Assembly: GCA_965644315.1 (NCBI GenBank) | Contig: CBFFRQ010000057.1 | Coordinates: 372,001-436,000 of the forward strand | Length of the DNA stretch: 64,000 nucleotides | Source: Caecitellus pseudoparvulus | Taxonomy: Eukaryota; Protista; Bigyra: Bicosoecida | Direction: 5' to 3' | Notes under the pieces: model-generated | What the model saw: the letters and a program-made list of their open reading frames with translations, nothing else | The model's database searches: none | What the model was told of the DNA's origin: nothing | Part shown: piece by piece, positions 1-64,000 of the stretch | How positions within the stretch are numbered: the first letter of the stretch is position 1 | Layout of the letters: every line of letters starts with the position of its first letter | Program-made: the position numbers and the translations under genes

Positions 1-1025
1 ATGATCTGAGCCCACTTTGCAGCTCGGCTGGCTATGCGTTCCGTGACACAGTCAACACAGTGAGTGCACTGGCGTGGCCAGGGCAGTGCCTGCTGCCACG
101 CTGCCAAACTTTGCTGGCTGCAGTTGCATACTCTCGCTTCTCCGCCGTTAACAGGTCCTCAATGACACTTACAACTTCAACATCTGTGGCTACAGCCCGA
201 AGTACTGCATGCCTCAAGGTGCGGCAGTTGGTGCCGGCTGCCGCTGAGGCCTGGTGCTGCAGCGCGCTTTCCCCCTGCGCCCTGTGCAGGCTCCTCCCAG
301 ATTTACACTGCTGGCGTCGCGGTGCAGTCCTGGGGCACTCCTCCAGCTTGCAACGCGAATACATTCAACTGCACAGACCCCGTGTCGCTGGAGAACGTGT
401 GCTGCACTGAGGACTGCGAGGTGCTGGGCATTGACCCGCCCGAGTTTCGCATCAAGGACAAGAAGGTGTGTGCACAGCTGGCTGGCCTCACTGCTTCAAA
501 TGGCCCAATCTGGCAGCTATGCCTTGCTTTGTTTGCTCGCAGAATCCCCAAACGGGTGGCTTGATCGTGCAGCATCGAGGCATGCCCCGCCAGCCTGGCG
601 TGCTCAACCCGTGCCCGCCCACCAACAACTTCGGCGTGCAATACGGCCGCAACGTGACGTTCCACATCGAGTGCGACCCTTCTGTCAATTTGGAGTTTGT
701 CGATGGCGAGGAGTCCCCAACGTGCTCCTACCAGCTGTACTTGAAGTCCAAGCATGCCTGTGGTGATGCGTACTCTGGCCCTGGCTCTGCCTCCTCTCGC
801 AACGGGTTGGTGGCTGGGATGTTCTTCCTGGGACTCTTCATCGGCATCCTTGCTCTCGGAGGTTATTGGTGGTACACTGCAAAGTACGGCGGCTGCGGCA
901 AGTCTGGCAGCTACTTCAAGTTCGGCTCTGGCTCAAGCGCCCCCTCTGGCACGGCTCCCTCTGCCTACGGCGGTTCTACGAAGGGAAGCTCCATGGGAAG
1001 CTCATCTTACTCCACTGTGGGATAA
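1..1025 (+). CDS. Mannose-6-phosphate-receptor-homology (MRH/ATG27-like) type I membrane protein, 5' truncated, 3 introns
   Basis: Spliced reading gives (Y)DLSPLC...YNFNICG...GRNVTFHIECDP...CSYQLYLKSKHAC, the MRH Cys pattern. It is followed by TM GLVAGMFFLGLFIGILALGGYWWY and a tail ending YSTVG (YxxPhi). GT-AG introns at about 60-154, 219-289 and 466-542. Confidence 0.75.
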
Positions 1026-1032
1026 GCTTAAG

Positions 1033-1038
1033 AATGCA
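1033..1038 (+). terminator. AATGCA putative 3'-end signal (MRH gene)
   Basis: 7 nt after the TAA. Confidence 0.55.
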
Positions 1039-1087
1039 AGCTTGGTAGCGGTGCCCTTTGCTGGGGCTGAGCCAGTAAGTGGATGCT

Positions 1088-3698
1088 TCACACACCACCG
1101 ATCTGGGGCCGCACCGCACTCTTGCGCTTGGCCTGCCGCTGCAAGAACGCCGCAGCATCTTGAGAAGGCGAACGAGGCTTCCCATGTCCTGAAAACTGAT
1201 CCCTATTCTGGGTCGAGCTGCTTTCTGTGTCTGCGGGACTTGGCGTAGGATTTGCCTGGCCAGCAAAGCCGATCACCTTAAGCCGTCCAGCTTGCTGGCG
1301 AACTTGAGTCAAGGCTTGCTGCAGGCGGCTCTCAAGCCTCATGATATATGCCTCTCGGTCGTCGAGTTGTGAGCCGCTCTCCTTTGCACGCAGGGCTCGC
1401 GCCCTTCGCCCTGCAACTCTTGCCGCAATGCGCTCGCGCACCCCGGCTCGCGACGGCGTGGCAGATTGCGAGCTACCCTGCGCCGAGGCGGGTCGATGTT
1501 CACCGCACTCAGTTCGTTGTGATGTGTCTGTCGCTTGCACGCTCTCAGCGCTCTTACTGCGGGATGCGCCATCCAGCCACTCTCGACGACTTCTCAGAGC
1601 CTCCGACAAGTCTCGAATGGAGCGCACTTTCGGGATGCTAAACACTTGCTGAGCATCCATCACATGGGGTGAAGTTGTTCCAGGCTGTTGAGGTACCCCG
1701 CCGATCGTCTGGGCCTCTGTTTGCCCGCTGCCCTCCTCTTGCCAGGCGGGCCGGCAACCCCCTGAAAACACCCTTTCAAGACCCTTTGCCTGGACCTTGC
1801 TTCCCCTCGATGGACCATCCCGGGTGTGCACAAGAGCAGGGGTGTTTGCTTGGGAAGCAATCTGGAGGTCTGCAGGCTGCTTGCCACGGTATCCTTGCGC
1901 CTTGCGCAGTTGGATCTCGAGCGTCGCGGCCCGCTGCTCTGCCTCTGCCTGCTTCGCAGCAGCTTGGGCTGCTTCCACTGTGGCACGTGTGGCCACCTCC
2001 TTTTGCTCAGCCAGCTGCTCCTGCAATGACTGTATTGCTGAGCTTGATGAGTCCAACATGCTGGCGGCATCTGCCCTCTCAGCCGCTGATGCAGCGCGGA
2101 GCGCTTCCAGACCGCCCTGCATGTCCTTGATGTGCACGCGGGCATGGGCAAGCTCTTGCACAATTCTAGCGTTCTCCTCTTGCAGCGCAATAAAGGCAGC
2201 ATGTACTCCTGTCTTACCTGAAGGCTGCACGTGTGCAGAGGCTGATCCGGTTCGTGGCTGACTTGCTGGACCCCCTGCTTCAAGCACACTCACGTACTTC
2301 ATCAGCGCCGAGAGCTTCCGCCGGAGCTCATCTCTTGACAGCTCCTGGTTTACATGGATGGTGTTTCGGATGTTTTGTGCCCGGGCACCGAAGCGGAGGG
2401 TGGAAAGTGTCTCGTCTGCATCCGATGCTGATGGGCTAACAGTGAGGATCAAGTGCGTCTTGGTGTTGCCACCCAAGCTGTCCCTGAGCAGGTGCGTCAG
2501 CTTTGAATCTCGATACGGTACGTGGGTTCTACTGGTGTCTGTCAGAGCTGAGATGCAGTTTCCAAGCACGGACAGGCTCTTGTTGATGTTGGCAGCCTCC
2601 CGGAAAGCTGCGCCCGTTGCACCCGATCGCGTGACTCGCTCGGAGCCTGCGAGGTCCACCAAGCTCAGCGTGGACCTCACTGTGCTGCCATCTGGCTTCT
2701 CCTGCTGCAACATCAGCATGAACACTGCATGGGATCGACTGCTTTCGGAGTTCATGTGTGTGCTGCCCACGGCTCTCAGTCGTGTGCCTGCCCGAACCAC
2801 TTCTTGCACGCTGCGAGCATCCGGCGTGACAACCTGCCGAAGACCTTCCACCCACACTCCTCTGCGCCAGTCATCTCGAATGCGAAGAGTCGCTTTCGGG
2901 TCCCCCCCCAGCAGATCCCGAAAAGTCTCATTGTAGATTTCCAAGAAACCACACTTTACGCTGAATTCCGTGTCCACTTCGACCCTCGTGGAAGCAGGTG
3001 CTGAGCAGTCGTGGCTCGATGAGCTCGGTGAAATTGAACGAAAGAGATCGGCGGTGATGCGTGGAATCAGCCCCGATTCAGGGGTGAGAATTCCGTCGAA
3101 GTCACCGTACATCGTGTGCGTTTTGCCCGAGCCAGTTTGACCGTACGCGAAGATTGCGGCTGCGAAGTGGAGTCACAAAGTTTCAGAAAGTTGCCATGCG
3201 CCGCTTGAAGCCGCGGCGTGGGGTCGCACAATTGAACCCTGCCAGGACATCTTGCACTGCCTGCGGTGGTGAGGGCACAAGCAAACCGTCAACGCCAGCG
3301 TCCACTTCAGGGTGCTGCAACAGTCGCCTGGCAACATACCGATCGACCGACAGCCTCAAACACTGAATCTTGAGTCGAACTTGCTCCTCTGCGAGGTTGG
3401 TTTCGTGTTGGTGGGGTCAAAAGAGGCAGTGCAGTTTCGCGCTCAGCCGTTGCGTTGGCGTTTCCCGCTCAACAACCTTGCACGGGCAATGGCCTTACAG
3501 GACCTGAGTGAAGGAAAACGTAGCCTCAGAGCTGCCCTTGAAGCGAATGGCGTCTCCTTCCACCTGGATGCAGAGGTTGGATAAGGTTCCCTGCCGAAGT
3601 GGTAGTGGCCGGATGCGTGTGACCACGTTGACCTTGCACGAGTGGTGGCCAACTCGGCCATGTTCGCCAACGCCGCCGTCGGTGCTCATACTTGCCAT
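1088..3698 (-). CDS. Kinesin with N-terminal motor domain and coiled-coil stalk (kinesin-1-like)
   Basis: Spliced 5' exons give VNVVTRIRP...[32 protein letters not shown] (P-loop). The main exon has NSESSRSH (switch I), LVDLAGSE (switch II), HVPYRDSKLT and ETLSTLRFG. 3' end taken from the ORF stop. Confidence 0.93.
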
Positions 3699-3793
3699 GC
3701 AAGCCCATCAACTCAGCCATGGGCGCGTCGATGAGAGATGTGCAGTATGCTAGGTCCAGCCAAGCTCGCCGACGGTAGAATTGTGACGCACTG

Positions 3794-3799
3794 TGCATT
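3794..3799 (-). terminator. AATGCA putative 3'-end signal (ferlin)
   Basis: 27 nt after the stop on the minus strand. Confidence 0.55.
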
Positions 3800-3826
3800 G
3801 CTGGCCTGCGGTCCGAACGCCACCGA

Positions 3827-6800
3827 TCAACTCGCGGCAGCACCTGAACCTGACCTAGGGCCCTTTCCGGAGGCTGACGCGCCCCCTGCAGGGGCAGCTT
3901 TGCCCTCAGCCTTGTCTGCCTCCTTTGGGAGCAAGGGCTTGCTCTCCTCTGGATCAGCAAGCTCCGGGTCCAGGTCAAGGGCGGCGTCTTCTGACAGCTC
4001 CACCTGCTGGCAGGACGCCTTGGCATTGTAGTAGATGGGTGGGCCGCACAGCACAATGAAAAGGAGAAGCCAAATGATCACTTGCACCTCAGTGGGGAAC
4101 TCTGATAGGATGACAAAGACAACGTTCAAGAAGGGAGTGCCCCAGATCAAGATGGCCACGATCGCGATAAACACCAGCAGGCACATGATTTTTCGGCACA
4201 GCGCTGGGCCCAGGATCTCATTGAGCAAGTACAGCGGGTTGAGAGAAAACTTCATGCGACCAACGGGGTCTGGAAGTTCGGGGTTCATGTTCGGCTCGCT
4301 TCGCCCGAAGCCTGCCGGCAGCTCGTCCTTGGCGATCTCGATGGGCACCGCCTGTACGGAGATGAGCACTTTGCCGGCAAACTCCCGACACATCTTGCCA
4401 TCCTTGAACTCGGTGTACATCTTCAACCACGCAGCATTGTCGGGGTGCACATCCTCTTCGATTCCCACCAGTTTCTTCATGTTCTTCACGCTCTCCTTTG
4501 CCTCGGCTTCATCTGCAGCCCGCTTGGCTTCCGCAGCAGACATGCCTGTATCCTCCTCCTCGTCCCCCACACCAGCGGCAGCTGGTCGCTTGGGGCCAGA
4601 GGTGCTCACGCCCCCGACACTGTCGATGACCCCTTCGTCGTCGTCTGACTCATAAGCAGCAAGTTGTGGGTCTGTCGGCTGCTGAGGAGCTGGCGCGACT
4701 GCACCGGCCGTTACTGTTCGGTGCTGCGGCGCGCCAACAGCCCTACCGTGGGAGCTGGGGTCTCCATCTTCTCCACCCTGCCCCGCTGCTGCTCCGGATG
4801 CAGGTGCGGCACCCTGGTCTCCATCCTTGGCTTGCGTTGGGTCACTGGCCGTGACCCCCAAGGTTTCAGCGCCTTGGAACTGCCCACCGCCTTTGCCTTC
4901 TCCATCTTTGGGAGGCGCCTTCAGCGGGGGAAACATGTGCGTGGGAGCCTTGGTGCGGAAGGCCTCTGCCAGGCACTTGCTCATGTCCAAGGGGGTGCTC
5001 TCTGCGATGCAGTCATTCCACTTGAACAGGTCCTGGTCCCACATTTGGAACGTCAGGTATGGGAACTTATTGGGCCACTGCGTCTTGAACTTCATGCGCC
5101 AGTTGAATGAGCCTTTGCCCTTCTTGCAGCGCCAGTGAATATCAGTGCACTGCTCAGTGCAGCCTTCCACCCACCCCTTGATGTACAGGTCATTCTGATC
5201 CGTAACTGTGTCTGCACTGCGCACACCTCGAGTCTTCCACACAATGACACGCACTTCAAACTCTTGGGGGGGCGGCAGAGTGATGTCGATGCCAGGATAC
5301 TTCAGGGCATCGGTGGACTTGATGATGTCCACCCACATGCGCATGGTACCTTGCGAGGTCGTGCTGGTGGGGTTCCACAGAGTGCGCTCTTCCACTGGCT
5401 TCGGGGCCAGGCGGTCATCAGTTTGAAACTCCTGCCCCAACTTCGACCACCGCTTCTCGAACACCCTGTCCTCCAGATCGATGACAGTCTTGCCGATCAT
5501 GTCGTCGAAAGTGATCATGTCGTAGTCCCACATTGTCAGCTCCAAGCGGGAAGGCCCCGGCAGGTGCGTCGTGATATCAAAGCGCCGGTACATCTTCGGT
5601 TCAGTCGTCTTTGGCAGGTAGTTCTTGCGGTCGCTGATGTACTTCTTCCCCAAGGACAGAGTCAGGTATGGGTCAGAGGTGCCGTTGGAGTCCATGGGCT
5701 GCACGTTGAAGCAGTCCATGATGTAGACACGCACGCTGTATGCTCGGGGGGCAAGGATGGCCTTCAAGTCAACATGGGGGTTGTCGCCAGAGTCCTCTTG
5801 CTCCCGCATGAGCCGAATGAGGCCCTTGAAGTAGCCCACTTTTTTCAGTGAGCTGGGGAGTGCAATGCCCATCACGGAGCCACGCCCAAACGTCTGGCCC
5901 CTCCAGATGGGGTACGTCTCAAAGGGGGCTGTACCGAAGACGCTTTCCAAGCCACAATCGTACACCCTGCGATCCTTGAGGTATTTCTGTTTCTTCTCGT
6001 CTTCCACGCCTTGCGCTGCATCCAGCGTCAGCAAGCCGAAGTTCAATCCATCCGGCGCAGTGGGAGGCACACTAGAGGACACTTCATCTTCGTCCTCCTC
6101 TTCAAAGATGACTTCCTCTTCACCCCCCTCCTTTGCTTCTCCGGCTGCTGCACCGCTGGCCTCGGCAATTGGCTGGGCTGGTGCAGGAAGTTTCACTTCC
6201 CTTGCCCCTCCGTCATCCACCTCACCGTCACTGGAAGTGTCTGAGTCAGAGTCAGACTCCGAGCTGGAATCTGACGTGTCCTTGCCATCCCCCACCCCAC
6301 CGTCGGTGTCTTCGGCCCTATCAGCGTCAGCCGACGGCTTGCGTGCTCGGGCATCAGCAATCTTGGCACGGTTCCGCTCCACTGCCTGTGTGGGGTCCAG
6401 GCTGCCAGTCGCAATGTTCGGGTCTGCTGTGGGCGCACCCAGGCCAGTTGGCTGAGCGCCAGGGCCATCGTCCAAGCCGGACCCATCCGGCCCAGCGCCA
6501 CCAGCTGCAGAAGCGCCTCCGCTCAGCAACGCCTCGTCCTCTTTCAGGTCCTTCAGGCCTGCGTCTTGCGCTCCATCCTGCAGCAGTGCGTCAGATTCCG
6601 CTGCCGCATCTTCTGGGTCCACTTCAAAGATGTTCTCCGACATGGCAGCACCCGTGGGAGGCATGTACGTCGCAGAGCCCGGGATCTTGCTTTCGAGTGG
6701 GATAGTGGCTGTGCCCAGGAGAGGGCGCGAGAAGCCCCCGAGCCTTGAGTCGTGCACTCGCAAGTGCAAGGAGGGTGCGAAGATAGGGTTTGTCGGCACT

Positions 6801-9800
6801 GGCACTGGTAGCGTGATGCGCTCGCAGAAGTTGGGGTCTTCGCCTGACGGCTTGCTACTCGTGGCTGTCTTCTTCACTTCCGTGCTATGCTTGCGCTCGC
6901 CAACGTCAAACTCAATGTACGGGTTCTGTGGCTTCAAGAAAGCGTACGTTGCTAGGGATCGCAAGCCCAGCACAGTGATCTCAGCATACCACTCCTCAAA
7001 GTCAGGGTAAATGGTTGTGGGCACCACGGGCACGCGCTGCTTCGGGTCATCCTTTGTGATGAGCTGGAAGTTCAGCAGCAAGTACCCTTGTGCGCCCTCC
7101 TTCTCACGGCCCACGGTTGTGAGCTTGTACCACTCCGGGTCTGGAAGCACCGGCGGCAGGTCTGCTGCGGCTCCACGAATGCAGCGGTCGTCATTCACAT
7201 CAAAGCGGAGTTCTGAGATCTTGTCGTTCTTGGAGAGGGAATCCCAGTCCCACAACTGCAGAAGCACTTGGGGTGCAAACTGCAGCGGAGGCAACATGAG
7301 GTCCAGTTGGATGGTCTCATACCATGAGGGAGACGTCGTCATGGTCTTGATGCTGGTTTCCTGTTCAGTGCCGTTGAAGAGCACCTTGACAAACGGGTCA
7401 ATGCTGCCGTTGTCATCGGCAGCTGGCAAGCTGCGGCCCTGGTACACGTGCACGCGCAACTGATAAGGAGTCAGGTCAGACAGCGCCTCCAGGTCTGTTT
7501 CCCACGGGTTCTCAGCGGCACTTGTGTCAGTGCCCATGCCAAGTTTGATGAGAACGTTTCCTGGGTTTTCGTCGTCAGCCAGAGCGTTCAGTGCCGCATC
7601 CTCTCGCAGCGGCTGCCACCAAGGCTCGGCCTGAAAACCGTACTCTATCAGCGCGGCCGTCTTGAAACGGGCGTAAGACACCCTCACGTGCTTACCCTTG
7701 GTGTGGTCACCTCGAAACAAGTACACAAATGTGTCGGGCATGTAGGCTGCCTCAACAGGCACCTGCACTTGAATCTGCTCAAGGCTGCCCCAGTGCACGA
7801 CCCCCTTAAAGTTCTTGCATCGGCGGGAGAAGATGCTGTACTGCCCCATGGCAATTTCAATGCCAACATCGGAGGACATCAGGCCGGTACTGACGCCAAT
7901 GTGCTTCCTGAATCGCGGGATCTCGCTGCCAGCGACGACCAGCGCCCTGAGGACAAGCCGGCGCATGGGGGGGAAGAGGCGTGGGGGCAGGGGGGTGGCT
8001 GCCTTGATCTTCACCTCTTCTTTCTCGTCCTTGATGACTTCACGGTCTGATACGACCCTCCCTGATATGAGCAGGCGACCACGGAAGTTGGAGGCAGACT
8101 CAGGGTACCTGTTCATGTGGTTCTTCACGTTGCCAAAGTCCACACCGTCCGGCGCGCCGTACACTGGCATCCACATAGGACTCCGCCCATGCTTCTCAAT
8201 CTGATTGAACTTGAGGTAAATGGTGCCGACTCTGTCGTTGCTAGCGAGCCTGTCGTAGTCCCACAGCGTCAACTCGATGCGGTTTGTCATGGTAGGGGTA
8301 AGCACGGGCATCCACAGCTCCGTGTCGAAGTTTGCAGCCAGCTGGCCACTGACGCCCTTGACTGTCTTGTACTTGGTGCGTATGGGGGGGTTTCCGGCAA
8401 AGCTAGCCTCGACGTACGCATCGATGCCAGCTTTGGACAAGACCGTCTCCGAATCCATCGCCGGCATGTGGTCGGCCCGATGCACAGTGAGCACTAGGAA
8501 CTTGAGTTGTCGCTCAATCTGTGGCGGCATGAGCAGCATGCTTTGCACTCCCTGGCTCTTCTCCTTGGCAGCCATCTCGGCTTCCTCCTTTGCGTCGTAC
8601 TGGTGGCGCTTGTCGCCCGGCCCGAGGACGGCCACAGACAGCTTGAGGTAACCCTGCACGCCCGTGTCATCTGCGTTCGTTGGGTCTGTGATCCCCACCC
8701 ACTGATTGTGCACTTCATGGTGCGGTTGGAAGTACACGTACGATGCGTCCATGGAGTACGAGCCGATGAGGTCGTCACGTGTGAACGTATCAGCGTCGAA
8801 GACGGAAACCTTGATCACCGCATCCTCCATCTGTTCTTTCTCCATGTTCGGGAAGTTCAGAAACAGCGTTTCGTCCCACACAGCTGACGTGCGGTTGGAG
8901 AAGCACTTGGTGTTCTTCTTCTGACCCAAGACCTCCGCGTACACGACAGGGTCAGCCGAGCCATCGGGGTCCTCGCCTTTTAGACTGCGAGCCTCAATGA
9001 TGTGCACTTGCACTTGGTAGTCCCCGTCGACGAACTCCACGCTCATCAGACGATCGCGCTCCTTGGCTGCTGACTCCTCTGCGGCAGCCCGCTCCTCGTC
9101 GGTCATCTTGGACTCGTCCTTGCCCGTCGGCGCGTTCTCCACTTCGCCGCCCTGTGCAGTGTCTACACCATCTGCAGCGGTGGCTGCCCTTGCGGTGGTT
9201 GGCACTGAGTCAGCTGGTTCAGCCTTCCAGATGCCGGTCAGCAGCAGCTCTCCTCGAGGCTTGTCTTGCGTCACGCCATCCTTATCTTTCAGCTTGATCC
9301 AGTGCTTGATGTGGTCTTCGTGCAAGTCCCCACCGACGCTGCTGCCTCTGCGAGGCTTGAAGCTGTTTACAGGCAGCACTGCCGCGCCCAACAGCGAGTC
9401 TCGCATCATGTTCTTGTTCATGACGCGCACAGTGATCTTGCACTCGGGGTCCGAGACGGGAAAGAGGTAAGACTCATTCCAGGATGGCTCCAGGCAGTCC
9501 TGCTTCACAGAGGAAGTGATGCGGTTGCGGGAGTTGCCCACCTCCACGACGACGTACGGGTCTGACTGGTCCCCTTTCACTCCTGAATCCTGGGATAACA
9601 AGCCACGTGCCTGGGCCACCACCAGGAGTAGTGTGTTGCGGGGGTTGACCTCCTGGGAGGCGGCTGCCGATGCACCCAGCGCCTTGCGGCCTTCAGCCTC
9701 CAAAGCCTCCCTAGCTGCATCAGGGGCGATGTCCAAGCGCTCCAGGCACACGTGCACTTCACCATGCTTGCGCCCCTCGTACATGACAGGGTACCACGCT

Positions 9801-10330
9801 CTCATGCCTCGTTCATCTGTGGGGCCTCGGTCCAGCATGTCTGCGAGATGGCGTGGTGAGCGTGGTGCCGCACTCAGCGCCTCGCTGGTCCCGGTTGGGC
9901 AACACAGGCACACGCACGGTCCAGTGAGACCTTCGCGACCCCTAGTGGCGTTGAGCCGATGAAGTTCTGGGGCGCAGGGTGAGTGGGGGGCGCGTGTCAC
10001 TTGGCAAGGCAGGGGCAGCTTCGTGACCGCTCAGCACATTGGCCCCCGGGGCTCGACTCGTGCCTCGGCGCCACGCATGCAGCCACGCACTTTGTCCCTG
10101 ACCTCAATGTTCAGAACATAGTGCTTCGAAAAATCGAGGGAGGCCTCCTCCAGGCGGTAGTCTGCGTCCATCCACACTGGCTCCAGGGTGGAGGAGATGG
10201 CCTTGGTTTGCTTCCTCCAGCTGCCCAGCGTAAACACAGCGAAGGGGTCACTTGAACCCGACACATCTCCGACGCGGAGGCCCCTTGCTTCCACATTGAA
10301 CACCCTGATCACCCTGCCAGCAGCCGCCAT
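3827..10330 (-). CDS. Ferlin-family multi-C2-domain membrane protein
   Basis: About nine C2 domains (e.g. YQLRVHVYQGRSLPAADDNGSIDPFVKV, FEVRVIVWKT), ferlin motifs TDIHWRCKKGKGSFNWR and PAGFGRSEPNMNPELPDP, and C-terminal hydrophobic helices. The first exon (10330-10091) encodes a C2 domain joined through two GT-AG introns. Confidence 0.92.
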
Positions 10331-10653
10331 GGCTTCAGAGCAGTATGGCGCGGCCTCGCTGGGTGTGGGCGTTTCGCCTGCACAAAGCTGCTCTCCTCAC
10401 TCCAAGCCAGGCAAGGCGACAACGCTGGGACACCGAGGCGCTGCACGTGGCCACCGAGGTCTGCGATGTCGGCCATCAGCCTTGTAGTATGTGAGGGGAT
10501 GTTGAAGTGAGAGGCGTCTCGCAATGCTTGTGTTGAGGTGGCCGTGCGGGATGCTGGCAATTTTCCTCCACACTTCCAGTGAATCGCCCCACCCCCGGAC
10601 TGCAGTTGCGTTGTGTATGCTTCTTAAGTTTCAATCCTTCCTCAGCAGGACAC

Positions 10654-11355
10654 ATGGCAGACGAGGCCGCCAGAAAAGTGCCGACGAATGTGGGTAACGT
10701 TATCGAAAGCGTGAGCCGCCCGGTGACCCGCAGAGCTCAGCGCATTGAACTCGCAGGCTGCGGGAGGGATAGCAGTAAGCGATGCAGATCTGAAAGCAGC
10801 ATTCCACTTCTTGGACTCCAAAGGCAAGGGCAAGATCACCATGGCGGACTTGAAACAGTGCGATCCTGAAACGGCTATGAAACGCTGGCGGGGCACCCAC
10901 TCTTTGTGTGCTGCGTTGATGCAGAAAGCTTGCCCCATTCTACCCTGACATGCCAGTGAAGGAGTATGCTTTCCTCATGGGTGACTCGAAGAGCCTCTCC
11001 TGTGCGGCAATTGGCGCGGGTGCGCTGCGAGGCAAACTATGCACTCGACGCGCCGCCATGCACAGTGCACGACTTGAAGGAGCTCCTCGCTGACAATGAG
11101 ATCACGGGATTCGACCCTGTCGCAGAGGCATTCAAGGTGTACGACCCAGAAGGCACAGGGTTCGCTGACACAGACATCATGAGGCAGGTGTTCACGGGGT
11201 TGGGATACACCGACCTTAGCGACGAGGACCTGGACATCCTTGTGGAGGCAGCTGACAAGGATGGCGATGGGTTAGTGAGCTTGGAGGACTTCCGCAGCAT
11301 GGTGTATGCGGCAGGCAGCACTGACCCTGCGAAAGGCACGGCTGCCGGCCAATGA
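10654..11355 (+). CDS. EF-hand Ca2+-binding protein (calmodulin/centrin-like), about 3 introns
   Basis: AAFHFLDSKGKGKITMADLK, AFKVYDPEGTG and ADKDGDGLVSLEDF EF loops across exons. Confidence 0.8.
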
Positions 11356-11375
11356 GCAGGCGCCAGCGTGCGAGG

Positions 11376-11381
11376 TGCATT
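11376..11381 (-). terminator. AATGCA putative 3'-end signal (VPS52)
   Basis: 16 nt after the stop. Confidence 0.55.
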
Positions 11382-11397
11382 TGCTTCTCTCGCTCGG

Positions 11398-14190
11398 TCA
11401 GCCAGAACCCGTGGCTGAGGCCGCAGCGAAAACACTGGCCTCCGCCCCTTCCCCCTCATCCCCGATGGCAAACGCGCCGCCGCCTTGCTCACCTCCACCT
11501 GCCTGCGCCCCACCACCGCCACTGCCACCGGTTGCGAGTGCTGCGCCAGAACTCGCTGCTGCGCTGCCGGCCGGCGCAACCCGAGAGTACTTCTTGATTT
11601 CTGCGAAAATCAGCGGCACCACCACCACATTGCGCATGAAGGGTGTGGAGGGTGCCACAGCCGCATTCAGCATGGCCAGGAAGCGTGTGTAGTACGTGAG
11701 GAGGCTGGTCAAGACACGCTTCAGGACGCCACGGCTATGCTCGCCGTCGCCGAAATACCGCGACACAGCATTATTCAAGGCAGCTATGCCACCCCTCCAG
11801 CCAGATGCAAAGCCATTCACCAAGGCCTCCGCATCTGGCAAGGAGATGGTGGGCTGCACGCCCTCGGGCAGTCCGTTGCTGTCTAGCTCCACAGGTTGAT
11901 CTGCAGACGCAGCCGTCGCGTGCATGGCATCAGTGGTGCTCTTGACAAAATTCACCAAGTGCCCAAAGTGGCTGCTGAGCAGCTGCTCGCTGAAGGTGGA
12001 CGTGTGGGCGGCGAGGCGATCCTCCAGCACGCCGATATCGTCGGGGGAGCAGCGGCGCAAGTGTGCCACCCTCACCCACTCCTTGACATTGTTCACGAGC
12101 AAGACGCTGCGCTCCAGGGGTGCCTTCACCTTGGCTGCGGCGAAAGACTGCAGCAGGCGCTCCATGGTGGTGATGCTGGAGCGCAGCTGGCTGACCAACA
12201 TGCCGTCCGACATGCCCACTGCCTGCAAAGAGCGGTGCAAGCGCAGGACGGATGCGCTGAACTCAGCGTAACGTGCTGAGATGTAGTGTGGCTTCATGAT
12301 GTCAGCGGGGCCGATGTTGCCCTCATCCACGTCCACCAGGGACTTGAAGTTGTTGGCCAGCACAAGCTTCAACCGCGGCCACAACAGCATCAACACACGG
12401 TGGAAGAAGGAGTCCAAACAGGCAAGGCCCCTGCCCTGCATGACTGCCTGGTGCTGCTGTGTGCACAGGAGCATGATGAGCATGGCTACGACGTCGTGGC
12501 AGTCGAAGAGGTAATTCTCTAACACCTCCAACACGCAGGACACGGGCTTTGACATGACCTTTGCGAAGACTGTGCTGCCCCGTGCCTCGCCAAAAAACGA
12601 CGAACAGAAGGCGAACTCCACTGAACCCACGTCCATGAGGTGCAGCTGCAAGCTCCGCCACAACACCTCGAAGGGCCACCGGCGAGACGCGGCGCTTTCC
12701 ACGTGCACCTCCAACTTGCCGCCCTCCGGCTCGGCGAGGATGCTGTCCCGCCCCCGCAGGGCGAATACATCCACACGCTTGCGAGGATCAGGGCGGGAAG
12801 AAAAGAAGCCACCTAGCCCCCCCAATTCAGCCCCCACGACATCGGACTTGCCGGCCACATCCACGTGCATCTTCAGCAGCGCAGCTGAATACGTCTTGAA
12901 CGTGGATGCCAGCGTGCGCCCCATGCTCTCCTCATACGCCACCGTCACCTCCAGCGCCACGTCGGGAGCATGCTGTGCCAGGAAGGCAAAGAGGTACTGT
13001 TGCCGCAACAGGACATACTCCTGCTGCTTCTGCAGGTTCGTCTGCCCCTGGCGCAAGCCGGCGATCTGCCCCAGCAGCCACTCCCGGGCTCGCTCTACGG
13101 CCTTGACCCGCAAGGCCTGCAGCTGAGGCAGCGCATCACGCCCTGCGAGGGTGTCCGCGGCAGGCAGCAGCATGGGTTGTGGCTTCTCCTCACCTTCGTG
13201 CCCGCCTCTCCCTGGCGTGCTCGACCTGTCCGAGCCTGCGTGGTGCGCCAGCTTAGCGGCGAGGGCCTTCAAGTCCTCACACCAGGCCTCATCAACGGGT
13301 GCGTCACAGATGGCGGCGACGAGCTCCTCGCTCACTGCGACCTTGTCCAGGAAGGCGCCCAGGTGCCCCCGCACTGCCCTCCGGTTCTTGAGCTGTACGT
13401 TCATGGCCAGGCTGTCATCCTGCAGAGTCTTGATTTCGGAGCTGATGCCGCCCAGCTTGGACTGGAACTGTTCCAGCATGGCCTGCAGCTCCCCCAGCAC
13501 GCCCTCCACGCGGCACATGTCGCCGTGCAGCGCAGCCACGCCATCCGCCGAGCGCACGTATGCAGCGATGGCGTCCTCCTCCACGGCGTGCAAGTCCCGC
13601 GTCATTTGCTGCGAGTAGGCTTTGAGGTCCACCCCGCTGTCCAGGGCTTCCCTCACCACCGGGTCGGCTTGGAATTTTACGAGGTCCTCTGTGGTGCAGC
13701 AGGCGTGGTGGGCGGCAAAGTGCGCGCGGAATTTGGACCCTGTCCGACGCGCACCACGCACCGTCCATTTGCCCCAAGTCAACGTCAGTGGAGGTGAGAT
13801 CGAGGTTGTCGAAGTCAAAAGCAAACTGCGTGCGTGGAAAGGGCGCCCTATTCCACCTTGTCGGGGCAAACACCTGTGCCGCCGACCACTCACATCCGTC
13901 TCCACCATGTCTCCGTCTCCAAAGTCATCCTCCGCCGCTCCAGCTGCGCCTGGCTCCGCCGCAGCCTCTGCTACAGGCTTGGCCATGCCACCTTGCACTA
14001 ACGCTGCGTGTTGGGCATCTTCATCGCTCTCAAGCGGGGCTGCGTGGCTGCCTTGGGCAGAGTGCCCGCCGCCTGGCCCACTGGCGCTCGCGTTGCCAGC
14101 GCTGCTGTCCTCGGCGAAAGGGTTGGAGGCAGCATCCGCGACTGGCTGAGCTCCACCGAAGAGGGCATCTCGGTCTGCGTCTTCGGCCAT
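11398..14190 (-). CDS. VPS52: GARP/EARP complex subunit Vps52
   Basis: GVDLKAYSQQMTRDL...FQSKLGGISSEIKTLQDDSLAMNVQLKNRR and PHYISARYAEF match the Vps52 family. The ORF probably reads through intron sequence near 13700-13890. Confidence 0.9.
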   Translation of the reverse strand: MAEDADRDALFGGAQPVADAASNPFAEDSSAGNASASGPGGGHSAQGSHAAPLESDEDAQHAALVQGGMAKPVAEAAAEPGAAGAAEDDFGDGDMVETDVSGRRHRCLPRQGGIGRPFHARSLLLTSTTSISPPLTLTWGKWTVRGARRTGSKFRAHFAAHHACCTTEDLVKFQADPVVREALDSGVDLKAYSQQMTRDLHAVEEDAIAAYVRSADGVAALHGDMCRVEGVLGELQAMLEQFQSKLGGISSEIKTLQDDSLAMNVQLKNRRAVRGHLGAFLDKVAVSEELVAAICDAPVDEAWCEDLKALAAKLAHHAGSDRSSTPGRGGHEGEEKPQPMLLPAADTLAGRDALPQLQALRVKAVERAREWLLGQIAGLRQGQTNLQKQQEYVLLRQQYLFAFLAQHAPDVALEVTVAYEESMGRTLASTFKTYSAALLKMHVDVAGKSDVVGAELGGLGGFFSSRPDPRKRVDVFALRGRDSILAEPEGGKLEVHVESAASRRWPFEVLWRSLQLHLMDVGSVEFAFCSSFFGEARGSTVFAKVMSKPVSCVLEVLENYLFDCHDVVAMLIMLLCTQQHQAVMQGRGLACLDSFFHRVLMLLWPRLKLVLANNFKSLVDVDEGNIGPADIMKPHYISARYAEFSASVLRLHRSLQAVGMSDGMLVSQLRSSITTMERLLQSFAAAKVKAPLERSVLLVNNVKEWVRVAHLRRCSPDDIGVLEDRLAAHTSTFSEQLLSSHFGHLVNFVKSTTDAMHATAASADQPVELDSNGLPEGVQPTISLPDAEALVNGFASGWRGGIAALNNAVSRYFGDGEHSRGVLKRVLTSLLTYYTRFLAMLNAAVAPSTPFMRNVVVVPLIFAEIKKYSRVAPAGSAAASSGAALATGGSGGGGAQAGGGEQGGGAFAIGDEGEGAEASVFAAASATGSG

Positions 14191-14623
14191 GACGCTGGCG
14201 TCCTTCCCAAGCTGAAATGTTCAGCGGCAGCGCGGTTTCCTTTCGCACGACTCCGCTGTCCGCTGTGGAGGTAATTCCACGGTCCCCGAGCCCACAGCAC
14301 CGGGGATCTTCCGAGGCAAGCGTTCCATGCACATTGGATGAGCACCCCATGGAAGTTCTTGATGCTTTGTGACCACAGTTGGTTTGTGAGCCAGCCTGGT
14401 TGATATCCTGCTGCGGCACAGAAGTGCGCCTGCACGCAAATCCAAACCTCGACACAGCCGGCCGCAGAGCATGTGCTGAATCCACACATCTGCATCTGCA
14501 GGATTGTTTGCATCGGGCAGAGCGCGCCCCTGTGCAAGCTTCCTGCTGCGGTGGCCGACCAGGCCAGGAACAGCTCTGACTCACCACTCAGCACAACTCT
14601 GCTTGGCCCAGCGCAGAGAGGTC

Positions 14624-17600
14624 ATGTCCGAAGCGGTTGCAGCGCATGCACGCATTGTGGGCTTAGTGCCTTGGGGCTCCCGGCAGGCAATCGTGCTCAG
14701 CACAGGTCGGCCCAGCTCTGATGCCGAGGAGGAGGGCCAGCCGATGTGTTTGGTGGTCCCGGGGCTGCAGGAGCCCCCGTCTTCACCAGGAGGGGCCTTG
14801 GGTGAAGCGAGCCTAGCCAGTGAAGTGACATCAGTGCTGGGGCTGGACTCCAGCCAGGCTCGGTGCCTTCACTGCTCTCAAGGACTGCCAGTGTCTGCCG
14901 CCTTCACCGTCCGTGAAGCTGGAAACGTCCGCACTGCGCTCCGCGCCGCACAGGACGTCGTGCAAGCTTGCCTGGAGCTGCAAGAACGTGGCTGTGTCAT
15001 CATTGGAGCCCATGCTGAGCAGTGTACGCTGTCTGCAGACGGTGGCGTGCTCCTTCCGGAAGACTGCGTCGTGAAGGCGGAGGGCGCAGAAGCAAAGGCG
15101 TGGTGCCTCACCACGCCAGCCGCGCTGACAGCCATCAGGCAGCTTGTGGGAGGGCGCCTTGCTCAACATGCCGCCCCAGAAGTCGTCTCGGCATGTGATG
15201 CAGGCATGGAGACCCTGCCTGTGGCTGCCCAGAATGCCTGGGCCGCTGGCTGCCTGATCTTCCACTTGGTGGACCGCACTGGTGTGCTGCCACATCCCCG
15301 GGTGCCAGGTGGAGTACCCTTCTTTTCAACAGAGTCGTGGGGCCAAGCAACCGTGCCATGCACGGGTGATCCCGGTGCTTCACTGAGCTCTGCCGCTTGG
15401 ACAGCGCTGAGAAGCGTGGTGCAGGCCCTGCTGCAGCCTGAGGCTGACTCGCGCCTTCCGCTGCAGGCCGCGCAGGCGGCGCTGGGGCGGGTTCTTGAAG
15501 CCCTGAGCATCCACACAACCGGAGACTCTGCGCTTGGGGCTGGGGCTCAGTTGCAGGTGTATGTTCCTGAGCCTGCTGAGGACGGAAGTATCGAGCTGAA
15601 GGCTCACTCAGTCCCTTTGCCAGAGACAGGCCTGCTCACATCCACCGAAAGCCTCGCCAAAGCCGTGCATGCACACTTGCAGGCGTGTGGGGCACTCTCA
15701 GAGGACGCCTCGGCTGTCCATCTCAGCCTGAAAGCGCGTGGGCAATCCCTGCCTGAGCGCGTCGCATATTCCTTCCTGGACTCGGCCGCCGCGTCGCCCA
15801 CGCTGGCCCAAACTGGTCTGTGCTTGGCTCCAGGGCAAGGCACGGTGCGCGTGCTGCAAGAAATCATTGTCACAACCAGCCCAAGCGACCTGCCTCCTGC
15901 TTGTGTCTTGGCAGGTGCCAGTGGCCAGATGCTGGCCAAGGCTCACGTTCTCACCAACTCCAGGCCAGGGCAAGACGCGGCACAGCGGCCCACCGCCCCA
16001 AACAAGGAGGCCTGCGCTGGGCAAGGTTCGCCTTCGCCTGCAGCAGCTGCCGCGTCAGCAGGGGCTGGGGACGATGCTGCTGCCACTGCCTCGCCAACGC
16101 CTGGCGAGGACCTGGCAAAGCTTGTCGAGCTGGCAACGCGCCGCCCCACCCACGAGGCAGCCCCTACTCCCTCCTTTGTCGTGTCAGGGTTCAGTCAGTC
16201 AGAGCGCAATCCGTCTGTAACAGTCAGCGACGGCTGTGCGTCCAGCCAGCAATGGGGCTCGGCTATGTGCACGGTGCAGGGCACGGAGCGGCTGGATTCG
16301 GGAAAGCACTCGTGGGCGTTCCAGGTGGCTCAGAAGGCAGCATCAGGAGGCATCTGCATCGGAGTTGCAACCGCTGAGTTTGACGCCCCGACCAAGAACC
16401 TCGGCCCCGCGCAGCACACGTGGGGTTATTCTTCCTCAGGCAAGCGCTCAGCAGGGTTCCCCGAATTCCAACCCTTCGCCCAAGGCTTCTCCAGTGGAGA
16501 TGTTGTGGGTGTGTACCTTGACTGCGATGCCGGCACCTTGTCCTTTGCCCGCAACGGAGTCATGCTGGGTGTGGCCTTCTCTGACTTGAAGGGCAAGTCA
16601 GTCATGCCTGCCGTGTGTATGGGGGGGCGAGCCAGCAAGAGCTCCCACCGGCCAACTGTGCACAAGCTTCGGGTGCTGACGTCAGAAGAGCAGTACACCA
16701 AAGCCCTCCAGCAAGCTCGCCTGCGCAACCCTGCCGACCTGCCTTCTGCTGACTTTGCATGGTGCGGGGCAGGGCTGCCTGCCGCCCGGCTGCCTGCGCC
16801 AGAGGCCGCCCCCACTTTCCCAGTCGTGTGTGGAGGGGGGTGGGAGGCTGCACTGCCAGCTCCAACCCTGGACAGCAGCACAGACCTCGCCGTGCCCGCG
16901 ATGGTGGTACCACTGCAGCACCCAGCCCTATCTCAAGCATGCGGCGTGTCTCCCTCGGGTCGCTACGCTTTCAAGTTCGCAGTGGGCACCCTTGACACTG
17001 ACGCAGAGGTGTGGTTTTGCCTGGTCCCCCACAGCGCGCTGCCAGACTCCGATGCTGTCGTGGCCGAGGCAGCCCCCGCGCACCTGCCCAGCCCTGGACT
17101 GTGTCAACCAGGCGTCTGGGCCGTTTCCAGCCAAGGCCGCGTCATTGCAGCTGGGAAAGTAGGCGAGACTGCCCGCTTTCCAGCGCTGCGAGAGGGTGAC
17201 TGCTTAGGCTTGGAGGTCGGCTTGCCCGTTGAGCCTGACCAAGGCCCAGCACAAGGCCCCACCTTCGAGGACCTTCCCACGCTGGCCGTGACGGTGAACG
17301 GTGCCCCTGCCGCGGAGTTGTTGCCGCCTCTGGCCCAAGAGGCCCCACAACGAAGCGTTTTCTGGGCTGGTGCGCTAGAGTTGGGCGGCCTGCACCCCTG
17401 TGTCGCTGTCGTGGAAGCTTCCACAGAGGCCTCCCTGGCAGTGGTACGCACCGTGGAGGTGCCGCGCATGTTCTCTGTGCAGAACGCCAACTCCCACATC
17501 ACGGCAGCAGGAGCGGGCAGCTCTGTGACCTGTGCCTCGCAGTGGGCGAGCGCTCCTATTGTGCACGGTGGCCTCACCCGAGGTAAGCACACATGGACGC

Positions 17601-20479
17601 TGCACATGACAGAGAAGGCCGCTGCGGGGGGGGCCTGCATTGGCGTGGCACGGCCAGACTTCCCCTTCCGTAGTCGCAACGTGGGGGCCTTCGCAGGCTC
17701 GTGGGGCTGGTCCTCATCTGGCACTAAGGGCAATGGGCAGGGCGCCTTCATCGCGTATGGCGAGCGGTTCGAAGCAGGGGACAAGGTGGGTGTAGAGCTG
17801 GACTGTGATGAGGGTACCCTGCGCTTCCACAAGAACGGTGTGGACCAAGGCATCGCCTTTGCAACTGGGCTGAAGGGCGTGCCCCTGGTGCCAGCGGTGT
17901 GCTTGGGGGGCACACGCTCCCGCAAGTCAGCCCCCTCCACCTCTATCGCTGGCAACCACACACTGTGCCTGGTGCCCACTACCCTGGGCATTGCAGAGTA
18001 CCAGGCTGCTGCCGACTCTGCCTTGGACGCAGGCAGCTTGCGCACGATTGGGACGGGGGCGAAGGGGGAGGTGTCTGATGACGGGCAGCGGCTGTCTTTC
18101 TCCTGTGAAGGCTCAGCACCCACACATGACGCAGGCATCACAGTCAAGGCAGGCCCCAGTGTGCCATTTGCAGCGGAAGGCCCCACCACCAAGGTAAGGT
18201 GGACGTTTAGGGTGGACGAGCTGCACCTGCAGGAGCGCATCGCTGGCGAGGCCGTGCGAGACACCCTCATGGCCAGTGGTGCAGACACAGACGGTTGGAG
18301 GACTGCTGTCGCAGATTGGCTGTGGCAGATGCGGGGCGATGTGGGACACACCCTGTCGGCTGCGGCGCACAGTCGCATGCTTGGCGAGGAATCCGACGTG
18401 CCAGTCGTGGATGCTGCCGCCGAGGAAGGTGAGGCACGGGTGGCCCACGTTCACGCTGGCATCACCATCGGCCTGGCGTCCAGTGAATTCTTTGCTTCTG
18501 AAACACCAGCAGCGGGGGTGGGCTGTGACGCTTCTGGCCTGTCCGCAGGCATCACTTCCGTTGGGTTGGTTGTGCAAGGGGGCAAGGCGCACCCTGCACC
18601 TGGCTCCTCGACGCAGGGGGACTCCCTCTTGTGCCTGCCAGCACTCAGTCCTGGCGACGTCGTGTGCTTGACTGTCGCGCCGGGCGAAGCGGAGGATGGC
18701 AAGGCCGCCCACTCAGCGAGAGGACAGCAAGGCAGCTCAACCACCACTGGGCCTTCGACTGGCATGACCCCCATCAAACTCGCGCCCGCCCAAGCAGAGG
18801 CCTCGAAGCAGACCGGCCAAGGAGCAGGCACAGCCACCACTGCCCCAGCCAGCGACAAGACGGCGACGGCGCAGCCTGAGGCCGAGGCCCCTGCCCCCTG
18901 CATGCCCTACAGTGTCACGCTGTCGGTCAACGGCCAGGACCTTGGGCAGCCCCTCGGCCAAGCCCTGTTGCCGAGGATAGAAGCAGGGCAGGCCCTCGTG
19001 CCTGCACTGAGCATTGGCCACGGCGTGGCAAGCGCGGCTCTGACACTGCTCAGCACTGCACCGGCTTCGGACGCTGCTGTGCAGGCCAGCATGCAGCGAC
19101 GCAAACGCGAGGCCCACCTCTGCACCTTCCTCTCCCCACCTTCTGAGGTGCTAGGGCACAGCGTTTTGGAGGATGGCCAAGTTGCTACCTTTTCCCGGCG
19201 CTGGGCGACGGCTGCCATTGCAGCTGGGGTCCCGCTGAAGCTTGCCCAGCGCCGCACCCGCGCTCAGTGTGCGACTGCGGAACCAAGCCCCGTGCCAGAG
19301 ACCTCGCCTGTCTTCCCCACGCACGGCATCCCTCCCAACAGCGGCATCCATGCATTTCAACTGTACTGCAGCACGAAAGCCAGCGGCGGCGACATCGTCG
19401 TGGGTTTCGTGTCGGCAGCACCAGAGTCCCCCTTCAATTGGGCCTCGTGGCAGCTGGGCGCCAACTCCGCTTCCTGGGGTGTGGCTGGCACAGGCGCCAG
19501 GGGTGGTGGCTGGGTGAAGGGGGGTGAAGGGTGGCTGCCGTTCACCCCAGAGGCGGGGGACACGCCGCCCAAGCCGCTGTTCACCTCAGGCAGCATTGTG
19601 CAGTGGTTCGTTGACTCCGACCTGGACGAGGAGGGGCAGGCCAGATTCGGCGTGCGCGTGGATGGGCAGTTCACGGGACTGGCGCTGACCATCCCCAGCT
19701 GTGCGTTTCCCCTCGTGCCTGCCGTGTGTGGAGGTGGCGCCACCGCTGCCACTGCTCACCGAGTGCAGCTGCAGGAAGTGCCCCTCGCCGTGGACCGCGG
19801 ACAGGCATCCAAGCGCCTGCAGCTGTCGAAGAGAGACAGCATCATCACCTGCAAGTCCACCTGGGGCAGTGCTTTTGTCACACACAGCGGCATGTCCACC
19901 GGCAAGTATACATGGAGCTGGAAAGTGCTGCAGGGCTCAACATCGGGGGCTGTCTGTGTGGGTGTCGCAGACTTGAATCGTTTTCAAGTGACCTCGCGCA
20001 ATGTCGGTGCAGATAACCACAGCTGGGCGTACTCGTCAGCTGGCAAGCGCTCTGGCTCCAAGAGCGGCGAGTTCCAGTCCTATGGCTCCCCCTTCTCCAC
20101 TGGGGACATTGTGGGCGTGACCTTGGACTGTGACAAGAAGCAGCTGTCCTTCTCTTGCAACGGCACGTCTCACGGCGTGGCGGTGACGCGAGGCCTGAAC
20201 GCCTGCTCCTCTCTCGTGCCAGCCGCCTGCATCGGTAGCACCAAGCAGGGGGCTGTGCACTCGCTCGCGCTCCTGCCAGCCCTGACCGTGCAGCAGGTGC
20301 ACCACGCCCTGGCCTCGCCGTGGAGGTCCACGTGGTCCCCCTCTTTGGACCAGTCCAACAACACCCAGGCGTCAAGTCCAGGGGTTGAAGGCACCCCGGT
20401 GCCACTGAACCTCCCACCGGCAGCTCAGTTTGATGGTGGTGGCGCACCTTCCCAAGATGCAGCGGCCGTGGAGGGGTGA
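14624..20479 (+). CDS. Large protein: degenerate kinase-like N-terminus plus about six SPRY/B30.2 domains
   Basis: Three clear SPRY repeats (GKHSWAF...ICIGVA...WGYSSSG...GDVVGVYLDCDAGTLSFARNG...GVAF) and three degenerate ones. The N-terminal AWAAGCLIFHL...LLQPEADSRLP resembles a kinase C-lobe. Confidence 0.8.
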   Translation: MSEAVAAHARIVGLVPWGSRQAIVLSTGRPSSDAEEEGQPMCLVVPGLQEPPSSPGGALGEASLASEVTSVLGLDSSQARCLHCSQGLPVSAAFTVREAGNVRTALRAAQDVVQACLELQERGCVIIGAHAEQCTLSADGGVLLPEDCVVKAEGAEAKAWCLTTPAALTAIRQLVGGRLAQHAAPEVVSACDAGMETLPVAAQNAWAAGCLIFHLVDRTGVLPHPRVPGGVPFFSTESWGQATVPCTGDPGASLSSAAWTALRSVVQALLQPEADSRLPLQAAQAALGRVLEALSIHTTGDSALGAGAQLQVYVPEPAEDGSIELKAHSVPLPETGLLTSTESLAKAVHAHLQACGALSEDASAVHLSLKARGQSLPERVAYSFLDSAAASPTLAQTGLCLAPGQGTVRVLQEIIVTTSPSDLPPACVLAGASGQMLAKAHVLTNSRPGQDAAQRPTAPNKEACAGQGSPSPAAAAASAGAGDDAAATASPTPGEDLAKLVELATRRPTHEAAPTPSFVVSGFSQSERNPSVTVSDGCASSQQWGSAMCTVQGTERLDSGKHSWAFQVAQKAASGGICIGVATAEFDAPTKNLGPAQHTWGYSSSGKRSAGFPEFQPFAQGFSSGDVVGVYLDCDAGTLSFARNGVMLGVAFSDLKGKSVMPAVCMGGRASKSSHRPTVHKLRVLTSEEQYTKALQQARLRNPADLPSADFAWCGAGLPAARLPAPEAAPTFPVVCGGGWEAALPAPTLDSSTDLAVPAMVVPLQHPALSQACGVSPSGRYAFKFAVGTLDTDAEVWFCLVPHSALPDSDAVVAEAAPAHLPSPGLCQPGVWAVSSQGRVIAAGKVGETARFPALREGDCLGLEVGLPVEPDQGPAQGPTFEDLPTLAVTVNGAPAAELLPPLAQEAPQRSVFWAGALELGGLHPCVAVVEASTEASLAVVRTVEVPRMFSVQNANSHITAAGAGSSVTCASQWASAPIVHGGLTRGKHTWTLHMTEKAAAGGACIGVARPDFPFRSRNVGAFAGSWGWSSSGTKGNGQGAFIAYGERFEAGDKVGVELDCDEGTLRFHKNGVDQGIAFATGLKGVPLVPAVCLGGTRSRKSAPSTSIAGNHTLCLVPTTLGIAEYQAAADSALDAGSLRTIGTGAKGEVSDDGQRLSFSCEGSAPTHDAGITVKAGPSVPFAAEGPTTKVRWTFRVDELHLQERIAGEAVRDTLMASGADTDGWRTAVADWLWQMRGDVGHTLSAAAHSRMLGEESDVPVVDAAAEEGEARVAHVHAGITIGLASSEFFASETPAAGVGCDASGLSAGITSVGLVVQGGKAHPAPGSSTQGDSLLCLPALSPGDVVCLTVAPGEAEDGKAAHSARGQQGSSTTTGPSTGMTPIKLAPAQAEASKQTGQGAGTATTAPASDKTATAQPEAEAPAPCMPYSVTLSVNGQDLGQPLGQALLPRIEAGQALVPALSIGHGVASAALTLLSTAPASDAAVQASMQRRKREAHLCTFLSPPSEVLGHSVLEDGQVATFSRRWATAAIAAGVPLKLAQRRTRAQCATAEPSPVPETSPVFPTHGIPPNSGIHAFQLYCSTKASGGDIVVGFVSAAPESPFNWASWQLGANSASWGVAGTGARGGGWVKGGEGWLPFTPEAGDTPPKPLFTSGSIVQWFVDSDLDEEGQARFGVRVDGQFTGLALTIPSCAFPLVPAVCGGGATAATAHRVQLQEVPLAVDRGQASKRLQLSKRDSIITCKSTWGSAFVTHSGMSTGKYTWSWKVLQGSTSGAVCVGVADLNRFQVTSRNVGADNHSWAYSSAGKRSGSKSGEFQSYGSPFSTGDIVGVTLDCDKKQLSFSCNGTSHGVAVTRGLNACSSLVPAACIGSTKQGAVHSLALLPALTVQQVHHALASPWRSTWSPSLDQSNNTQASSPGVEGTPVPLNLPPAAQFDGGGAPSQDAAAVEG

Positions 20480-20486
20480 ATGCATT
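20479..20486. terminator. Palindromic AATGCATT, putative shared 3'-end signal (SPRY gene / FKBP15-like)
   Basis: GAATGCATTC overlaps the TGA of the + gene. The stops are 15 bp apart. Confidence 0.7.
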
Positions 20487-20494
20487 CCGCGGCG

Positions 20495-23182
20495 TCAACC
20501 GTCCCCTGCCTCTGCGCCAGTGCCCTCCCCTTCTGTGGGCGTGGCTGCGGCCACACCCTCCTTGAACCCTGCCTCTCGGGCACTTTGGATGGCAGCCAAA
20601 GCTTCTGCCTTGAAAGCGGCCTTGACCTGCGCGACGGTGTGGTCCTTTTCCCGCTCCAAATCAGCCACAGCCGCTTGGGCCGCGGCGAGCTTGGTATCCA
20701 GCTCAGCACACTGCTCCTGCAATGCTTCCACGCGTTGCCGCTCAGCCTGCAGGGAGGCCTGCACATCCGCCTCGCGATCCAGGCTGTCGGCTAAGTCACC
20801 CTGCAAAGCCCTCAGCTGCTCTTTGCTGTCATCACTGGCTGACACGGAGCGCAGCGCCCTTGCTTCCTCCCGCGCGGCCAGCAGCATGGCCAGCAGCTCT
20901 GCCTTGGAGTATTGGGCAAGGTCTGGCACGCCCCCTTCAGCACAGGCGGTCGAAAAGGCGCTTTGCTCCGCCTCTGCTTCGCCCCTCAGCCGCCTGGCTT
21001 CCCCCTCCGCACGCTGCGCCCGCTCTTTGCAAGCTTCTGCTTCATCCCGTATTGCCTGCAATTCACCTGCTGCGCCGGCATTGCCTCGCTTGGCAGCTGC
21101 CGCGGTGCGTTTCGCCGCGAGCAGCTGCTCTTGCAAGTCATCCTGCATCTCCAATGCTGCGTCATGCTCCTGTCGCGCGGTGTTCAGTGATGCTCGGAGG
21201 GTCTTCACCTTGCCTTCAAGTGCGGCGACCTTTTCGCGTTGAGCCGCCGCCCCACCCAACACGGTGGACAGAGACTGCAGCAAGCCACGCGCGTCTACGT
21301 CGCCTGCCTCGCCATCGTGGGCATCGCCCCGGGCAGTGCCCTTCTTGCGCCGACCTCGGCGGCGGCTCCGGCTGTCACCGCTGTCACTGTCAGAAGCAGA
21401 GGAGGAGTCACTGCGATGGCGGTGCCGCCGCCGCCGCCGCCGCCGCCCACCCCCATCCGCATCGCGAACAGCGTCTGACACCGAATCGAGCTTGGCCAGG
21501 ATACGCCCAGTGTCCACCAAGACTCGCTCAAGCATGCCTTGGCTGATCTGGGGCACAGGTGCCGCTACCATGGGTGCAGGAGCCGGGGCAGGTGTGGGCG
21601 CCGCGAGGGTAGTGTCTTCTTCAGACTCCACTGCCACCAAAGCCAACTCCTGGGCGGTTGCGGCTGGTGCTGGCGCGGCCGCAGTGGGTGCTGGGGCTGG
21701 TGCAGTGGCCGGTGTAGGGGCTGGCGTGGCAGCTGCCACAGCCTGCTCTGGCTGGGCCGGTACTGGCTCCGAGGCGCTGGCACTGGACCTCGCACGAGCT
21801 CTCCCGATCATCATCATGGGCCCGGCAGCCCCCTTGCCTGCACTTGCGAGACGTGCCATGCGCTCAACGAGTGCATCCTTGGACCCATCTTGGGGGGGGG
21901 TGGCGGGGACAGGGGCGGGCGTATGGACGGGAGCAGGGGCACTCGTGCCAGTGATGGTGACGGTGAGCACACTCCATGCGCTGCCGTGGGGGAGGGCCGC
22001 CTCGGCATCCCTGGAGCAGGGCGTCCAGGCATCAGTGACGTCTGGTGCGCCTTGCGCTTGCACAATGTTTAGCGCCGCTTGGGTTGGCAAGAGCCAAGCG
22101 TGGCTGCCGCCGTCTTGCACATCCCCCAGCAGCAGGTTGAGAGGGGCAACGAATATTGAGCTAGCGGGGTCCGGTTTGGTGCCAGCCGGGAGGGGACCGC
22201 TCCAGATATTTTTCAGGGCAGTCTGAGCCTGCCTGAGCTCTGAGGGCACTTTGGGCAGGCTGTGGATGGTTGCGGTGCCCTGGGCCGTGTGACCGGGTGG
22301 GATGCTGCCTCGCCCAGACGCCAGCTGACCATGCACGCGGTGTTGCACCAGGTGCATCCACCGATCATCTTCCAAGGGCCCAGGGGAACCCGCCTCTTCC
22401 CCTGGGAAGTCACTTTCAGGTCCATGCAGTGCTGCGAATGCCCTGAGGGCAAAGAATTTGTCCAAGAAAGAGCGGGCATGGGCTGGGGAGGCGGCAAGCA
22501 GGGAGTACTCCTTCCCATTCGCAGAGAAGTTAAGGTACGCGTTGTCGCCGTGGGGCCGGAAGGCGACGGCATGGTTCATGGGGCATGCGACCAGGGGCTT
22601 GCGCTTGCCATCGTACAGGAGGAGGGAGAAGGCGCCCGCCCCTTTGTGGAAGACCACCACCCCCACGTTGCCGTCACAGACGGCTGTGAAGGCGCCACTC
22701 TCCAACACGTACAGCGCGCGCGCCTGCTCTGCCAAGACCATCTCATCTTGAGCAGGTGCAGGGTTTGGGCCAGCCCCGCCAGCAGACGCTGCAGTCGCCG
22801 TACTAGCTGTGCTCTGTGGGCAGGCAGAGGCGGGCGGGTGCTGCACCTGCGCGCTGAGCAGGCTTCGTGCTCCACACGCACAGGTGACGCTTCAGATGAG
22901 GGGAGGCTGGGCTTGGGGGCTTTCTTCGCAGACGGCTGCACGAACCGTAAGCTGCGGTTGGTGCCGTCGTCCTCAGAGCTGCTGCCTGACCCCCCGCCGA
23001 GCAGGTCTCCCAGCGTGCCACCGCCACCACCAGCAAACAGGTCACTTCTGCTCTCAGCACGGGAGCTGCGTGCCTTGGAGCCTTGGAAGATGAAGCTGGG
23101 GGAGAAAGCGGCAGGCAAGTGGGGGCGAGGCGGAGCAGTGCGCTGGCTGGCGAGCTTGGGCGGGCGGGTTGGCTCACCTCAT
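20495..23182 (-). CDS. FKBP15/WAFL-like protein (WH1/PH-like domain, degenerate FKBP region, coiled coil)
   Basis: N-terminal LGDLLGG...SLRFVQP..KKAPK, then a beta-rich ALYVLESGAF..GNVGVVV..FSLLLYDGKRKPL..AYLNF segment, KDALVERMARLA and a C-terminal coiled coil. This order matches my recollection of FKBP15. The first exon is probably only ATG AG, followed by donor gtgagc. Confidence 0.6.
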
Positions 23183-23347
23183 GCCGTGGCGTGGTGGGTG
23201 AGCTGCACTGCACCAAGCTCGGCAAGGCTTCTCTCCACCTTCGCCCTGGGCAAGAGGCGTCTGCAGTGCCTGGAGCAGAACAGGGCATGCAGGGGCGCTG
23301 TCGGACACACAGCATGCGTGAATGACGTTGGAGAGTGCCGCGTGCTC

Positions 23348-23353
23348 TGCATT
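23348..23353 (-). terminator. AATGCA putative 3'-end signal (DAP3)
   Basis: 24 nt after the stop. Confidence 0.55.
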
Positions 23354-23377
23354 GCGTTTGCGCGCGGAAGGGCCTGC

Positions 23378-25484
23378 TCACAAGCGAGGCTTCTTGCGCT
23401 GGCCGATGGTGCTGGCTTGCTGGTCCGCGACGAGGGCGGCAGCACGCATGACCTCTCGGGGGTTGCCCGCAGAGATGGTGCGGAAGTAGTCCACGGCATG
23501 GGAGTCCACATCCTGGCGGTCCTGCACCTCGAAGAAGTTCCCTGAGTAGTGGTAGTGCAGCAGCTGGCTGTGCAGGGCTGGGCGGTCCAGGGGCGGCACG
23601 GCCAGCCGCGTGCCACGGGGGCTGCGCACTTGCTCGTACATGCTGGTGTGGAAGGAGTTCCGGTAGGAGTCAGCGACGAGTGTGAAGCCGCGCTTGAAGG
23701 TGCCGCTGGGCGTGACGCCGTCGGGGCCCAGGACGCGCCCCAGGGACGCCAGGGACACCTGCTCCATGGGCACGGTCTGCCCGTACAGTTTGATGTCGGA
23801 GGGCTCGTAGCACCAGTTCACACCGTCCACAGCCAGCAGCACTGGGTGCTCGTGTGTCTGCCGCAGCTCTGCGACGAGGTCCAGCAGGCAGTCGGTGGCG
23901 AAGGGGGGGTGCCGCACCCCCCACTCCACCATGTCGGCCAGCGTGGCGCCGGAGCGGTCCACGTCCTCCGCCTTCAGCAGCTGGGGCAGGTTGGAGGTGA
24001 AGGTGGAGGGGTCCCACGCCTCCCCCGCCGCCTCGGCCGCTGCCTTGCGGCGTGCCTTCTCGCCGTCCTCTTCCTTTCGCAGGGCTGCCTTGGCAGCCAT
24101 CACCTCCTCATCAGCGGCCAGGGGCAAGTACTTGTCCCGCGGGTAGCTGCCTCGCTGCGGCACGTCGGCCAGCAGGTGAGCGTTGACGTCCTTGATGTGC
24201 TTCAGCGTCTCCAGCGCCATGTCGGGCTGGTCGGCCCAGCCCGGGCGGCTGGTGGACGGCACGTGGTACAGGGCTTGGCGGAACCAGGCGAAGCAGTCCG
24301 GCACGAACACCGTGATCCAGCCATTGCGGCGGGCATAGTACAGGGCGTACGCCAGCGTCGCGCTCTTGCCGATGCCGCGCGGCCCCGTCAGCAGCCGGAA
24401 GGGCAGGTCCTTCGCAGCGACGCCACGGGCGTCCCCGCCCACGGCCACACCGGCCTCCACGGCGCCAGACTCGGCGTTGTAGTCCAGGGGAAGGCTGGGC
24501 TGGGTGGAGGCGGGCGGGGGCTCCGCCACGCCAGTGGGCCACTGCTGCAGCGCGCCCGTCACTGTGTCCACCGTATCCTGGCTGGCGTGCTTGAAGGCGT
24601 CCAGCGCGCGCACAAGCTCCCGCATGTGGGGGCGCAGCATGAGGGCCACGTGCCCTGACAGGGCGAACTCCGTGCCGAGATCCCCTGGTGGGCCCTCAGG
24701 CATGAGCTGGTGCATGTCCACGCTGGCATCCATAGGGAAGTACTTGCCGTCGTGCTCGGCCGTGTGCTGTGGGGTGCAGGGTGGGAGGGGGCGTGGGGGG
24801 GGGCACGGCAGCTCAGACACAGCACTGCACACGCACAGCAAGGGGGTCGTCCTCCGACGTGTAGTACTGGGAGTCGTACACGACGTTGCTCATGTAGGGG
24901 TGGGGCGGAACGGTGTCTTTGTTGTCCCCGCCCTCGCTCCACAGCGATGCCCGCAGCGGCAGGTCCCCCTCTCGAGATGCCAGCACTCGCAGGCGTTCTA
25001 GGCGCTCGTACTGTGCCAAGAACGCGTCTGCCAGCTCGCTGTCGCCCTGGTGCAGGAAGGTGGCGAGGCTGCGCCACTGAGGTGCCATCCGTTCCAATTC
25101 CGCTGCCAAGCCCGCCCGGGCGGCATCTGACGCGCTCTCCCACTTGTGTGCCAGGGAAGCCATGGCATCCAGCTGCCTGGACAGCACGGCTTTGGCCTGC
25201 ACCTGTGTCTGTGCGTCCATGGTGTCGCCGGCGCCCGCTTCGCTGCCAAATGCCGGACTGCCGTCAGCAGCTGCCGCAGTGCTGGTGCTGCAGGCTCGGC
25301 GAGCCCTGTGAACGGTGGCGGAATCGCAGAGGCAAAGTGAAAGGGGTGTGCATGGCCTGGACTTCGTGTGTGCGGGGTCTCACCAGCTGCACCCCTTCAA
25401 AGTGCCCGCGGCAGGCAGGTTGGCGCTGATGGCACGCAGCGATGCTGCCGCGGAGAGTCCAGCTGCAGAGGCTCCGCGCAGCAT
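23378..25484 (-). CDS. DAP3: Mitochondrial small ribosomal subunit protein mS29 / DAP3
   Basis: LLTGPRGIGKSATLAYALYYARRNGWITVFVP (P-loop), PVLLAVDGVN and SAGNPRE. Presequence-like start MLRGASAAGLSAAASLRAISA. Introns near 25384-25300 and 24830-24760. Confidence 0.85.
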
Positions 25485-25848
25485 GGTTGGCAGCACTGGA
25501 GAAGAGGCACCTGCAGCACAAGCAGGATACTTGCAACACGTGGGGGATCCGAAGAGGGAGCATGCCACAACCCTGCGTTTTGCCACCTCTCACATTCTGC
25601 ACGTAAGCTGGGTGAAGCTGGCAATTTCCGCAGTCGCGTCGTGCAGTGCGCGCGGGTTTTCACTTCGCCAACGCCAAACCGCAGCACCTGGCTAGGGGGT
25701 GAAACACGGAAGCACTCGCCGCGAGCCAAGTTGCCTGCCAACACGCCTTGCCCACTGCAAGTCTCCTGCGCTGCCCCAGCAGCGCCGCGGCCAGGCATCG
25801 AAGGTTGCTCCCTCACCCTCCAGCGACCGAGTGAAAAGCCTGCGAGGC

Positions 25849-26836
25849 ATGCCAGCTGCCAGCCCCGCACAGGGCGGGGGAGGAGGAGGCCTCGTTGGTA
25901 ACAAGGACAGTGTCACAGAAGGCGCAAGAGGACTCGTTTGTGGCCTGCTGTACGGCCTGGCCTCGCCGCTTGTGGGGTGCGTGGTGCTCTGGCGCAGCGA
26001 TTCCCCGCCCCCCGCACCGCTGCAGGGGCCCTGGCACGCACCGCCGCAGGCACCCTCTGGACACCATCAAAACCAAAATGCAAGCACAGGCGTCCTTCGC
26101 CCGTGCCGGAGCACTGCGCACTCTGCGGGAAACGCTTGCCAAGGAGGGTGCCCGGGGTCTGTACCGAGGCCTGCTGCCGCCGCTGTTCGGGTCCATGGTC
26201 TTCCGCTCCCTGCAGTTCAGCGCGTACACCTTCACCTACGCCGCAGTGCGCGACAACGAGGCCCTGTGCACGCCCCAGCCCTGGCTGGGGGGCATGCAGC
26301 TGCGAGTGCTGCTGGCTGCCACAGTCAGCTCCACTGTGCGCAGTGTGATCGAGACGCCCCTTGAGCACGTCAAGGTGCGCAAGCAGGTGGGGCAGCCGTG
26401 GATGCGCGCAGCGACGCCTGCACAGGCCATGCAGGCGCCTCTGCGCGAGGTGGCGCACATGTACTCTGGCTTCGGCGTGTGCTGGGCTCGCACCGTGGCG
26501 CTCATGGGCAGTTTCTTCGTCATGCTGGACACACTCGGGCGGGTGGCGCCGGGCCTCATCGCTGCAGGGCTGCCTGGTGCCTTCGTCAAGGGCGGCATCT
26601 GCGCCACCACGGCCTGGGCCATTTGCTGGCCCTTCGAACTGGCCAAGAGCCGGGTGCAGGCAGGGGCGGCGTCGGGGTCGTGGGCGGCGGAGCTGCGGCA
26701 GGTTCTGCGCAGCGAGGGTGTTCGTGGAGTGTACAGGGGCTTCGGGCCGGGTGCGGCACGTTCCATTTTCGCGAACGGAACCAGCATGCTGGCATTTACA
26801 GCCTGCCAGGCGTGTTTTCAAGGCATGGATACTTGA
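25849..26836 (+). CDS. Mitochondrial carrier family (SLC25) protein
   Basis: Three Px[DE]xx[KR]x[KR] motifs (PLDTIKTK, PLEHVKVR, PFELAKSR) with EGARGLYRG and EGVRGVYRG. One intron near 25977-26050. Confidence 0.92.
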
Positions 26837-26881
26837 TCATGCAGATGCGTGCACCCAGCTGCGAAGCATGGCGACAAATTC

Positions 26882-26887
26882 AATGCA
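26882..26887 (+). terminator. AATGCA putative 3'-end signal (mitochondrial carrier)
   Basis: 45 nt after the stop. Confidence 0.55.
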
Positions 26888-26989
26888 AGCCGTGCAGCCA
26901 GGTCTTCCTTTGTCACCCCCACCGCACCCATCCTCTGCCACTCGCGATCTTGAGGGCACCTCGGCGCCTGACGGCCAGGGCCACTCATC

Positions 26990-28310
26990 ATGATCCAGTC
27001 AGCGCTGCGGAGAGGGCTCAGCACGCCCCGCACGCCGAAGCATGCGCGTTTCCTGCACGTCTTGCCCAACGTAGACGCTGTGCGAGAGTGGGTGGCGCAC
27101 AGGCCTGGCAGTGTGGGCTTTGTGCCGACGATGGGCGCCCTGCACGGGGGCCACATGCAGCTGGCAGCTGAGGTGCGGAAATCGTTTGCGACCAGCGCAG
27201 CGCTGGCTTCTCCCCCTCTTCGTGCACTGCCGGGCGCTCCCCACGCAGTCGAAGCGCACGTGCGATGCAACCATCGCAAGCATCTTTGTGAATTCCACCC
27301 AATTCGCGGCACACGAAGACCTGGAGAGCTACCCAGCCCTGCGTCCAGAAGTGAGAGCCGCAGACCTTGACCTCCTTCGTCAAGCGGGTGTAGACGCAGT
27401 GTACATCCCCGAGGACCCTTGGGAGGTGTACCCGACATGGCCACCTTTCAAGAGCTATGTGGTCCCTGAGGGCGGCTCGGCTGCCAATGAAGGAGCTGCC
27501 AGGCCTCACTTTTTCCGCGGCGTGGCCACGGTCGTGACGAAGCTCTTCAACATCGTCTCGCCCACGCACGCGTTCTTCGGGGCCAAGGACGCGTACCAGT
27601 GCATCGTCGTTAAGGCCTTGGTGCGGGACTTGAACATGTCTCGGCCTCGGCACATAGTCGTCGTCCCAACGCAGCGGGCGGAGGATGGCTTGCCCGACAG
27701 TTCACGAAACGTGTACCTCACAGCTCCACAGCGCGCTGCAGCGCCGATGCTGTACCGCATGCTAGCAGGGTTGCAGAGTGCGTTGGAAGATGCCCCGCGG
27801 GGCGGCAACGGCATGCCCAGTGTGTCGCTGCTGCATGACTCGCTGCTGCCAGCTGCGCACGCTGCGTTGCAGAATTGCCTGCGGCAGCACCACCCTGACG
27901 TGACTGCTTCCTTGGAGTACCTGTCCCTCATGGACGCTGCCAGTGGCCTGGACGTTACGCCCACATGTGCCGAGACCTGGCAGAACGAGGCAGCGCTGGA
28001 GCGTTCCGCCGCTCTGTGGGGCTTCAGTTGCAGTGCCCAGCCTGCCGCCGGCGAGAGATGGGAGGTTCCCCTGCACCGAGCTATGGACACGTCAAAGCCA
28101 CCACCAGGGTTGGAACGTGTGCACAGCAGCTGTTCAGCCACGCCAAGCAGGGCATTTATCTCCCGCTCCCGCCGTGAGGCTGTGCTGCCTGCGCCGCTGG
28201 TGTTGTCAGCCGCCCTGGCGTTTCAACCGAGCAAAGGCCAGGGTGGCTTCGTGCGCGTGCTAGACAACGTGATGGTGGGCGGCGCCCTGCAGTGCTTGGG
28301 CGGACCATGA
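26990..28310 (+). CDS. panC: Pantoate--beta-alanine ligase (pantothenate synthetase)
   Basis: GFVPTMGALHGGH (HIGH motif), SIFVNSTQF, RPHFFRGVATVVTKLFNIV, FFGAKDAYQ, DGLPDSSRNVYL and VRVLDN. Intron about 27173-27248. Confidence 0.93.
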
Positions 28311-28317
28311 ATGCATT
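28310..28317. terminator. Palindromic AATGCATT, putative shared 3'-end signal (panC / AsnRS)
   Basis: Overlaps the panC TGA. The stops are 19 bp apart. Confidence 0.7.
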
Positions 28318-28329
28318 GCAACGCCCAGG

Positions 28330-29805
28330 CTACATGGGGCACAGGCCCGGGGCTCTGGGGAAGGGAATGACATCGCGGATGTTCTCCACGCCGCTCACCA
28401 ACTGCACCAAACGCTCGAAGCCAAGCCCCCACCCTGCGTGGGGCACCGAGCCGAACTTGCGCAAGTCCAAGTACCACTGCAGTTCGCCACTCTCCAGCAG
28501 GCCGCCTCTTGACATGGCCGCCTCCAAGTTTGCGTGCCTGTGCTCACGCGCAGAGCCCCCCACCAGTTCCGCCAGCTTGGGCACCAGCAAGTCAACACAC
28601 GCGACGGTGGGTCCAGGGGCGCCCGCCTCGCGCTCCCCCTCATCATTGGCCAGCATGTACACAGGCTTCACTGCGGCAGGGTAGTCCGTGACGAACACTG
28701 GGCCGCGCACGTGTTCCTCTGCCAGCCACTTTTCGTGCTCCGTGCCCAGAGCGTCGCCCCATGCGACAGGCTTGTCCCAGCTCTGCCCACTGCTCTGCAG
28801 CACCTCCACGGCCTCCGTGTACGTCATGCGCGCAAAGGTGCCAGGAGCGACATCTCCCCCTTCCTTCAAGATGCCCCCCAGGCGCTGCGGCAGCGTCTGG
28901 TCCACCCTGGCGGCGCAGAATGCCAAGTCGTCCGCCACACGTTCCCGCGCACCGTGCACAGCGGCCTTGATGCACGTTTCCGCCAAGTCCATGACATCGG
29001 GCAAGCTGGCCCAAGCCACCTCCGGCTCCAGCATCCAGAACTCCGCCAAGTGCCGAGAGGTGTTGCTGTCCTCGGCCCGGAACGTGGGCCCGAAGGTGTA
29101 CACTTTGCCCAGGCCGCATGCGAACGCCTCAGCATGCAGCTGCCCTGACACCGTCAAAAAGGCCGGCTTGCCGAAGAACTCTGAGCCATCAGGGGCCCCC
29201 CACGGCGCCACCGCGAACACCTCTCCCGCACCCTCACAGTCACTGCTGGTGATGAGAGGGGTGTGCATGTGCAGAAAGTCGAGGCTCTGAAGGTGTGCAT
29301 GCAGAGCTGCTGACAGCGCGTTGCGGATGCGGAAGGCTGCCCCTCCCAAGTTGCTGCGGGCGCGCAAGTGCGGAATGCTGCGCAGAAACTCCACGGAGTG
29401 CCCCTTCTTCTGCAGAGGGTACTCCGCTCCCTCAGCTGGCCCCACCAGGTCAACGCGCCCTCCCTCAGGCACGGCCACCTCCCACGTCTGGCCCTTGGCA
29501 GGGGACGGCACCAACCGACCCTTCACGCTGACACTGCTCCCAACAGTGACACCTTGCAGACTCCCAGAGGGTGCCACGACCTGGATTGTCCCTTGACAAG
29601 AGCCATCTGACACCTGCATGAAGCTGGCGCCTTTCTGCGCACGCACTGTGCGAACCCACCCTCGAACCAGCACCTCTTCGGCTGGGCTGCCGTGGCCGGT
29701 AGTTCGAGCCAGCAAAGACTTGACGCTGGCCGCAAGGGAACTGCATGACCTCTGGTGCATGAACTTCGCCGCACGCGCAGCGCGGTGCTGCACAGCGCTC
29801 CACAT
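28330..29805 (-). CDS. NARS2: Asparagine--tRNA ligase, mitochondrial/bacterial type
   Basis: VRGWVRTVR (OB fold), FLTVSGQLHAE, FGPTFRAEDSNTSRHLAEFWMLEPE and PHAGWGLGFERL. Presequence-like N-terminus. Intronless. Confidence 0.95.
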   Translation of the reverse strand: MWSAVQHRAARAAKFMHQRSCSSLAASVKSLLARTTGHGSPAEEVLVRGWVRTVRAQKGASFMQVSDGSCQGTIQVVAPSGSLQGVTVGSSVSVKGRLVPSPAKGQTWEVAVPEGGRVDLVGPAEGAEYPLQKKGHSVEFLRSIPHLRARSNLGGAAFRIRNALSAALHAHLQSLDFLHMHTPLITSSDCEGAGEVFAVAPWGAPDGSEFFGKPAFLTVSGQLHAEAFACGLGKVYTFGPTFRAEDSNTSRHLAEFWMLEPEVAWASLPDVMDLAETCIKAAVHGARERVADDLAFCAARVDQTLPQRLGGILKEGGDVAPGTFARMTYTEAVEVLQSSGQSWDKPVAWGDALGTEHEKWLAEEHVRGPVFVTDYPAAVKPVYMLANDEGEREAGAPGPTVACVDLLVPKLAELVGGSAREHRHANLEAAMSRGGLLESGELQWYLDLRKFGSVPHAGWGLGFERLVQLVSGVENIRDVIPFPRAPGLCPM

Positions 29806-30073
29806 GGCCACTGCAGTGCTTGCACCAGATGCAATTTCCGCCTCAACCCCTCCCGGTGGCAGGAGCAGGTAAGCCTCAAGGGGCCGCAGAAGGAAGCATT
29901 CGAGTGCGCCTGGGCAGAGCTAATTCCCTAAGGCGTGTACAGTGATGTTGGGCGTCAAGTGCATCGCCTGTGCGCCAACTGCTCACGTGTCGCTCGCGAA
30001 GTCAAGCCATGCGTGGTGCTCACGCAAAACCATGGGCAGCCTCATCCACTTACTGTACACTTCCAACGCACAG

Positions 30074-30079
30074 TGCATT
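30074..30079 (-). terminator. AATGCA putative 3'-end signal (CTL)
   Basis: 64 nt after the stop. Confidence 0.5.
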
Positions 30080-30143
30080 GGAATAGTCACGCACTTCCAC
30101 CGCCTTGTGATGGCCGACCGCCCATTTCTTGGATACAAGGCCT

Positions 30144-32049
30144 TCACGGGGTTCTCTTGCTACCACGGCCGCCCCACTTGGCACGGCCGGTCGAGGCCAT
30201 GCTTTTCAGATGAACCATAAAAGCAGGTTCACTTTGCTTTTGCTGCTGATCTTGCTCTTTTGGGGCGGCTGCTGTTGATCCGCTCTTCTGGCCATCCTTC
30301 AACTGGCCCGTCCCTGCTGCGAAGCCCTCCATGGCCCCAACCATGGCTGGCGAGGAGCCGTACGAAGTGACGGAGCAGTACTTGTCAATGGCCCAGAACG
30401 CAAACATAGCGCTCGTGAGGTCAATGAGGCTTTCTGCCAGGAACAGGGCGGCGGTGGAGGCCACCGCACCCAGGAAGCCGGCCATGACCACGACGCCCAC
30501 CTGACCCTGGACAATGGAACCCACGATGGCGCCCAGCAAAACTCCAAACGGCCCGAGCAGTGCCATGATGGCAACGAGGATAAACCAGCCGCCTTGCGTG
30601 GAGATGGAGTTGTACCCCGTCGCAGAATCCAGCAAGGCCCACGCAATGGTGCCTGACAGCAGGCCCAGCATGACTGCACCAATGTACAGCACTCGCTTGG
30701 AGATGCGGTCGGTGATGTACCCGTCCACAAATGAATGCTTCAGCACATTCGCCCCGTGCTTCGCCGCATCGATGAAGCCCTCGCCTGACACCGCTGCCAT
30801 GATGGTGGCGAAGTTCGTCATGAACTCCAGGATGTTCAGGATGAAGCGGATGAAGCATGCCATGACAGCCATGCAGATGCCGCCTTGTTGGCGGGCACGA
30901 CGCACAGAGTCCCGCATCATCTCAATGATGGCCAGCACGAGGCCAGCAGCCATGTTGGTGCCTGCGGCCAGCGTGATGCCCAGTCGGAGGCCTGTCCAGG
31001 AGGGGGACTTGCACCGCCGCTCAGGGGGGTTGAAGTACCACTCCCCAGCCATGAATGCGGCAGAGTACTGTGCGACCTGCATCCCTGTCATCAGCGTCCA
31101 CAGCAGGGTGAAGCCGGCCAAGTACTGGTAGAACGTCGCCCAGCCAGGAGTCACTGCCGCGCAGATCGTCACCCCGCTGTCAGTCTTGATCTGCTGCACT
31201 TCAACAGACAATGCTGCACAGATCTGGAAGACAATGAGCCCTGCAAAGAGCACCAGCGTGACGATAAGGACGAGGGTGTTCACCAGCAGCTGGGAGGGGT
31301 AGTCCTTCAACGCAGTCACGCCCAGCTGTAGCACGTCAGCGCTGAGGTTTATGGAATCTCGGATGAAGTAGATGAAGAGCGCATAGAGAGCTGTGGCAAT
31401 GAGGATGATGACCCCTCCCACGGCGCTGCCTGCGGCGAGCAGCCAAATGGCCAGCGCAACTTGCACCGCCAGCGTGAAGCCAATCGTGCCCCACACCATC
31501 ATGCGGGTGTACTCCTTCAGCAGGTACATCCACAGTGCACCCAACAGCAGAGCACACAGCACAGAGACAGCACAGGCGGCTGTGGGCAGGGAGCGGGGGC
31601 GCACGTGAGTGATGGGTGAGTGCGCGGCTGGCGCAGGTCGTGGGGCCAGGACACACCAGGTGACGCAGCCAGGGTGGCGAAGCCAGTGGACGTGTCGAAC
31701 TCGTTCACCTCAGGAACCTCTTGTAGGAGTCGGTTGCTCTGTAGATCCGTGTTGCAGTCAACCAGCTCTTGTTGCAGCGTGCCTGTGGCGCGGAAAACGA
31801 ATCTACTGTGTGACGTCGACCAAAAGTGAAACCCTTGTGCGAGGTGTAGCAAAACACACCCAAATCCTTCGCGCTGGCCACCGCAGCAAAGCCCATGGCC
31901 AGGGTAAGCACCATGGTCACGCCATAGCAGCCCAAGACATACACATCCTGCAGCTTGCGCTCCTCGGCTGGCACGAGCCTCGCTGCGATGCCTTTCTCTT
32001 CTTCGCCTTGCTCCTTGCCCTCCACCACGCTTTTCTCTGGCTGTTCCAT
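30144..32049 (-). CDS. Choline transporter-like (CTL/SLC44) membrane protein
   Basis: ERKLQDV before TM1, multiple TMs, AFMAGEWYF, AAGTNMAAGL and LEFMTNFATIMAAVSGEGFIDAAK, all typical of CTL. About two 5' introns. Confidence 0.8.
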
Positions 32050-32422
32050 GGCGAACAGTGTCAGCAAGAACAGTTCGAGGCTGCAATGCCTTGCGGGCCC
32101 ACAGTTTGCTATGTTGATTGGAAAGTGGAAAAAATATCAGATCTCGATTTTTCTCCGCAGGAGCCATCGCGGAAATTGGTCATCCGTACCTCTCGCTTTT
32201 CACGGCGACAGGGCTCACCTACATCACCCTCTGGCCAAAACAAAATCACGCGAGCAACTGATTGCATGCCTGGAGTGCAAGAAATGTGCATGTTTTGCTC
32301 CCAGCACTCACGTTTGGAACGGAGAGCCGCCGAGTTCCGAGCTCCCACCTGCGGCTCTGCCGTTGGAGTCCTGCACCGTCAGAGGCACTCCTCGCCCCTG
32401 TGCAGCTGCTCGGACCAGAAAT

Positions 32423-34218
32423 ATGTACAGCCCACCTGGCAGAAGTCCAACTGGACTGCAGGACACCGCGTTGGCGGCCTTATCTCCTGCTTTCCAGCAC
32501 AGTGCGGCGCTGCTTGGGTGCGTGGCACTGGCTCTGGTTCGCGGCAGACCAGCAGTCTGGTGCTCCGCCCTGCAAGCTGCAACGTGCGAGCTCGTCACTC
32601 ACGCCATCCTCCCGTGTTTGCAGCTCACCAGCATCGACCTTGCGCCCTGCAAGCCACAGTGGTACGAAGCTTCGGCCGGCCCAGAAGCTTGGGTTTGGCG
32701 ACGCGAGGTACGTGTCGCTCCAGCCTTTGCCGAAATCGCGGCACCAGCTCACTTTTTCCGTGCCTGGCTACTCTGCAGCTTTTTCGCTACCGTCAGCAAC
32801 ACTGTCAATCTGCTCATTGGTGCGTATGGCAGGGCGTGCCTCGTGTGCTTGTCCGCCCCCACGAGTCACGCCCCCGGCCGCCACTCGCAGGCTTGGCATT
32901 GCTGGCTTTCCCCTTCGCTTTGGCCAACAGCGGGTGGGTGGGTTTAGTTGTCTTTGGGTTGCTTGCAGCAGCGACGCGATACACGGCGGAGCTCATCGCC
33001 AAGTGCATCGACAAGTGCGGGGGCCCGTTGAAGTGCGGCTCGTACGCCGACTTGGGCATGCACGCGTTCGGTGTGCCGGGTGCAGCGCTCATTACAGCTT
33101 GCTTTTTCTTCGAGCTGCTCGGTGCTGCATGTGCGGGGTACGTGGTGGTGCTGGCTGACAATTTAGAGGAGTTGGACAGTGCACACACGGTTTCTTTCTA
33201 CTGCATTCTCGGCGTCTTGGTTGTGTTGCCGACGACCTGGCTGAAGAATCTCAGCTGGCTGTCGTACTTGTCATTCATTGGCATGCTGTCTGCGGCGGTG
33301 CTGACTGTGGTCGTGCTGTACACTGGTTTGACTCGTGACCAAGCGCCGGGGTCGCTGGCACACCCAGCGCACACTGTGGTGCTGCGTCCAAGATCTATAG
33401 CTTACACGTTCGGCATTTGGATGGCAGGTTTCGCAGGCCATGCAGTCGTGCCACAAATCTACTGCTCCATGGCAAAGCCAGCATCTTTCCCTACCATGCT
33501 GAATGTCGCATACGCTGTCGTCGTGCCCATGTATGTCGTGGTTGCCATCGCAGGGTACCTCATGTACGGCGACAGCGTGCACTCGGAGATATCAGTGAAC
33601 CTTCCTGGCGGTCCACTCACCAAGCTCGTGCTGTGGATGTTGGTGGTGAACTGTGTCGCGAAGTTCGCCTTGACACTCGCCCCAGTGGGCGATGTCACGG
33701 AAGCCATCCTGGACGCCGCGCTCGCGTGCTGCAGCCCTAGCACGGCAGAGGGTCCAAAGCACGATGCTGGGGACGTCGCCACCCCCCCTCGTGGGGGGGG
33801 CATAGCTGCCTTCAGTGTGGAGTCCCCGCGAAGCACACTTGCCACGTTCAGTCCGTCGCTGTACCAGCCGCTCGCTGCCTCCCCGGCGTCACCCCAGCGA
33901 CCGCCCCGTGAGGCCGCTTCAGGGGTGTGCCCCCCGTGGGACGAAGTGAAGAAGTGGTTGCGCATGGTGGCCGTGCGCGGGGTGCTGTGTGGCCTCATTC
34001 TCTTCATTGCCGTGGCCGTCCCGAACTTTGACGTGCTGCTGTCCTTCTGCGGCAGCCTGCTCAGCTTCACCGTGTCCATCGCCTTCCCGCCCCTCGCCTA
34101 CGCGAAGCTGCACAAAGACTCCCTCACCCCCACTGCATGGTGGTTCAACACCTGCCTTGGCGTTCTGGGAGCCGTGCTTGCGGTGGGGGGCACAGTGGCA
34201 TCCGTGCTTGGCGTGTGA
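32423..34218 (+). CDS. Vacuolar/lysosomal amino acid transporter (AAAP/AVT1-like); start uncertain
   Basis: FATVSNTVNLLIG|LALLAFPFALANSGW, SYADLGMHAFG, FAGHAVVPQIYCSM, GYLMYGDSV, and about 11 TMs. The 5' exons are not resolved. Confidence 0.88.
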
Positions 34219-34242
34219 CCCTCCGCAGGTCGGTTGGTGGGG

Positions 34243-34250
34243 AATGCATT
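34243..34250. terminator. Palindromic AATGCATT, putative shared 3'-end signal (AVT / mucolipin)
   Basis: GAATGCATTC overlaps the mucolipin TGA on the minus strand. The stops are 31 bp apart. Confidence 0.7.
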
Positions 34251-37224
34251 CACTTTGGTCCCTTGCGGGCGGGCTTGCGTTTGGGGGCCTCTTCTGAGTT
34301 CCGCCGCATGGCTTCCACGGCATCAGCCCCGAGGAAGAAACGGCCCAGAGGGTCGTCTGGGTTGAGCGCTAGCGCGTGCAGGTCTGGCTTGGCGGCCTGT
34401 TTCAACAGCGACTCCTTCTTGCGCTGGCGCGCCTCTCGCCGTGCCTGTTTTGCCTTCTTGCTGCTGCTCTGCAGCGCAGGGCCGTGTGAAACGCTGCGCC
34501 GGATCAAGCCCGCTTCGTCGGCAGCCAAGGCGGGCCCGCCAGCGGCTGCGGCTGCTGGGCCGCCGGGCGGTGTACCTGGTGCCACAGGACTGCCAGTGTC
34601 CGCCGCAGGTGCAGGCGTGCTCACAGGCATGGCTGACGCTGGCTGCTGTGCAGCTGTGCTGCCCGCCACGCTGCCACCGGTGCTGGCTGCCTGCCCTGCC
34701 CGCCGCATTTCTGCCTGCTGCTGCAGGAGTTTCTCCGACTGCTCGGCGGTGGAGTAGAAGGACTCCTCAATGACGGCGATGAGGATGTTCAGGACGACGT
34801 AGATGAAGAGGGACACGAAGACGTACATGAAGACCTGCCCCATGACGGGGTGGAACTCCATGAGCGTCATGAAGGTCTCACGCACCACGTCGCCGTTCAG
34901 CACTGCGAAGAGGGTCACGGCGGCCGTGGCCACGTCCCCAAAGCGAGGGGCAGTGGCGGCGAAGTAGACGACGGAGAACATGGTGAATGCCATGAATACG
35001 GGAAGGACACCCAGCAGGAAGCGCATGACACGGGGAATGCCCTTGCGCAGCGTGAGGACGAGCGAGTAGTAGTGGGGGTTGTGCTCCAAGTACCGCACGA
35101 GGCTGACCCACAGCAGTGAGCACCCGAAGGCGATCATGAGGGAGTGGAAGGGGGACGTCGGCGCGTGGGCCACGCTGCCTGTCAAATTCAAGACGCAGGC
35201 GACGATGTTGCATATGGAGGCGATGAAGGAGAGGATGGACCAGCGGTTGAAGAGGACCACCTTGCTGGACCAAGGAATGCTGTTCCAGTCCAGCCCCAAG
35301 TCCTCTGCCATGTCCGTGGAGGTGGAGCCATCTGAGGAGGAGGAGGGCCCCCCCTCTTCACCCTCCGGGCCCCCCTCCTGCCCAGCCATCCACTTCAGCG
35401 CCGTGCTGGCCCGGCCGGCGGGGGAGTACAGGTCAGTGTCGTCGGTTGCGACGCGTGTGCGCGTCGGCGTGCGCAGCTTGGGCAGCAGCACTCGGTCGCT
35501 GCCGTCTCGATTGAGTGAGGCTTTGCCCTCCCCGCCGTCGCCGCGTGCGATGCCTGTAACATCGCTGGACGCCCTGTCGCTGCGCACAGACGTGGAGCGC
35601 AGGATGTCATCGGCAGTGTCGGGGCGCCTGGCGGCCTGCTGCAGCAGCTGGGGCGGCATGGGCACCGTCACGCCGTTGCAGTGAATGAGGGCACCGCCAC
35701 CTGACAAGTCGTTCGTGAAGTACGAGTCGGGGTGCTGGATCAGGGCGATGGCTTGGCGGATGAGCGGGTCCCGACTCAGCGCCGCCACGTGCTCATCATC
35801 GCTGCTGCTGCTGCTGTCTTCCGGCGCGTGGCGGCGCCTGTGCCTGCGCTTGCGCCCTGCAGCAGCCCCTGTCGACGCGTCAACGAGCAAGGGCTCCCGC
35901 ATGCTGCGGCGGCGTGGTGGTGTGGGGTCGGGCGGGGCGCGGCAGCAGGGTGTGGCTGCCTGCCACAGCCACTGCACAGGCGAGCGTTGAGGGGTGGAGT
36001 CCTTGGACAGCGCCGCGAACTCGCCTGCGATGGTGTACGTGCGGTACACTGCGCGCAGGAGGAGGAGGAGGTGGGCCGTCGCCAGGACGAGGATGACGAC
36101 GTTCAGCCACAGCAGGCGGTCGCCCAGGCGCTGCACGGCGGATGGGTACTCGTTGCAGGTGCCCACGACGTTGTTCACCATAAGCAGCTGCAGCTGGCCC
36201 CGGTCTGAGAACTTGTACTGCACGACCACCTCCCAGTCCACACACGTCCGGTACAGAGTGCCGAACCCGAACGACTGCAGGGGCAGGGTGAGGATCATGC
36301 CATGCAAGCCCCGGAAGAAGGTGTGCAGGGCTGGCATGGGGAGGGCGTCATCTCCATCTAGTGCCTCCTGCAGGGTGATGTTGTCGGCTGCCAGCGCGGT
36401 GGACAGCGGCCCAAGCCACGTGCTGTTCACGGCGTACGTGTGGCTGACGGTGGAGGGCACGAACGTCTCGTGGGCATCGAACAGCGCCTCAGCGTGGGTG
36501 TACGTCTGCACCGTCAGGTGTGGGGCGGTCGGCACCTCACTTAGTCTGCCATCTGCCCCCCTGTAAAAGTACGTGTCCAGCTGCCGCGCGTTGATGTGGT
36601 AGTAGTTGTCCACTGCTCGGTGCACGGCGGCCAGCGCACCCTGCATGGTGTACACTTGCCATGCGGGGTCGGAGAAGTCGTAGTCCTCAGGGTAGAACAG
36701 GTACAGGAAGTTCCTGTTAGACGCCAGGTACCACGAGTTGTCCTGCGTGTTCAGCACGATCACCTGCGGCAGAGGGTGTCGGTGAGCGTGCGGAAATTGG
36801 CTCGCCTCCCCACACACGCCTCTGACTCACCTGCGCTGTCACGAGGGCGACGAGCAGGACATTGAGCAGGATCTTCCACGGGAAAATGCCGTAGTACTTG
36901 AACTTCTCCCACGTCGGCAAGAACAGCCGCTCTCGGAGCCCAAGCTGCTCCTTGGGGCGAGGGGGTGTGCCCGAGCTGCGGTGGGAGAGAGGCAAACCTT
37001 GCACAGCGCACGGTGCCAAGCGCACAGAAGCAGGGTGCCGGCGAACCCCAATACCAGCAGTAGTGAAGTGTGGGATGATAACATCACACGGCACTGAGCG
37101 AGCCTCAGCGTCGAGGTTTTCGCCACGATGCTCGTCGCTGAAATGGTGCACTGCACTTGGCCCGCACGCACCTGCAGCACAAGTACGACCACGGAGGAGG
37201 GTACTCCTTTGCGTGGCACAGCAT
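34250..37224 (-). CDS. Mucolipin (TRPML)-like cation channel; start uncertain
   Basis: LFLPTWEKFKYYGIFPWKILLNVLLVALVTAQ (mucolipin pre-S1/S1), a large luminal loop, WVSLVRYL, pore LFAVLNGDVVRETF, and S6 LFIYVVLNILIAVIEESF. Confidence 0.87.
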
Positions 37225-37604
37225 CAGAGAAATCTAATGAAAAGCTTTATTCTTTACACAGAAGCACCGAGCGCGAAGGCTCAGGGACGGCGGCAAAGCT
37301 GACACTGTTGTGGGCTGCGGAGGTTCGGCAGTGGCTCAGGGTCACGAGCGCAGCAGCGAGACCAAGGCACAGTTCCGGAGAAAGCCCAGTGGCGCGAGGG
37401 AAAGCAGTGTGCCCAACAGTGGCAAGCCGGCGAAAGTCACCCGGCACATTGTTTTGATGCAGGCGTTCATTGTGCGGGCGGGAGAGCAGAGCGGCTCGAG
37501 GTTCTGGGTGGGAACAAGCAATCCATACACCCTGCGCTGCCCAGCGAAGCCGTTGCGTTGCTGCAGCGGGCAGGCTATCACAGACCTGAGCTTGAAGTCC
37601 AATT

Positions 37605-38984
37605 TCAGGTGCAGGGTGCCGTGCATGCGGCATTTGGCGCGCCCTCGGTTGAGTGCGAGAGCGCGTCGCGCTCAGCTTGACGCGGCACTGTTGCTGCTTG
37701 GTTCAAGACGGCACCCTGCGCTTGCTGCGATGTTCGAAACCAAGTCTGCGCAGCTGTCAGATGTCTAGGCAGCACAGGAGGGGGTTCAATAGGCCACTCG
37801 CCATCGCCAGAGTCAGTGGGACCGCTGCCTGGAGCGGCGCCTGCCAGCGCCTCCTGCAGGGGAAGCCAGGCAGCGTAGCGGACCATGGCCGCCACATCGG
37901 CTCCAGAGCACCCTTGCGTAGCCGTGGCCAGGGCACGTGCATGCTCCGGCGTGATGCAGTGGGGCGTGTTCCCAGCTTGGAGGCTTGCAGTGACAATGCT
38001 CGCTCGCTGGTCAGTGTCTGGAAGTGGCACGGCCGCCACGCGCATGCGGCGCAGAACGGCAGGGTCAATGGCCTCTGGTCGATTGGTAGCGGCGAGGAGC
38101 ACCGTGCGGTGCCCTCCTTGCTGGCCTACAGCTGCAGCCAGCGTGTCCAGTTCCAGGAGAAGCTGGCAGACCAGCCTGGCAGGTGCGACGGCGTCGCAGG
38201 CGCTTCGACGCGGGGCTATGCTGTCCAGCTCGTCAATGCACAGGACGCTGCAGGACGACGTGGCTGCAGCTGCCCGTGCATGGGCAAATGCCCGGCTGAG
38301 GCTGCCCTCGCTACCACCCGTGTACCTGGACAGGACATCTGAGGGGCTCAGGAAGATGCAGGCAGCGCCCACAGCCTCAGCCGCTGCCTGCATGAGGGAA
38401 GACTTGCCCGTGCCAGGAGGCCCAGTCAAGAGCAGTGCTGTGGGCGCTTGGCGGGCGCCACGTAGCCACTCTGGTGGCAGCAGGAGGGGCAGTAGCAGCG
38501 TGTGCTGCAGGGCAGCTTTCGCGTCCTGTGCCCCTGCAATGTGCTTCAGGGCAAGGTGGAAGGCGTGCGCAGTGACTTTGGAAAGTGGCGAACGCGCGCA
38601 TGCTGCCTTGATGCTTGCCGCTTTGGGGTCTCGCTGCAGCTGTGCCGTCTGCGCAGTGTCTTTGGTGCTGGCTACCGAGTCCACCGGCTCAAGGGCAAGG
38701 TCTCCCTGCTTGAAATGCTGGGGGCGAAGGATGCGTGCTGAGGAAGGTGAGCTTGGTGTGTCCCGGCTTTGGGCTCCGCAAGGGCTGTTGATGCTGCTTG
38801 TGCGTGCGGTTTTTGCAGACGGCTCCTGCGTTGCACGTCGCGCAACACATGCCCGCTTCACTGCCCCAGAGCCGCAGCACACCAATGTGCCTGAGTGCAA
38901 TGCATGCACCTGGTGGCCTTTCAAAGCCTCAGCATTGCTGCTGGCTTGGTTTGTGCCGGTCAGACGTGGACGGGCGGGCTGCAT
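37605..38984 (-). CDS. AAA+ ATPase (meiotic clade: katanin/spastin/fidgetin/VPS4-like); start uncertain
   Basis: IAGAQDAKAAL, GPPGTGKS (Walker A), IDELDSI (Walker B) and AATNRPEAIDPAVLRR (SRH). Confidence 0.85.
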   Translation of the reverse strand: MQPARPRLTGTNQASSNAEALKGHQVHALHSGTLVCCGSGAVKRACVARRATQEPSAKTARTSSINSPCGAQSRDTPSSPSSARILRPQHFKQGDLALEPVDSVASTKDTAQTAQLQRDPKAASIKAACARSPLSKVTAHAFHLALKHIAGAQDAKAALQHTLLLPLLLPPEWLRGARQAPTALLLTGPPGTGKSSLMQAAAEAVGAACIFLSPSDVLSRYTGGSEGSLSRAFAHARAAAATSSCSVLCIDELDSIAPRRSACDAVAPARLVCQLLLELDTLAAAVGQQGGHRTVLLAATNRPEAIDPAVLRRMRVAAVPLPDTDQRASIVTASLQAGNTPHCITPEHARALATATQGCSGADVAAMVRYAAWLPLQEALAGAAPGSGPTDSGDGEWPIEPPPVLPRHLTAAQTWFRTSQQAQGAVLNQAATVPRQAERDALSHSTEGAPNAACTAPCT

Positions 38985-38985
38985 T
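38980..38985 (-). terminator. AATGCA putative 3'-end signal (NAF1)
   Basis: 52 nt after the stop. Confidence 0.5.
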
Positions 38986-39037
38986 GAGGAGAGGCGTTTG
39001 GTCCGCGTTGCAAGGAGACCCCGCCAGTGGCACCCGC

Positions 39038-40723
39038 TCACGACGACGACGGGGGTGGCGGTGGTGGCGGTACCTGCCCTTGTGCAGCATTGTTATTCGC
39101 CAGTGAAGTGTTTTGGCCACGGTTCATGGCTGCCGCGGCACGGGATGCAGCAGCCATGAACTGAGCTGCCGCCGAGCTGGGCGCGTGCTGGTGCGCTGGT
39201 GGCACGGTGTGGGATGTTGGGAAGTGCACCATGCCAGCTTGGAACTGGGGTGCTGGCGCGGTGTACCCCATGCCTGGAGGTGCCATCGTGTGGCTGCTGG
39301 CCATGGCATGGTGCATGCTGGCGATGCGGGCTTGCAGCGCCGCAATTTGAGCCTGCTGCGCGGCAATGGTCGCTCCCATGTCGCCCGCCGGCGCGTGCGC
39401 ACCCCCTGCTGAGGATCGGTTGCCACGACTGCGCTTGCTGCGCCCTCGGCGCCTGCCGTCGCCCTCGACACCCCCTCCGCCCCCGGCAGCCTGCGCTGCC
39501 GTGGCTAAATCTGGCGCTTCCTGGCTGCTGGCGCCAGGCCTAGCCCGCCGGCGCACCCTGCGAGCAGCCGCCTCCGCCTCGTCGTCGCTGAACTCTGCGT
39601 CCGACGCCTCTTCGTCGTACCTATTGGAGGCGTCTGTGGCGGGGGCCACTCGGCACAGGGCCGGGTTCACCGTCGCGCTGTACTCCACGATGCTGACCAC
39701 GGCATCCCCAGGGGAGATGTCATCCATGTGCGCCAGGGTGTGCTCCCGCTGCACCCCCTCCTCCGCCACCGCCGCCGCCACCTCCTCCTCTGCAGTGCCT
39801 GGTGCCGCCTCTGCAGCGGGCTGGGACACCGCCGCCTGGGCCGGTCGGCACTGCGCAGCGGTGAGGCGTACGACGTAGCAGGGCTGGGACACCGCCCCGA
39901 ACACCTCGTCGATGCGACCCAGAACACGCAGCGGGGCTTGGTTCTCCCCCGCCAAGGCCAGCAGGGACCCTTCCTCCAGCACACCTGCCGCCACCTCCGC
40001 CAGCACCCCCCGAAGTGGGGAAGCCCCATGTGCCAGGCCGCCTGAGGGGGCGAGGGGAAGGGGCGCTGGTGTGCCGGCGGCTGCCCCCGGATGCTGCACG
40101 ATGACCGTGCCCTGGTCAGGCTGAGTGAACAGCACGTTGCCTGCCGGCTGGATGGTGCAGTCGGCGCCCACTGCCACCTGCAGCGGCTCGGCGAAGGTGG
40201 GGGGGGCGCTCTCGTGGGCTGTGCGCAGGGGGCCGCTGGCCTCCCCCGTGTCATCGTCATGGTCAGCTGGCCCAGCGCCGGCAGTGGGGCCGCCCGTGGC
40301 GTCCCCTGCATGTGCTTTGGGAGTCGCCTGTTGGTCGGGCTCGAGCGCGGGCGCGCCGCCGGCACCGCCCTCCTCTTCGCTGCTGCTGCCTTCGTCCAGG
40401 CTGCTGGCAGGGGCAGCCTCGTCCTCAGCTCGCTGCACTGGGACAGGCACGGGGTCTGTGTCATCTTCAGCTGATGCAGCTGCCACGGCAGCTGCCAAGA
40501 CGTCGGTCGTCATGCCCAGGTGGTCTGGGGTCCACTCTGGCTCGCGCATGGCCGCAGCAAGTTCCGCAGCGAGGTGCTCCAGGTCGCCCTGGGGGGCGGT
40601 GCCTTGAGGCAAGTCAGTGCTGGGTTGGGCAGGCAGGGATGCAATGCGTGCTGCTTCCTTTGCTTCGGCCTCTGCGTGGGCTTGCGCCACGCTCAGGTCG
40701 CTGGGGGCGCCGTTCTCAGCCAT
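39038..40723 (-). CDS. NAF1: H/ACA RNP assembly factor NAF1 (Gar1/Naf1 domain)
   Basis: VLEEGSLL...LGRIDEVFGAVSQPCYVVR and the NAF1 signature DASNRYDEE..EFSDDEAE. Confidence 0.85.
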   Translation of the reverse strand: MAENGAPSDLSVAQAHAEAEAKEAARIASLPAQPSTDLPQGTAPQGDLEHLAAELAAAMREPEWTPDHLGMTTDVLAAAVAAASAEDDTDPVPVPVQRAEDEAAPASSLDEGSSSEEEGGAGGAPALEPDQQATPKAHAGDATGGPTAGAGPADHDDDTGEASGPLRTAHESAPPTFAEPLQVAVGADCTIQPAGNVLFTQPDQGTVIVQHPGAAAGTPAPLPLAPSGGLAHGASPLRGVLAEVAAGVLEEGSLLALAGENQAPLRVLGRIDEVFGAVSQPCYVVRLTAAQCRPAQAAVSQPAAEAAPGTAEEEVAAAVAEEGVQREHTLAHMDDISPGDAVVSIVEYSATVNPALCRVAPATDASNRYDEEASDAEFSDDEAEAAARRVRRRARPGASSQEAPDLATAAQAAGGGGGVEGDGRRRGRSKRSRGNRSSAGGAHAPAGDMGATIAAQQAQIAALQARIASMHHAMASSHTMAPPGMGYTAPAPQFQAGMVHFPTSHTVPPAHQHAPSSAAAQFMAAASRAAAAMNRGQNTSLANNNAAQGQVPPPPPPPSSS

Positions 40724-40940
40724 GGCTGCGGAAATTGCCTCGTTCCCAAGTCGGCAGAGGCAGCGGGCACGGTACGCCTGTCCCTGCTCAACACAAACCA
40801 GTCGGCGCCGTGTCTCGACCAATCATTCATGAAGACCAGTTCGCTCGCTCGTGGTGCGTCCTGCACCGCTTCAGTTTTGTGCCGTCCAGGCTGTGTCTCG
40901 CACAGCCGCTGCTTGCCGAGAACCGAGCTGTGACGACTGC

Positions 40941-42037
40941 ATGGCGTCTGCGGCAGCAGAGGCACAGCCGGAAGGCGTGCCGGACACCCTGTCTCCAGAT
41001 GCAGAGGAGGCCATGTTGGAGGCGGAGGACCTCTTCTTCGAAGGCGTGTTGGACGCCGCCGAAGACAAGGTGGTTGAGGTGTTGGCGAGCCACCCCGCCA
41101 ACCGGGAGGCGCTCCTGCTGCTGTGGCAGCTGCAGACGCAGCAGGTGGGTGGCGCGGGGCGAATGCTCCGCACCCTGTACACGCCCCCCTCCCCCGCTGT
41201 TGCCCGGCACAGCTGAAGGATACCGCTGCCCTCGGCACAGCACAGCGACTGGCGTCGCTGCCCGGCGATGGCGCCGCTGCGGCTGACATGCTCATCGCCT
41301 CCGCCGCTGCCGTGTCTCCCAGCAGCAAGGGGCAAGCTGTGCTGGAGGGTTTCCTGGCGGCAGACGCCAGCAGTGGCGCGCTCTCCCGTGCTGGCGCCAA
41401 GGCCCGTGCCGTGCTGGTGGAGCTGGAGGGGGGGGGCATGTCCGCCACCACGGCAGCCTGGCTAGCACCGCCCCTGCGCGAGGCGGCCAAGGCAGCCCTG
41501 GGCCTGCTGGCATCCCCGCCTGCAGACGATGCAGGCGCGCCCGTGTCCCCTGCAGCGCTGGAAGAGGCACTGTACACTGCGTGGGGTGAGGCTGGAGCGG
41601 CGGGGGGGGAGGCGGAGGCGGCCGGAGCCGTGGAGGACATGCTGGGCGTGCTGCGGTGCGCCCGGGCCAGTGCGGACTTCCCCACGCAGCAGGTGCTGCC
41701 TTTGGCGCTGGCCCTACTGGCGTGCTTGCTGCTGCAGGTGGGGGAGGCGGGCGCAGCGGGGGATGTGGTGGCGGCGGCATCCGGTGTGGAGGCGCCCCTG
41801 GCGTGCAGTGGGGATGTGAACATCACAGGCGCGCGGTGCTTGGTGTCGGCGAGCGGCGGCGACGCCCAGGCGAGGGGTGACTCCGAGTCACTCGCGGCCA
41901 CAGGCGGCTTGGCGCTGTCGCCCCTCATTCGCCGCCGCCTGCTGACCCTACCCGCAGCTGCGCCGGCACAGGAGGGGGGCGCAGAGGACGCGTACGACCC
42001 ACGCCTGGACGAGCGTGATCCCTTCTTCGGGATGTGA
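40941..42037 (+). CDS. Hypothetical helical (possibly TPR-like) protein, one intron
   Basis: Exon 1 (MASAAAEAQ...LQTQQ) joins in frame through gtgggt...cacag (about 41144-41212) to the ORF ending YDPRLDERDPFFGM. AATGCA follows the stop. Confidence 0.6.
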
Positions 42038-42038
42038 G

Positions 42039-42046
42039 AATGCATT
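42039..42046. terminator. Palindromic AATGCATT, putative shared 3'-end signal (orphan / SDHC)
   Basis: Occupies 8 of the 14 bp between the two stop codons. Confidence 0.7.
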
Positions 42047-42051
42047 TGCGG

Positions 42052-42671
42052 TTAGAACTCCACGACGGCAGCGAGCAGTGTGGCGGTGGCGGTGCCCGCC
42101 AGCAGCGCATAGGCGCCCTGCTCCACCTCCTTGATCTCATGCCCCTTCACCTGGTCCCACATCTGCGCGCAGGGAAACGATTCGTGTGGGCCCCTGCCTG
42201 GCGCGCCTTCAAGCGGGGGGGCGTGCGCGAGGGCGTACCAGATGACGCATGCCATGGCCGAAATGGTAGGCGAGGGCACCGCCCACCGCGGCGCGCACCA
42301 AGGGAGCCACGCCAGCCTCGTGCAGGGCGGTGGTCATCTCCAGAATGCTGGTACCTGTGCCTGCCAAGCCCAGGGACACTGCTGCCAGGCCTGTGAGGCG
42401 GGGTGGCGGCTGATGTGCGGGGGCAGCCGGCCTGCGGAAATCCGCGTCACGCACCGACTGTCATGCCCACGCCAGTGCCACGGAAAGCGATGGAGGTCAT
42501 AGCGTTGAGGGGCAGGCGGTAAATGGTCAAATGGGGCGACAGGGGGCGCTGCACTTCCCCAGCCTTGGTGGCCAGCATGGCTCGGGCCGCCACGGGCGTA
42601 GCGGCTGCCACTGGCGCCTGCACAGCAGACAGGCGGGCAGCCATGCCGGCAGTAGCGCGGGCGAGGGCCAT
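42052..42671 (-). CDS. SDHC: Succinate dehydrogenase cytochrome b560 subunit (SDH3), 2 introns
   Basis: RPLSPHLTIYRLPLNAMTSIAFRGTG and ALAYHFGHGMRHL|MWD. Presequence MALARATAGMAARL. Confidence 0.93.
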
Positions 42672-42750
42672 GTCGTCGAGGGATTCGCGCGTGTGGGAGC
42701 ACAGGTGCTTCGTGTCTGTTGGTAGCGGCCGGGTTGCCGTTCGTTGGTTG

Positions 42751-42756
42751 TGCATT
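42751..42756 (-). terminator. AATGCA putative 3'-end signal (SDHD)
   Basis: 31 nt after the stop. Confidence 0.55.
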
Positions 42757-42787
42757 TCGTTTTGGTAGTGCCCCGGGCTGAGGCCGC

Positions 42788-43479
42788 TCACGCGTCGGCC
42801 TCCTCGGCAGCCTTGGCCTTGGGGGGCGCCACCCACAGGCTCTTCACGCCGGCTGACAGCCCGACGTCGGCGAAGTTGAGGCGGGCCAGGGCAGCGGCGG
42901 TGAGGACAGTGACGCCTGCCAGGGCCATAAGGGCCATGCGCTGCTGCTGGGGCTCCCAGATGTAGTCCACGATGACGCTGCGCATGCCGATGTGTGTGTG
43001 CAGGGGGATGGCGACGTTCAGCACCATGTCTGCGACGCTGGTCATGGGCGCGCCGAACAAGAGAGCCACTGGCACACCGGCGGCCAGTGCGTAAGACGAG
43101 TAGTGGTACACCTCCTTCACTGTGCTGGCCTTCACGGAGCCGGGGATGAGAGCTGCAGGGGGGAGGACAATGCAGAGGTGAGGGGGCACAAATAGGTGTG
43201 CAGTCGGGGGCCGGCCAGAGTCGTCCTGGGCAGGCCTGTCACCGTGCGTGGTGCATGTGGGCACCTGCGGAACTTACCGTCGGCCTGGCTGTAGACACCC
43301 TGCGACGTAGCCATGCCGCGCGCAGCAACTGCGAAACGCACAGGGACCCCAAGGGGGGATGAGCGCGGATAGCACACAGAGGGGGGGAGCGGGCGCTGGT
43401 TCGCACTGTGCAGGGAGGGCAGGGCTGGGCGGCTGCTCAGCGCCAGGTGAGCTGCTGATGTGGCAGCCTTTCGCATCAT
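42788..43479 (-). CDS. SDHD: Succinate dehydrogenase small membrane anchor (SDH4/CybS), spliced
   Basis: YHYSSYALAAGVPVAL...DMVLNVAIPLHTHIGMRSVIVDYI. Presequence MMRKAATSAAHL|...AARGMATS. Confidence 0.9.
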
Positions 43480-43834
43480 GGTGACCGGTGGGTGGCGTGT
43501 GCGCTGGTTGGTGGGCGACCATAGCACTGTGACGTAGGAGGGGGCAAATGCTGGAGGCGTGAGAGGGTTTGGCCTTGCGCGAGGGCTGCGCTGCGCAGGG
43601 TCGGAGTGTGGGGGGGGTAGAGAGCACAGCCCAGCAGCGCGAAGGGCTCCAGGTGCAGTCACGCGTCAAAACGCATGCACATATCTGCCCGCACCCCGCC
43701 CTGTACTTCACTCCCACTCGCCGTGGTCGTGCGCTACGTCGCCTTGGCTCCGGTGCCTTTCAAGAGCAGGCTTGGCGGCTGTTGCCAGGCACAATTCCGC
43801 ACTGCTGCAGAGGCAAGGCGCGGCACAAGCAGCC

Positions 43835-44237
43835 ATGTCCACCGTGCCCACGCCCGATGGGCCAGTGTTCACGTCCAGCTTCATGAATGGGTTCTTCAGC
43901 AAGGAGCGGCGCCTGGCGCAGATGGGCAGCCACCACGAGGCAGACCTGCAGGCTCGGGAAGCAACACACATCGTGCACTACCGCAACGCGATCGAGAAGT
44001 GCGTGGGGCGCAGCCGCGCAGCGTGGCCAGATGCCCATGCACCCCCTCCCTGCCCCGCCCCACCGCAGCAAGAGGTTGAAGGCGCACCCTGGCCACACCA
44101 CTCGGCGCCCCGTCAGCGTCGTGCGGCGTGACCCGCTGCTGCGCGATGGACTGGGACACTACGCTGGGTGGAAGTGGCACCAGGCCTACGTGCAGGGCAC
44201 CCTGTCCAGGTTCATGCAGGGCAAGCCCATCTTGTGA
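43835..44237 (+). CDS. Orphan 110-aa protein, one intron (43999-44068)
   Basis: ATG in gccATG context. Removing a 70-nt gtgcgt...ccgcag intron gives a 333-nt CDS: MSTVPTPDGPVFTSSFMNGFFSKERRLAQMGSHHEADLQAREATHIVHYRNAIENKRLKAHPGHTTRRPVSVVRRDPLLRDGLGHYAGWKWHQAYVQGTLSRFMQGKPIL. G/C-ending codons dominate, and AATGCA follows at 44273. Confidence 0.7.
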
Positions 44238-44272
44238 AGGGGTGCTTGCCCTGCCGCCGCCGCAGCAGGCTG

Positions 44273-44280
44273 AATGCATT
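44273..44280. terminator. Palindromic AATGCATT, putative shared 3'-end signal (110-aa orphan / SDHB)
   Basis: Centred in the 75-bp gap between the stops. Confidence 0.7.
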
Positions 44281-44312
44281 GACTCGCAGCAGGCGAACTG
44301 CAGCGCCCCGCC

Positions 44313-45398
44313 TCAGTGCTTGGCTTCGTACGCCTTGGGCATCTCCTTGATGAGCTTGGCGATGGCCCGGGCAGGGTTGAGGCCCTTGGGGCACACGCGC
44401 GTGCAGTTCATGATCTGGTGGCACCGGTACAGCTTGAACTCGTCATCCAGCGCAGCCAGGCGCTTGGACGTGGCGGCGTCACGGCTGTCAGCCACCCACC
44501 GGTACGCCTGCATGAGCACTGCAGGGCCCAGGTACTTGCCTGAGGAGCCGTTCCACCAGTAGGAGGGGCAGGAGGTGGAGCAGCAGGCGCAGAGGATGCA
44601 CTCGTACATGCCGTCCAGCTTCTTGCGGTCTGCGGAGCTCTGCAGGTGCTCCAGGTTGGGACTGCTCTCCTCCTTCGCCTGCAGCCACGGCTCAATGCTC
44701 TTGTACTGGTCGTAGAAGACGTTGAGGTCGGGGACGAGGTCCTTGATGACGTACATGTGCGGCAGGGGGTACACCTTGTGCGCCTCCTTGCTGGCGGTGT
44801 CGATGTAGGTCAGGCACGCCAAGCCGTTCACGCCGTCGATGTTCATGGCGCAGCTGCCGCAGATGCCCTCACGGCAGGAACTGTGAAGGAGGGGGGCGTC
44901 GGGGCATGTGGCACCAGCGCTGGGACGCCAGGTGAAGTGAGGCGCAACGCCGTGTGAAGCGCGCACGCACCGCCGGAAGGTCAGGGTGGGGTCCTGTTCG
45001 TTCTTGATCTTGATGAGGGCATCCAGCAGCATGGGGCCACATCTGCAGTCGGAGGGGGAGGGGTCGGCGCAGCATCGTGCAGTGGTGCTGGGTGGTGTTT
45101 CGCCGCACCACCAGCGTGACGCACTCGTCCATGTTCACGGGGTAGGACGCAGTGTAAGGCTTCTGGCCAGGCACATCAGGGTCCCATCGGTAGATCTTGA
45201 AGAACTTGATGTTGTCTCCCTGTGCAAGGCGATTCCAAGCCGTGTGCGGGACCCTGCGAAGCTGGGCGGTACACCCGCACTCACAGATGGTGCTGATGCC
45301 TTCAGGCTGCCTGCCGTGCCGGACAGAGCGCGGGCAGCAGTGGCAGTCGCCGTGGGCGCTGCGCGGCGCACCGCCGCAGTTGTAGCTGCAGCAAGCAT
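44313..45398 (-). CDS. SDHB: Succinate dehydrogenase iron-sulfur subunit (SDH2), about 3 introns
   Basis: [16 protein letters not shown]|[27 protein letters not shown] and [17 protein letters not shown]. Presequence [14 protein letters not shown]. Confidence 0.97.
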
Positions 45399-45500
45399 GG
45401 TGGGCGTCGTGGGGTTCGCTCCGTGTGCTGTGATGAAGCACGGTGTGTGCAGGGTGCTTGGTTTGCGGATTTTGCTGGCTGCTCACTTCTGCACGCAGCT

Positions 45501-45506
45501 TGCATT
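45501..45506 (-). terminator. AATGCA putative 3'-end signal (1190-aa hypothetical)
   Basis: 5 nt after the TAG. Confidence 0.55.
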
Positions 45507-45511
45507 GACGC

Positions 45512-48500
45512 CTACTCCCCAAGGTTGGACAGGCACGACAGCACATCGGATGCGAGGTCAAAGAGGGAAAACACAGCATGCACGCCGAGCGCGACAGACC
45601 CCGACTTGGGCTCCGGCGCCTGCTCTGTCGGCGCTGCCCGGCCCCACCCGCGGGTCGGGGAGGGGAGGTGAGGGGGCACGAGGTCTCCGCCCTGCCCCGA
45701 GCTGCTGGGCATGGGTGTGAACACCGTCGCGGTGGACGCCTGCAGGGGGTTCTCAGGGGTCAACGCCACCTCCACATCATGGCTCAGCGCATTGAAGGGG
45801 TGCCCACCTCCAAGCTGCCCGGGCAGCTGCACCACCTGCACCACCAGCGCCAGCGCTGCCAGCACATGCAAGTCGGAGCCATCCAAGTACTTCACCAGGA
45901 CGCTTTGCAGCTTGGACGCCAGGGCGGCCATGCGTCGGCGCTGCTCCGCAGACGTCTGCTCTGCCTCGCCCCCTTCCTGGTCAGCCTCCTGCGGCGTGGA
46001 GGCAGACGCGCCTTCTTCGGCTGCCGCCGTGACGGCCACCTCCGCCACCTCGGACAGGATGCGCCGCGCGTAGCGGCTGAAGGTGGACAGGAATCCCTCC
46101 ACCTTGATGCCTTGCACATCTGCAGCCTGGTACAGCCAGGGGCAGGCGCGCAGGGTGAGGGCCGCGACGCCGACGTCGGCTGGCGCGACCTGCTGCCCGT
46201 ACGGCGTTCCTGCCGCGCTCAGCAGCGTCACATCTGCGACGTTCACGACGCCACCCACACAACCTGCTGCTGCCAGTGCAGCAGTGTCCAGCAGCATGCC
46301 CACCCAGGCTTGCCTGACATCCACCGTGAGGGCAGTGTCCCATGAGTCCACTCTGCCCGCACCCTCCTCCTCTTCCCCGGCCTCGCTCCGCGCGGGCACC
46401 TGCAGGGACAATTGCAGAGCACCAGTGTCCTCTGCCCTCTGCAGAGTCGACCGCACTTGAGGCCCTGGGTCCATGACAGTCTCCAGCACGTTCACAGGCA
46501 GGTGCATGCCAGGCGGCAATTCCGCCTGCACCTGCGGCACTTGCAGCTGCAACTTGGGGCCACTTGCGCCCGCCCGCGCCCCAGAAAGCGTGAGGGACAC
46601 CGCTGCAGCCAGTTTGCGCAGGATTCGCGGCAGTGCCAGCAGCCCCCGGGCGGCGCCCGTGACGGTGCGCTGCACCATGAGCCGCGACGTCTCCAAATCC
46701 ACAACGCGGGCTGAGCTGGCGCCGGCCTCGGCGCTGCCGCCCGCGCTGGCGGAGGAGATCGTGCTGCCGCCACCAGCTGCTGCTGGGCGTCCAGAGCGAA
46801 TGACTTCAGCGCCAGCGCCGTCCCCGGTCCCGCCCATGCCCGCTGCATCGGAGAAGGGGTTGGGGCTGACAGCGGCAGTGCCCTGCGGGGAGGTTGGCGT
46901 GCCTTCGTGTGATTCACCACTGGACCCCCGTCGCAGGCGTGAGGCCAGCCCCGACACCTTGGCCTTGGCCTTGGCCAGCATCCCCTGTGGCGCCTCTGCA
47001 GTGCCGGCGCCAGGCGAAGGGGGGGATGCCGCCTCAGCCGCGCTGGCCGCTGGACTGCTGACGGGTGTGGCAGGAGCAGGCCGCCCTCCGCCCGACACCT
47101 CTCGCGCGCCTTGTAGCAAGGACTGTGAGCCCCGCAGCTCGTCCAGGTCCGCTTCCATCTCCTGCGCGGTGCGCTGGCGCGTGTGCGGTCCCGCGCCGCC
47201 TGCCAGAGCTGCCTTGGCTGCATCGATGCGCCGCAGTGCCAAATCGCGAGCACAGCGCAGGAGGGGCGCCAGGCGCAGTCGCCCCTCCAAGCTGTGCAAC
47301 TGCACAGAAAAGGCGACGGGCTTCCCAGCCAGGGCGGCGGCCCTGCGGAACATCACCCGCACATCAAAGCGCCCCGCGTGGGCTGCTGCTTGGGTGTGGC
47401 GCATGGAAGCCACGCCCCCCGCCGCCGCTCCCTGCCCCGCCCGCTGCATGACCAACACCTGCAGCGCATCGTCCACCAGTTGCTGCCACTGCTGGCACAC
47501 CCACTTCCAGTGCATGATCTTGGCTGCAACGCTGCCAGGCAGCTGCTCCAGGGTCACTGCAGCGGCCGGCTCCGCCCCTGCCGCCTCCTCCTCCAGCTCC
47601 GGGAACAGCGTCAGGATCCAAGGCCGGTGCAGGCGCACATAGGTCAGGATGTCGTGCAGACATGCCAGGGGCGTCTGGCCAGCTTGCGACTGGGCCCGGG
47701 CGAGGGTGCCGGCTTGGTCAGGCGTGAGGCCCAGCCACACCGCGCCAGTGAGCGCATGCGCGTCCGGCCCCAGGGTGTCGGCGGGCAGTACTCGGCTCTG
47801 CTCGTGGACCAGTGTGGGCGCCTCACCCGCCCAATCCTGCAGTGGCTGGGTGTGTGGTTGACTCGCTCGCTGCCGCAGTGCGGCCAGCAGTGGCGCCGGC
47901 ACATGCTCGCCTGAGGACACGCCCAGCAGGGCTGCCAGCAGGCGGTGACTCCACTTGCCCCCAGGTGACTCCACTGGACTCAACGTGGGAGGCAAGGCGG
48001 GGAAGAGCGGGGGTGGGCGGGGCGGCACCTGCGCCTCCGGCGTGATCCCCCGCAGCTCCCCCCGTAACACGGCGAAGGGGATGCCAGCCAGGTCCACCGT
48101 GGCGCTGAGGCTGCCGCGCTGCTGCCCAGCGCAGAGCATGTCGCCCAACTCCGGCGGCGCAGCCCGCAGGGCAGCCGCCTTGATCTGGCTGGGCAGGAAG
48201 GTGTTCACGAGCCAGCGGGTGAGGGCGGAGGGGATGGGCAGGAGCCCGCCCCCCTTCTGGCGAGTGTGCAGTTCACTGAGGCTGAAGGCGAAGGCGGGCC
48301 CCACGACCCACCGCCCATACCGCCCGCACACAGTGCTGCCAGTGCCGTCACTGGCCGCGGGGGGTGCCGGCGTGTCGCCCCCTGACCCACGCTCCCCCCG
48401 CAGCAGCGCCTCCACGTGCTGGTGGGGGGTGTACTGCAGGGGCAGCGTCAGGGACAAGGTGGCAGTGACTTGCAGCGTGTCCACGTCCAGATCCGGCACG

Positions 48501-49078
48501 CCAGAGCCCTTCTCTCCCTTCAGCCGCAGCCCCTGCACGGCGGCCACAAACCGTGCCTTGTCCAGCGTCACAGCCACGGTTGGTGGGCGCACCTGCTGCC
48601 CGCCTGCCAGCGTCAGGGGCGCCACCTCCACCCGCACGTCGCCCTGCAGGGACTCCACCCAGAAATCTCGCATGCCAAAGTACACCCCGTCGCTGCCGCC
48701 AGCGTACAGAAAGCCCTCGCTGGCAGGCAGGTGCAGGTCAAGCTTCGCCGAGTCCAGCTTGGCTTGGGCGCTGGCCAGCAGGCTCTCCACTTCCGCCACA
48801 CGCGCCCAGAAAGACAGCTCGTCAAAGGTAGCATCCTGCTCTTTCATGGCCGCCTTGTACATGGCGGTCAGGGACTCCCGCTCTGCCTTGAGGACTGCGG
48901 CAGAGGCCGAGGCAGACGCCGCGAGGGCTTGCACGCTCTCTGCAACCGCAGCCTGCTCTGCAGGGTCTGGGCGGGAGTTGGCGAGGAAGCGCTTGCCCTG
49001 GGCAAGCAACTCCTTCATCACCCCCTTCATCTTGCCCCGCAGGTGCTTGCACACGCGGGCCGCCTCCGCCTCGGCCAT
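45512..49078 (-). CDS. Hypothetical protein of about 1190 aa; N-terminal coiled coil then a possible TULIP/SMP-like beta region
   Basis: Long ORF with coding-like codon bias. A beta-rich segment ends in an amphipathic helix, IPSALTRWLVNTFLPSQIKAAAL. Sense-strand AATGCA lies 5 nt past the stop. Confidence 0.65.
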   Translation of the reverse strand: MAEAEAARVCKHLRGKMKGVMKELLAQGKRFLANSRPDPAEQAAVAESVQALAASASASAAVLKAERESLTAMYKAAMKEQDATFDELSFWARVAEVESLLASAQAKLDSAKLDLHLPASEGFLYAGGSDGVYFGMRDFWVESLQGDVRVEVAPLTLAGGQQVRPPTVAVTLDKARFVAAVQGLRLKGEKGSGVPDLDVDTLQVTATLSLTLPLQYTPHQHVEALLRGERGSGGDTPAPPAASDGTGSTVCGRYGRWVVGPAFAFSLSELHTRQKGGGLLPIPSALTRWLVNTFLPSQIKAAALRAAPPELGDMLCAGQQRGSLSATVDLAGIPFAVLRGELRGITPEAQVPPRPPPLFPALPPTLSPVESPGGKWSHRLLAALLGVSSGEHVPAPLLAALRQRASQPHTQPLQDWAGEAPTLVHEQSRVLPADTLGPDAHALTGAVWLGLTPDQAGTLARAQSQAGQTPLACLHDILTYVRLHRPWILTLFPELEEEAAGAEPAAAVTLEQLPGSVAAKIMHWKWVCQQWQQLVDDALQVLVMQRAGQGAAAGGVASMRHTQAAAHAGRFDVRVMFRRAAALAGKPVAFSVQLHSLEGRLRLAPLLRCARDLALRRIDAAKAALAGGAGPHTRQRTAQEMEADLDELRGSQSLLQGAREVSGGGRPAPATPVSSPAASAAEAASPPSPGAGTAEAPQGMLAKAKAKVSGLASRLRRGSSGESHEGTPTSPQGTAAVSPNPFSDAAGMGGTGDGAGAEVIRSGRPAAAGGGSTISSASAGGSAEAGASSARVVDLETSRLMVQRTVTGAARGLLALPRILRKLAAAVSLTLSGARAGASGPKLQLQVPQVQAELPPGMHLPVNVLETVMDPGPQVRSTLQRAEDTGALQLSLQVPARSEAGEEEEGAGRVDSWDTALTVDVRQAWVGMLLDTAALAAAGCVGGVVNVADVTLLSAAGTPYGQQVAPADVGVAALTLRACPWLYQAADVQGIKVEGFLSTFSRYARRILSEVAEVAVTAAAEEGASASTPQEADQEGGEAEQTSAEQRRRMAALASKLQSVLVKYLDGSDLHVLAALALVVQVVQLPGQLGGGHPFNALSHDVEVALTPENPLQASTATVFTPMPSSSGQGGDLVPPHLPSPTRGWGRAAPTEQAPEPKSGSVALGVHAVFSLFDLASDVLSCLSNLGE

Positions 49079-49392
49079 GGTGGGCTGCGTTGCTGGGTGG
49101 GCTCGAATTCCGCAGTCCACGTGAAGCCTGCGGGCTCGGCACAAAACACCTCCCCTCCCCACTTGAATGAACAGCCCGTGTGCAGATCAGCGCTGGCTGG
49201 GGACGTGCTCCGCGTGCGTCTCGGCCCACGCCCGGTGCTTTGTGGAGTGCCGGCAGTACAGCGTTTTGCCACAGCACCACGCCTGCTTAGCACGCCGGCT
49301 AGAGTGCCGCCGCTCGCAGTGCCTGACGCTGTGCCAGCCCCACGGCGCCAAGGAAGGACGGCCGATACGCTACTCATTGCTTCATTTCAGCC

Positions 49393-52300
49393 ATGGCGCC
49401 CAGGAACCCGCAGGCAGTCGTAGCCGATGTCATGCACCATATGCAAAGTAATCCCCTCACGTACGGCCCACTCCTTGTCGTCACTCTGGCGATGGTCATG
49501 ATGGAGAGCGGGCGGGCCTACCTTTGGTACTGGCTGTTGGCCCTGATTATGTGGGCGGCAAACTCGGTTTCAGCGTTGACAGGCTGCGCGACGGCGTTCG
49601 TGGAGATGCCCGTGCATGAGCTGGGCTGGGACTGGATGGCGGCAGGCGTGGCCGGCTGCGTCGTCATTCTGGCCCTGCTGGCCTTCAGCAGCAGCTGGGT
49701 CCTGAGTCGCTCGGCCAAGTGGATGGTCAGTCACTTCGCCGCTCAATGGCACCCTTCCCTGCGAGCATTGACTGTGAGTGACCAGTCTGGCGGCGACGCG
49801 CAGTCAATTTCCGCACACAACTCTCCCGTGCCACCCATCGCAGGAGGAAGTTGTGAAGGGGGGGCTGAGCAAGACACTCACCGGATGCGCAGCCCCATTC
49901 TCGCTGATGTTCATGGTCATCCTCATTGACTGTGCCTTCGAATTCTCGGGGCCCAGCCTTCGCATCCTGCCGTCTGAAGCACCAGCTGAGTTCGCGTGGG
50001 GCGAGGAATCCGCTGGCTTGGTGCAGCAGCCCATGCCCTCCAGCGCCGGGTGGGCATTCTTCTTGCACTACTCAGTATTCACCACTCTCTTCTTCGTCTG
50101 CGTCAACACCACCGTGATGCTTGTCAGCTCCCAGCTGCTGGCCGTGTCCACGGAGCATCAGCGGGCCCTGCGGCTGCTGCTGGTGTGGGTCATCGGCATG
50201 ACTCGGGTGTACCCTGCCCTGGCGGCCAACGGTGTGGACCTAGCCCAGGGCGTGGGCTTCATGCTGTACTACTTCGTCCCCGTCTTCCTCGTCGGGAGCC
50301 TGGACACCGTCGTCGCCGACTTCGCCTGTGACGCCGCTTGCGAGCGCGTGCTGGCCACGGGCATCCTGGCCCCCTCGCTCTCCACAGTGGACGAGCTGGG
50401 AGGCAACCACGGCGTGAGTGCTTCCAAGCAGGCGCGCAAGACAGTGGACACGCTCGCGTCTCTGCAGGCCGCCGTGCAAGCCATGCTGGTGGCGCTCGTG
50501 CGCTGCTTCTTCTGCATCATTGCCGTCATCACGGGCAGCGGCGCTGGGCTGAACATGCTGCTGCGGCACCAAGTCAGTGGTATGACGGCAGCCGCCCGAG
50601 AGGGCTCCTTGGCCCTGCCTCAGCCCATGGAGCCTGGCGACCTGCCCTGGTGGCCGCCCGCTGGCATGCTGTCCCTGCAGTTTAACCGGGCGCCTTCTTC
50701 GTCTCTGGCCTTGTCCATCATCTTCCAGGTCCTCATCCTTGTGTGCATGTGTGTCATTGCGTTCCGCTTCGTCGTTGGCATCTCATGGCTGTACACCCTT
50801 TGCAGCTTGCCCTGGGTCACGAGCACGCACACGGGGCGCCTGCGCCTGAACAAGTCCCTCTTCCAGAACAGCCACCTCTCCAGCTTCGCAAGCATCTTCG
50901 CTGACGCGCGCCACCTCATGAAACAGTTTCAGCACATGTCTTCATTCAGGCTGGGGAGTGCCATCTTTTCTCTGGCAGACAAGGCCGACAAGCAGCTGGA
51001 GCAGCTGCAGCATGTTGGCCACTCGGCAGTGGAGCATTTCGGCTTCATCTTGCCCATGACGCTGACCAACACCAGCTCCATGTCTTTGAAGCTCCCGACT
51101 CTGCGCCTCAGCGTGCCGTTTGCGTTCAAGGAGCCGAACAAGAGCACTTCCTACACCTCCATCGCTCGCGTCGTCGTTTCCGTCCGCCGAAGGGGGGCGA
51201 CGGACCAGGGACCGTCCCTCACCCTGCCTGTGAGGCAGAATGTGAATGTGGACATCCACATCAAAGCCAGCATTTTCTTCGTCCGCCTGCTGGAGCTGGC
51301 GCTGGCGCTCATGGGCAACTCCACCTGGATCTCCAGGCTCATCAAGAGTGTCCCCGGCAGCGACCTCAAGAATAGAACTGTGGCGGGACTTGCCGCCAGG
51401 GTCAGGGTGACCCGAGACACTGCGCCCATGCGGTGTATACCGGCTTCCAAGCTCCCTGACGGGTACATGGAGCTGCTGGAGCTGAGGCATGGAAGGGCGG
51501 TGTCCAGCATCCTGCACGCCAGCTCTGCTTCGGGTAAGGAGCAGAGCATGCTCACCCTCACGCGCCAGGTGTTGGCGCCCATGATTTCCACCATCCGCTC
51601 GCACTTGACTTCTGGCCACAGCAAGAAGCGGGTGGAGTCCCTGCATCGCACCATTGTGGCGTTGCTCAGCCGAGTGTCGGAGCGGCGCACAACTCAAGGC
51701 GACCTCTCTCGCCGGCTGATGGAGGCAAAGGTGCAGCTTCAGGGAGCGCACTACAACACAGAGGTGCTGATGGTCATGCTGGAGCGCTGTGCTGAGGTGC
51801 TGCAGCAGCCGACTCCGGAGGCACGCAGCCAGAAAGCCAGGGAGCTGCTGGGCGCTGGCCTTGCCCGCGATGGCGAGGATTTGGGCCAGGCCGCCGCAGA
51901 CGAAGGTGCCAACATGGCAACACGGTTCAGCTGGATGTTCCAGGAGGGCATGGAGCCTGCAGACGAGCGCGAGCTATCCAGTGCTGAAGTGGAGCAGGAG
52001 CAGGCTGGGACAGCCTCTGCACAGGCCGGGCTGTCTCAAGCCGAGCAGCTCAAGGCGTCTGCTGGGCTCCACTCGTTTCACGACTTGCCAGAGGCAGAAA
52101 TTGTGCACAGGCTGCGAGACCTCAGCATCTTCCGGTGCATAATCCGACTGGTGTACGGCTTCATGGGGCTGGCCACGGCGCAGGATGACCTGACGCTCAG
52201 CACGCAGCACCTGGAGGATGGGGAGACCAAGGCCACAGTGAAGGAAATCCTGAAGCAGCTGGCACAGCACAGACGGCAGTTCATGGAGAGCTGCTCTGTG

Positions 52301-55261
52301 ATGCTGCCGCTGTGGCTCATGGCACAGGGGATGATGTCCCTGTCCGAAGACGGCGGCTCCGGCTTGATGTCTGACGTCGCTCGCAAAGTCCAGCATGTGC
52401 AGAATTTGTTTGGACACCAGTCCACCTTTGAGTACTGCCTCTTGGTCGCGGCTGGAAGCATGGTGCTGTACCAGGCGCAATCCCTTGATGACTTTGTTGA
52501 GGGCGACGAAGGTGACGGCACTCAGCCTTCGTCCCCCGATGCGGCTGTGGGGGCCACTCATGAGCCTGAGGCGCCAAGCCAGGAGATGGGCACTCCCGCT
52601 TCGACTTCGAAGCAGACCCCCAGAGAGTCTGCGGCCGCGTCTCTCGGCGCCTTGCTCCAGGCGCGAGCAGGCAAGTCTGAAGGTAGCGCCAAGAAGAAGG
52701 GCGGGAAACGGAAGGGTGGTTCGGCTCCCCGAGCTGTCCCAGCTGCCTCTGAGGGGGGTGGCACAAGCACAGGGAAGGCAAGCGGTGGTGCTGCTAGAGG
52801 GGGTGGGCCCGACATCGAAGTGTACCGCCGGCAGTTCGCCGAGCGTGCCAGCACAGATGACTTCGAAGCTTGGGTCGCTGAGGTGACCAGCAGCATTGAG
52901 AACAGAGGGCTCCGAATGGGCACAAAGTCCAGGTTGAGTTCTTTTGTGGAGAAGATGAAGACGATGTCGGCAGAGGAACGTGGGGAGTTCTTGGAAAGCG
53001 AGGAATTGTCTGGCACACTGGAAAAGCTCGTAGACTCTGGCGCGGGCCAAGGAGCTTTGGGCATTTCGGCCGAAGCGCTAGAAGGTGCACAAGGGGGCCT
53101 CAGCAAGGCAGAAAGCACGGAAGAAGCCAAGTCCTCGCTGAGGGACGGAGTCTCGCGGGCAGTTCAAGGCAAGCTCAAACACCAACTGGTGGCGTGCAAG
53201 GCCAGCATCTTGAAGATTTGCCGAGATTGCCTGAAGCTACAAGCCCCCATCCCAGGTGGCGCGAAGGCATGGTACCAGAGACTGTGGGGCGTCATGTACG
53301 ACAGCATGCAGCGGGAGCCCGGAACAGCCTGTCTTGACGTAGAGGGGGTGGTCTTGAGGCCCGGTGACGCTGGCAGTTTCGCAAGAGGTCTGCTCGCTGC
53401 CGCACGCACACCGTCGGCGCCTTTCCTCGACGTGCAAGACATGTACTGCGTGCTTAGTTTGATTGGCACGCAGGCACAGAAGACCGCTGCTGCAGGTCAC
53501 ATTCAGGAGGTCATCAAGAATGCGAAGGCTTCACAGCAGGTTCGTTCAGTGGACACAGCGGAGGAGACCGAATCGGCACAGGACGTCCGTGCCTGCATTG
53601 CAACGTTCGAAGCTGGCGCTGCCGCAGCGCCAAGCCCTGCGCCTGCCGCCGCTGCTGCGCAGCCCATGTCGGCCCCACAGTCCTTGGATCAGGTGGCGGT
53701 AGCAGTGGCTGATGCTGTGGCGGATGGTCCTCGTTCGCTGGCTGAAGGATTTGGGTGGCTGCAGGGCCTTGGCCTTCCGGACGAAGACATCGAGTGGAAG
53801 ACTTGCCTCGGTGACTTGGATGAAGCAGAGGGCAAAGTGCTGGAGAACGCCCGTCAACTGATCCAACTGGTGTTCATGAAGCTTCAGGGGCTGTACAAGA
53901 CGCTGCTGGAGGCCAAGGCAGACATGATCAGGCGCCCGAGTGGCTGGGAGCCTGGGCCGGGCCAAAGCACAGAGTCCATGCTGGTGCTGGCTGCCTCAGT
54001 CTCTGACGAGGTGCTGGACAGCCTCAAGCCGGACGAGGCGACGCTCTCGGCGGTGGCGTGGGGCCACGTGAAAGACACTGTGCAGGTTTGCGCCGCAGCT
54101 AGCCAGGAGGCCTGCAAATTGCACACCCTGGGCCGCGCCTCCGACGCAGCGGGTAGTGAAGGCAAGACTGGTGCCGGGGAAGTGGGCGTCCCCCCACCGA
54201 AAGCAAACCTCGAGCGGCCAGCTGGTCATGTCTCCCCTTTACTGCCTCTCATGAAGCGTCGGAATAAGCTGCTGCAGCCTGAATCCGTCCGGGCGATCCA
54301 GGACACCCTGAACTCCCTTTGTGATGCCCCTCCCTCCTCAACTACAGGGGGCGCCGGTGTCGACCAGGAGATGTGCCCCAAGTTCTCCATCGCGCCACCC
54401 TTTCTGCTTCAGCTCTGCTTCGACAGCCTCCAGAGACTGCACACGATGTGCATTGCAGCGGCGCTGCGGTGCTTGGCAGTGCGCAGCGTGCAAGAGTTGG
54501 TGTCAGCTCAGGACAAGTTGCAGCAGCTGCAGTCACCGTCACTTGCCAGCACAGCTAGGCCTGGCATGCTCAAGAACGTACAGACTGCATGCATGGATAT
54601 CTCTCTGGCGGGTTCGCTCATGGTGGTACTGAGCAAGTGGGAAGGAGGCAGCAGCGCTTCGCTGGAGCTCCCCGCAGACTCCAATGCCGTTCGTCGGCTG
54701 TTGGGGGCACACCCCGTGAAGCCCTGTCTAACCACGGTCAGGCCGGGATGCGGCAGGGGCGGCATGTCTGCCGGCTGGTGGGTGCTGGACGTGCCCCAGC
54801 CCAGTGCAAGTGAAGCTGAGTCGCTGACCCTCGCTGAGCGCCAGACAGCCATCGATAGCGCACTTGCTGCTGCCTTGGACACTGTCACCCTCTCTAATGC
54901 GGGAAAGCTGGTGCACCCGGCAGAGTGGCTCAGTCTGCCGGCGCCTGATGCGACAACCGGCGAGGCTGCTGCCGCCGATGACTCAGCCCCAGCTGCCTCA
55001 CACGGGCTCGCCTCATGCTTCAGTGCCGGTCTAGCCCTGTGGCTGGTCGCACGCGCCATGCACATGAAGGTGAACTGCCTTGCAGAACAAGCCCTGAACC
55101 CGGCCAGGCGGGGCAGAAGATCAAGGTCCATGTCGGCCATTGGAGTTGCCGATGCCTTCACGGCCACGTCAGGTGCTGCAGCGAGCCCCGCGCCGGCTGA
55201 AAGTGCAGGAGGCGGGGCCAGCGCACCGGCCTCTTCCTGGTTGCCTTGGTCCAGGTCATGA
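49393..55261 (+). CDS. Hypothetical multi-pass membrane protein of about 1930 aa, one intron (49774-49843)
   Basis: Exon 1 (127 codons, hydrophobic) joins the long ORF in frame through gtgagt...atcgcag. About 9 N-terminal hydrophobic helices, then a long helical soluble region. Confidence 0.7.
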
Positions 55262-55299
55262 TGAGAGCAGCCCGCGCACAGGCAGCAACGAGTATGCCT

Positions 55300-58200
55300 T
55301 CAAGTTGATGGGAATGCATACTCCTCATCCGCAAAGAAAGCGTCGCAGCTCCACGGAGAGTCCAAGAAGCGCCCGAGCTTGAAGGGGGTGCAGATGAGGT
55401 GGCGGCACAGCGGACACACATGCTGTGTCTCCACCACTGACACGACGACGATCAGGGCGACGAACACGATGGGCAGCAGTGCACTGCACACGAGAATGGC
55501 AGCTTGGCTAGATCGTGGCAGTGTGCGGAGGCCTTTGGTGTATGGCTGCGCCTGCAACCATCTGTTCCACACAGCCAGCGACTTGCCCGTGTCCGATTGC
55601 GAATCAATGCAGCCACACAGCATGTCGGACTCCACATCAGAGCTCTCACCGCGCGCAGGGTGGCGTCGGCGCCGCCGGTGCCGTCGTGTGCGCCTGTCCA
55701 TGTCGCTCGAGTCACTCGAGCTGGAGTGCGACGAGTCTGTGCCACGAGCTCGCACAGCAGCCGAGCGGTCCAAGACAGACAAGCCCTCATCAAAAACCCG
55801 AGCCGCTGGGTCTGTGGCTTCCATCGCCGAACCCCTCAGTGCGACGCTTCGCTGCCGCCCCCGACGCGAAGCCGTGTCGGGGATTCGATGGCCGAACCAG
55901 CGTGCACTGGTGTCTGCAGGCAGCACGTCTAGCATGCGGTCAGGGTCTTGGTCTCCATGCGAGTCTGAGGAGGAAGTCGCGCTCGTGGAGCAGCCTGTGT
56001 CCACGTCGAATTCCAAGATGGTGGCAGTTTCGAGGGCCTGTTTCGCAGCCGCTTTGCGGGAATCGATGAGGTACCTCGTCAGTGCAGCACCAGTGAGCTT
56101 TTGCTGCTTCTCCTCCGCATCTGCCTTGCTGCCTAAATCCCCTTGGGCAGCCTGTGCTTCCCCAAGCTGAGATCCCTCTTTGGGGCTGCTTGAAGACGAC
56201 TCATGTGACACGTGACCGCTAACAGGCGTGCTTGCTGCACTGTCTGGCCTTGGTGCGCCTGCAACAGAGGAATCAGTCTCCGTTGGAGCATCAGACGAGG
56301 CGCGCCGCAGCTGCTGTTCTGGGGGCGGTGGGGGTGTACAGTGGCCAGCCTCCGGGCTGGGAGGGGCAGATGTGAGCACGGGGGCGTGCTCTTGCTGGGG
56401 TGCCTCAGGTGCAACTGCTGCATCAGCCGCCCCCTTGGCCGAGCTTGGCCTGCGCTTTGCAAGGAGAGCTTGAACGGTGTCCGCAAAGCCATGCCCGCGC
56501 TTCTGCCGACCAAGCAGCTGGTCCCCCGCCCGAGCAACGGTCTTTCGCGTCCTGGCCTGCTTGCGTGCATCTACCAAATCTTCCTCTGCGATGAGTTTGG
56601 CGCGCTTCCCGCGCCGCTTGGCGGACTTTTTGTGCTTTCGACCCCGTGCCTTGCTGGGGGTACTGGTTGAAGACATGCCCGGAATTGGCAGCCCGTCGCG
56701 CTCCTCGGCGTGCAAGCGAGCCGCAACCACCCTGCCGTCAGGACTCACAAGGTACGCTTTGCTGAGGGTGTGATCCATCAGAGAAAGAGCTGCCGATACT
56801 ACCAGTGCAGTCAGCGCTGCCCAGCCATCCGTGAAAGGCATGGGCACCAGGCAGGTTACTGTGGCTGCTGCAAGTGCCAGAGCCCAGCCAAAGCGGCAGC
56901 ACGTGTGGAACTTGAGCAGTTCCCAGTGTGCAGCGAACTCCACTGCCCCTGCCGCGAGCAGGGTGGCTACGATGGAATTGGACGTGACTGACATGCTGAG
57001 CGGTGTGAGGAGTTGAGACATGAGCCCACCAAGTCCGCAGGACATGATGAGGAGCATGATGTACTTGGCGCTGCCAATTCGCAGCTCCAGGCGCCAGCCA
57101 ATGCTGCCGAGCGCGACTAGGTTCAAGCAGCAGTCCACAACACCAGCTGAAACGAGGGGCGCCACAAAGTACCGCCACCACTCACCGCGCTTGTGAATGT
57201 AGCTGGCGTGCAGCCCGCCCACGCTGGCAATGCCGTCCAGGCCTGCGCCAACAAGCGGGTTGACCGACAGCCGGGCGAGACGGCCGCCGTTAGCCTGCGA
57301 GAAAATGGATGCCAGGAGCAGAGCAACCCACAACAAGGCAATGAGAGCGCTTATAGGCGCCCCACAAATGTTCCCCTGTTGCAGGCGCCACCCCCAAGGG
57401 GCTTCGAATCGCCGCCGCAGCCACCGCGAGTGACCGTCGGCCAGGCGCCCCCCAACCACGCCTGGGGTCCTCCGCCGGCGCGAGACACCGCTGTACACCC
57501 ACTCCGACTGCTGATGCTGCCCCATGCCGCGCAGAGCGCGCATGGCAGCTGCCGGCTCCTGCGCCTCCCCCGTGTGTCGACCGCTCGCCAGCGCCGTGCT
57601 CGCGTTGTTCTCTGGCGGCAGCAACGTCGCGTCAGTCGGCGCAGACTCCTCTGCCGCCAGGCGAGCTTCCAGGGTGGTGGCATACGCCACCATGTCAATG
57701 ACAGGCCGCTCAGTATGCGGGCGGGTGCTATCCCCACGGTGTGGCCGAGAGGAGGAAAGGGCGCCCCCTGCCTTTCCCTCAACGGCAAAGCGCTGAAACA
57801 GCGGCAGTCGGGACTGGTGTGGCTGCAGCACCACAACCTCCGTGTGGCCGTCATGGAACACCGCCTTGCCGTCCTCAAACCTTGCCTCGTGCCGCGCGAT
57901 GGCAGCCGCCGCTGAACGCTTCCTCGTCTGCTGCACTCCTTGCTGCACAGAAGCTGACTCCGCTGCACGGCTCGCAGTCGACGACGCAGAGACATCAGAT
58001 TCAGTAGACAGCCTTGACGAGGATGTGCCCTTTGTGTCAACGTGTGCTCCGGAGCCGCCCGGTGACCCATCCAGGGTGGGCTCGGCTGGCGACCCCTGCT
58101 GGCCAGGCAAAGGTGAGCCAGCCGTTGCCACACCGCCGCCATCTTCGTCACATGAAGCGGAGGACGAAGCAGCCACGCCCCTTTCCCCGCTTTCCCTGCT

Positions 58201-58416
58201 TGAAAAAGTGTCTTGGCTCAAGGATTTTCTCGGGACTGAGCCCTGCTGCGATGTGCCGGCTGCTGCAGGTGCTGGCGTTTCGTCAGAGTCGCTCAGCGAC
58301 TCGCTCTGCACAGAGCCGCCACGGCTCTCAGCCACAGAGGTCTGAGGGGCGTGGGCATGAGTCGCAGCAGACTCTTCATCATGCAGAATCGCATCATGCT
58401 GTGCTGACGAGTCCAT
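55300..58416 (-). CDS. Rhomboid-like pseudoprotease (iRhom/RBL-type)
   Basis: NPLVG, GEWWRYF (WR motif), GWRLELRIG, PFTDGWA and C-terminal CPLCRHLICTP...WSC. The catalytic GxSG and His positions are replaced. Confidence 0.85.
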   Translation of the reverse strand: MDSSAQHDAILHDEESAATHAHAPQTSVAESRGGSVQSESLSDSDETPAPAAAGTSQQGSVPRKSLSQDTFSSRESGERGVAASSSASCDEDGGGVATAGSPLPGQQGSPAEPTLDGSPGGSGAHVDTKGTSSSRLSTESDVSASSTASRAAESASVQQGVQQTRKRSAAAAIARHEARFEDGKAVFHDGHTEVVVLQPHQSRLPLFQRFAVEGKAGGALSSSRPHRGDSTRPHTERPVIDMVAYATTLEARLAAEESAPTDATLLPPENNASTALASGRHTGEAQEPAAAMRALRGMGQHQQSEWVYSGVSRRRRTPGVVGGRLADGHSRWLRRRFEAPWGWRLQQGNICGAPISALIALLWVALLLASIFSQANGGRLARLSVNPLVGAGLDGIASVGGLHASYIHKRGEWWRYFVAPLVSAGVVDCCLNLVALGSIGWRLELRIGSAKYIMLLIMSCGLGGLMSQLLTPLSMSVTSNSIVATLLAAGAVEFAAHWELLKFHTCCRFGWALALAAATVTCLVPMPFTDGWAALTALVVSAALSLMDHTLSKAYLVSPDGRVVAARLHAEERDGLPIPGMSSTSTPSKARGRKHKKSAKRRGKRAKLIAEEDLVDARKQARTRKTVARAGDQLLGRQKRGHGFADTVQALLAKRRPSSAKGAADAAVAPEAPQQEHAPVLTSAPPSPEAGHCTPPPPPEQQLRRASSDAPTETDSSVAGAPRPDSAASTPVSGHVSHESSSSSPKEGSQLGEAQAAQGDLGSKADAEEKQQKLTGAALTRYLIDSRKAAAKQALETATILEFDVDTGCSTSATSSSDSHGDQDPDRMLDVLPADTSARWFGHRIPDTASRRGRQRSVALRGSAMEATDPAARVFDEGLSVLDRSAAVRARGTDSSHSSSSDSSDMDRRTRRHRRRRRHPARGESSDVESDMLCGCIDSQSDTGKSLAVWNRWLQAQPYTKGLRTLPRSSQAAILVCSALLPIVFVALIVVVSVVETQHVCPLCRHLICTPFKLGRFLDSPWSCDAFFADEEYAFPST
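55313..55318 (+). terminator. AATGCA putative 3'-end signal (large membrane protein)
   Basis: 51 nt after the stop, inside the last codons of the antisense rhomboid gene (AATGCATA, one mismatch from the palindrome). Confidence 0.5.
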
Positions 58417-58848
58417 CCTCGTGTCAAACGGTGCATGTGCAGTGCGAGCAGCAAACACCGGCGAAGCTGACCTGCCCAAGCCACACGACCTTGCCCGGAT
58501 GTAAAGGGATGGAGAGGAGATCTCACAAGTACTGCAAGGATGAATGGCGGTGCCAATTATGCCGGCTCGGAATCAGGGGCGCACTCGAGAGCGACACCCT
58601 TCACTTCGCGTGCGCAGATGCACCACCGTGCAATCGAATTTGACCCGCAAATCAACGTCACGTACCTCACGCGTGACTGTCAGCAAAGAAAATCGCTGAG
58701 CGCCCCCCGAAATCGAGGTGAATCTGACACAGCCCTGTTCAAGCGAGCACCTGAATGCCTGCCCAAACCGCTGCAAAGGATACCCATTTGCCGAACGAGG
58801 GGACATCCCTGCAGATCATTCACATCCAGATACTGAATCATCACCAGT

Positions 58849-61641
58849 ATGGTACGTTTTCTCTGCCGTGGCGGCCCTGCTGGGAGCGAGCAGGGATTGG
58901 CGCTCGGCAAGCGCAAGTGGTTGTGCTTCGGCACACGGACTATCGCACGCGGCAAGCTGCAACCCCTGAACATTACACAGGACGCACAGCACAGTGAACA
59001 TGGAAGGATACTGCAGCGTTCCTGGACGGGAATCAAAGACCAGATGACTGACAGCGTGCAAGCATGTCTGCGCCGGATGCAGTGTCTGCCTGGAAGTGCA
59101 ACACCCCAAGCCATGGCCCTGCGCGGCTTGGCAGCAATTGGCCTTGGCACAGTTCCCGTGCTTCATGGCGAAACCGAGCCACACTCGTTGGAGGGCATGG
59201 CTGTCTTGCTCCGGGAGGCGGGAGGGGCTTTGCTTGAGAGAGCTGCGAAGCTTAGAGGCCAGCCTCAGCGGGATGAGGTGTGCGCAGCGCTCAACTTTCT
59301 CTCATTCCGCTGCTTCTGCATCTTGGACATGATACACCAGGTCACTGTGGGCCTTAAAACTAGCGCATTTCCTGCAGGTGGCGCTGTGTGGGGCTCGATA
59401 GTTGCTGCATGGGACGCAGTGCAGCTTGACGGCGCTAGCTTGGAAAGCGCACTCGCAGACCTGACGCGCTGGTGGCGCGATCACAAGAACCCAAGTTCAC
59501 CCTCGTTTTCAACCACAAGGTCTCGAAACGACGCACCAGGTGGCCAGGACTCGATGACGGCTGCTTTGGCAAGCATCAGGCAGCAGGCAAAGTGGCTTCG
59601 TGGGGAGTCGGCTGGTGAGCTGCAAAGTGTCTCTGCAGCAGGGAGTTTGGAGACTGCCGCAGATGCCGTTGAGAAGCTCCGGGCATTGTTGGACTGTGCT
59701 CGAACTGTTGGAGGGCCAAAACTGCAAGAAGTCCGCGGCATAGACCAGTTGACTGGCCTCGTCTGCCTTTCCACTGCTGACGAATCAGTGTACAGCAGCT
59801 CAAACCGCATCTCACCGATGAGCGACACAACGATTGACGACGTAGCATTGTGGGCTGAAGATGTGGCTGAAGGTGCAACCAAGATTGCGCAGAGTGTCGT
59901 GGGTCTGCAGAAGTGTGAATGGGCCTGTGCGGCTTCGGGACTCCCCAAGCTCGCCCAGTCCATGCAGGCTGTTGCGCTTGCTCACTCATGCGCACAGCTT
60001 TCACCTGCAGATCCGATCGGGCCCGTGACTGACATTTCCATCCAACTGCATTGCGAGAAGTGCTGGCCCCTGAGCAACTTTCTTGACGACGAAGCGTGGG
60101 AGGACGTTGGGCAGCAGGATAGGGAGCGTCTCTGCATGAGGCTGCTGAGCGCGTGTGCCCTCGCAGAGGCCTGTGATGTTGACCTGACTGGTGTGACCTC
60201 CCGGGCGTTTGTGATTTCTGGGGTTGCCACTTGCAGCGTGTCAGACTTGCTGCTCTCGCTGGAAGCGGGCCAGTGCCAGGTACTACTGGGAGCATGTTCC
60301 ACAGTGTGGTCCACGTCAAAGGGGCCCACCTCCAGCACATCTACGTGTGCACGCGGAGTTGCCAGAGACATCATGGGAACGCTCGTCGGAAGAGAAGGCG
60401 ACCCCGAAGGGATCATCGCCATGTCGGACGAGTCCGAACACTGCTCGTTGGCAGGGGCGCTGAGTTGCCTCGAAGAAGAGGGCAGGCTTCGCTGCATGGA
60501 GGCGTATGCCCTTTCCCAGCAAGCGAAAGCCAGCAATTTTGAGGCATTCAGAGAGTTCGACGAGGCTCTACAAGCCCAGCAAGCTGAACCAGAAGCACCG
60601 GTGCGCATCCCAGAGGTCCGCACACCTGCCGAAAGTCAAGCAGTGTTCAGGAAAGCATGCGAAGAAGGGGACACCGCGACACTTCTGGGTGTTCTCAGCA
60701 TCGCCGGGACTTGCAAAGTGAACGTGCACTCAGAAAATGAGAAGGGCTTTCGGCTGGCGTGTGGGAGTGGCCACGTTGACGTGGTGCGAGCCCTGCTCGC
60801 ACTGACTGGCGGAGACCAAGTGGATGTGCACGCACCAGGTGGGGGCTTTCCCGAGGGTGCATTCAGATGGGCATGCAGAAATGGCCACCTTGATGTGGTG
60901 CGAGAACTGCTCTTGCTTCAAGGCGAGCGCTCTGTGGACGTCCATGCAGAGGACAGAATGGGCCCAGAGGCTGCCTTTCGTTGGGCTTGTGAAAACGGAC
61001 AGCTGGCAATTGTGCGAGAGCTCCTACAGTTAACTGGTGCTCGGACGATTGATGTCCACGCTGATGCCAAAGGCCCGGAGGCTGCCCTGAGGTATGCGTG
61101 CAAGAGCGGTCACTTGGACGTTGTGCAAGAACTTCTCAGCCTTGAGGGGGATAGAGCTGTGAATGTCCACGCGTGGGATAAGGACGGGCCTGAAGCTCCT
61201 TTCCGATGGGCATGCTCGCAAGGAAGGGTCAGCGTCGTGCGCGAGCTTCTCGCACTTTCAGGAGAAAGAACGGTGGACGTGCACGCTGATGGTGATGCTG
61301 CTTTCAAGTGGGCGTGTGGGCTTGGACATCTGGACGTGCTCCAAGAGCTCTTGACTTTGACAGGAGATAGAGCGGTCAATGTTCACGCAGAAGACCGCGA
61401 CGGGCCTGAGGCTGGTTTTCGGTCAGCTTGCAAGCAAGGCCACGTCGCAGTAGTCCGTGAGCTCCTTGCCTTGACTGGGGAGAGAGAAGTCAACGTGCAT
61501 GCATGCAACAACCAAGGCCTTGCACTCGCGATCGACAGGAACAGAGTGGGCGTCATTCGTTGCCTGCTGGATCTTACTGGAGAAAGGGCTGCACCTGGCT
61601 CTCTGCGACGGAGGGCGCAGCAAAAACTACGCTGGTTCTGA
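58849..61641 (+). CDS. Ankyrin-repeat protein with a long uncharacterised N-terminal region
   Basis: Nine C-terminal repeats, consensus EAAFRWAC.NGHLDVVRELL.L.G.R.VDVHA. Start uncertain. Confidence 0.88.
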   Translation: MVRFLCRGGPAGSEQGLALGKRKWLCFGTRTIARGKLQPLNITQDAQHSEHGRILQRSWTGIKDQMTDSVQACLRRMQCLPGSATPQAMALRGLAAIGLGTVPVLHGETEPHSLEGMAVLLREAGGALLERAAKLRGQPQRDEVCAALNFLSFRCFCILDMIHQVTVGLKTSAFPAGGAVWGSIVAAWDAVQLDGASLESALADLTRWWRDHKNPSSPSFSTTRSRNDAPGGQDSMTAALASIRQQAKWLRGESAGELQSVSAAGSLETAADAVEKLRALLDCARTVGGPKLQEVRGIDQLTGLVCLSTADESVYSSSNRISPMSDTTIDDVALWAEDVAEGATKIAQSVVGLQKCEWACAASGLPKLAQSMQAVALAHSCAQLSPADPIGPVTDISIQLHCEKCWPLSNFLDDEAWEDVGQQDRERLCMRLLSACALAEACDVDLTGVTSRAFVISGVATCSVSDLLLSLEAGQCQVLLGACSTVWSTSKGPTSSTSTCARGVARDIMGTLVGREGDPEGIIAMSDESEHCSLAGALSCLEEEGRLRCMEAYALSQQAKASNFEAFREFDEALQAQQAEPEAPVRIPEVRTPAESQAVFRKACEEGDTATLLGVLSIAGTCKVNVHSENEKGFRLACGSGHVDVVRALLALTGGDQVDVHAPGGGFPEGAFRWACRNGHLDVVRELLLLQGERSVDVHAEDRMGPEAAFRWACENGQLAIVRELLQLTGARTIDVHADAKGPEAALRYACKSGHLDVVQELLSLEGDRAVNVHAWDKDGPEAPFRWACSQGRVSVVRELLALSGERTVDVHADGDAAFKWACGLGHLDVLQELLTLTGDRAVNVHAEDRDGPEAGFRSACKQGHVAVVRELLALTGEREVNVHACNNQGLALAIDRNRVGVIRCLLDLTGERAAPGSLRRRAQQKLRWF
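60640..61600 (+). repeat. Coding tandem repeat: ankyrin units of about 102-114 bp
   Basis: Recurrent GTGGACGTCCATGCA / GTGAATGTCCACGCG / GGGCCTGAGGCT segments encode the VDVHA and GPEA motifs. Confidence 0.8.
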
Positions 61642-61730
61642 TGCAGGTGGGTCGCCGTGCCACGAAAAGGTCGCGCTTCAAGTGCCACGAGACGAGGCAG
61701 TGCCACCAACACGCGAGTAGCCACAGGTAC

Positions 61731-61736
61731 TGCATT
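61731..61736 (-). terminator. AATGCA putative 3'-end signal (Sel1 gene)
   Basis: 34 nt after the stop. Confidence 0.55.
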
Positions 61737-61770
61737 GACTTTCAGGACCGCGCTGCGGTGTGCTTCTACC

Positions 61771-64000
61771 TCAAGGCCAACGCTTCATGCGCGTGAGGGT
61801 GGCAATGGCAGCGTCGTGGCCTTGCTCTGCTGCCGCTCTCCACCACCGCAGCGCCTCTTCAAAATGGCGCGGTGTGCCCTTGCCATTTCGAAGCAATGTC
61901 CCATAGGCAAATTGGCCACCTGCATGGCCTTGCTCTGCGGATGCTTTGAGCCAGCGAGCTGCTTGTCGGACATCTCGAGGTACTCCTTTGCCGAACTTGT
62001 ACAAGGTGCCAAGTTGGAACTGTCCCTGGGCATCGCCCTGCTTTGCTGCAGCTTCATACCAGCGGGCTGCCTCTGCATCATTTCGCTCCGTTCCCTTCCC
62101 ATGCCTGAAGGCGTCTCCGAGGCTGCTTTGGCCGCCAGCATGCCCCTGCTCTGCCGCTGCTTGAAAGCACTCCAGCGCCTGCGCTGCGCTTCGCCGCACT
62201 CCCTTTCCTTTCGAGAACATCAAGCCAAGTTTGAAGTGGCCCTCAGCGACTCCCTTCTCTGCGACAAGCCTGTACCAATGCACTGCTCGCTTCAAATCCT
62301 TTTTGACCCCACGCCCGGCTTTGTACATGTCTCCAAGTAGGCACTGGGCCTCCACTTCCCCTTTTTCTGCAGCCTCCTTGAGCAGGCGAACTGCCTCAGC
62401 CTCATCCTGCGCCACCCCTTGGGCTTGCAAGTACAATTTGGCAAGATGGCACTGCGCCAGGGCATCTCCCATCCCCGCTGCTTCTTGAAGGTATCGTGCA
62501 CCTTCCTTCGCAGTGTCCCCTTGGCCATCTTTCTGCGTGTGCATGCAGCCGAGGAAGGTCTTGGCCCTCACATGCCCTTGCTTCGCTGCTGCCTTAAACC
62601 AACGCAACGCAACAGCGTCATCCTGGGGCACGCCATATCCGTGCTTGTACATGGTGCCCAAGCTGCACTGCCCATCGGCATTGCCCAAAAGCGCTGCAGC
62701 TCTGAAGCACCGCACTGCCTCGCTGTCACTTTGAGATACGCACGACCCAGCCCTGTACATGTCCCCCATGGCAACGTGTCCACCTGCATGCCCTAGCTCT
62801 GCTGCAGCTGCGTAGAGCTCAAATGCCCTTTGAGGATTACGCTTTACTCCCCAGCCGTTGCTGTACATGGTCGCAAAGTTGAACAGCCCGTCGCTGTACC
62901 TCTGCTCTGCGGCAGCTCGGTACCACCGCACTGCTTCCTTCACATCTTTCCATGTTCCGTGTCCATGACAGAATGCATCACCCAGCTTGCACTGTCCCTC
63001 TGGGTCCCCCTGTTCGGCTGCTGCCCGGTACCAACGTAGCGCTTCAGCCTCATCCTGTGCGATTCCGGTGCCTCCAGCGTACGCATCTCCAAGCGCAACC
63101 TGCCCACCAGAATGTCCCTGCTCTGCAGCTGCCCTGAAGAGGCGGAGCGCTTCACTTTCGTCCTGGCAGACACCAGTGCCAGTCTTGTACATGTCCCCCA
63201 GGCTCACTTGCGCGTCTGCAAGTCCCTGCTCCGCAGCAGCAACGAACCAGCGGTGAGCCTCAGCGTGGTCTTGGGACACACCCTGGCCAAGTCTGTGCAT
63301 GCAGCCAATGTGCCACTGACTGACAGCATCGCCCTTTTCAGCTGCCCTTCGGTACCACTCCGCAGCCTCTGTCCGGTTCTTCGCGGAGCCGGGGCCGTGC
63401 TCCAACATGATGCCCAGCTTTCGCTGAGCCTCAATGAGCCCCTGCTCAGCTGCGGCCCTAAACCACTTAACTGCTGCGGGTAGGTCTTGCATACCTCCAG
63501 TTCCATCCCTGAAGCTGTCTCCTAAAGCAAGCTGCGCTGCAGCGTGTCCTTGGGCTGCTGCCGCCTCGAACCATTGACGTGCACGGCCAGCATCCCGAAC
63601 CCCGCCAATCCCCTCTCCGTACATCTTTCCAAGACAATGCTGCGCTGCTGCTTGACCTTGCTCAGCCATGGAAACAAGCTCGGGGACAACGTCCGCGTTG
63701 CCTTGTTGTGCCATGGAAGCCAAGCTCTCCAAGGCGTCCGCCTGGCCTTGACGTGCAAGCGCCCAAAGTTGCTGCAATGCATCCCCATGTCCCTGCTCTG
63801 CCGCAGCCAAGAACAGGCGCGCTGCACTTGCGCAATCGTGAGCCACTCCATCGCCGCGCATGTGCGCGTCGGCCAAGAGGAACTGGCAAGAGGCATTCCC
63901 TTGCTGGGCAGCAACTTTGAGCCAGTGGCAACCCTCGGCGGCATTCTTCCTTATGCCCACTCCGTGACAAAGCATCCCAGCAAGCTCTAAGCAGTCCACC
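61771..64000 (-). CDS. Sel1-like repeat (SLR) protein, 5' truncated by the window edge
   Basis: About 19 tandem 36-aa repeats, consensus AQ..LG.MY..G.GV.QD..EA.RW(Y/F)RAAAEQGH. Confidence 0.93.
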   Translation of the reverse strand, partial: VDCLELAGMLCHGVGIRKNAAEGCHWLKVAAQQGNASCQFLLADAHMRGDGVAHDCASAARLFLAAAEQGHGDALQQLWALARQGQADALESLASMAQQGNADVVPELVSMAEQGQAAAQHCLGKMYGEGIGGVRDAGRARQWFEAAAAQGHAAAQLALGDSFRDGTGGMQDLPAAVKWFRAAAEQGLIEAQRKLGIMLEHGPGSAKNRTEAAEWYRRAAEKGDAVSQWHIGCMHRLGQGVSQDHAEAHRWFVAAAEQGLADAQVSLGDMYKTGTGVCQDESEALRLFRAAAEQGHSGGQVALGDAYAGGTGIAQDEAEALRWYRAAAEQGDPEGQCKLGDAFCHGHGTWKDVKEAVRWYRAAAEQRYSDGLFNFATMYSNGWGVKRNPQRAFELYAAAAELGHAGGHVAMGDMYRAGSCVSQSDSEAVRCFRAAALLGNADGQCSLGTMYKHGYGVPQDDAVALRWFKAAAKQGHVRAKTFLGCMHTQKDGQGDTAKEGARYLQEAAGMGDALAQCHLAKLYLQAQGVAQDEAEAVRLLKEAAEKGEVEAQCLLGDMYKAGRGVKKDLKRAVHWYRLVAEKGVAEGHFKLGLMFSKGKGVRRSAAQALECFQAAAEQGHAGGQSSLGDAFRHGKGTERNDAEAARWYEAAAKQGDAQGQFQLGTLYKFGKGVPRDVRQAARWLKASAEQGHAGGQFAYGTLLRNGKGTPRHFEEALRWWRAAAEQGHDAAIATLTRMKRWP

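Follow-up and report, generated by a model that had tools for sequence, protein, structure and literature searches.

Gene ends in the window

The window, that is, the whole stretch of 64,000 nucleotides analysed here, contains 26 gene ends defined from Pfam-supported models: those of 25 curated genes, 21 of which have the motif described below, and that of an EF-hand gene (10966-11355). An earlier note on this DNA proposed that the hexamer AATGCA, which it reported after most stop codons, is the cleavage/polyadenylation signal of this lineage. We find a sense-strand AATGCA at 2-67 nt from the first base of the stop codon in 21 of the 26 genes. All 16 positions listed in that note are occupied by AATGCA or its reverse complement, on the strand claimed, and its five palindromes are copies of AATGCATT, which together serve ten genes. 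The sites at gene ends, together with one inside an ORF (26077), are as follows, by position in the window:

1033..1038 (+): AATGCA of an ATG27-like gene, 10 nt from its stop at 1023-1025
3794..3799 (-): AATGCA, 30 nt from the stop of a ferlin-like C2 gene
11376..11381 (-): AATGCA, 19 nt from the stop of Vps52; the convergent EF-hand gene has GGTGCATT here
20479..20486 (both strands): palindrome AATGCATT, for an SPRY gene (TGA overlapped) and a facing gene ending at 20495
23348..23353 (-): AATGCA, 27 nt from the DAP3 stop
26077..26082 (+): AATGCA, the sole sense site inside an ORF of the window (mitochondrial carrier)
26877..26887 (+): AATTCA overlapping AATGCA (26882-26887), 43 and 48 nt from the stop of the mitochondrial carrier
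28310..28317 (both strands): palindrome common to pantoate ligase (TGA overlapped) and AsnRS
30074..30079 (-): AATGCA, 67 nt from the choline-transporter stop
34243..34250 (both strands): palindrome common to an amino-acid transporter and a polycystin channel (TGA of the channel overlapped)
38980..38985 (-): AATGCA, 55 nt from the stop of a Gar1/Naf1-like gene
42039..42046 (both strands): palindrome serving a spliced - gene with its stop at 42052-42054 and a + gene whose end is at 42037
42751..42756 (-): AATGCA, 34 nt from the stop of an SDHD-like (CybS) gene
44273..44280 (both strands): palindrome common to a spliced + gene and SDHB
45501..45506 (-): AATGCA, 8 nt from the stop of a gene of 1216 codons
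55313..55318 (+): AATGCA, 54 nt from the stop of a gene of 1827 codons and within the final codons of the rhomboid gene that faces it (TATGCATT)
61731..61736 (-): AATGCA, 37 nt from the stop of a Sel1-repeat gene; the convergent ankyrin gene has ACTGCATT here

It is not certain where the + gene that ends near 44237 has its stop, as a spliced reading stops at 44131. The SDHD-like gene (42788-43560) and SDHB (44313-45457), both on the - strand, place two succinate dehydrogenase subunits about 1 kb apart.

AATAAA is found at no gene end of the window, as the earlier note had said, and occurs only at 2189 (+) and 37246 (-). Over the whole window AATGCA is not enriched (37 copies, with 32.5 +/- 5 expected), and the effect is thus positional and strand-specific: at the whole-window rate of the hexamer (2% per 70 nt), the probability of finding it at 21 or more of 25 gene ends is ~1e-32. 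Sixteen AATGCA sites lie away from gene ends, and 15 of them are antisense to the gene that contains them; the sense site at 26077 is either a counter-example or a site silenced by its context.

The five genes without the hexamer are those already named as exceptions, encoding kinesin, EF-hand, AAA, rhomboid and ankyrin proteins. Four of the five converge on a partner that has AATGCA (1033, 11376, 55313 and 61731), and their sense strands read NNTGCATT. Because these exceptions face the AATGCA of the partner, the sense strand reads NNUGCAUU, which may act as a weak, half-palindromic signal for them; outside the window, NNUGCAUU occurs at only four of 20 negative ends.

Enrichment, avoidance and palindromes in the host genome and its relatives

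The sample outside the window comprises the ends of 89 automatically called ORFs in ~250 kb of the host genome, taken from the kinase and CCCH loci, two 40-kb tiles and a metagenomic contig of 21 kb that belongs to the same species; the statistics as a whole rest on ~310 kb of sequence and one genome-wide palindrome count. In the 100 nt that follow the stops, and relative to a second-order model of these regions, AATGCA is the top hexamer, at 43 of the 89 ends with 6.5 expected (log10 p -24.7), and the strand-specific 3' enrichment on which the earlier proposal depended is therefore present outside the window. Two variants are likewise enriched there, namely AATTCA (15, with 2.7 expected) and AATACA (5, with 0.7 expected), and U3 and A6 are invariant among the enriched hexamers. 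No enrichment was found at these 89 ends for AATCCA or for single changes at positions 1, 2, 3, 5 and 6. Since AATTCA and AATACA are enriched but AATCCA is not, the consensus is AAU[G>U>A]CA (AAUDCA).

At 68 of the 89 outside ends AATDCA lies within 150 nt of the stop; the remaining quarter or so of these automatically called ends includes some internal exons and false ORFs. AATGCA alone is present at ~50-80% of gene ends, and the distance between motif and stop has a median of 30 nt and a range of 2-176 nt. AATAAA was found at none of the 89 ends, which places them outside the canonical AWUAAA class. No auxiliary motif stands out upstream or downstream of the hexamer, and the lack of T- or GT-rich enrichment after it, beyond the two Ts of the palindrome, separates these ends from those with a Blastocystis-type downstream GU-rich element (TGTTTGTT-like). 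We considered whether an avoidance of T at position -1 belongs to the signal and rejected this, because in the window only 3% of AA dinucleotides follow a T.

Coding sequences avoid the motif in one direction only. In 185 kb of coding sequence AATGCA occurs three times on the sense strand, compared with 18.0 +/- 3.5 in synonymous shuffles (p 2e-5), whereas on the antisense strand 32 copies are seen with 25.2 expected, so that it is not avoided there. This asymmetry fits a co-transcriptional RNA signal rather than a DNA element. Other features of coding sequence were recorded in the window and the sampled loci: hexamers that contain GGCC, CCGG, CCGCGG, GTCGAC or GCTAAG are strongly depleted relative to synonymous shuffles, and the observed/expected ratios of CpG (0.75), TpA (0.32) and CpA (1.49) may reflect methylation-driven decay.

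AATGCA followed by TT is self-complementary, and hence one 8-bp site could end two convergent genes. Genome-wide there are 1011 copies of AATGCATT where 92-171 are expected, and ~38% of the AATGCA sites at gene ends extend into this palindrome. Dual-use stops of the form TGAATGCA are found in three genes of the window and five others.

In OST48 searches, the named matches are stramenopiles. A quick OST48 tree unites the host with two metagenomic relatives (support 100) in a clade that is sister to EukProt GECG01 (support 84), probably the Halocafeteria transcriptome, and stands outside oomycetes and ochrophytes. We regard the host as a bicosoecid-like stramenopile; it occurs in marine metatranscriptomes. 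Its assembly (30.6 Mb, 215 contigs) is intron-poor and gene-dense, and its G+C content is 63%, compared with ~70% in Cafeteria burkhardae and 46.8% in Halocafeteria (10.64898/2026.06.25.734631).

Syntenic metagenomic loci of relatives, with 56-66% protein identity, provided 18 further gene ends, about a third of which have the motif. At orthologous ends, DAP3 is followed by AATTCA or AATACA, the carrier by AATGCA, and OST48 by AATGCA or AATACA; two of the sites in relatives overlap the stop codon, and none of the relatives' AsnRS/PanC ends has the motif. The signal looks common to a small clade and looser in the relatives. Gene order is shared as well, in that relatives L047, L048, L049 and L206 have the AsnRS/pantoate ligase pair, followed in the last three by fused PanB-PanE, the mitochondrial carrier and DAP3 in the order of the window. 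Protein P0006 was set aside as a bacterial AsnRS. Protein P0121, which falls into one 90% cluster with the AsnRS of the window, is deposited under the name Symbiodinium sp. KB8, a sign that the assembly in question may be contaminated with the host flagellate.

RNA contigs and the cleavage/polyadenylation machinery

For positions 40100-46000 of the window, assembled Logan contigs from four runs were compared with the genome. These contigs show GT-AG-type splicing and thus derive from RNA. Contigs that pass a motif, from two runs of separate studies and representing four genes, stop 6, 7, 6, 9, 7 and 2 nt after AATGCA, although contigs cannot define true RNA ends. At the 42039 palindrome, contigs from the - gene stop at 42035 and 42034, and the SDHD-like contig ends at 42749; at the 44273 palindrome, the contig of the + transcript ends at 44285 and the SDHB contigs end at 44269 and 44266, in each case shortly beyond the hexamer of the strand concerned. 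For the + gene near 44237, the RNA contig ends 7 nt past the motif. Several contigs stop short of the motif, and among the contig pieces listed none runs beyond +9 and none has a poly(A) junction or a loose end with a run of A. The earlier note expected a fixed spacing of 10-30 nt; the contigs agree with a near-constant spacing but not with that length, as they give ~6-9 nt, a lower bound taken from contig ends only.

The same contigs bear on transcript starts. Four spliced ones (42746-42756, 43561, 43678 and 45457) begin at (G)CAC after an A-rich AAAC, a possible initiator. Contigs of the gene after the SDHD-like gene begin at 42746-42753, on top of the AATGCA of the upstream gene, and here a 3'-end signal and the next start overlap.

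The host CPSF30 gene lies on contig C24 (~50070-51900) and has two exons, which encode ZF2-ZF3-ZF4 followed by YTH and DCD domains. It was missed by the Pfam models zf-CCCH and zf-CCCH_3 and by searches with the canonical ZF2 DNA pattern, and was found with a profile built from metagenomic CPSF30s; tandem arrays with a 24-nt period (C18:1136520-1139160 and C30:215420-215640) also fitted the CPSF30 pattern and were dismissed as chance matches. For both CPSF30 and WDR33, the spliced models were searched one exon at a time. The top PDB matches of CPSF30 are human CPSF4 and yeast Yth1, and a homologue search with its exon 2 returned the same species only. The YTH match is weak (27 bits), and the ZF-YTH-DCD layout is that of the diatom cluster.

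In the human complex, stacking contacts join A1 to F84, A2 to H70 with K77/K78, A4 to F112 and A5 to F98, R73 binds the U3-A4 phosphate, and F43 and F153 of WDR33 clamp the U3-A6 pair (PMC6859858; PMC12421377); AAUGAA and AAUACA barely bind this complex (PMC6859858). The host CPSF30 keeps F84 and F112. Its ZF2 has the changes H70F, R73N, K77M and K78N, though A1-A2 of the hexamer are unchanged, and its ZF3 is three residues shorter and has L in place of F98, with no aromatic residue at that position. Of 145 representative CPSF30s, 140 have F or Y at position 98 and none has L, and H70F, R73N and F98L are absent from the whole set; since this comparison set is biased to canonical proteins and is without stramenopiles, the ZF3 changes may be stramenopile-wide. 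In the hexamer only the bases read by ZF3 have changed, with U3/A6 and A1/A2 kept, a pattern that would match the loss of F98.

WDR33 is encoded on contig C13 (~670170-671800; E 4e-86 to human WDR33). F153 is kept within an FxFETL segment, and a phenylalanine in the N-terminal exon is probably F43, as matched by eye rather than by a BLAST alignment. The gene was located by means of a WDR33 from a contaminated metagenome-assembled genome (MAG), and nine pattern candidates were discarded as other proteins or wrong frames. The MAG contig in question, CAZYYU010000076.1, is classed as gammaproteobacterial in GTDB and has an intron-containing eukaryotic WDR33, and thus represents eukaryotic contamination. 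Fip1 and three CPSF_A genes are also encoded in the host genome; from the latter, CPSF160 is probably present, SF3B3 and DDB1 being the alternative identities. The earlier note had proposed altered RNA recognition by CPSF30 and WDR33. The residue changes lie in CPSF30, in which base-contact residues including F98 differ, rather than in the clamp of WDR33, of which F153 and probably F43 are kept.

Interpretation and comparison with known signals

The enrichment after stop codons, the avoidance in sense coding sequence and the contig ends support the proposal that AAUGCA is a cleavage/polyadenylation signal, with the amendment that the signal is the consensus AAU[G>U>A]CA and not one hexamer. 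We consider it probable (about 0.87) that AAUDCA is a lineage-specific poly(A) signal read by CPSF, the reader being predicted. By analogy with the human structure, a CPSF160-WDR33-CPSF30-Fip1 complex would read AAUGCA on the nascent RNA: A1-A2 would be bound by ZF2 (F84 kept, H70 changed to F), U3 and A6 would pair and be clamped by F43/F153 of WDR33, and the remodelled ZF3 (F112 kept, F98L, three residues shorter) would accept G, U or A at position 4 and need C at position 5. Cleavage would follow ~7-15 nt downstream of the hexamer. At dual-use stops, TGA or TAA would supply the first letters of the signal, and the mRNAs of a convergent pair ending at one palindrome would overlap by ~17-20 nt; short overlapping 3' ends are thus predicted at palindromic sites. 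The more specific proposition, in which the ZF3 pocket has been rewired to D4-C5, giving a strict C-containing signal without a UAA core, and palindromes end ~1000 convergent gene pairs, has in our estimate slightly better than even odds.

The signal could be the same and its reader another, either an RNA-binding protein or an m6A/YTH system as in Toxoplasma and plants, with the CPSF30 fingers degenerate. We think this unlikely, while noting that ZF2 and ZF3 have both diverged, also at R73 and K77/K78, residues with RNA contacts in the human protein, that CPSF30 here has the ZF-YTH-DCD form, and that 3'-end processing coupled to YTH is known (PMC8313237). However, A1, A2, U3 and A6 of AAUAAA are kept and variation is confined to the positions read by ZF3; F84, F112, F153 and probably F43 are kept as well, and the YTH domain scores weakly. 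The m6A motif RRACH has an AC core, which AAUGCA lacks. A palindromic site acting at the DNA level between packed genes, as a Pol II roadblock, terminator or insulator, would agree with the ~38% of gene-end AATGCA sites that are AATGCATT, with the four of five window exceptions that face a partner's site, and with the one site that falls at the start of the gene after it. Such an element would not be purged from sense coding sequence yet be free on the antisense strand; moreover, most sites are non-palindromic and follow the direction of the gene, and on either strand, taken by itself, RNA contigs end 6-9 nt beyond the motif, all of which makes this reading very improbable.

We give marginally less weight still to an element of 3'-UTR stability, translation or localisation, with cleavage directed by something nearby. 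A sense-strand UTR motif at a variable distance from the stop (2-176 nt) is what it would predict, but AATGCA is near-universal over unrelated genes and avoided in coding sequence, RNA contigs end immediately after it, and no other motif stands out. An artefact of CpA/TpG excess through CpG decay in a GC-rich genome draws on the ratios of CpA (1.49), TpG (1.44) and CpG (0.75) and on the unenriched whole-window count. It is nevertheless close to negligible: the enrichment was measured against a second-order model of the same 3' windows, CATGCA and other near-neighbours are not enriched after stops, and in sense coding sequence AATGCA is depleted and CATGCA in excess.

If the ZF3 pocket has indeed been rewired, it would represent a switch of specificity that arose naturally and sets the ZF3 half of the recognition code apart. 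The changed signal and the changed ZF3 together offer a direct natural test both of the structural model of recognition and of the way in which evolution can replace a signal that every mRNA carries. In practice, the consensus could serve gene-end annotation and the design of expression cassettes for bicosoecid-like grazers. Poly(A) signals are known for few protists only. Our literature search, beyond whose reach most subscription papers lay, did not find AAUGCA as a dominant signal, only as a minor variant in Aspergillus.

In Aspergillus oryzae, AAUGCA and AAUACA are among the over-represented minor hexamers of the AAUGAA region, with 25 and 29 occurrences in ~1043 transcripts, and the top hexamer reaches 6% (PMC3111234). 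No signal is dominant there, whereas AAUGCA is present at ~50-80% of ends here. The AAUAAA/AUUAAA signal read by mPSF (PMC6859858, PMC12421377) resembles AAUDCA in A1-A2-U3, A6, the machinery and the sense 3' position; it differs in having A-A and not D-C at positions 4-5. In the host, moreover, F98 is lost and ZF3 is shorter, the apparent spacing is shorter (6-9 nt or more), and no U/GU-rich auxiliary element is seen. The zinc fingers and YTH domain recall CPSF30L/CPSF4-YTH of plants, apicomplexans and diatoms, with DCD as in the diatom cluster, but relative to those (PMC8313237) the fingers of the host have diverged at RNA contacts and its YTH match is weak.

Giardia, a protist with the signal WGURAA/AGURAA, likewise combines a compact genome with a hexamer that is derived and specific to its lineage, a short spacing (8-9 nt) and dual-use stops, and has no known auxiliary element (PMC11529991, PMC9014877). 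The two lineages are unrelated, and the change is at position 2 (ZF2) in Giardia but at positions 4-5 (ZF3), with C, in the host, in which the palindrome is also common to convergent genes. Other signals that depart from AAUAAA are UGUAA in Chlamydomonas and Ostreococcus, UAA in diatoms, the nearest studied stramenopiles, and UAAA/GUAA in Cyanidioschyzon (PMC6413133). TGTAA is present at only one of the 89 outside ends, which do not belong to the algal UGUAA/diatom UAA class, and the UAA proposed as a conserved core of those signals (PMC6413133) has no counterpart in AAUGCA. In the surveys consulted, the well-defined signals, whether hexamers or pentamers, retain UAA or URAA as their core (PMC11529991, PMC6413133); the dominant AAUGCA departs from this pattern at exactly two bases, both read by ZF3 of CPSF30, and the host ZF3 is changed at the matching residue.

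Follow-up and report, generated by a model that had tools for sequence, protein, structure and literature searches.

The region analysed here is a 64-kb stretch of the Caecitellus pseudoparvulus genome (GCA_965644315.1, CBFFRQ010000057.1:372001-436000; hereafter the window), in which the 8-mer AATGCATT occurs five times, on each occasion between the stop codons of two convergent genes. At 20479..20486 it separates a SPRY gene on the plus strand, whose TGA ends at 20479 and provides the first A of the 8-mer, from a 748-aa gene on the minus strand with its stop at 20495-20497. The genes facing each other across 28310..28317 are panC (+), the TGA of which overlaps the first A, and an organellar-type AsnRS (-; stop 28330-28332). 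The copy at 34243..34250 follows an Aa_trans transporter gene (+), the stop of which ends at 34218, and its last T is overlapped by the TGA of a PKD/TRP-type channel gene (-). The remaining two copies are associated with succinate dehydrogenase genes: that at 42039..42046 lies between a spliced plus-strand orphan (stop 42035-42037) and SDHC (-; stop 42052-42054), and that at 44273..44280 between a small spliced plus-strand orphan (stop ending at 44237) and SDHB (-; stop 44313-44315). These positions, and the corresponding spacers of 15, 19, 31, 14 and 75 bp, reproduce those given in an earlier sequence-only reading of the window. Our recount also agrees with its tally of nine convergent pairs, five with the palindrome and a sixth with AATGCATA.

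Pfam matches within the window support SPRY, PanC, AsnRS, Aa_trans, the PKD/TRP-type channel, SDHB (of which the last exon was searched) and SDHD, and the SDHC gene is backed by spliced minus-strand contigs and by an Sdh_cyt match at the corresponding syntenic location of near-identical strains and of relatives. On this evidence the gene names proposed earlier hold for all of these, including AVT for the Aa_trans gene and mucolipin for the channel, but not FKBP15 for the 748-aa gene, which has no Pfam match. An exact-protein look-up of the window's AsnRS returned no record. The plus-strand partners of SDHC and SDHB each contain a GT..AG intron, at 41142-41209 (removed in an RNA contig) and 43999-44068 (likewise in contigs from two runs), respectively; since these introns are spliced out in metatranscriptome contigs, both orphans are real, transcribed genes. 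Codon and Markov coding models missed the Pfam-confirmed Aa_trans gene (31609-34218), and the gene pairs of the window were therefore curated manually using Pfam and RNA evidence.

The hexamer AATGCA also occurs in one-strand form behind other genes of the window. Seven such sites behind tandem genes had been listed previously. All are real and non-palindromic (0/7), and in each the hexamer reads in the sense direction of the gene upstream. Those on the minus strand are found at 3794..3799, followed by C and 27 nt past the stop of a 2003-aa gene; 23348..23353, 24 nt past the DAP3 stop; 30074..30079, 64 nt past the stop of a choline-transporter-like gene; 38980..38985, 52 nt past that of a Gar1/Naf1-like gene (39038-40723); 42751..42756, 31 nt past that of SDHD/CybS; and 45501..45506, 5 nt past that of a gene at 45512-49078. 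The plus-strand example, at 26882..26887, lies 45 nt past the stop of an ORF at 25835-26836. Two further minus-strand sites, 11376..11381 and 61731..61736, lie 16 and 34 nt past the stops of genes at 11398-14190 and 61771-63975, respectively. The AATGCATA of the sixth convergent pair (55313..55320, +) supplies the hexamer for a 1784-aa plus-strand gene; it is situated barely inside the coding sequence of the convergent minus-strand gene and is not a full palindrome. Moreover, the TGA stop is fused to the hexamer (TGAATGCA) in three genes of the window.

To place these sites in a wider context, we derived orientation and offset statistics from 264 kb of sequence plus 15 loci of 3 kb, whereas the genome-wide figures are counts; beyond the window, gene models were drawn from ORFs and are noisy owing to introns. 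A de novo k-mer test over the 264 kb ranked AATGCA first among hexamers in the 100 nt following stops, with 39 of 65 coding-scored ORFs bearing it against 1.46 expected (p=2.5e-47). It is on the sense strand, from -2 to +94 nt relative to the stop, which upholds the previous description of AATGCA as a 3'-end signal read in the sense direction. About 60% of gene ends carry it, a share that no other candidate hexamer approaches, and its frequency peaks directly after stops, where control hexamers remain flat. The genome contains 14,744 copies, as against 1,756 of the reversed control. Behind tandem genes the hexamer has the same orientation as the upstream gene in 20 of 20 cases, in the extended form C-AATGCA-C/G, and T directly follows it in none of the 23 non-palindromic sites in use. 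At the other 26 of the 65 ORF ends, no AATGCA falls within 100 nt of the stop; some of these are internal exons, and others may use signals of the AATGTA or AATACA type, both of which are weakly enriched at ORF ends.

The palindrome is likewise far more frequent than expected. Its five copies in the window compare with an expectation of 0.57, and none of 100 shuffles reached five. Genome-wide, AATGCATT occurs 1011 times versus 22 for the reversed control, the extended form SAATGCATTS 610 times versus 2, and the 8-mer is about four times as common as predicted from AATGCA x p(TT). Of the nine palindromes in the 264 kb, eight are flanked by convergent ORF ends and one is ambiguous, and 8 of 17 convergent pairs have one (5 of 9 in the window alone). 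Among hexamer-bearing gene ends in the same sequence, 16 of 26 convergent ones are palindromic versus 0 of 20 tandem ones (Fisher p=5.8e-6), as anticipated by the claim that the palindrome is restricted to convergent pairs. A second merged form, AATGCATGCATT, is present 42 times in the genome (control, 0) and falls between convergent long ORFs in 13 of 15 loci sampled on other contigs; both self-complementary elements are accordingly found between convergent genes (8/9 and 13/15). As AATGCATT is identical on both strands, convergent genes can sit 14-100 nt apart; pairs with two separate hexamers, or with just one, have spacers of 73, 112, 62, 42, 38 and 129 nt.

RNA evidence comes from metatranscriptome contigs at two palindromes, 42039 (SDHC) and 44273 (SDHB), both of which are traversed by spliced contigs of both strands. 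The contigs, which cannot prove true RNA ends, terminate at 42033, 44266 and 44285, i.e., 8, 9 and 7 nt downstream of the hexamer. At the 44273 site in run X8, the plus contig ends at 44285 and the minus contig at 44266, an overlap of 20 nt on contig evidence, whereas run X1, which is deeper, has one contig joining both genes. The SDHC contig end at 42033 is the only one observed at the 42039 site, and this contig reaches the partner's stop codon and 2 nt of its coding sequence. The sense-antisense 3' overlaps suggested by the sequence-only reading are thus borne out to the extent that contigs of both strands cross the site and overlap by 20 nt; the accompanying statement that they often lie within the partner's coding sequence shrinks to a few nucleotides in the tightest pairs only. 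No poly(A) letters are present at any contig end at the two palindromes, and cleavage and polyadenylation there are therefore inferred. In the oligo-dT library X11, contigs span portions of the SDH gene bodies, with no 3' end at either palindrome.

Comparison with other genomes indicates that the signal is of restricted distribution. Relatives with the same gene order have the AATGCA motif at only 1 of 30 ORF ends, and the AATGCA signal is therefore lineage-specific; AATGAA, AATAAA and AATGTA are candidates for the relatives' own signal, although the 30 ORF ends are only suggestive in this regard. At the panC/AsnRS site (28310) one near-identical strain has AATGTATT, and this locus thus does not strictly need the exact 8-mer. 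Strains L043 and L044 keep 6 of 6 motifs intact, but with a divergence of just 1-1.7% this retention is uninformative on conservation.

Taken together, we propose that AAUGCA is probably the main mRNA 3'-end hexamer of this organism, of the poly(A)-signal type, and that AATGCATT serves as one signal for both genes of convergent pairs. The proposal draws on the positional, strand and orientation statistics, the two-sided transcription through the site and the contig ends, all of which are direct observations. AAUGCA, extended to C-AAUGCA-C/G, would be read on the sense RNA about 0-90 nt past the stop, and the transcript would end about 7-9 nt beyond it. The TGCA core is its own reverse complement; therefore, the addition of TT yields AATGCATT, with AATGCA on both strands. 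In about half of the convergent pairs with close spacing, or at about 1000 sites genome-wide, a single 8-mer would serve both genes. As each transcript would cross the shared site and end a few bases past it, the two mRNAs would have an antisense overlap of about 20 nt, predicted to extend in the tightest pairs to the partner's stop codon or last codons. The ends are likely to be cleavage/polyadenylation sites of the canonical CPSF machinery, and the palindrome was plausibly selected for permitting very short spacers; that the overlaps lead to dsRNA or co-regulation is a speculation. To call the palindrome a genome-compaction device, as had been done before, is an overstatement, for the data are equally compatible with a merger, favoured by selection for short spacers, of two signals that are each required independently.

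A quite improbable alternative is that the palindrome is a by-product without selected value, with two separately needed AATGCA hexamers coinciding in tiny spacers via the self-complementary TGCA. The convergent pairs with two separate hexamers or a single one, and the loss of the exact palindrome in one strain, would fit such an origin. However, free placement at about 0-90 nt from the stops should produce the exact register in a few percent of pairs rather than in the 8 of 17 observed; hexamers elsewhere are not followed by T (0/23), and the fourfold excess of the 8-mer over AATGCA x p(TT) holds across the genome. We give slightly less credence to recognition of the 8-mer as DNA by a dimeric protein, for instance one acting as a roadblock terminator, an insulator or a cohesin/chromatin boundary factor. 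Such a site would mark convergent intergenic DNA and would not be read on RNA. Perfect palindromes such as AATGCATT are common for dimer sites, and the intergenic position is also compatible with this; but the half-site behind tandem genes has an RNA-like polarity, being on the upstream gene's sense strand in 20/20, the motif often overlaps a stop codon or sits in the partner's coding sequence, and transcripts pass the site and stop directly after it, whereas roadblock ends are expected upstream.

Least probable of all appears to be a role for AAUGCA as a 3'-UTR regulatory element, for instance the site of a stability or translation factor, that does not define the 3' end. Its location on the sense strand of the 3' UTR is compatible with either idea. 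Yet the hexamer is found at about 60% of gene ends, with no other candidate approaching that share; the distance to the stop is variable while the three contig ends are at a near-constant 7-9 nt from the hexamer, and sharing between two strands is sensible only for a signal needed by every gene. A hairpin terminator was ruled out, as the 8-nt palindrome is loopless and forms at most 2 base pairs, with the flanks adding at most 1 bp of symmetry.

The genome encodes the C-terminal domain of a CPSF73-type endonuclease (97 bits). A genome search for CFIm25 (PF13869) gave no match, for which reason a CFIm-type reader of UGUA was dropped as a candidate. One weak match to the Piwi domain was recovered from the genome, and it is the sole observation bearing on dsRNA or co-regulation. 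An unlikely, more far-reaching scenario is that a cleavage/polyadenylation factor was re-tuned from AA to GC at positions 4-5 of AAUAAA within the divergence time of the syntenic relatives, thereby enabling the two-strand palindrome; about 1000 convergent pairs would then depend on it, with obligatory overlaps of about 20 nt that could be read by an Argonaute-type protein, and the expression of neighbours would be coupled.

If the proposed 3'-end function of AAUGCA is correct, it offers a simple and testable annotation rule for a GC-rich, very compact marine protist genome, with AATGCA as a possible marker of 3' ends and AATGCATT as a possible pointer to convergent pairs, among them small genes that, like the two orphans, lack annotation. 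It would also mean that a poly(A) signal can shift sharply between relatives with shared gene order, making this a natural system for studying the evolution of hexamer recognition by CPSF. Further, it would be a clean case of two genes sharing one signal to the nucleotide, sometimes with their stop codons too. With some 1000 loci where the transcripts must overlap by about 20 nt, the question of whether convergent overlaps have a regulatory effect would be directly testable in this organism.

The literature searched, including that on stramenopiles, Cafeteria and thraustochytrids, yielded no report of a poly(A) signal with the sequence AAUGCA/AATGCA or AATGCATT. The canonical poly(A) signal is AAUAAA, with the minor variants AAUGAA and AAUACA, and is recognised by CPSF30/WDR33. 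Like it, AAUGCA is a sense-RNA hexamer, here shortly upstream of the putative 3' end, with A1, A2, U3 and A6 identical; unlike it, positions 4-5 are GC rather than AA. In some protists the poly(A) signal incorporates the stop codon, as with UAAA in Trichomonas and AGUAAA in Giardia (cited in PMC8767320); these signals resemble the present case in having taken the place of AAUAAA in particular lineages with compact genomes, with three TGA stops fused to the hexamer here, and differ from it in sequence, and the portion of that source we consulted mentions no convergent palindromic sharing for them. Mimiviridae have hairpin-forming palindromic polyadenylation signals cleaved by a viral enzyme (PMC4402537); these share with our sites a palindrome at the transcript end, which is a probable one here, but unlike them AATGCATT, with at most 2 base pairs, cannot fold.

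The closest analogue is provided by the bidirectional termination zones of yeast, which centre on the palindromic efficiency element UAUAUA and in which their authors see a solution to limited space (bioRxiv 10.1101/2022.11.02.514956). In both systems a self-complementary poly(A)-type element lies between convergent genes. In yeast it serves both strands, and the 3' ends are symmetric about the element and overlapping; here it would do likewise, judging by both contig ends at 44273 and the SDHC end at 42039. Unlike UAUAUA, AAUGCA contains GC and is not itself palindromic, the palindrome being the extended 8-mer found only where genes converge. The spacers are 14-108 nt here versus zones of about 120 nt in yeast, and the signal-to-end distance of about 7-9 nt also differs from that of the yeast zones. 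Moreover, whereas the yeast elements (UAUAUA or UACAUA/UAUGUA) lie in AU-rich, nucleosome-depleted zones, here AAUGCAUU is embedded in DNA of 60-68% GC.

ORF scoring relied on a 3-periodic Markov model and covered a 264 kb sample made up of the window and the 200 kb upstream of it. The assembly comprises 30.6 Mb in 215 contigs, and the window (GC 59-68%) is very tightly packed with genes, whose introns, as judged from RNA contigs, are short (64-125 nt). Across the sample, no other hexamer comes near AATGCA in enrichment over the 100 nt after stop codons: it is found at 39 of the 65 scored ORFs versus 1.46 expected (p=2.5e-47), at offsets of -2 to +94 nt from the stop. It peaks right behind stops, where composition-matched control hexamers stay flat, and genome-wide it occurs 14,744 times versus 1,756 for the reversed control. 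The consensus at used non-palindromic sites is C-AATGCA-C/G, with no obvious U- or GU-rich element downstream of them. Where an ORF end is devoid of AATGCA, AATGTA and AATACA show weak enrichment and thus may be tolerated variants of the signal. At three stops in the window (20477-20484, 28308-28315, 34245-34252 (minus strand)) TGA is fused to the hexamer as TGAATGCA; since the stop supplies the first A, the 3' UTR of these genes starts within the stop codon. The upstream 200 kb also contains one case of TAATGCA.

Because TGCA is self-complementary, AATGCA followed by TT is a site valid on both strands, the 8-nt palindrome AATGCATT. The window holds 5 copies versus 0.57 expected, a number reached in 0 of 100 dinucleotide-preserving shuffles. 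Every copy (positions 20479, 28310, 34243, 42039 and 44273) falls between the stops of a convergent gene pair; the spacers measure 15, 19, 31, 14 and 75 bp, the same figures as in the earlier sequence-only reading. Its count of nine convergent pairs, five with AATGCATT and a sixth with AATGCATA, was reproduced, and the seven sites that it placed behind tandem genes were all found again; none is palindromic, and each lies on the upstream gene's sense strand. Pfam matches bear out the partners as a SPRY protein, PanC, AsnRS, an Aa_trans transporter, a PKD/TRP-type channel, SDHB and SDHD; the label FKBP15, given to a further partner, found no Pfam support. Support for the SDHC gene comes from spliced minus-strand contigs and from near-identical strains and relatives, which have Sdh_cyt at the syntenic position.

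This association with convergent genes extends beyond the window. Of the nine AATGCATT copies in the 264 kb, eight are flanked by convergent ORF ends; the other, 15 nt from a minus-strand ORF end, is ambiguous because the plus-strand ORFs there are all short. Among 17 closely spaced convergent pairs (hand-curated inside the window), 8 share AATGCATT, 1 has the abutting form AATGCATGCATT, 2 have separate hexamers, in 4 just one of the two genes has a hexamer, and 2 have none. Palindromic sites account for 16/26 hexamer-bearing gene ends in convergent orientation versus 0/20 in tandem (Fisher p=5.8e-6), or, counted by pairs, 8/17 versus 0/20 (p=6e-4), and a T directly follows the hexamer at 0/23 non-palindromic used sites. 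Genome-wide, AATGCATT occurs 1011 times versus 22 for the control, a density of one per 30 kb that agrees with the 264 kb sample; with G or C on both flanks the counts are 610 versus 2. AATGCATGCATT, a 12-nt palindrome of two abutting hexamers that is also present at C57:172891-172902, occurs 42 times versus 0 for its control, and lies between convergent long ORFs at 13 of 15 loci sampled on contigs C13-C43. Clusters of CAATGCATTG spaced ~25-100 nt apart were also seen on small contigs (e.g., C5:11620/11720/11816, C5:14627/14651 and C8:8128/8150), where they probably belong to repeated elements rather than lying between genes.

To examine transcripts, Logan contigs from three metatranscriptomes (X1, X8 and X11) were mapped to window positions 40001-46000; they are spliced and hence RNA-derived. 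In the SDHC, SDHD (CybS in Pfam) and SDHB cluster (42052-45400, minus strand), the short CT..AC introns of each gene are removed. For the plus-strand orphan partners of SDHC (41123-42037) and SDHB (~43835-44237), the contigs remove GT..AG introns at 41142-41209 and 43999-44068, respectively, which shows that both genes are transcribed and spliced. Pfam gives no match for either, and the former is kept in position in two relatives (L040, L041). Contigs from X1 and X8 run through the palindromes rather than stopping short of them, contrary to the refuting case set out in the earlier sequence-only reading. The X1 SDHC contig crosses the 42039-42046 palindrome and stops at 42033, 8 nt beyond the hexamer, taking in the partner's stop codon and 2 nt more. 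Of the X8 contigs, that of the spliced orphan reaches 44285 and that of SDHB 44266, ending 7 and 9 nt beyond their hexamers, and the two remained unmerged because their 20-nt overlap is too short at k=31. In the deeper X1, one contig spans both genes, implying some molecules with an overlap of at least 30 nt, or read-through. X11, an oligo-dT library, gave contigs over portions of the SDH gene bodies, none with a 3' end at either palindrome. The contig ends examined in 40001-46000 bear no poly(A) letters, and contigs cannot prove RNA ends; transcript ends ~7-9 nt past the hexamer are taken as no more than likely.

AAUGCA is best read as a poly(A)-signal-type hexamer recognized on the RNA. Set against AAUAAA, it retains A1, A2, U3 and A6 and differs at positions 4-5 alone; in CPSF-AAUAAA structures, bases 4-5 are held by zinc finger 3 of CPSF30. 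We disfavour the alternative that AATGCATT is a DNA-binding site, since tandem sites lie strictly on the sense strand and transcripts pass through the site. Pure coincidence is likewise disfavoured, because about half of the pairs use one exact register. A hairpin was considered and rejected, as the 8-mer cannot fold. For a hexamer read on RNA, selection for short spacers, or for early stopping of convergent polymerases, would favour the merging of two signals. The proposal of a shared bidirectional signal with short antisense overlap is supported, and its extension to dsRNA or co-regulation is unsupported. Genome domain searches, which speak to presence or absence alone, recovered a CPSF73-type C-terminal domain (97 bits, C3:18668-19195) and a single, weak match to the Piwi domain (34 bits, 918-aa open frame, C41:129337-129717); CFIm25 (PF13869) had no match in the whole genome.

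Metagenome contigs of relatives with AsnRS 64-65% identical retain the convergent AsnRS/panC pair with spacers of 14-32 nt that lack both AATGCATT and AATGCA, and are rich in G-runs such as GGGGGTGCATGGGGG (L036:3558-3571, L037:2354-2368, L038:11312-11343). Those found with the last SDHB exon as query, whose SDHB is 83-84% identical, retain the order SDHB-SDHD-SDHC-orphan-Gar1-AAA-channel; instead of the palindrome they carry AATGAA, AATAAA or an AATGCA placed at the stop. Over all relatives, AATGCA follows 1/30 long-ORF stops versus 39/65 in the studied genome; on these sequence comparisons, its near-exclusive use is lineage-specific. Near-identical strains (~99% identity) keep 6/6 motifs of the SDH region. 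At panC/AsnRS, a 99%-identical metagenome strain has AATGTATT in place of AATGCATT (L039:1995-2002, window 28310-28317); the 171 bases aligned across this junction differ nowhere else. The AsnRS itself (28330-29811, minus strand) is of bacterial type; leaving aside a handful of eukaryote-like metagenome sequences at 64%, it best matches Verrucomicrobia and Planctomycetes (~52%); in this genome and the relatives it adjoins panC, panB/panE, a mitochondrial carrier and DAP3, neighbours that suggest an organellar enzyme.

The literature searched yielded no report of a 3'-end signal with the sequence AAUGCA or AATGCATT. Among known systems the closest is found in yeast, whose bidirectional termination zones centre on a palindromic UAUAUA element (bioRxiv 10.1101/2022.11.02.514956), from which the present one differs in its element, its GC-rich context and its much tighter spacing, and in that the palindrome here extends a hexamer that is not itself palindromic, and does so depending on gene orientation.

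Follow-up and report, generated by a model that had tools for sequence, protein, structure and literature searches.

[quoted passage not shown] In the bicosoecid Caecitellus pseudoparvulus, however, the genes for three complex II subunits, SDHC, SDHD, and SDHB, lie within 3347 bp (42052-45398) of a 64-kb stretch of contig CBFFRQ010000057.1, which is called the window here. The question raised by this locus is whether the three genes came to the nucleus together, were brought together there at a later time, or were exchanged with another genome. They are exactly the set of complex II genes still found in gene-rich mitochondrial genomes, they follow the bacterial C-D-B order, and they are conserved as a cluster across a heterotrophic stramenopile clade. 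The cluster is almost certainly real and conserved. Searches of the literature for such a nuclear cluster returned no relevant paper; what is new is that the linkage is old and is found in metagenomic relatives. As a relic, the cluster would provide rare physical evidence of several genes leaving the mitochondrion together; otherwise, it would clearly exemplify selection that keeps the genes for subunits of one complex linked.

Three nuclear complex II genes

Gene models were built from GT..AG introns and from the joints present in RNA contigs, and all three SDH genes are on the minus strand. SDHB, the iron-sulfur subunit (44313..45398, 282 aa), consists of four exons (45398-45285, 45219-45125, 45042-44971, and 44880-44313), and its three intron joints occur in RNA contigs. 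Pfam Fer2_3 matches the last exon with 78 bits (cut-off 27), together with Fer4 dicluster domains (Fer4_17 and Fer4_8), and the model contains the three Cys motifs CxxxxCxxC...C, CxxCxxCxxxCP, and CxxxxxCxxxCP. The protein thus has the 2Fe-2S ferredoxin-like domain, the dicluster domain, and the full set of Cys motifs that define SDHB, and it is 72-74% identical to named stramenopile SDHB.

SDHD, the CybS small anchor subunit (42788..43479, 188 aa), is modelled with the exons 43479-43278 and 43152-42788; the 5' exon and the intron, which lie outside the RNA contig over this gene (42836-42993), are modelled only. CybS matches the main exon with 55.7 bits (cut-off 27), the motifs are HTHIGMRSVIVDY, and H51, H53, D62, and Y63 are invariant across four lineages in an alignment with relatives. 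SDHD is therefore identified by the CybS profile and by the conserved His and Asp-Tyr of the heme/quinone site. A word search with this protein gave 13 matches, none of them with a name.

SDHC, the cytochrome b large anchor subunit (42052..42671, 159 aa), has three exons (42671-42455, 42390-42239, and 42162-42052) in the sole open GT..AG solution, and both introns are joints in the RNA contigs X15 and X16. Sdh_cyt matches exon 1 with 33 bits (cut-off 25.8), and the spliced model contains RPLSPHLTIY and HGMRHLMWD, which are kept in three loci of relatives (L004, L010, and L019). Its assignment to SDHC follows from this profile and from the motifs RP(L/I)SPHL and H..G.RHL.WD, with the heme histidine.

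The sequence-only reading, which gave each gene its own introns, presequence-like N-terminus, and AATGCA signal, is borne out by the RNA joints and the gene models. The first 38-56 residues of the three proteins contain several Arg/Lys and no Asp/Glu, and in SDHB (exon 1, 38 aa) and SDHD the presequence-like part is encoded by a first exon of its own. On the gene strand, AATGCA follows each stop codon, at 42046-42041 for SDHC, 42756-42751 for SDHD, and 44280-44275 for SDHB.

Profile searches of the genome gave one match each for Fer2_3, CybS, and Sdh_cyt, so SDHB, SDHD, and SDHC are single-copy. SDHA, which had been said to lie outside the window, sits on contig C30, and the assembly factor genes SDHAF2 and SDHAF4 are on C47 and C88, respectively. 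The mitochondrial contig (C213), where the absence of sdh genes was to be confirmed, was searched for sdh and gave no match. In a sampled 4.3-kb cox1 stretch of this contig the base composition is 26% GC, and cox1 contains 11 in-frame TGA codons that are read as sense. The cluster itself is ~66% GC, and its GT..AG introns are removed in RNA contigs, which rules out a NUMT. The earlier view that the locus is neither a NUMT nor a bacterial operon is upheld: SDHB, SDHD, and SDHC are three ordinary, working nuclear complex II genes, separate, intron-bearing, and expressed.

Linkage and arrangement in relatives

It had been proposed that the linkage be sought in related protists, and it is present there, at nine distinct places in metagenomic and other public assemblies, besides two scaffolds that belong to the same species as the window. 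Three arrangement classes are found among the metagenomic relatives: B> D> C> (seen in one relative besides the window's genome), <C D> B>, and <B D>, where arrowheads give the direction of transcription. The loci L004, L005, and L018 have B> D> C> as in the window, including a small gene between SDHD and SDHB, and are identical to the window at 77-86% in SDHB (depending on the stretch aligned), 55% in SDHD, and 43% in SDHC. In L010 the form is <C D> B>; its SDHB is 83% identical to that of Cafeteria, and its SDHC appears to contain an intron, as two neighbouring matches lie in reading frames that overlap. L019 has <C D>. The <B D> form is present at four loci (L009, L022/L023, L065, and the contig of P0124); near these, SDHC was not found by tblastn, by a clade profile, or by a profile widened with viral sequences. 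The 5.5-kb L008 carries SDHB without D or C. No SDHA was found in the cluster of any relative; a small ORF beside SDHD in L009 was considered and rejected, as it has a generic Rossmann motif only.

In the SDHB tree, the cluster-bearing loci that were included form one clade with Cafeteria (SH-aLRT 99; FastTree 97). The linkage predates the split of Caecitellus pseudoparvulus and its Cafeteria-like relatives, and was already present in the ancestor of the heterotrophic stramenopile clade that includes Cafeteria (bicosoecids). Outside this clade, two genomes were examined, those of Nannochloropsis and Pythium, and searches up to 10 kb from SDHB revealed neither SDHD nor SDHC.

The linkage also reaches beyond the surrounding synteny in diverged species, as expected of a conserved nuclear gene cluster. 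L009, L023, and L065 have no genes in common with the 64-kb window other than those for SDH; therefore, the B-D link outlived every other neighbour. L010 also has the DAP3, EF-hand, and Gar1-like genes of the window, which suggests that part of the conservation may be passive and due to slow rearrangement.

The order along transcription in the window is B-D-C, as had been noted, and was taken as the reverse of the ancestral polarity. The order itself stands, and it is better described on the chromosome: the succession C-D-B known from sdhCD(A)B is unchanged, and every gene has been inverted at its own position. The relatives show intermediate states of these flips.

Origin of the cluster

The reading that we favour, tentatively, is that the cluster descends from an sdh3-sdh4-sdh2 block of the mitochondrial genome and is a relic of its move to the nucleus. 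The set is exactly sdh2, sdh3, and sdh4, with no SDHA, and the middle position of D matches sdhCD(A)B. Gene-rich mitochondrial DNAs of jakobids and red algae keep this same subset without the flavoprotein (PMC5910586, PMC7194472), and in cryptophyte mitochondrial DNA sdh3-sdh4 is a syntenic block (PMC5910586), an adjacency that is also seen in the window. Such mitochondrial genes differ from those of the window, which are nuclear, ~66% GC, read in the standard code, and interrupted by introns. The bacterial sdhCDAB of the E. coli type likewise has the three homologous subunits side by side, D being the middle one, whereas the window cluster is without SDHA, has introns, poly(A) signals, and presequences, and consists of separate units that are flipped relative to C-D-B. 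The separate first exon for the presequence-like part of SDHB and SDHD is also consistent with a relic.

Under this relic scheme, the sdh3-sdh4-sdh2 block would have left the mitochondrion as one DNA piece and been activated where it was inserted. Later, the C-D-B order would have been kept while single genes flipped, probably from <C D> B> through <B D> (C>) to B> D> C>. In the present genome, each gene is probably transcribed as a separate unit and has introns, a putative targeting sequence at the N-terminus, and an AAUGCA poly(A) signal; the proteins would be made in the cytosol, probably imported, and then joined to the SDHA that is encoded on another contig. We know of no stramenopile mitochondrial DNA that keeps sdh genes; therefore, a transfer of the whole block would have to be ancient. 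Since the genes are unlinked in Nannochloropsis and Pythium, a relic would have been lost there, or the transfer was private to the clade. Several points weigh against a block transfer. L008 is without D or C and the <B D> loci are without a nearby SDHC, the shared neighbours of L010 (DAP3, EF-hand, and Gar1-like genes) allow passive conservation, and single-gene trees cannot tell one block from three separate transfers. Moreover, D would be in the middle by chance in 1 of 3 cases and A left out in 1 of 4, so that jointly these two features give modest support.

It is also possible, if somewhat unlikely, that genes that had become nuclear separately were joined in the ancestor of the clade, and that the linkage was kept for balanced co-expression; a shared chromatin neighbourhood and shared or overlapping promoters are the proposed means, and are put forward with the same reserve. 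Nitrate-assimilation clusters and the yeast DAL cluster were assembled secondarily. They resemble the SDH cluster in that non-homologous genes of the same function are kept adjacent across species with internal rearrangements, and differ from it in that they contain pathway enzymes and transporters, while the SDH cluster contains subunits of one respiratory complex with mitochondrial ancestry. Secondary assembly would agree with the head-to-head <B D> and <C D> arrangements, which would permit shared bidirectional promoters, with the spacing of only 116 bp between SDHD and SDHC and the start of the SDHC transcript inside the SDHD 3' end, and with the lack of linkage in Nannochloropsis and Pythium. 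The persistence of the B-D link after other synteny was lost (L009, L023, and L065) is expected under selection. However, two independent moves into the same 3 kb would be needed; in 30.6 Mb, two specified single-copy genes would, without selection, both fall at most 3.35 kb from a third with a probability of ~5e-8. Secondary assembly also leaves unexplained why SDHA and the assembly factors are outside and D is in the middle. None of the SDH genes in the window has a promoter region in common with another, and the three upstream regions have no common word of at least 7 bases, with shared 6-mers at the level of shuffled sequence, which does not indicate a shared promoter motif.

Giant viruses, which the sequence-only reading did not consider, may be a third source or sink of the trio. 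Marine giant viruses have the module <A <C D> B>, and its C-D-B part matches the Cafeteria-like form. With Pfam checks, 21 IMG/VR giant-virus contigs have <C D> B>, 12 of which also have <A beside C, and the order and strands are those of the cellular L010 and L019. In PkV RF01, all four SDH subunits are located in one 8-kb region (10.1101/2020.07.30.228163). This match in arrangement provides a concrete hypothesis for the source of the viral complex II module. An exchange with giant viruses, in either direction, is nevertheless unlikely. It could have been an uptake, in which the ancestor of the clade gained C-D-B from an integrated giant virus and the native genes were replaced, or a capture, in which a virus took the host <C D> B> whole and SDHA was added later; the capture is the likelier of the two, and the judgement of unlikely applies to both jointly.

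A tree in which the virus clade and the Cafeteria-containing clade are joined is not rejected, at 2.3 log-likelihood units above the free quick tree (p-AU 0.56), and this would agree with an exchange. So would L014 and L064, which are AT-rich, apparently intron-less contigs with an SDHB nested in the cellular clade; L014 carries virus-associated families. The position of these two SDHB sequences inside the cellular clade would mean later captures. Against an exchange, the viral SDHC is not specially close to that of Cafeteria-like relatives, matching L010 and L019 (45-54 bits) about as well as chicken SDHC (44 bits), and the clade SDHD profile barely detects viral SDHD (E ~1e-3). Since three host arrangements are seen, a chance match of arrangement would be expected in roughly 1 of 8 to 1 of 12 cases. 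An uptake from a virus would be expected to carry SDHA too, and the host genes have introns and separate presequence-like first exons. A word search with viral SDHC retrieved unnamed marine sequences that are most likely viral, with no named cellular protein in the best 120 matches.

The giant-virus module, known from PkV RF01 and from fragments of marine Mimiviridae, and the cluster are similar in the adjacency of SDHC, SDHD, and SDHB, with the 21 viral contigs matching the L010 form. They differ in that the viral SDHA is usually beside SDHC and that the viral genes have no introns and abut or overlap, while in the window the arrangement is B> D> C> and a small gene is added, and the similarity of viral and clade anchor subunits is low. 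The window is not itself a viral SDH module, as its genes have introns and nuclear neighbours, and its SDHB groups with Cafeteria in a clade of cellular sequences, separate from the main clade of viruses. The longer scenario that would join the relic with viral capture, in which a mitochondrial block entered the nucleus in one piece and the resulting nuclear cluster was then captured whole by marine giant viruses with its order kept, appears improbable.

Transcription units and the small gene

The distance between the SDHD stop (42788-42790) and the SDHC ATG (42671-42669) is exactly 116 bp (42672-42787, minus strand), as first measured, and this spacer contains both the SDHD AATGCA and the start of the SDHC transcript. 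A single 580-nt RNA contig covers SDHC and spans 42034-42753; RNA contigs cannot show transcript ends, and this one stops 7 nt beyond the SDHC AATGCA signal at its 3' end (42034) and within the SDHD AATGCA signal at its 5' end (42753). It follows that the SDHC promoter overlaps the 3' end of SDHD, or that there is read-through. The short spacer and the extension of this lone contig to 42753, beyond the SDHD cleavage expected ~10 nt below the signal at 42751, would agree with a dicistronic, operon-like SDHD-SDHC unit in place of two independent genes. Such a unit appears improbable, since SDHD has its own AATGCA 31 nt 3' of its stop, no RNA contig joins the SDHD coding sequence to SDHC, the SDHD stop in L004 is a few hundred bases from the first SDHC-like sequence, and SDHD and SDHC are on opposite strands in L010 and L019. 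The AATGCA signals are separate, and SDHC, SDHB, and the small gene have separate RNA contigs.

That the neighbourhood is an assembly artefact, a concern raised at the outset, or consists of chance neighbours without history has practically no probability: nothing was found in favour of it, an 8.4-kb contig from another DNA run spans the whole cluster at ~99% identity, two independent ENA metagenome scaffolds of the same species have the identical order, the linkage recurs in diverged relatives of 33-72% GC, and the chance of such proximity is the ~5e-8 given above.

The sequence-only reading placed one small gene between SDHD and SDHB; it is present, spliced, and expressed, and to this is added its strand, which is plus. 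The gene (43835..44237, 110 aa) has the exons 43835-43998 and 44069-44237, and its GT..AG joint (43998/44069) occurs in an RNA contig covering 43678-44285. A Pfam search, exon by exon, gave no match. At the corresponding position and strand, L004, L005, and L018 have a sequence with 41% identity to its N-terminal half, and the gene was not found in relatives with the other arrangement classes. It is head-to-head with SDHD, across a divergent intergenic region of 355 bp (43480..43834), and tail-to-tail with SDHB. The palindrome AATGCATT is present twice near the cluster genes: at 42039..42046 it provides AATGCA for SDHC (minus) and for a convergent plus-strand gene that ends at 42037, and at 44273..44280 it serves the small gene (plus) and SDHB (minus), whose RNA contigs end at 44285 and 44266, respectively, with a 20-nt overlap.

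Gene models, transcripts and nuclear location

Three minus-strand genes for complex II subunits occupy positions 42052-45398, each exceeding the Pfam curated cut-offs: SDHC (159-aa model; Sdh_cyt), SDHD (188 aa; CybS) and SDHB (282 aa; Fer2_3 and Fer4 domains). The SDHC model carries RPLSPHLTIY and HGMRHLMWD, the SDHD model carries HTHIGMRSVIVDY, and all three Cys clusters are present in that of SDHB. The identities and common strand proposed in the sequence-only reading are therefore supported, and so is the gap of exactly 116 bp from the stop codon of SDHD to the start codon of SDHC. The N-termini are rich in Ala/Arg/Ser/Thr and have no acidic residues, as expected from the presequences suggested earlier; in SDHB and SDHD the acid-free part forms a first exon of its own.

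The models were built on GT..AG introns and their joints were checked against RNA contigs, which are assembled environmental metatranscriptome contigs, from this strain or one very close to it, rather than raw reads. All RNA-covered introns were confirmed; the first exon of SDHD, without RNA cover, is modelled. The SDHC introns at ~42163-42238 and ~42391-42454, and the SDHB introns at 44881-44970 and 45043-45124, are spliced out in contigs of two independent runs, and the SDHB intron at 45220-45284 in those of one run only. Thus the claim that each gene has introns of its own is borne out by RNA for SDHC and SDHB.

A single small gene separates SDHD from SDHB, as had been noted, and it lies on the plus strand (43835-44237; 110 aa; GT..AG intron 43999-44068, spliced in an RNA contig). 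It is head-to-head with SDHD across a 355-bp divergent region and tail-to-tail with SDHB. Database searches of the small gene and of SDHC used single exons, joined spliced models being compared in local scripts; exon by exon, the small gene had no Pfam match.

The AATGCA motif reported earlier for each SDH gene was found downstream of all three, and the small gene has it too. For SDHC, SDHB and the small gene, RNA contigs end 7-9 nt beyond it. Two of these signals form the palindrome AATGCATT (42039-42046 and 44273-44280), each serving both genes of a convergent pair. RNA contigs from the small gene and from SDHB share 20 nt (44266-44285). SDHC is represented by one RNA contig, whose start at 42753 falls within the SDHD AATGCA signal (spacer region 42737-42787); either the promoter of SDHC overlaps the 3' end of SDHD, or transcription of SDHD sometimes continues into SDHC.

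In the genome (30.6 Mb, 215 contigs), Fer2_3, CybS and Sdh_cyt have one match each, all within the cluster. SDHA, rightly placed outside the window by the sequence-only reading, lies on contig C30, and the assembly factors SDHAF2 and SDHAF4 on C47 and C88, respectively. Mitochondrial DNA is present in the assembly as contig C213 (cox1 with 11 in-frame TGA, read as sense; 26% GC over a sampled 4.3-kb stretch), and a search of this contig for sdh, the absence of which the earlier reading had asked to have confirmed, gave no match. An assembly artefact is contradicted by an 8.4-kb contig of another DNA run, which spans the entire stretch at ~99% identity, and by two independent scaffolds from ENA metagenomes, which belong to this species and have the identical gene order. 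Two given genes would both fall within 3.35 kb of a third by chance with a probability of ~5e-8.

Linkage in relatives

Relatives were sought with the last exon of SDHB and the SDHD alignment as queries, and the contigs around matches were read. Three arrangements were found. In the first, shared by the window and loci L004, L005 and L018, SDHB, SDHD and SDHC follow one another on one strand with the small gene inverted between the first two; SDHB is 77-86%, SDHD 55% and SDHC 43% identical, and the flanks are collinear. In the L004 lineage the small gene is retained in position and orientation, with 41% identity over its N-terminal half; no copy was seen in the other two arrangements. The second, <C D> B>, occurs in L010 and, as <C D> up to the contig end, in L019. 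L010 is a cellular contig, with Gar1, DAP3 and an apparent SDHC intron, and its SDHB is 83% identical to that of Cafeteria roenbergensis. The third is a head-to-head <B D> pair with no SDHC detectable nearby, seen in L009 (39% GC; the SDHB match is split in two, as an intron would do), L022/L023 (SDHB match split into several parts), L065 and the contig of P0124. SDHD adjoins SDHB in every arrangement, the genes run C-D-B along the DNA wherever SDHC is present, and the arrangements differ through single-gene flips.

Of the single-gene phylogenies called for by the sequence-only reading, that of SDHB was built. One clade (IQ-TREE SH-aLRT 99; FastTree support 97) unites all cluster-bearers with an SDHB row, Cafeteria and a sequence from a EukProt transcriptome, and lies apart from ochrophyte, oomycete and insect sequences; the placement of the window's organism with Cafeteria is that of this single-gene tree. 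The synteny to be checked in relatives holds in three forms within this clade, and fails in Nannochloropsis gaditana and Pythium insidiosum, which have no SDHD or SDHC within 10 kb of SDHB. The short contig L008, inside the clade, bears SDHB alone. Overall, it is almost certain that this is a genuine and expressed nuclear cluster, passed down from the ancestor of the Cafeteria-containing clade. The literature searched contains no report of complex II genes clustered in a nuclear genome.

Genes for an EF-hand protein, DAP3 and a Gar1-like protein are common to L010 and the window (10657-11235, 23432-24769 and 39581-40207 in the latter). Conservation between the two lineages thus extends to a wider neighbourhood, with rearrangements, and part of the conserved linkage may be passive. 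By contrast, L009, L023 and L065 have only the SDH genes in common with the window; there the B-D link has outlived all other shared neighbours.

Origin of the cluster and the giant-virus modules

Both origins offered in the sequence-only reading, a relic of block transfer and secondary assembly, are retained, and exchange with giant viruses is added. Our tentative preference is for a relic of a mitochondrial sdh3-sdh4-sdh2 block, since the trio consists of precisely those subunits retained by mitochondria, SDHA and the assembly factors lie elsewhere, SDHD has the central position that it has in sdhCD(A)B, and a single event would suffice where two genes would otherwise have had to relocate to the same 3 kb. 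Secondary assembly, selected for co-expression, is a more doubtful origin, to which the head-to-head forms in relatives and the persistence of the B-D link lend some weight.

Because the SDHB match of L014 lies on a viral-looking contig, IMG/VR was scanned, and SDHB was found on 40 contigs. With clade SDHC and SDHD profiles, and a Pfam check on examples, a conserved module <SDHC SDHD> SDHB> of marine giant viruses was found in 21 of the 40; in 12 of these 21, <SDHA stands beside SDHC, giving <SDHA <SDHC SDHD> SDHB>. The genes of this four-gene module abut or overlap (among L032-L060; example L055:1334-4623). PkV RF01 reportedly has the four subunits encoded together in a region of 8 kb, with SDHA and SDHB described as deep-branching among eukaryotes (10.1101/2020.07.30.228163).

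The C-D-B part of the viral module is identical in order and strands to the cluster of L010, a match with estimated odds by chance of ~1 in 8 to 1 in 12, given three host arrangements. The main virus clade is separate from the Cafeteria-containing clade in the SDHB tree; a tree joining the two is not rejected (p-AU 0.56) and scores slightly higher than the unconstrained quick tree. Viral SDHC is no more similar to that of L010/L019 than to chicken SDHC, so any exchange would be old, or the match in arrangement coincidental. Exchange with giant viruses is an unlikely origin of the cluster; capture by a virus from a host would be consistent with either a block relic or secondary assembly.

Two further contigs, L014 (with DUF5760 and Mrr_cat_2) and L064 (27% GC; <SDHA SDHB> and an acyl-CoA dehydrogenase gene), are AT-rich and apparently intron-less, and their SDHB is nested among the cellular sequences of the Cafeteria-containing clade, outside the main virus clade. 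Such nesting hints that these putatively viral genes may be separate, later captures from hosts of that cellular clade.
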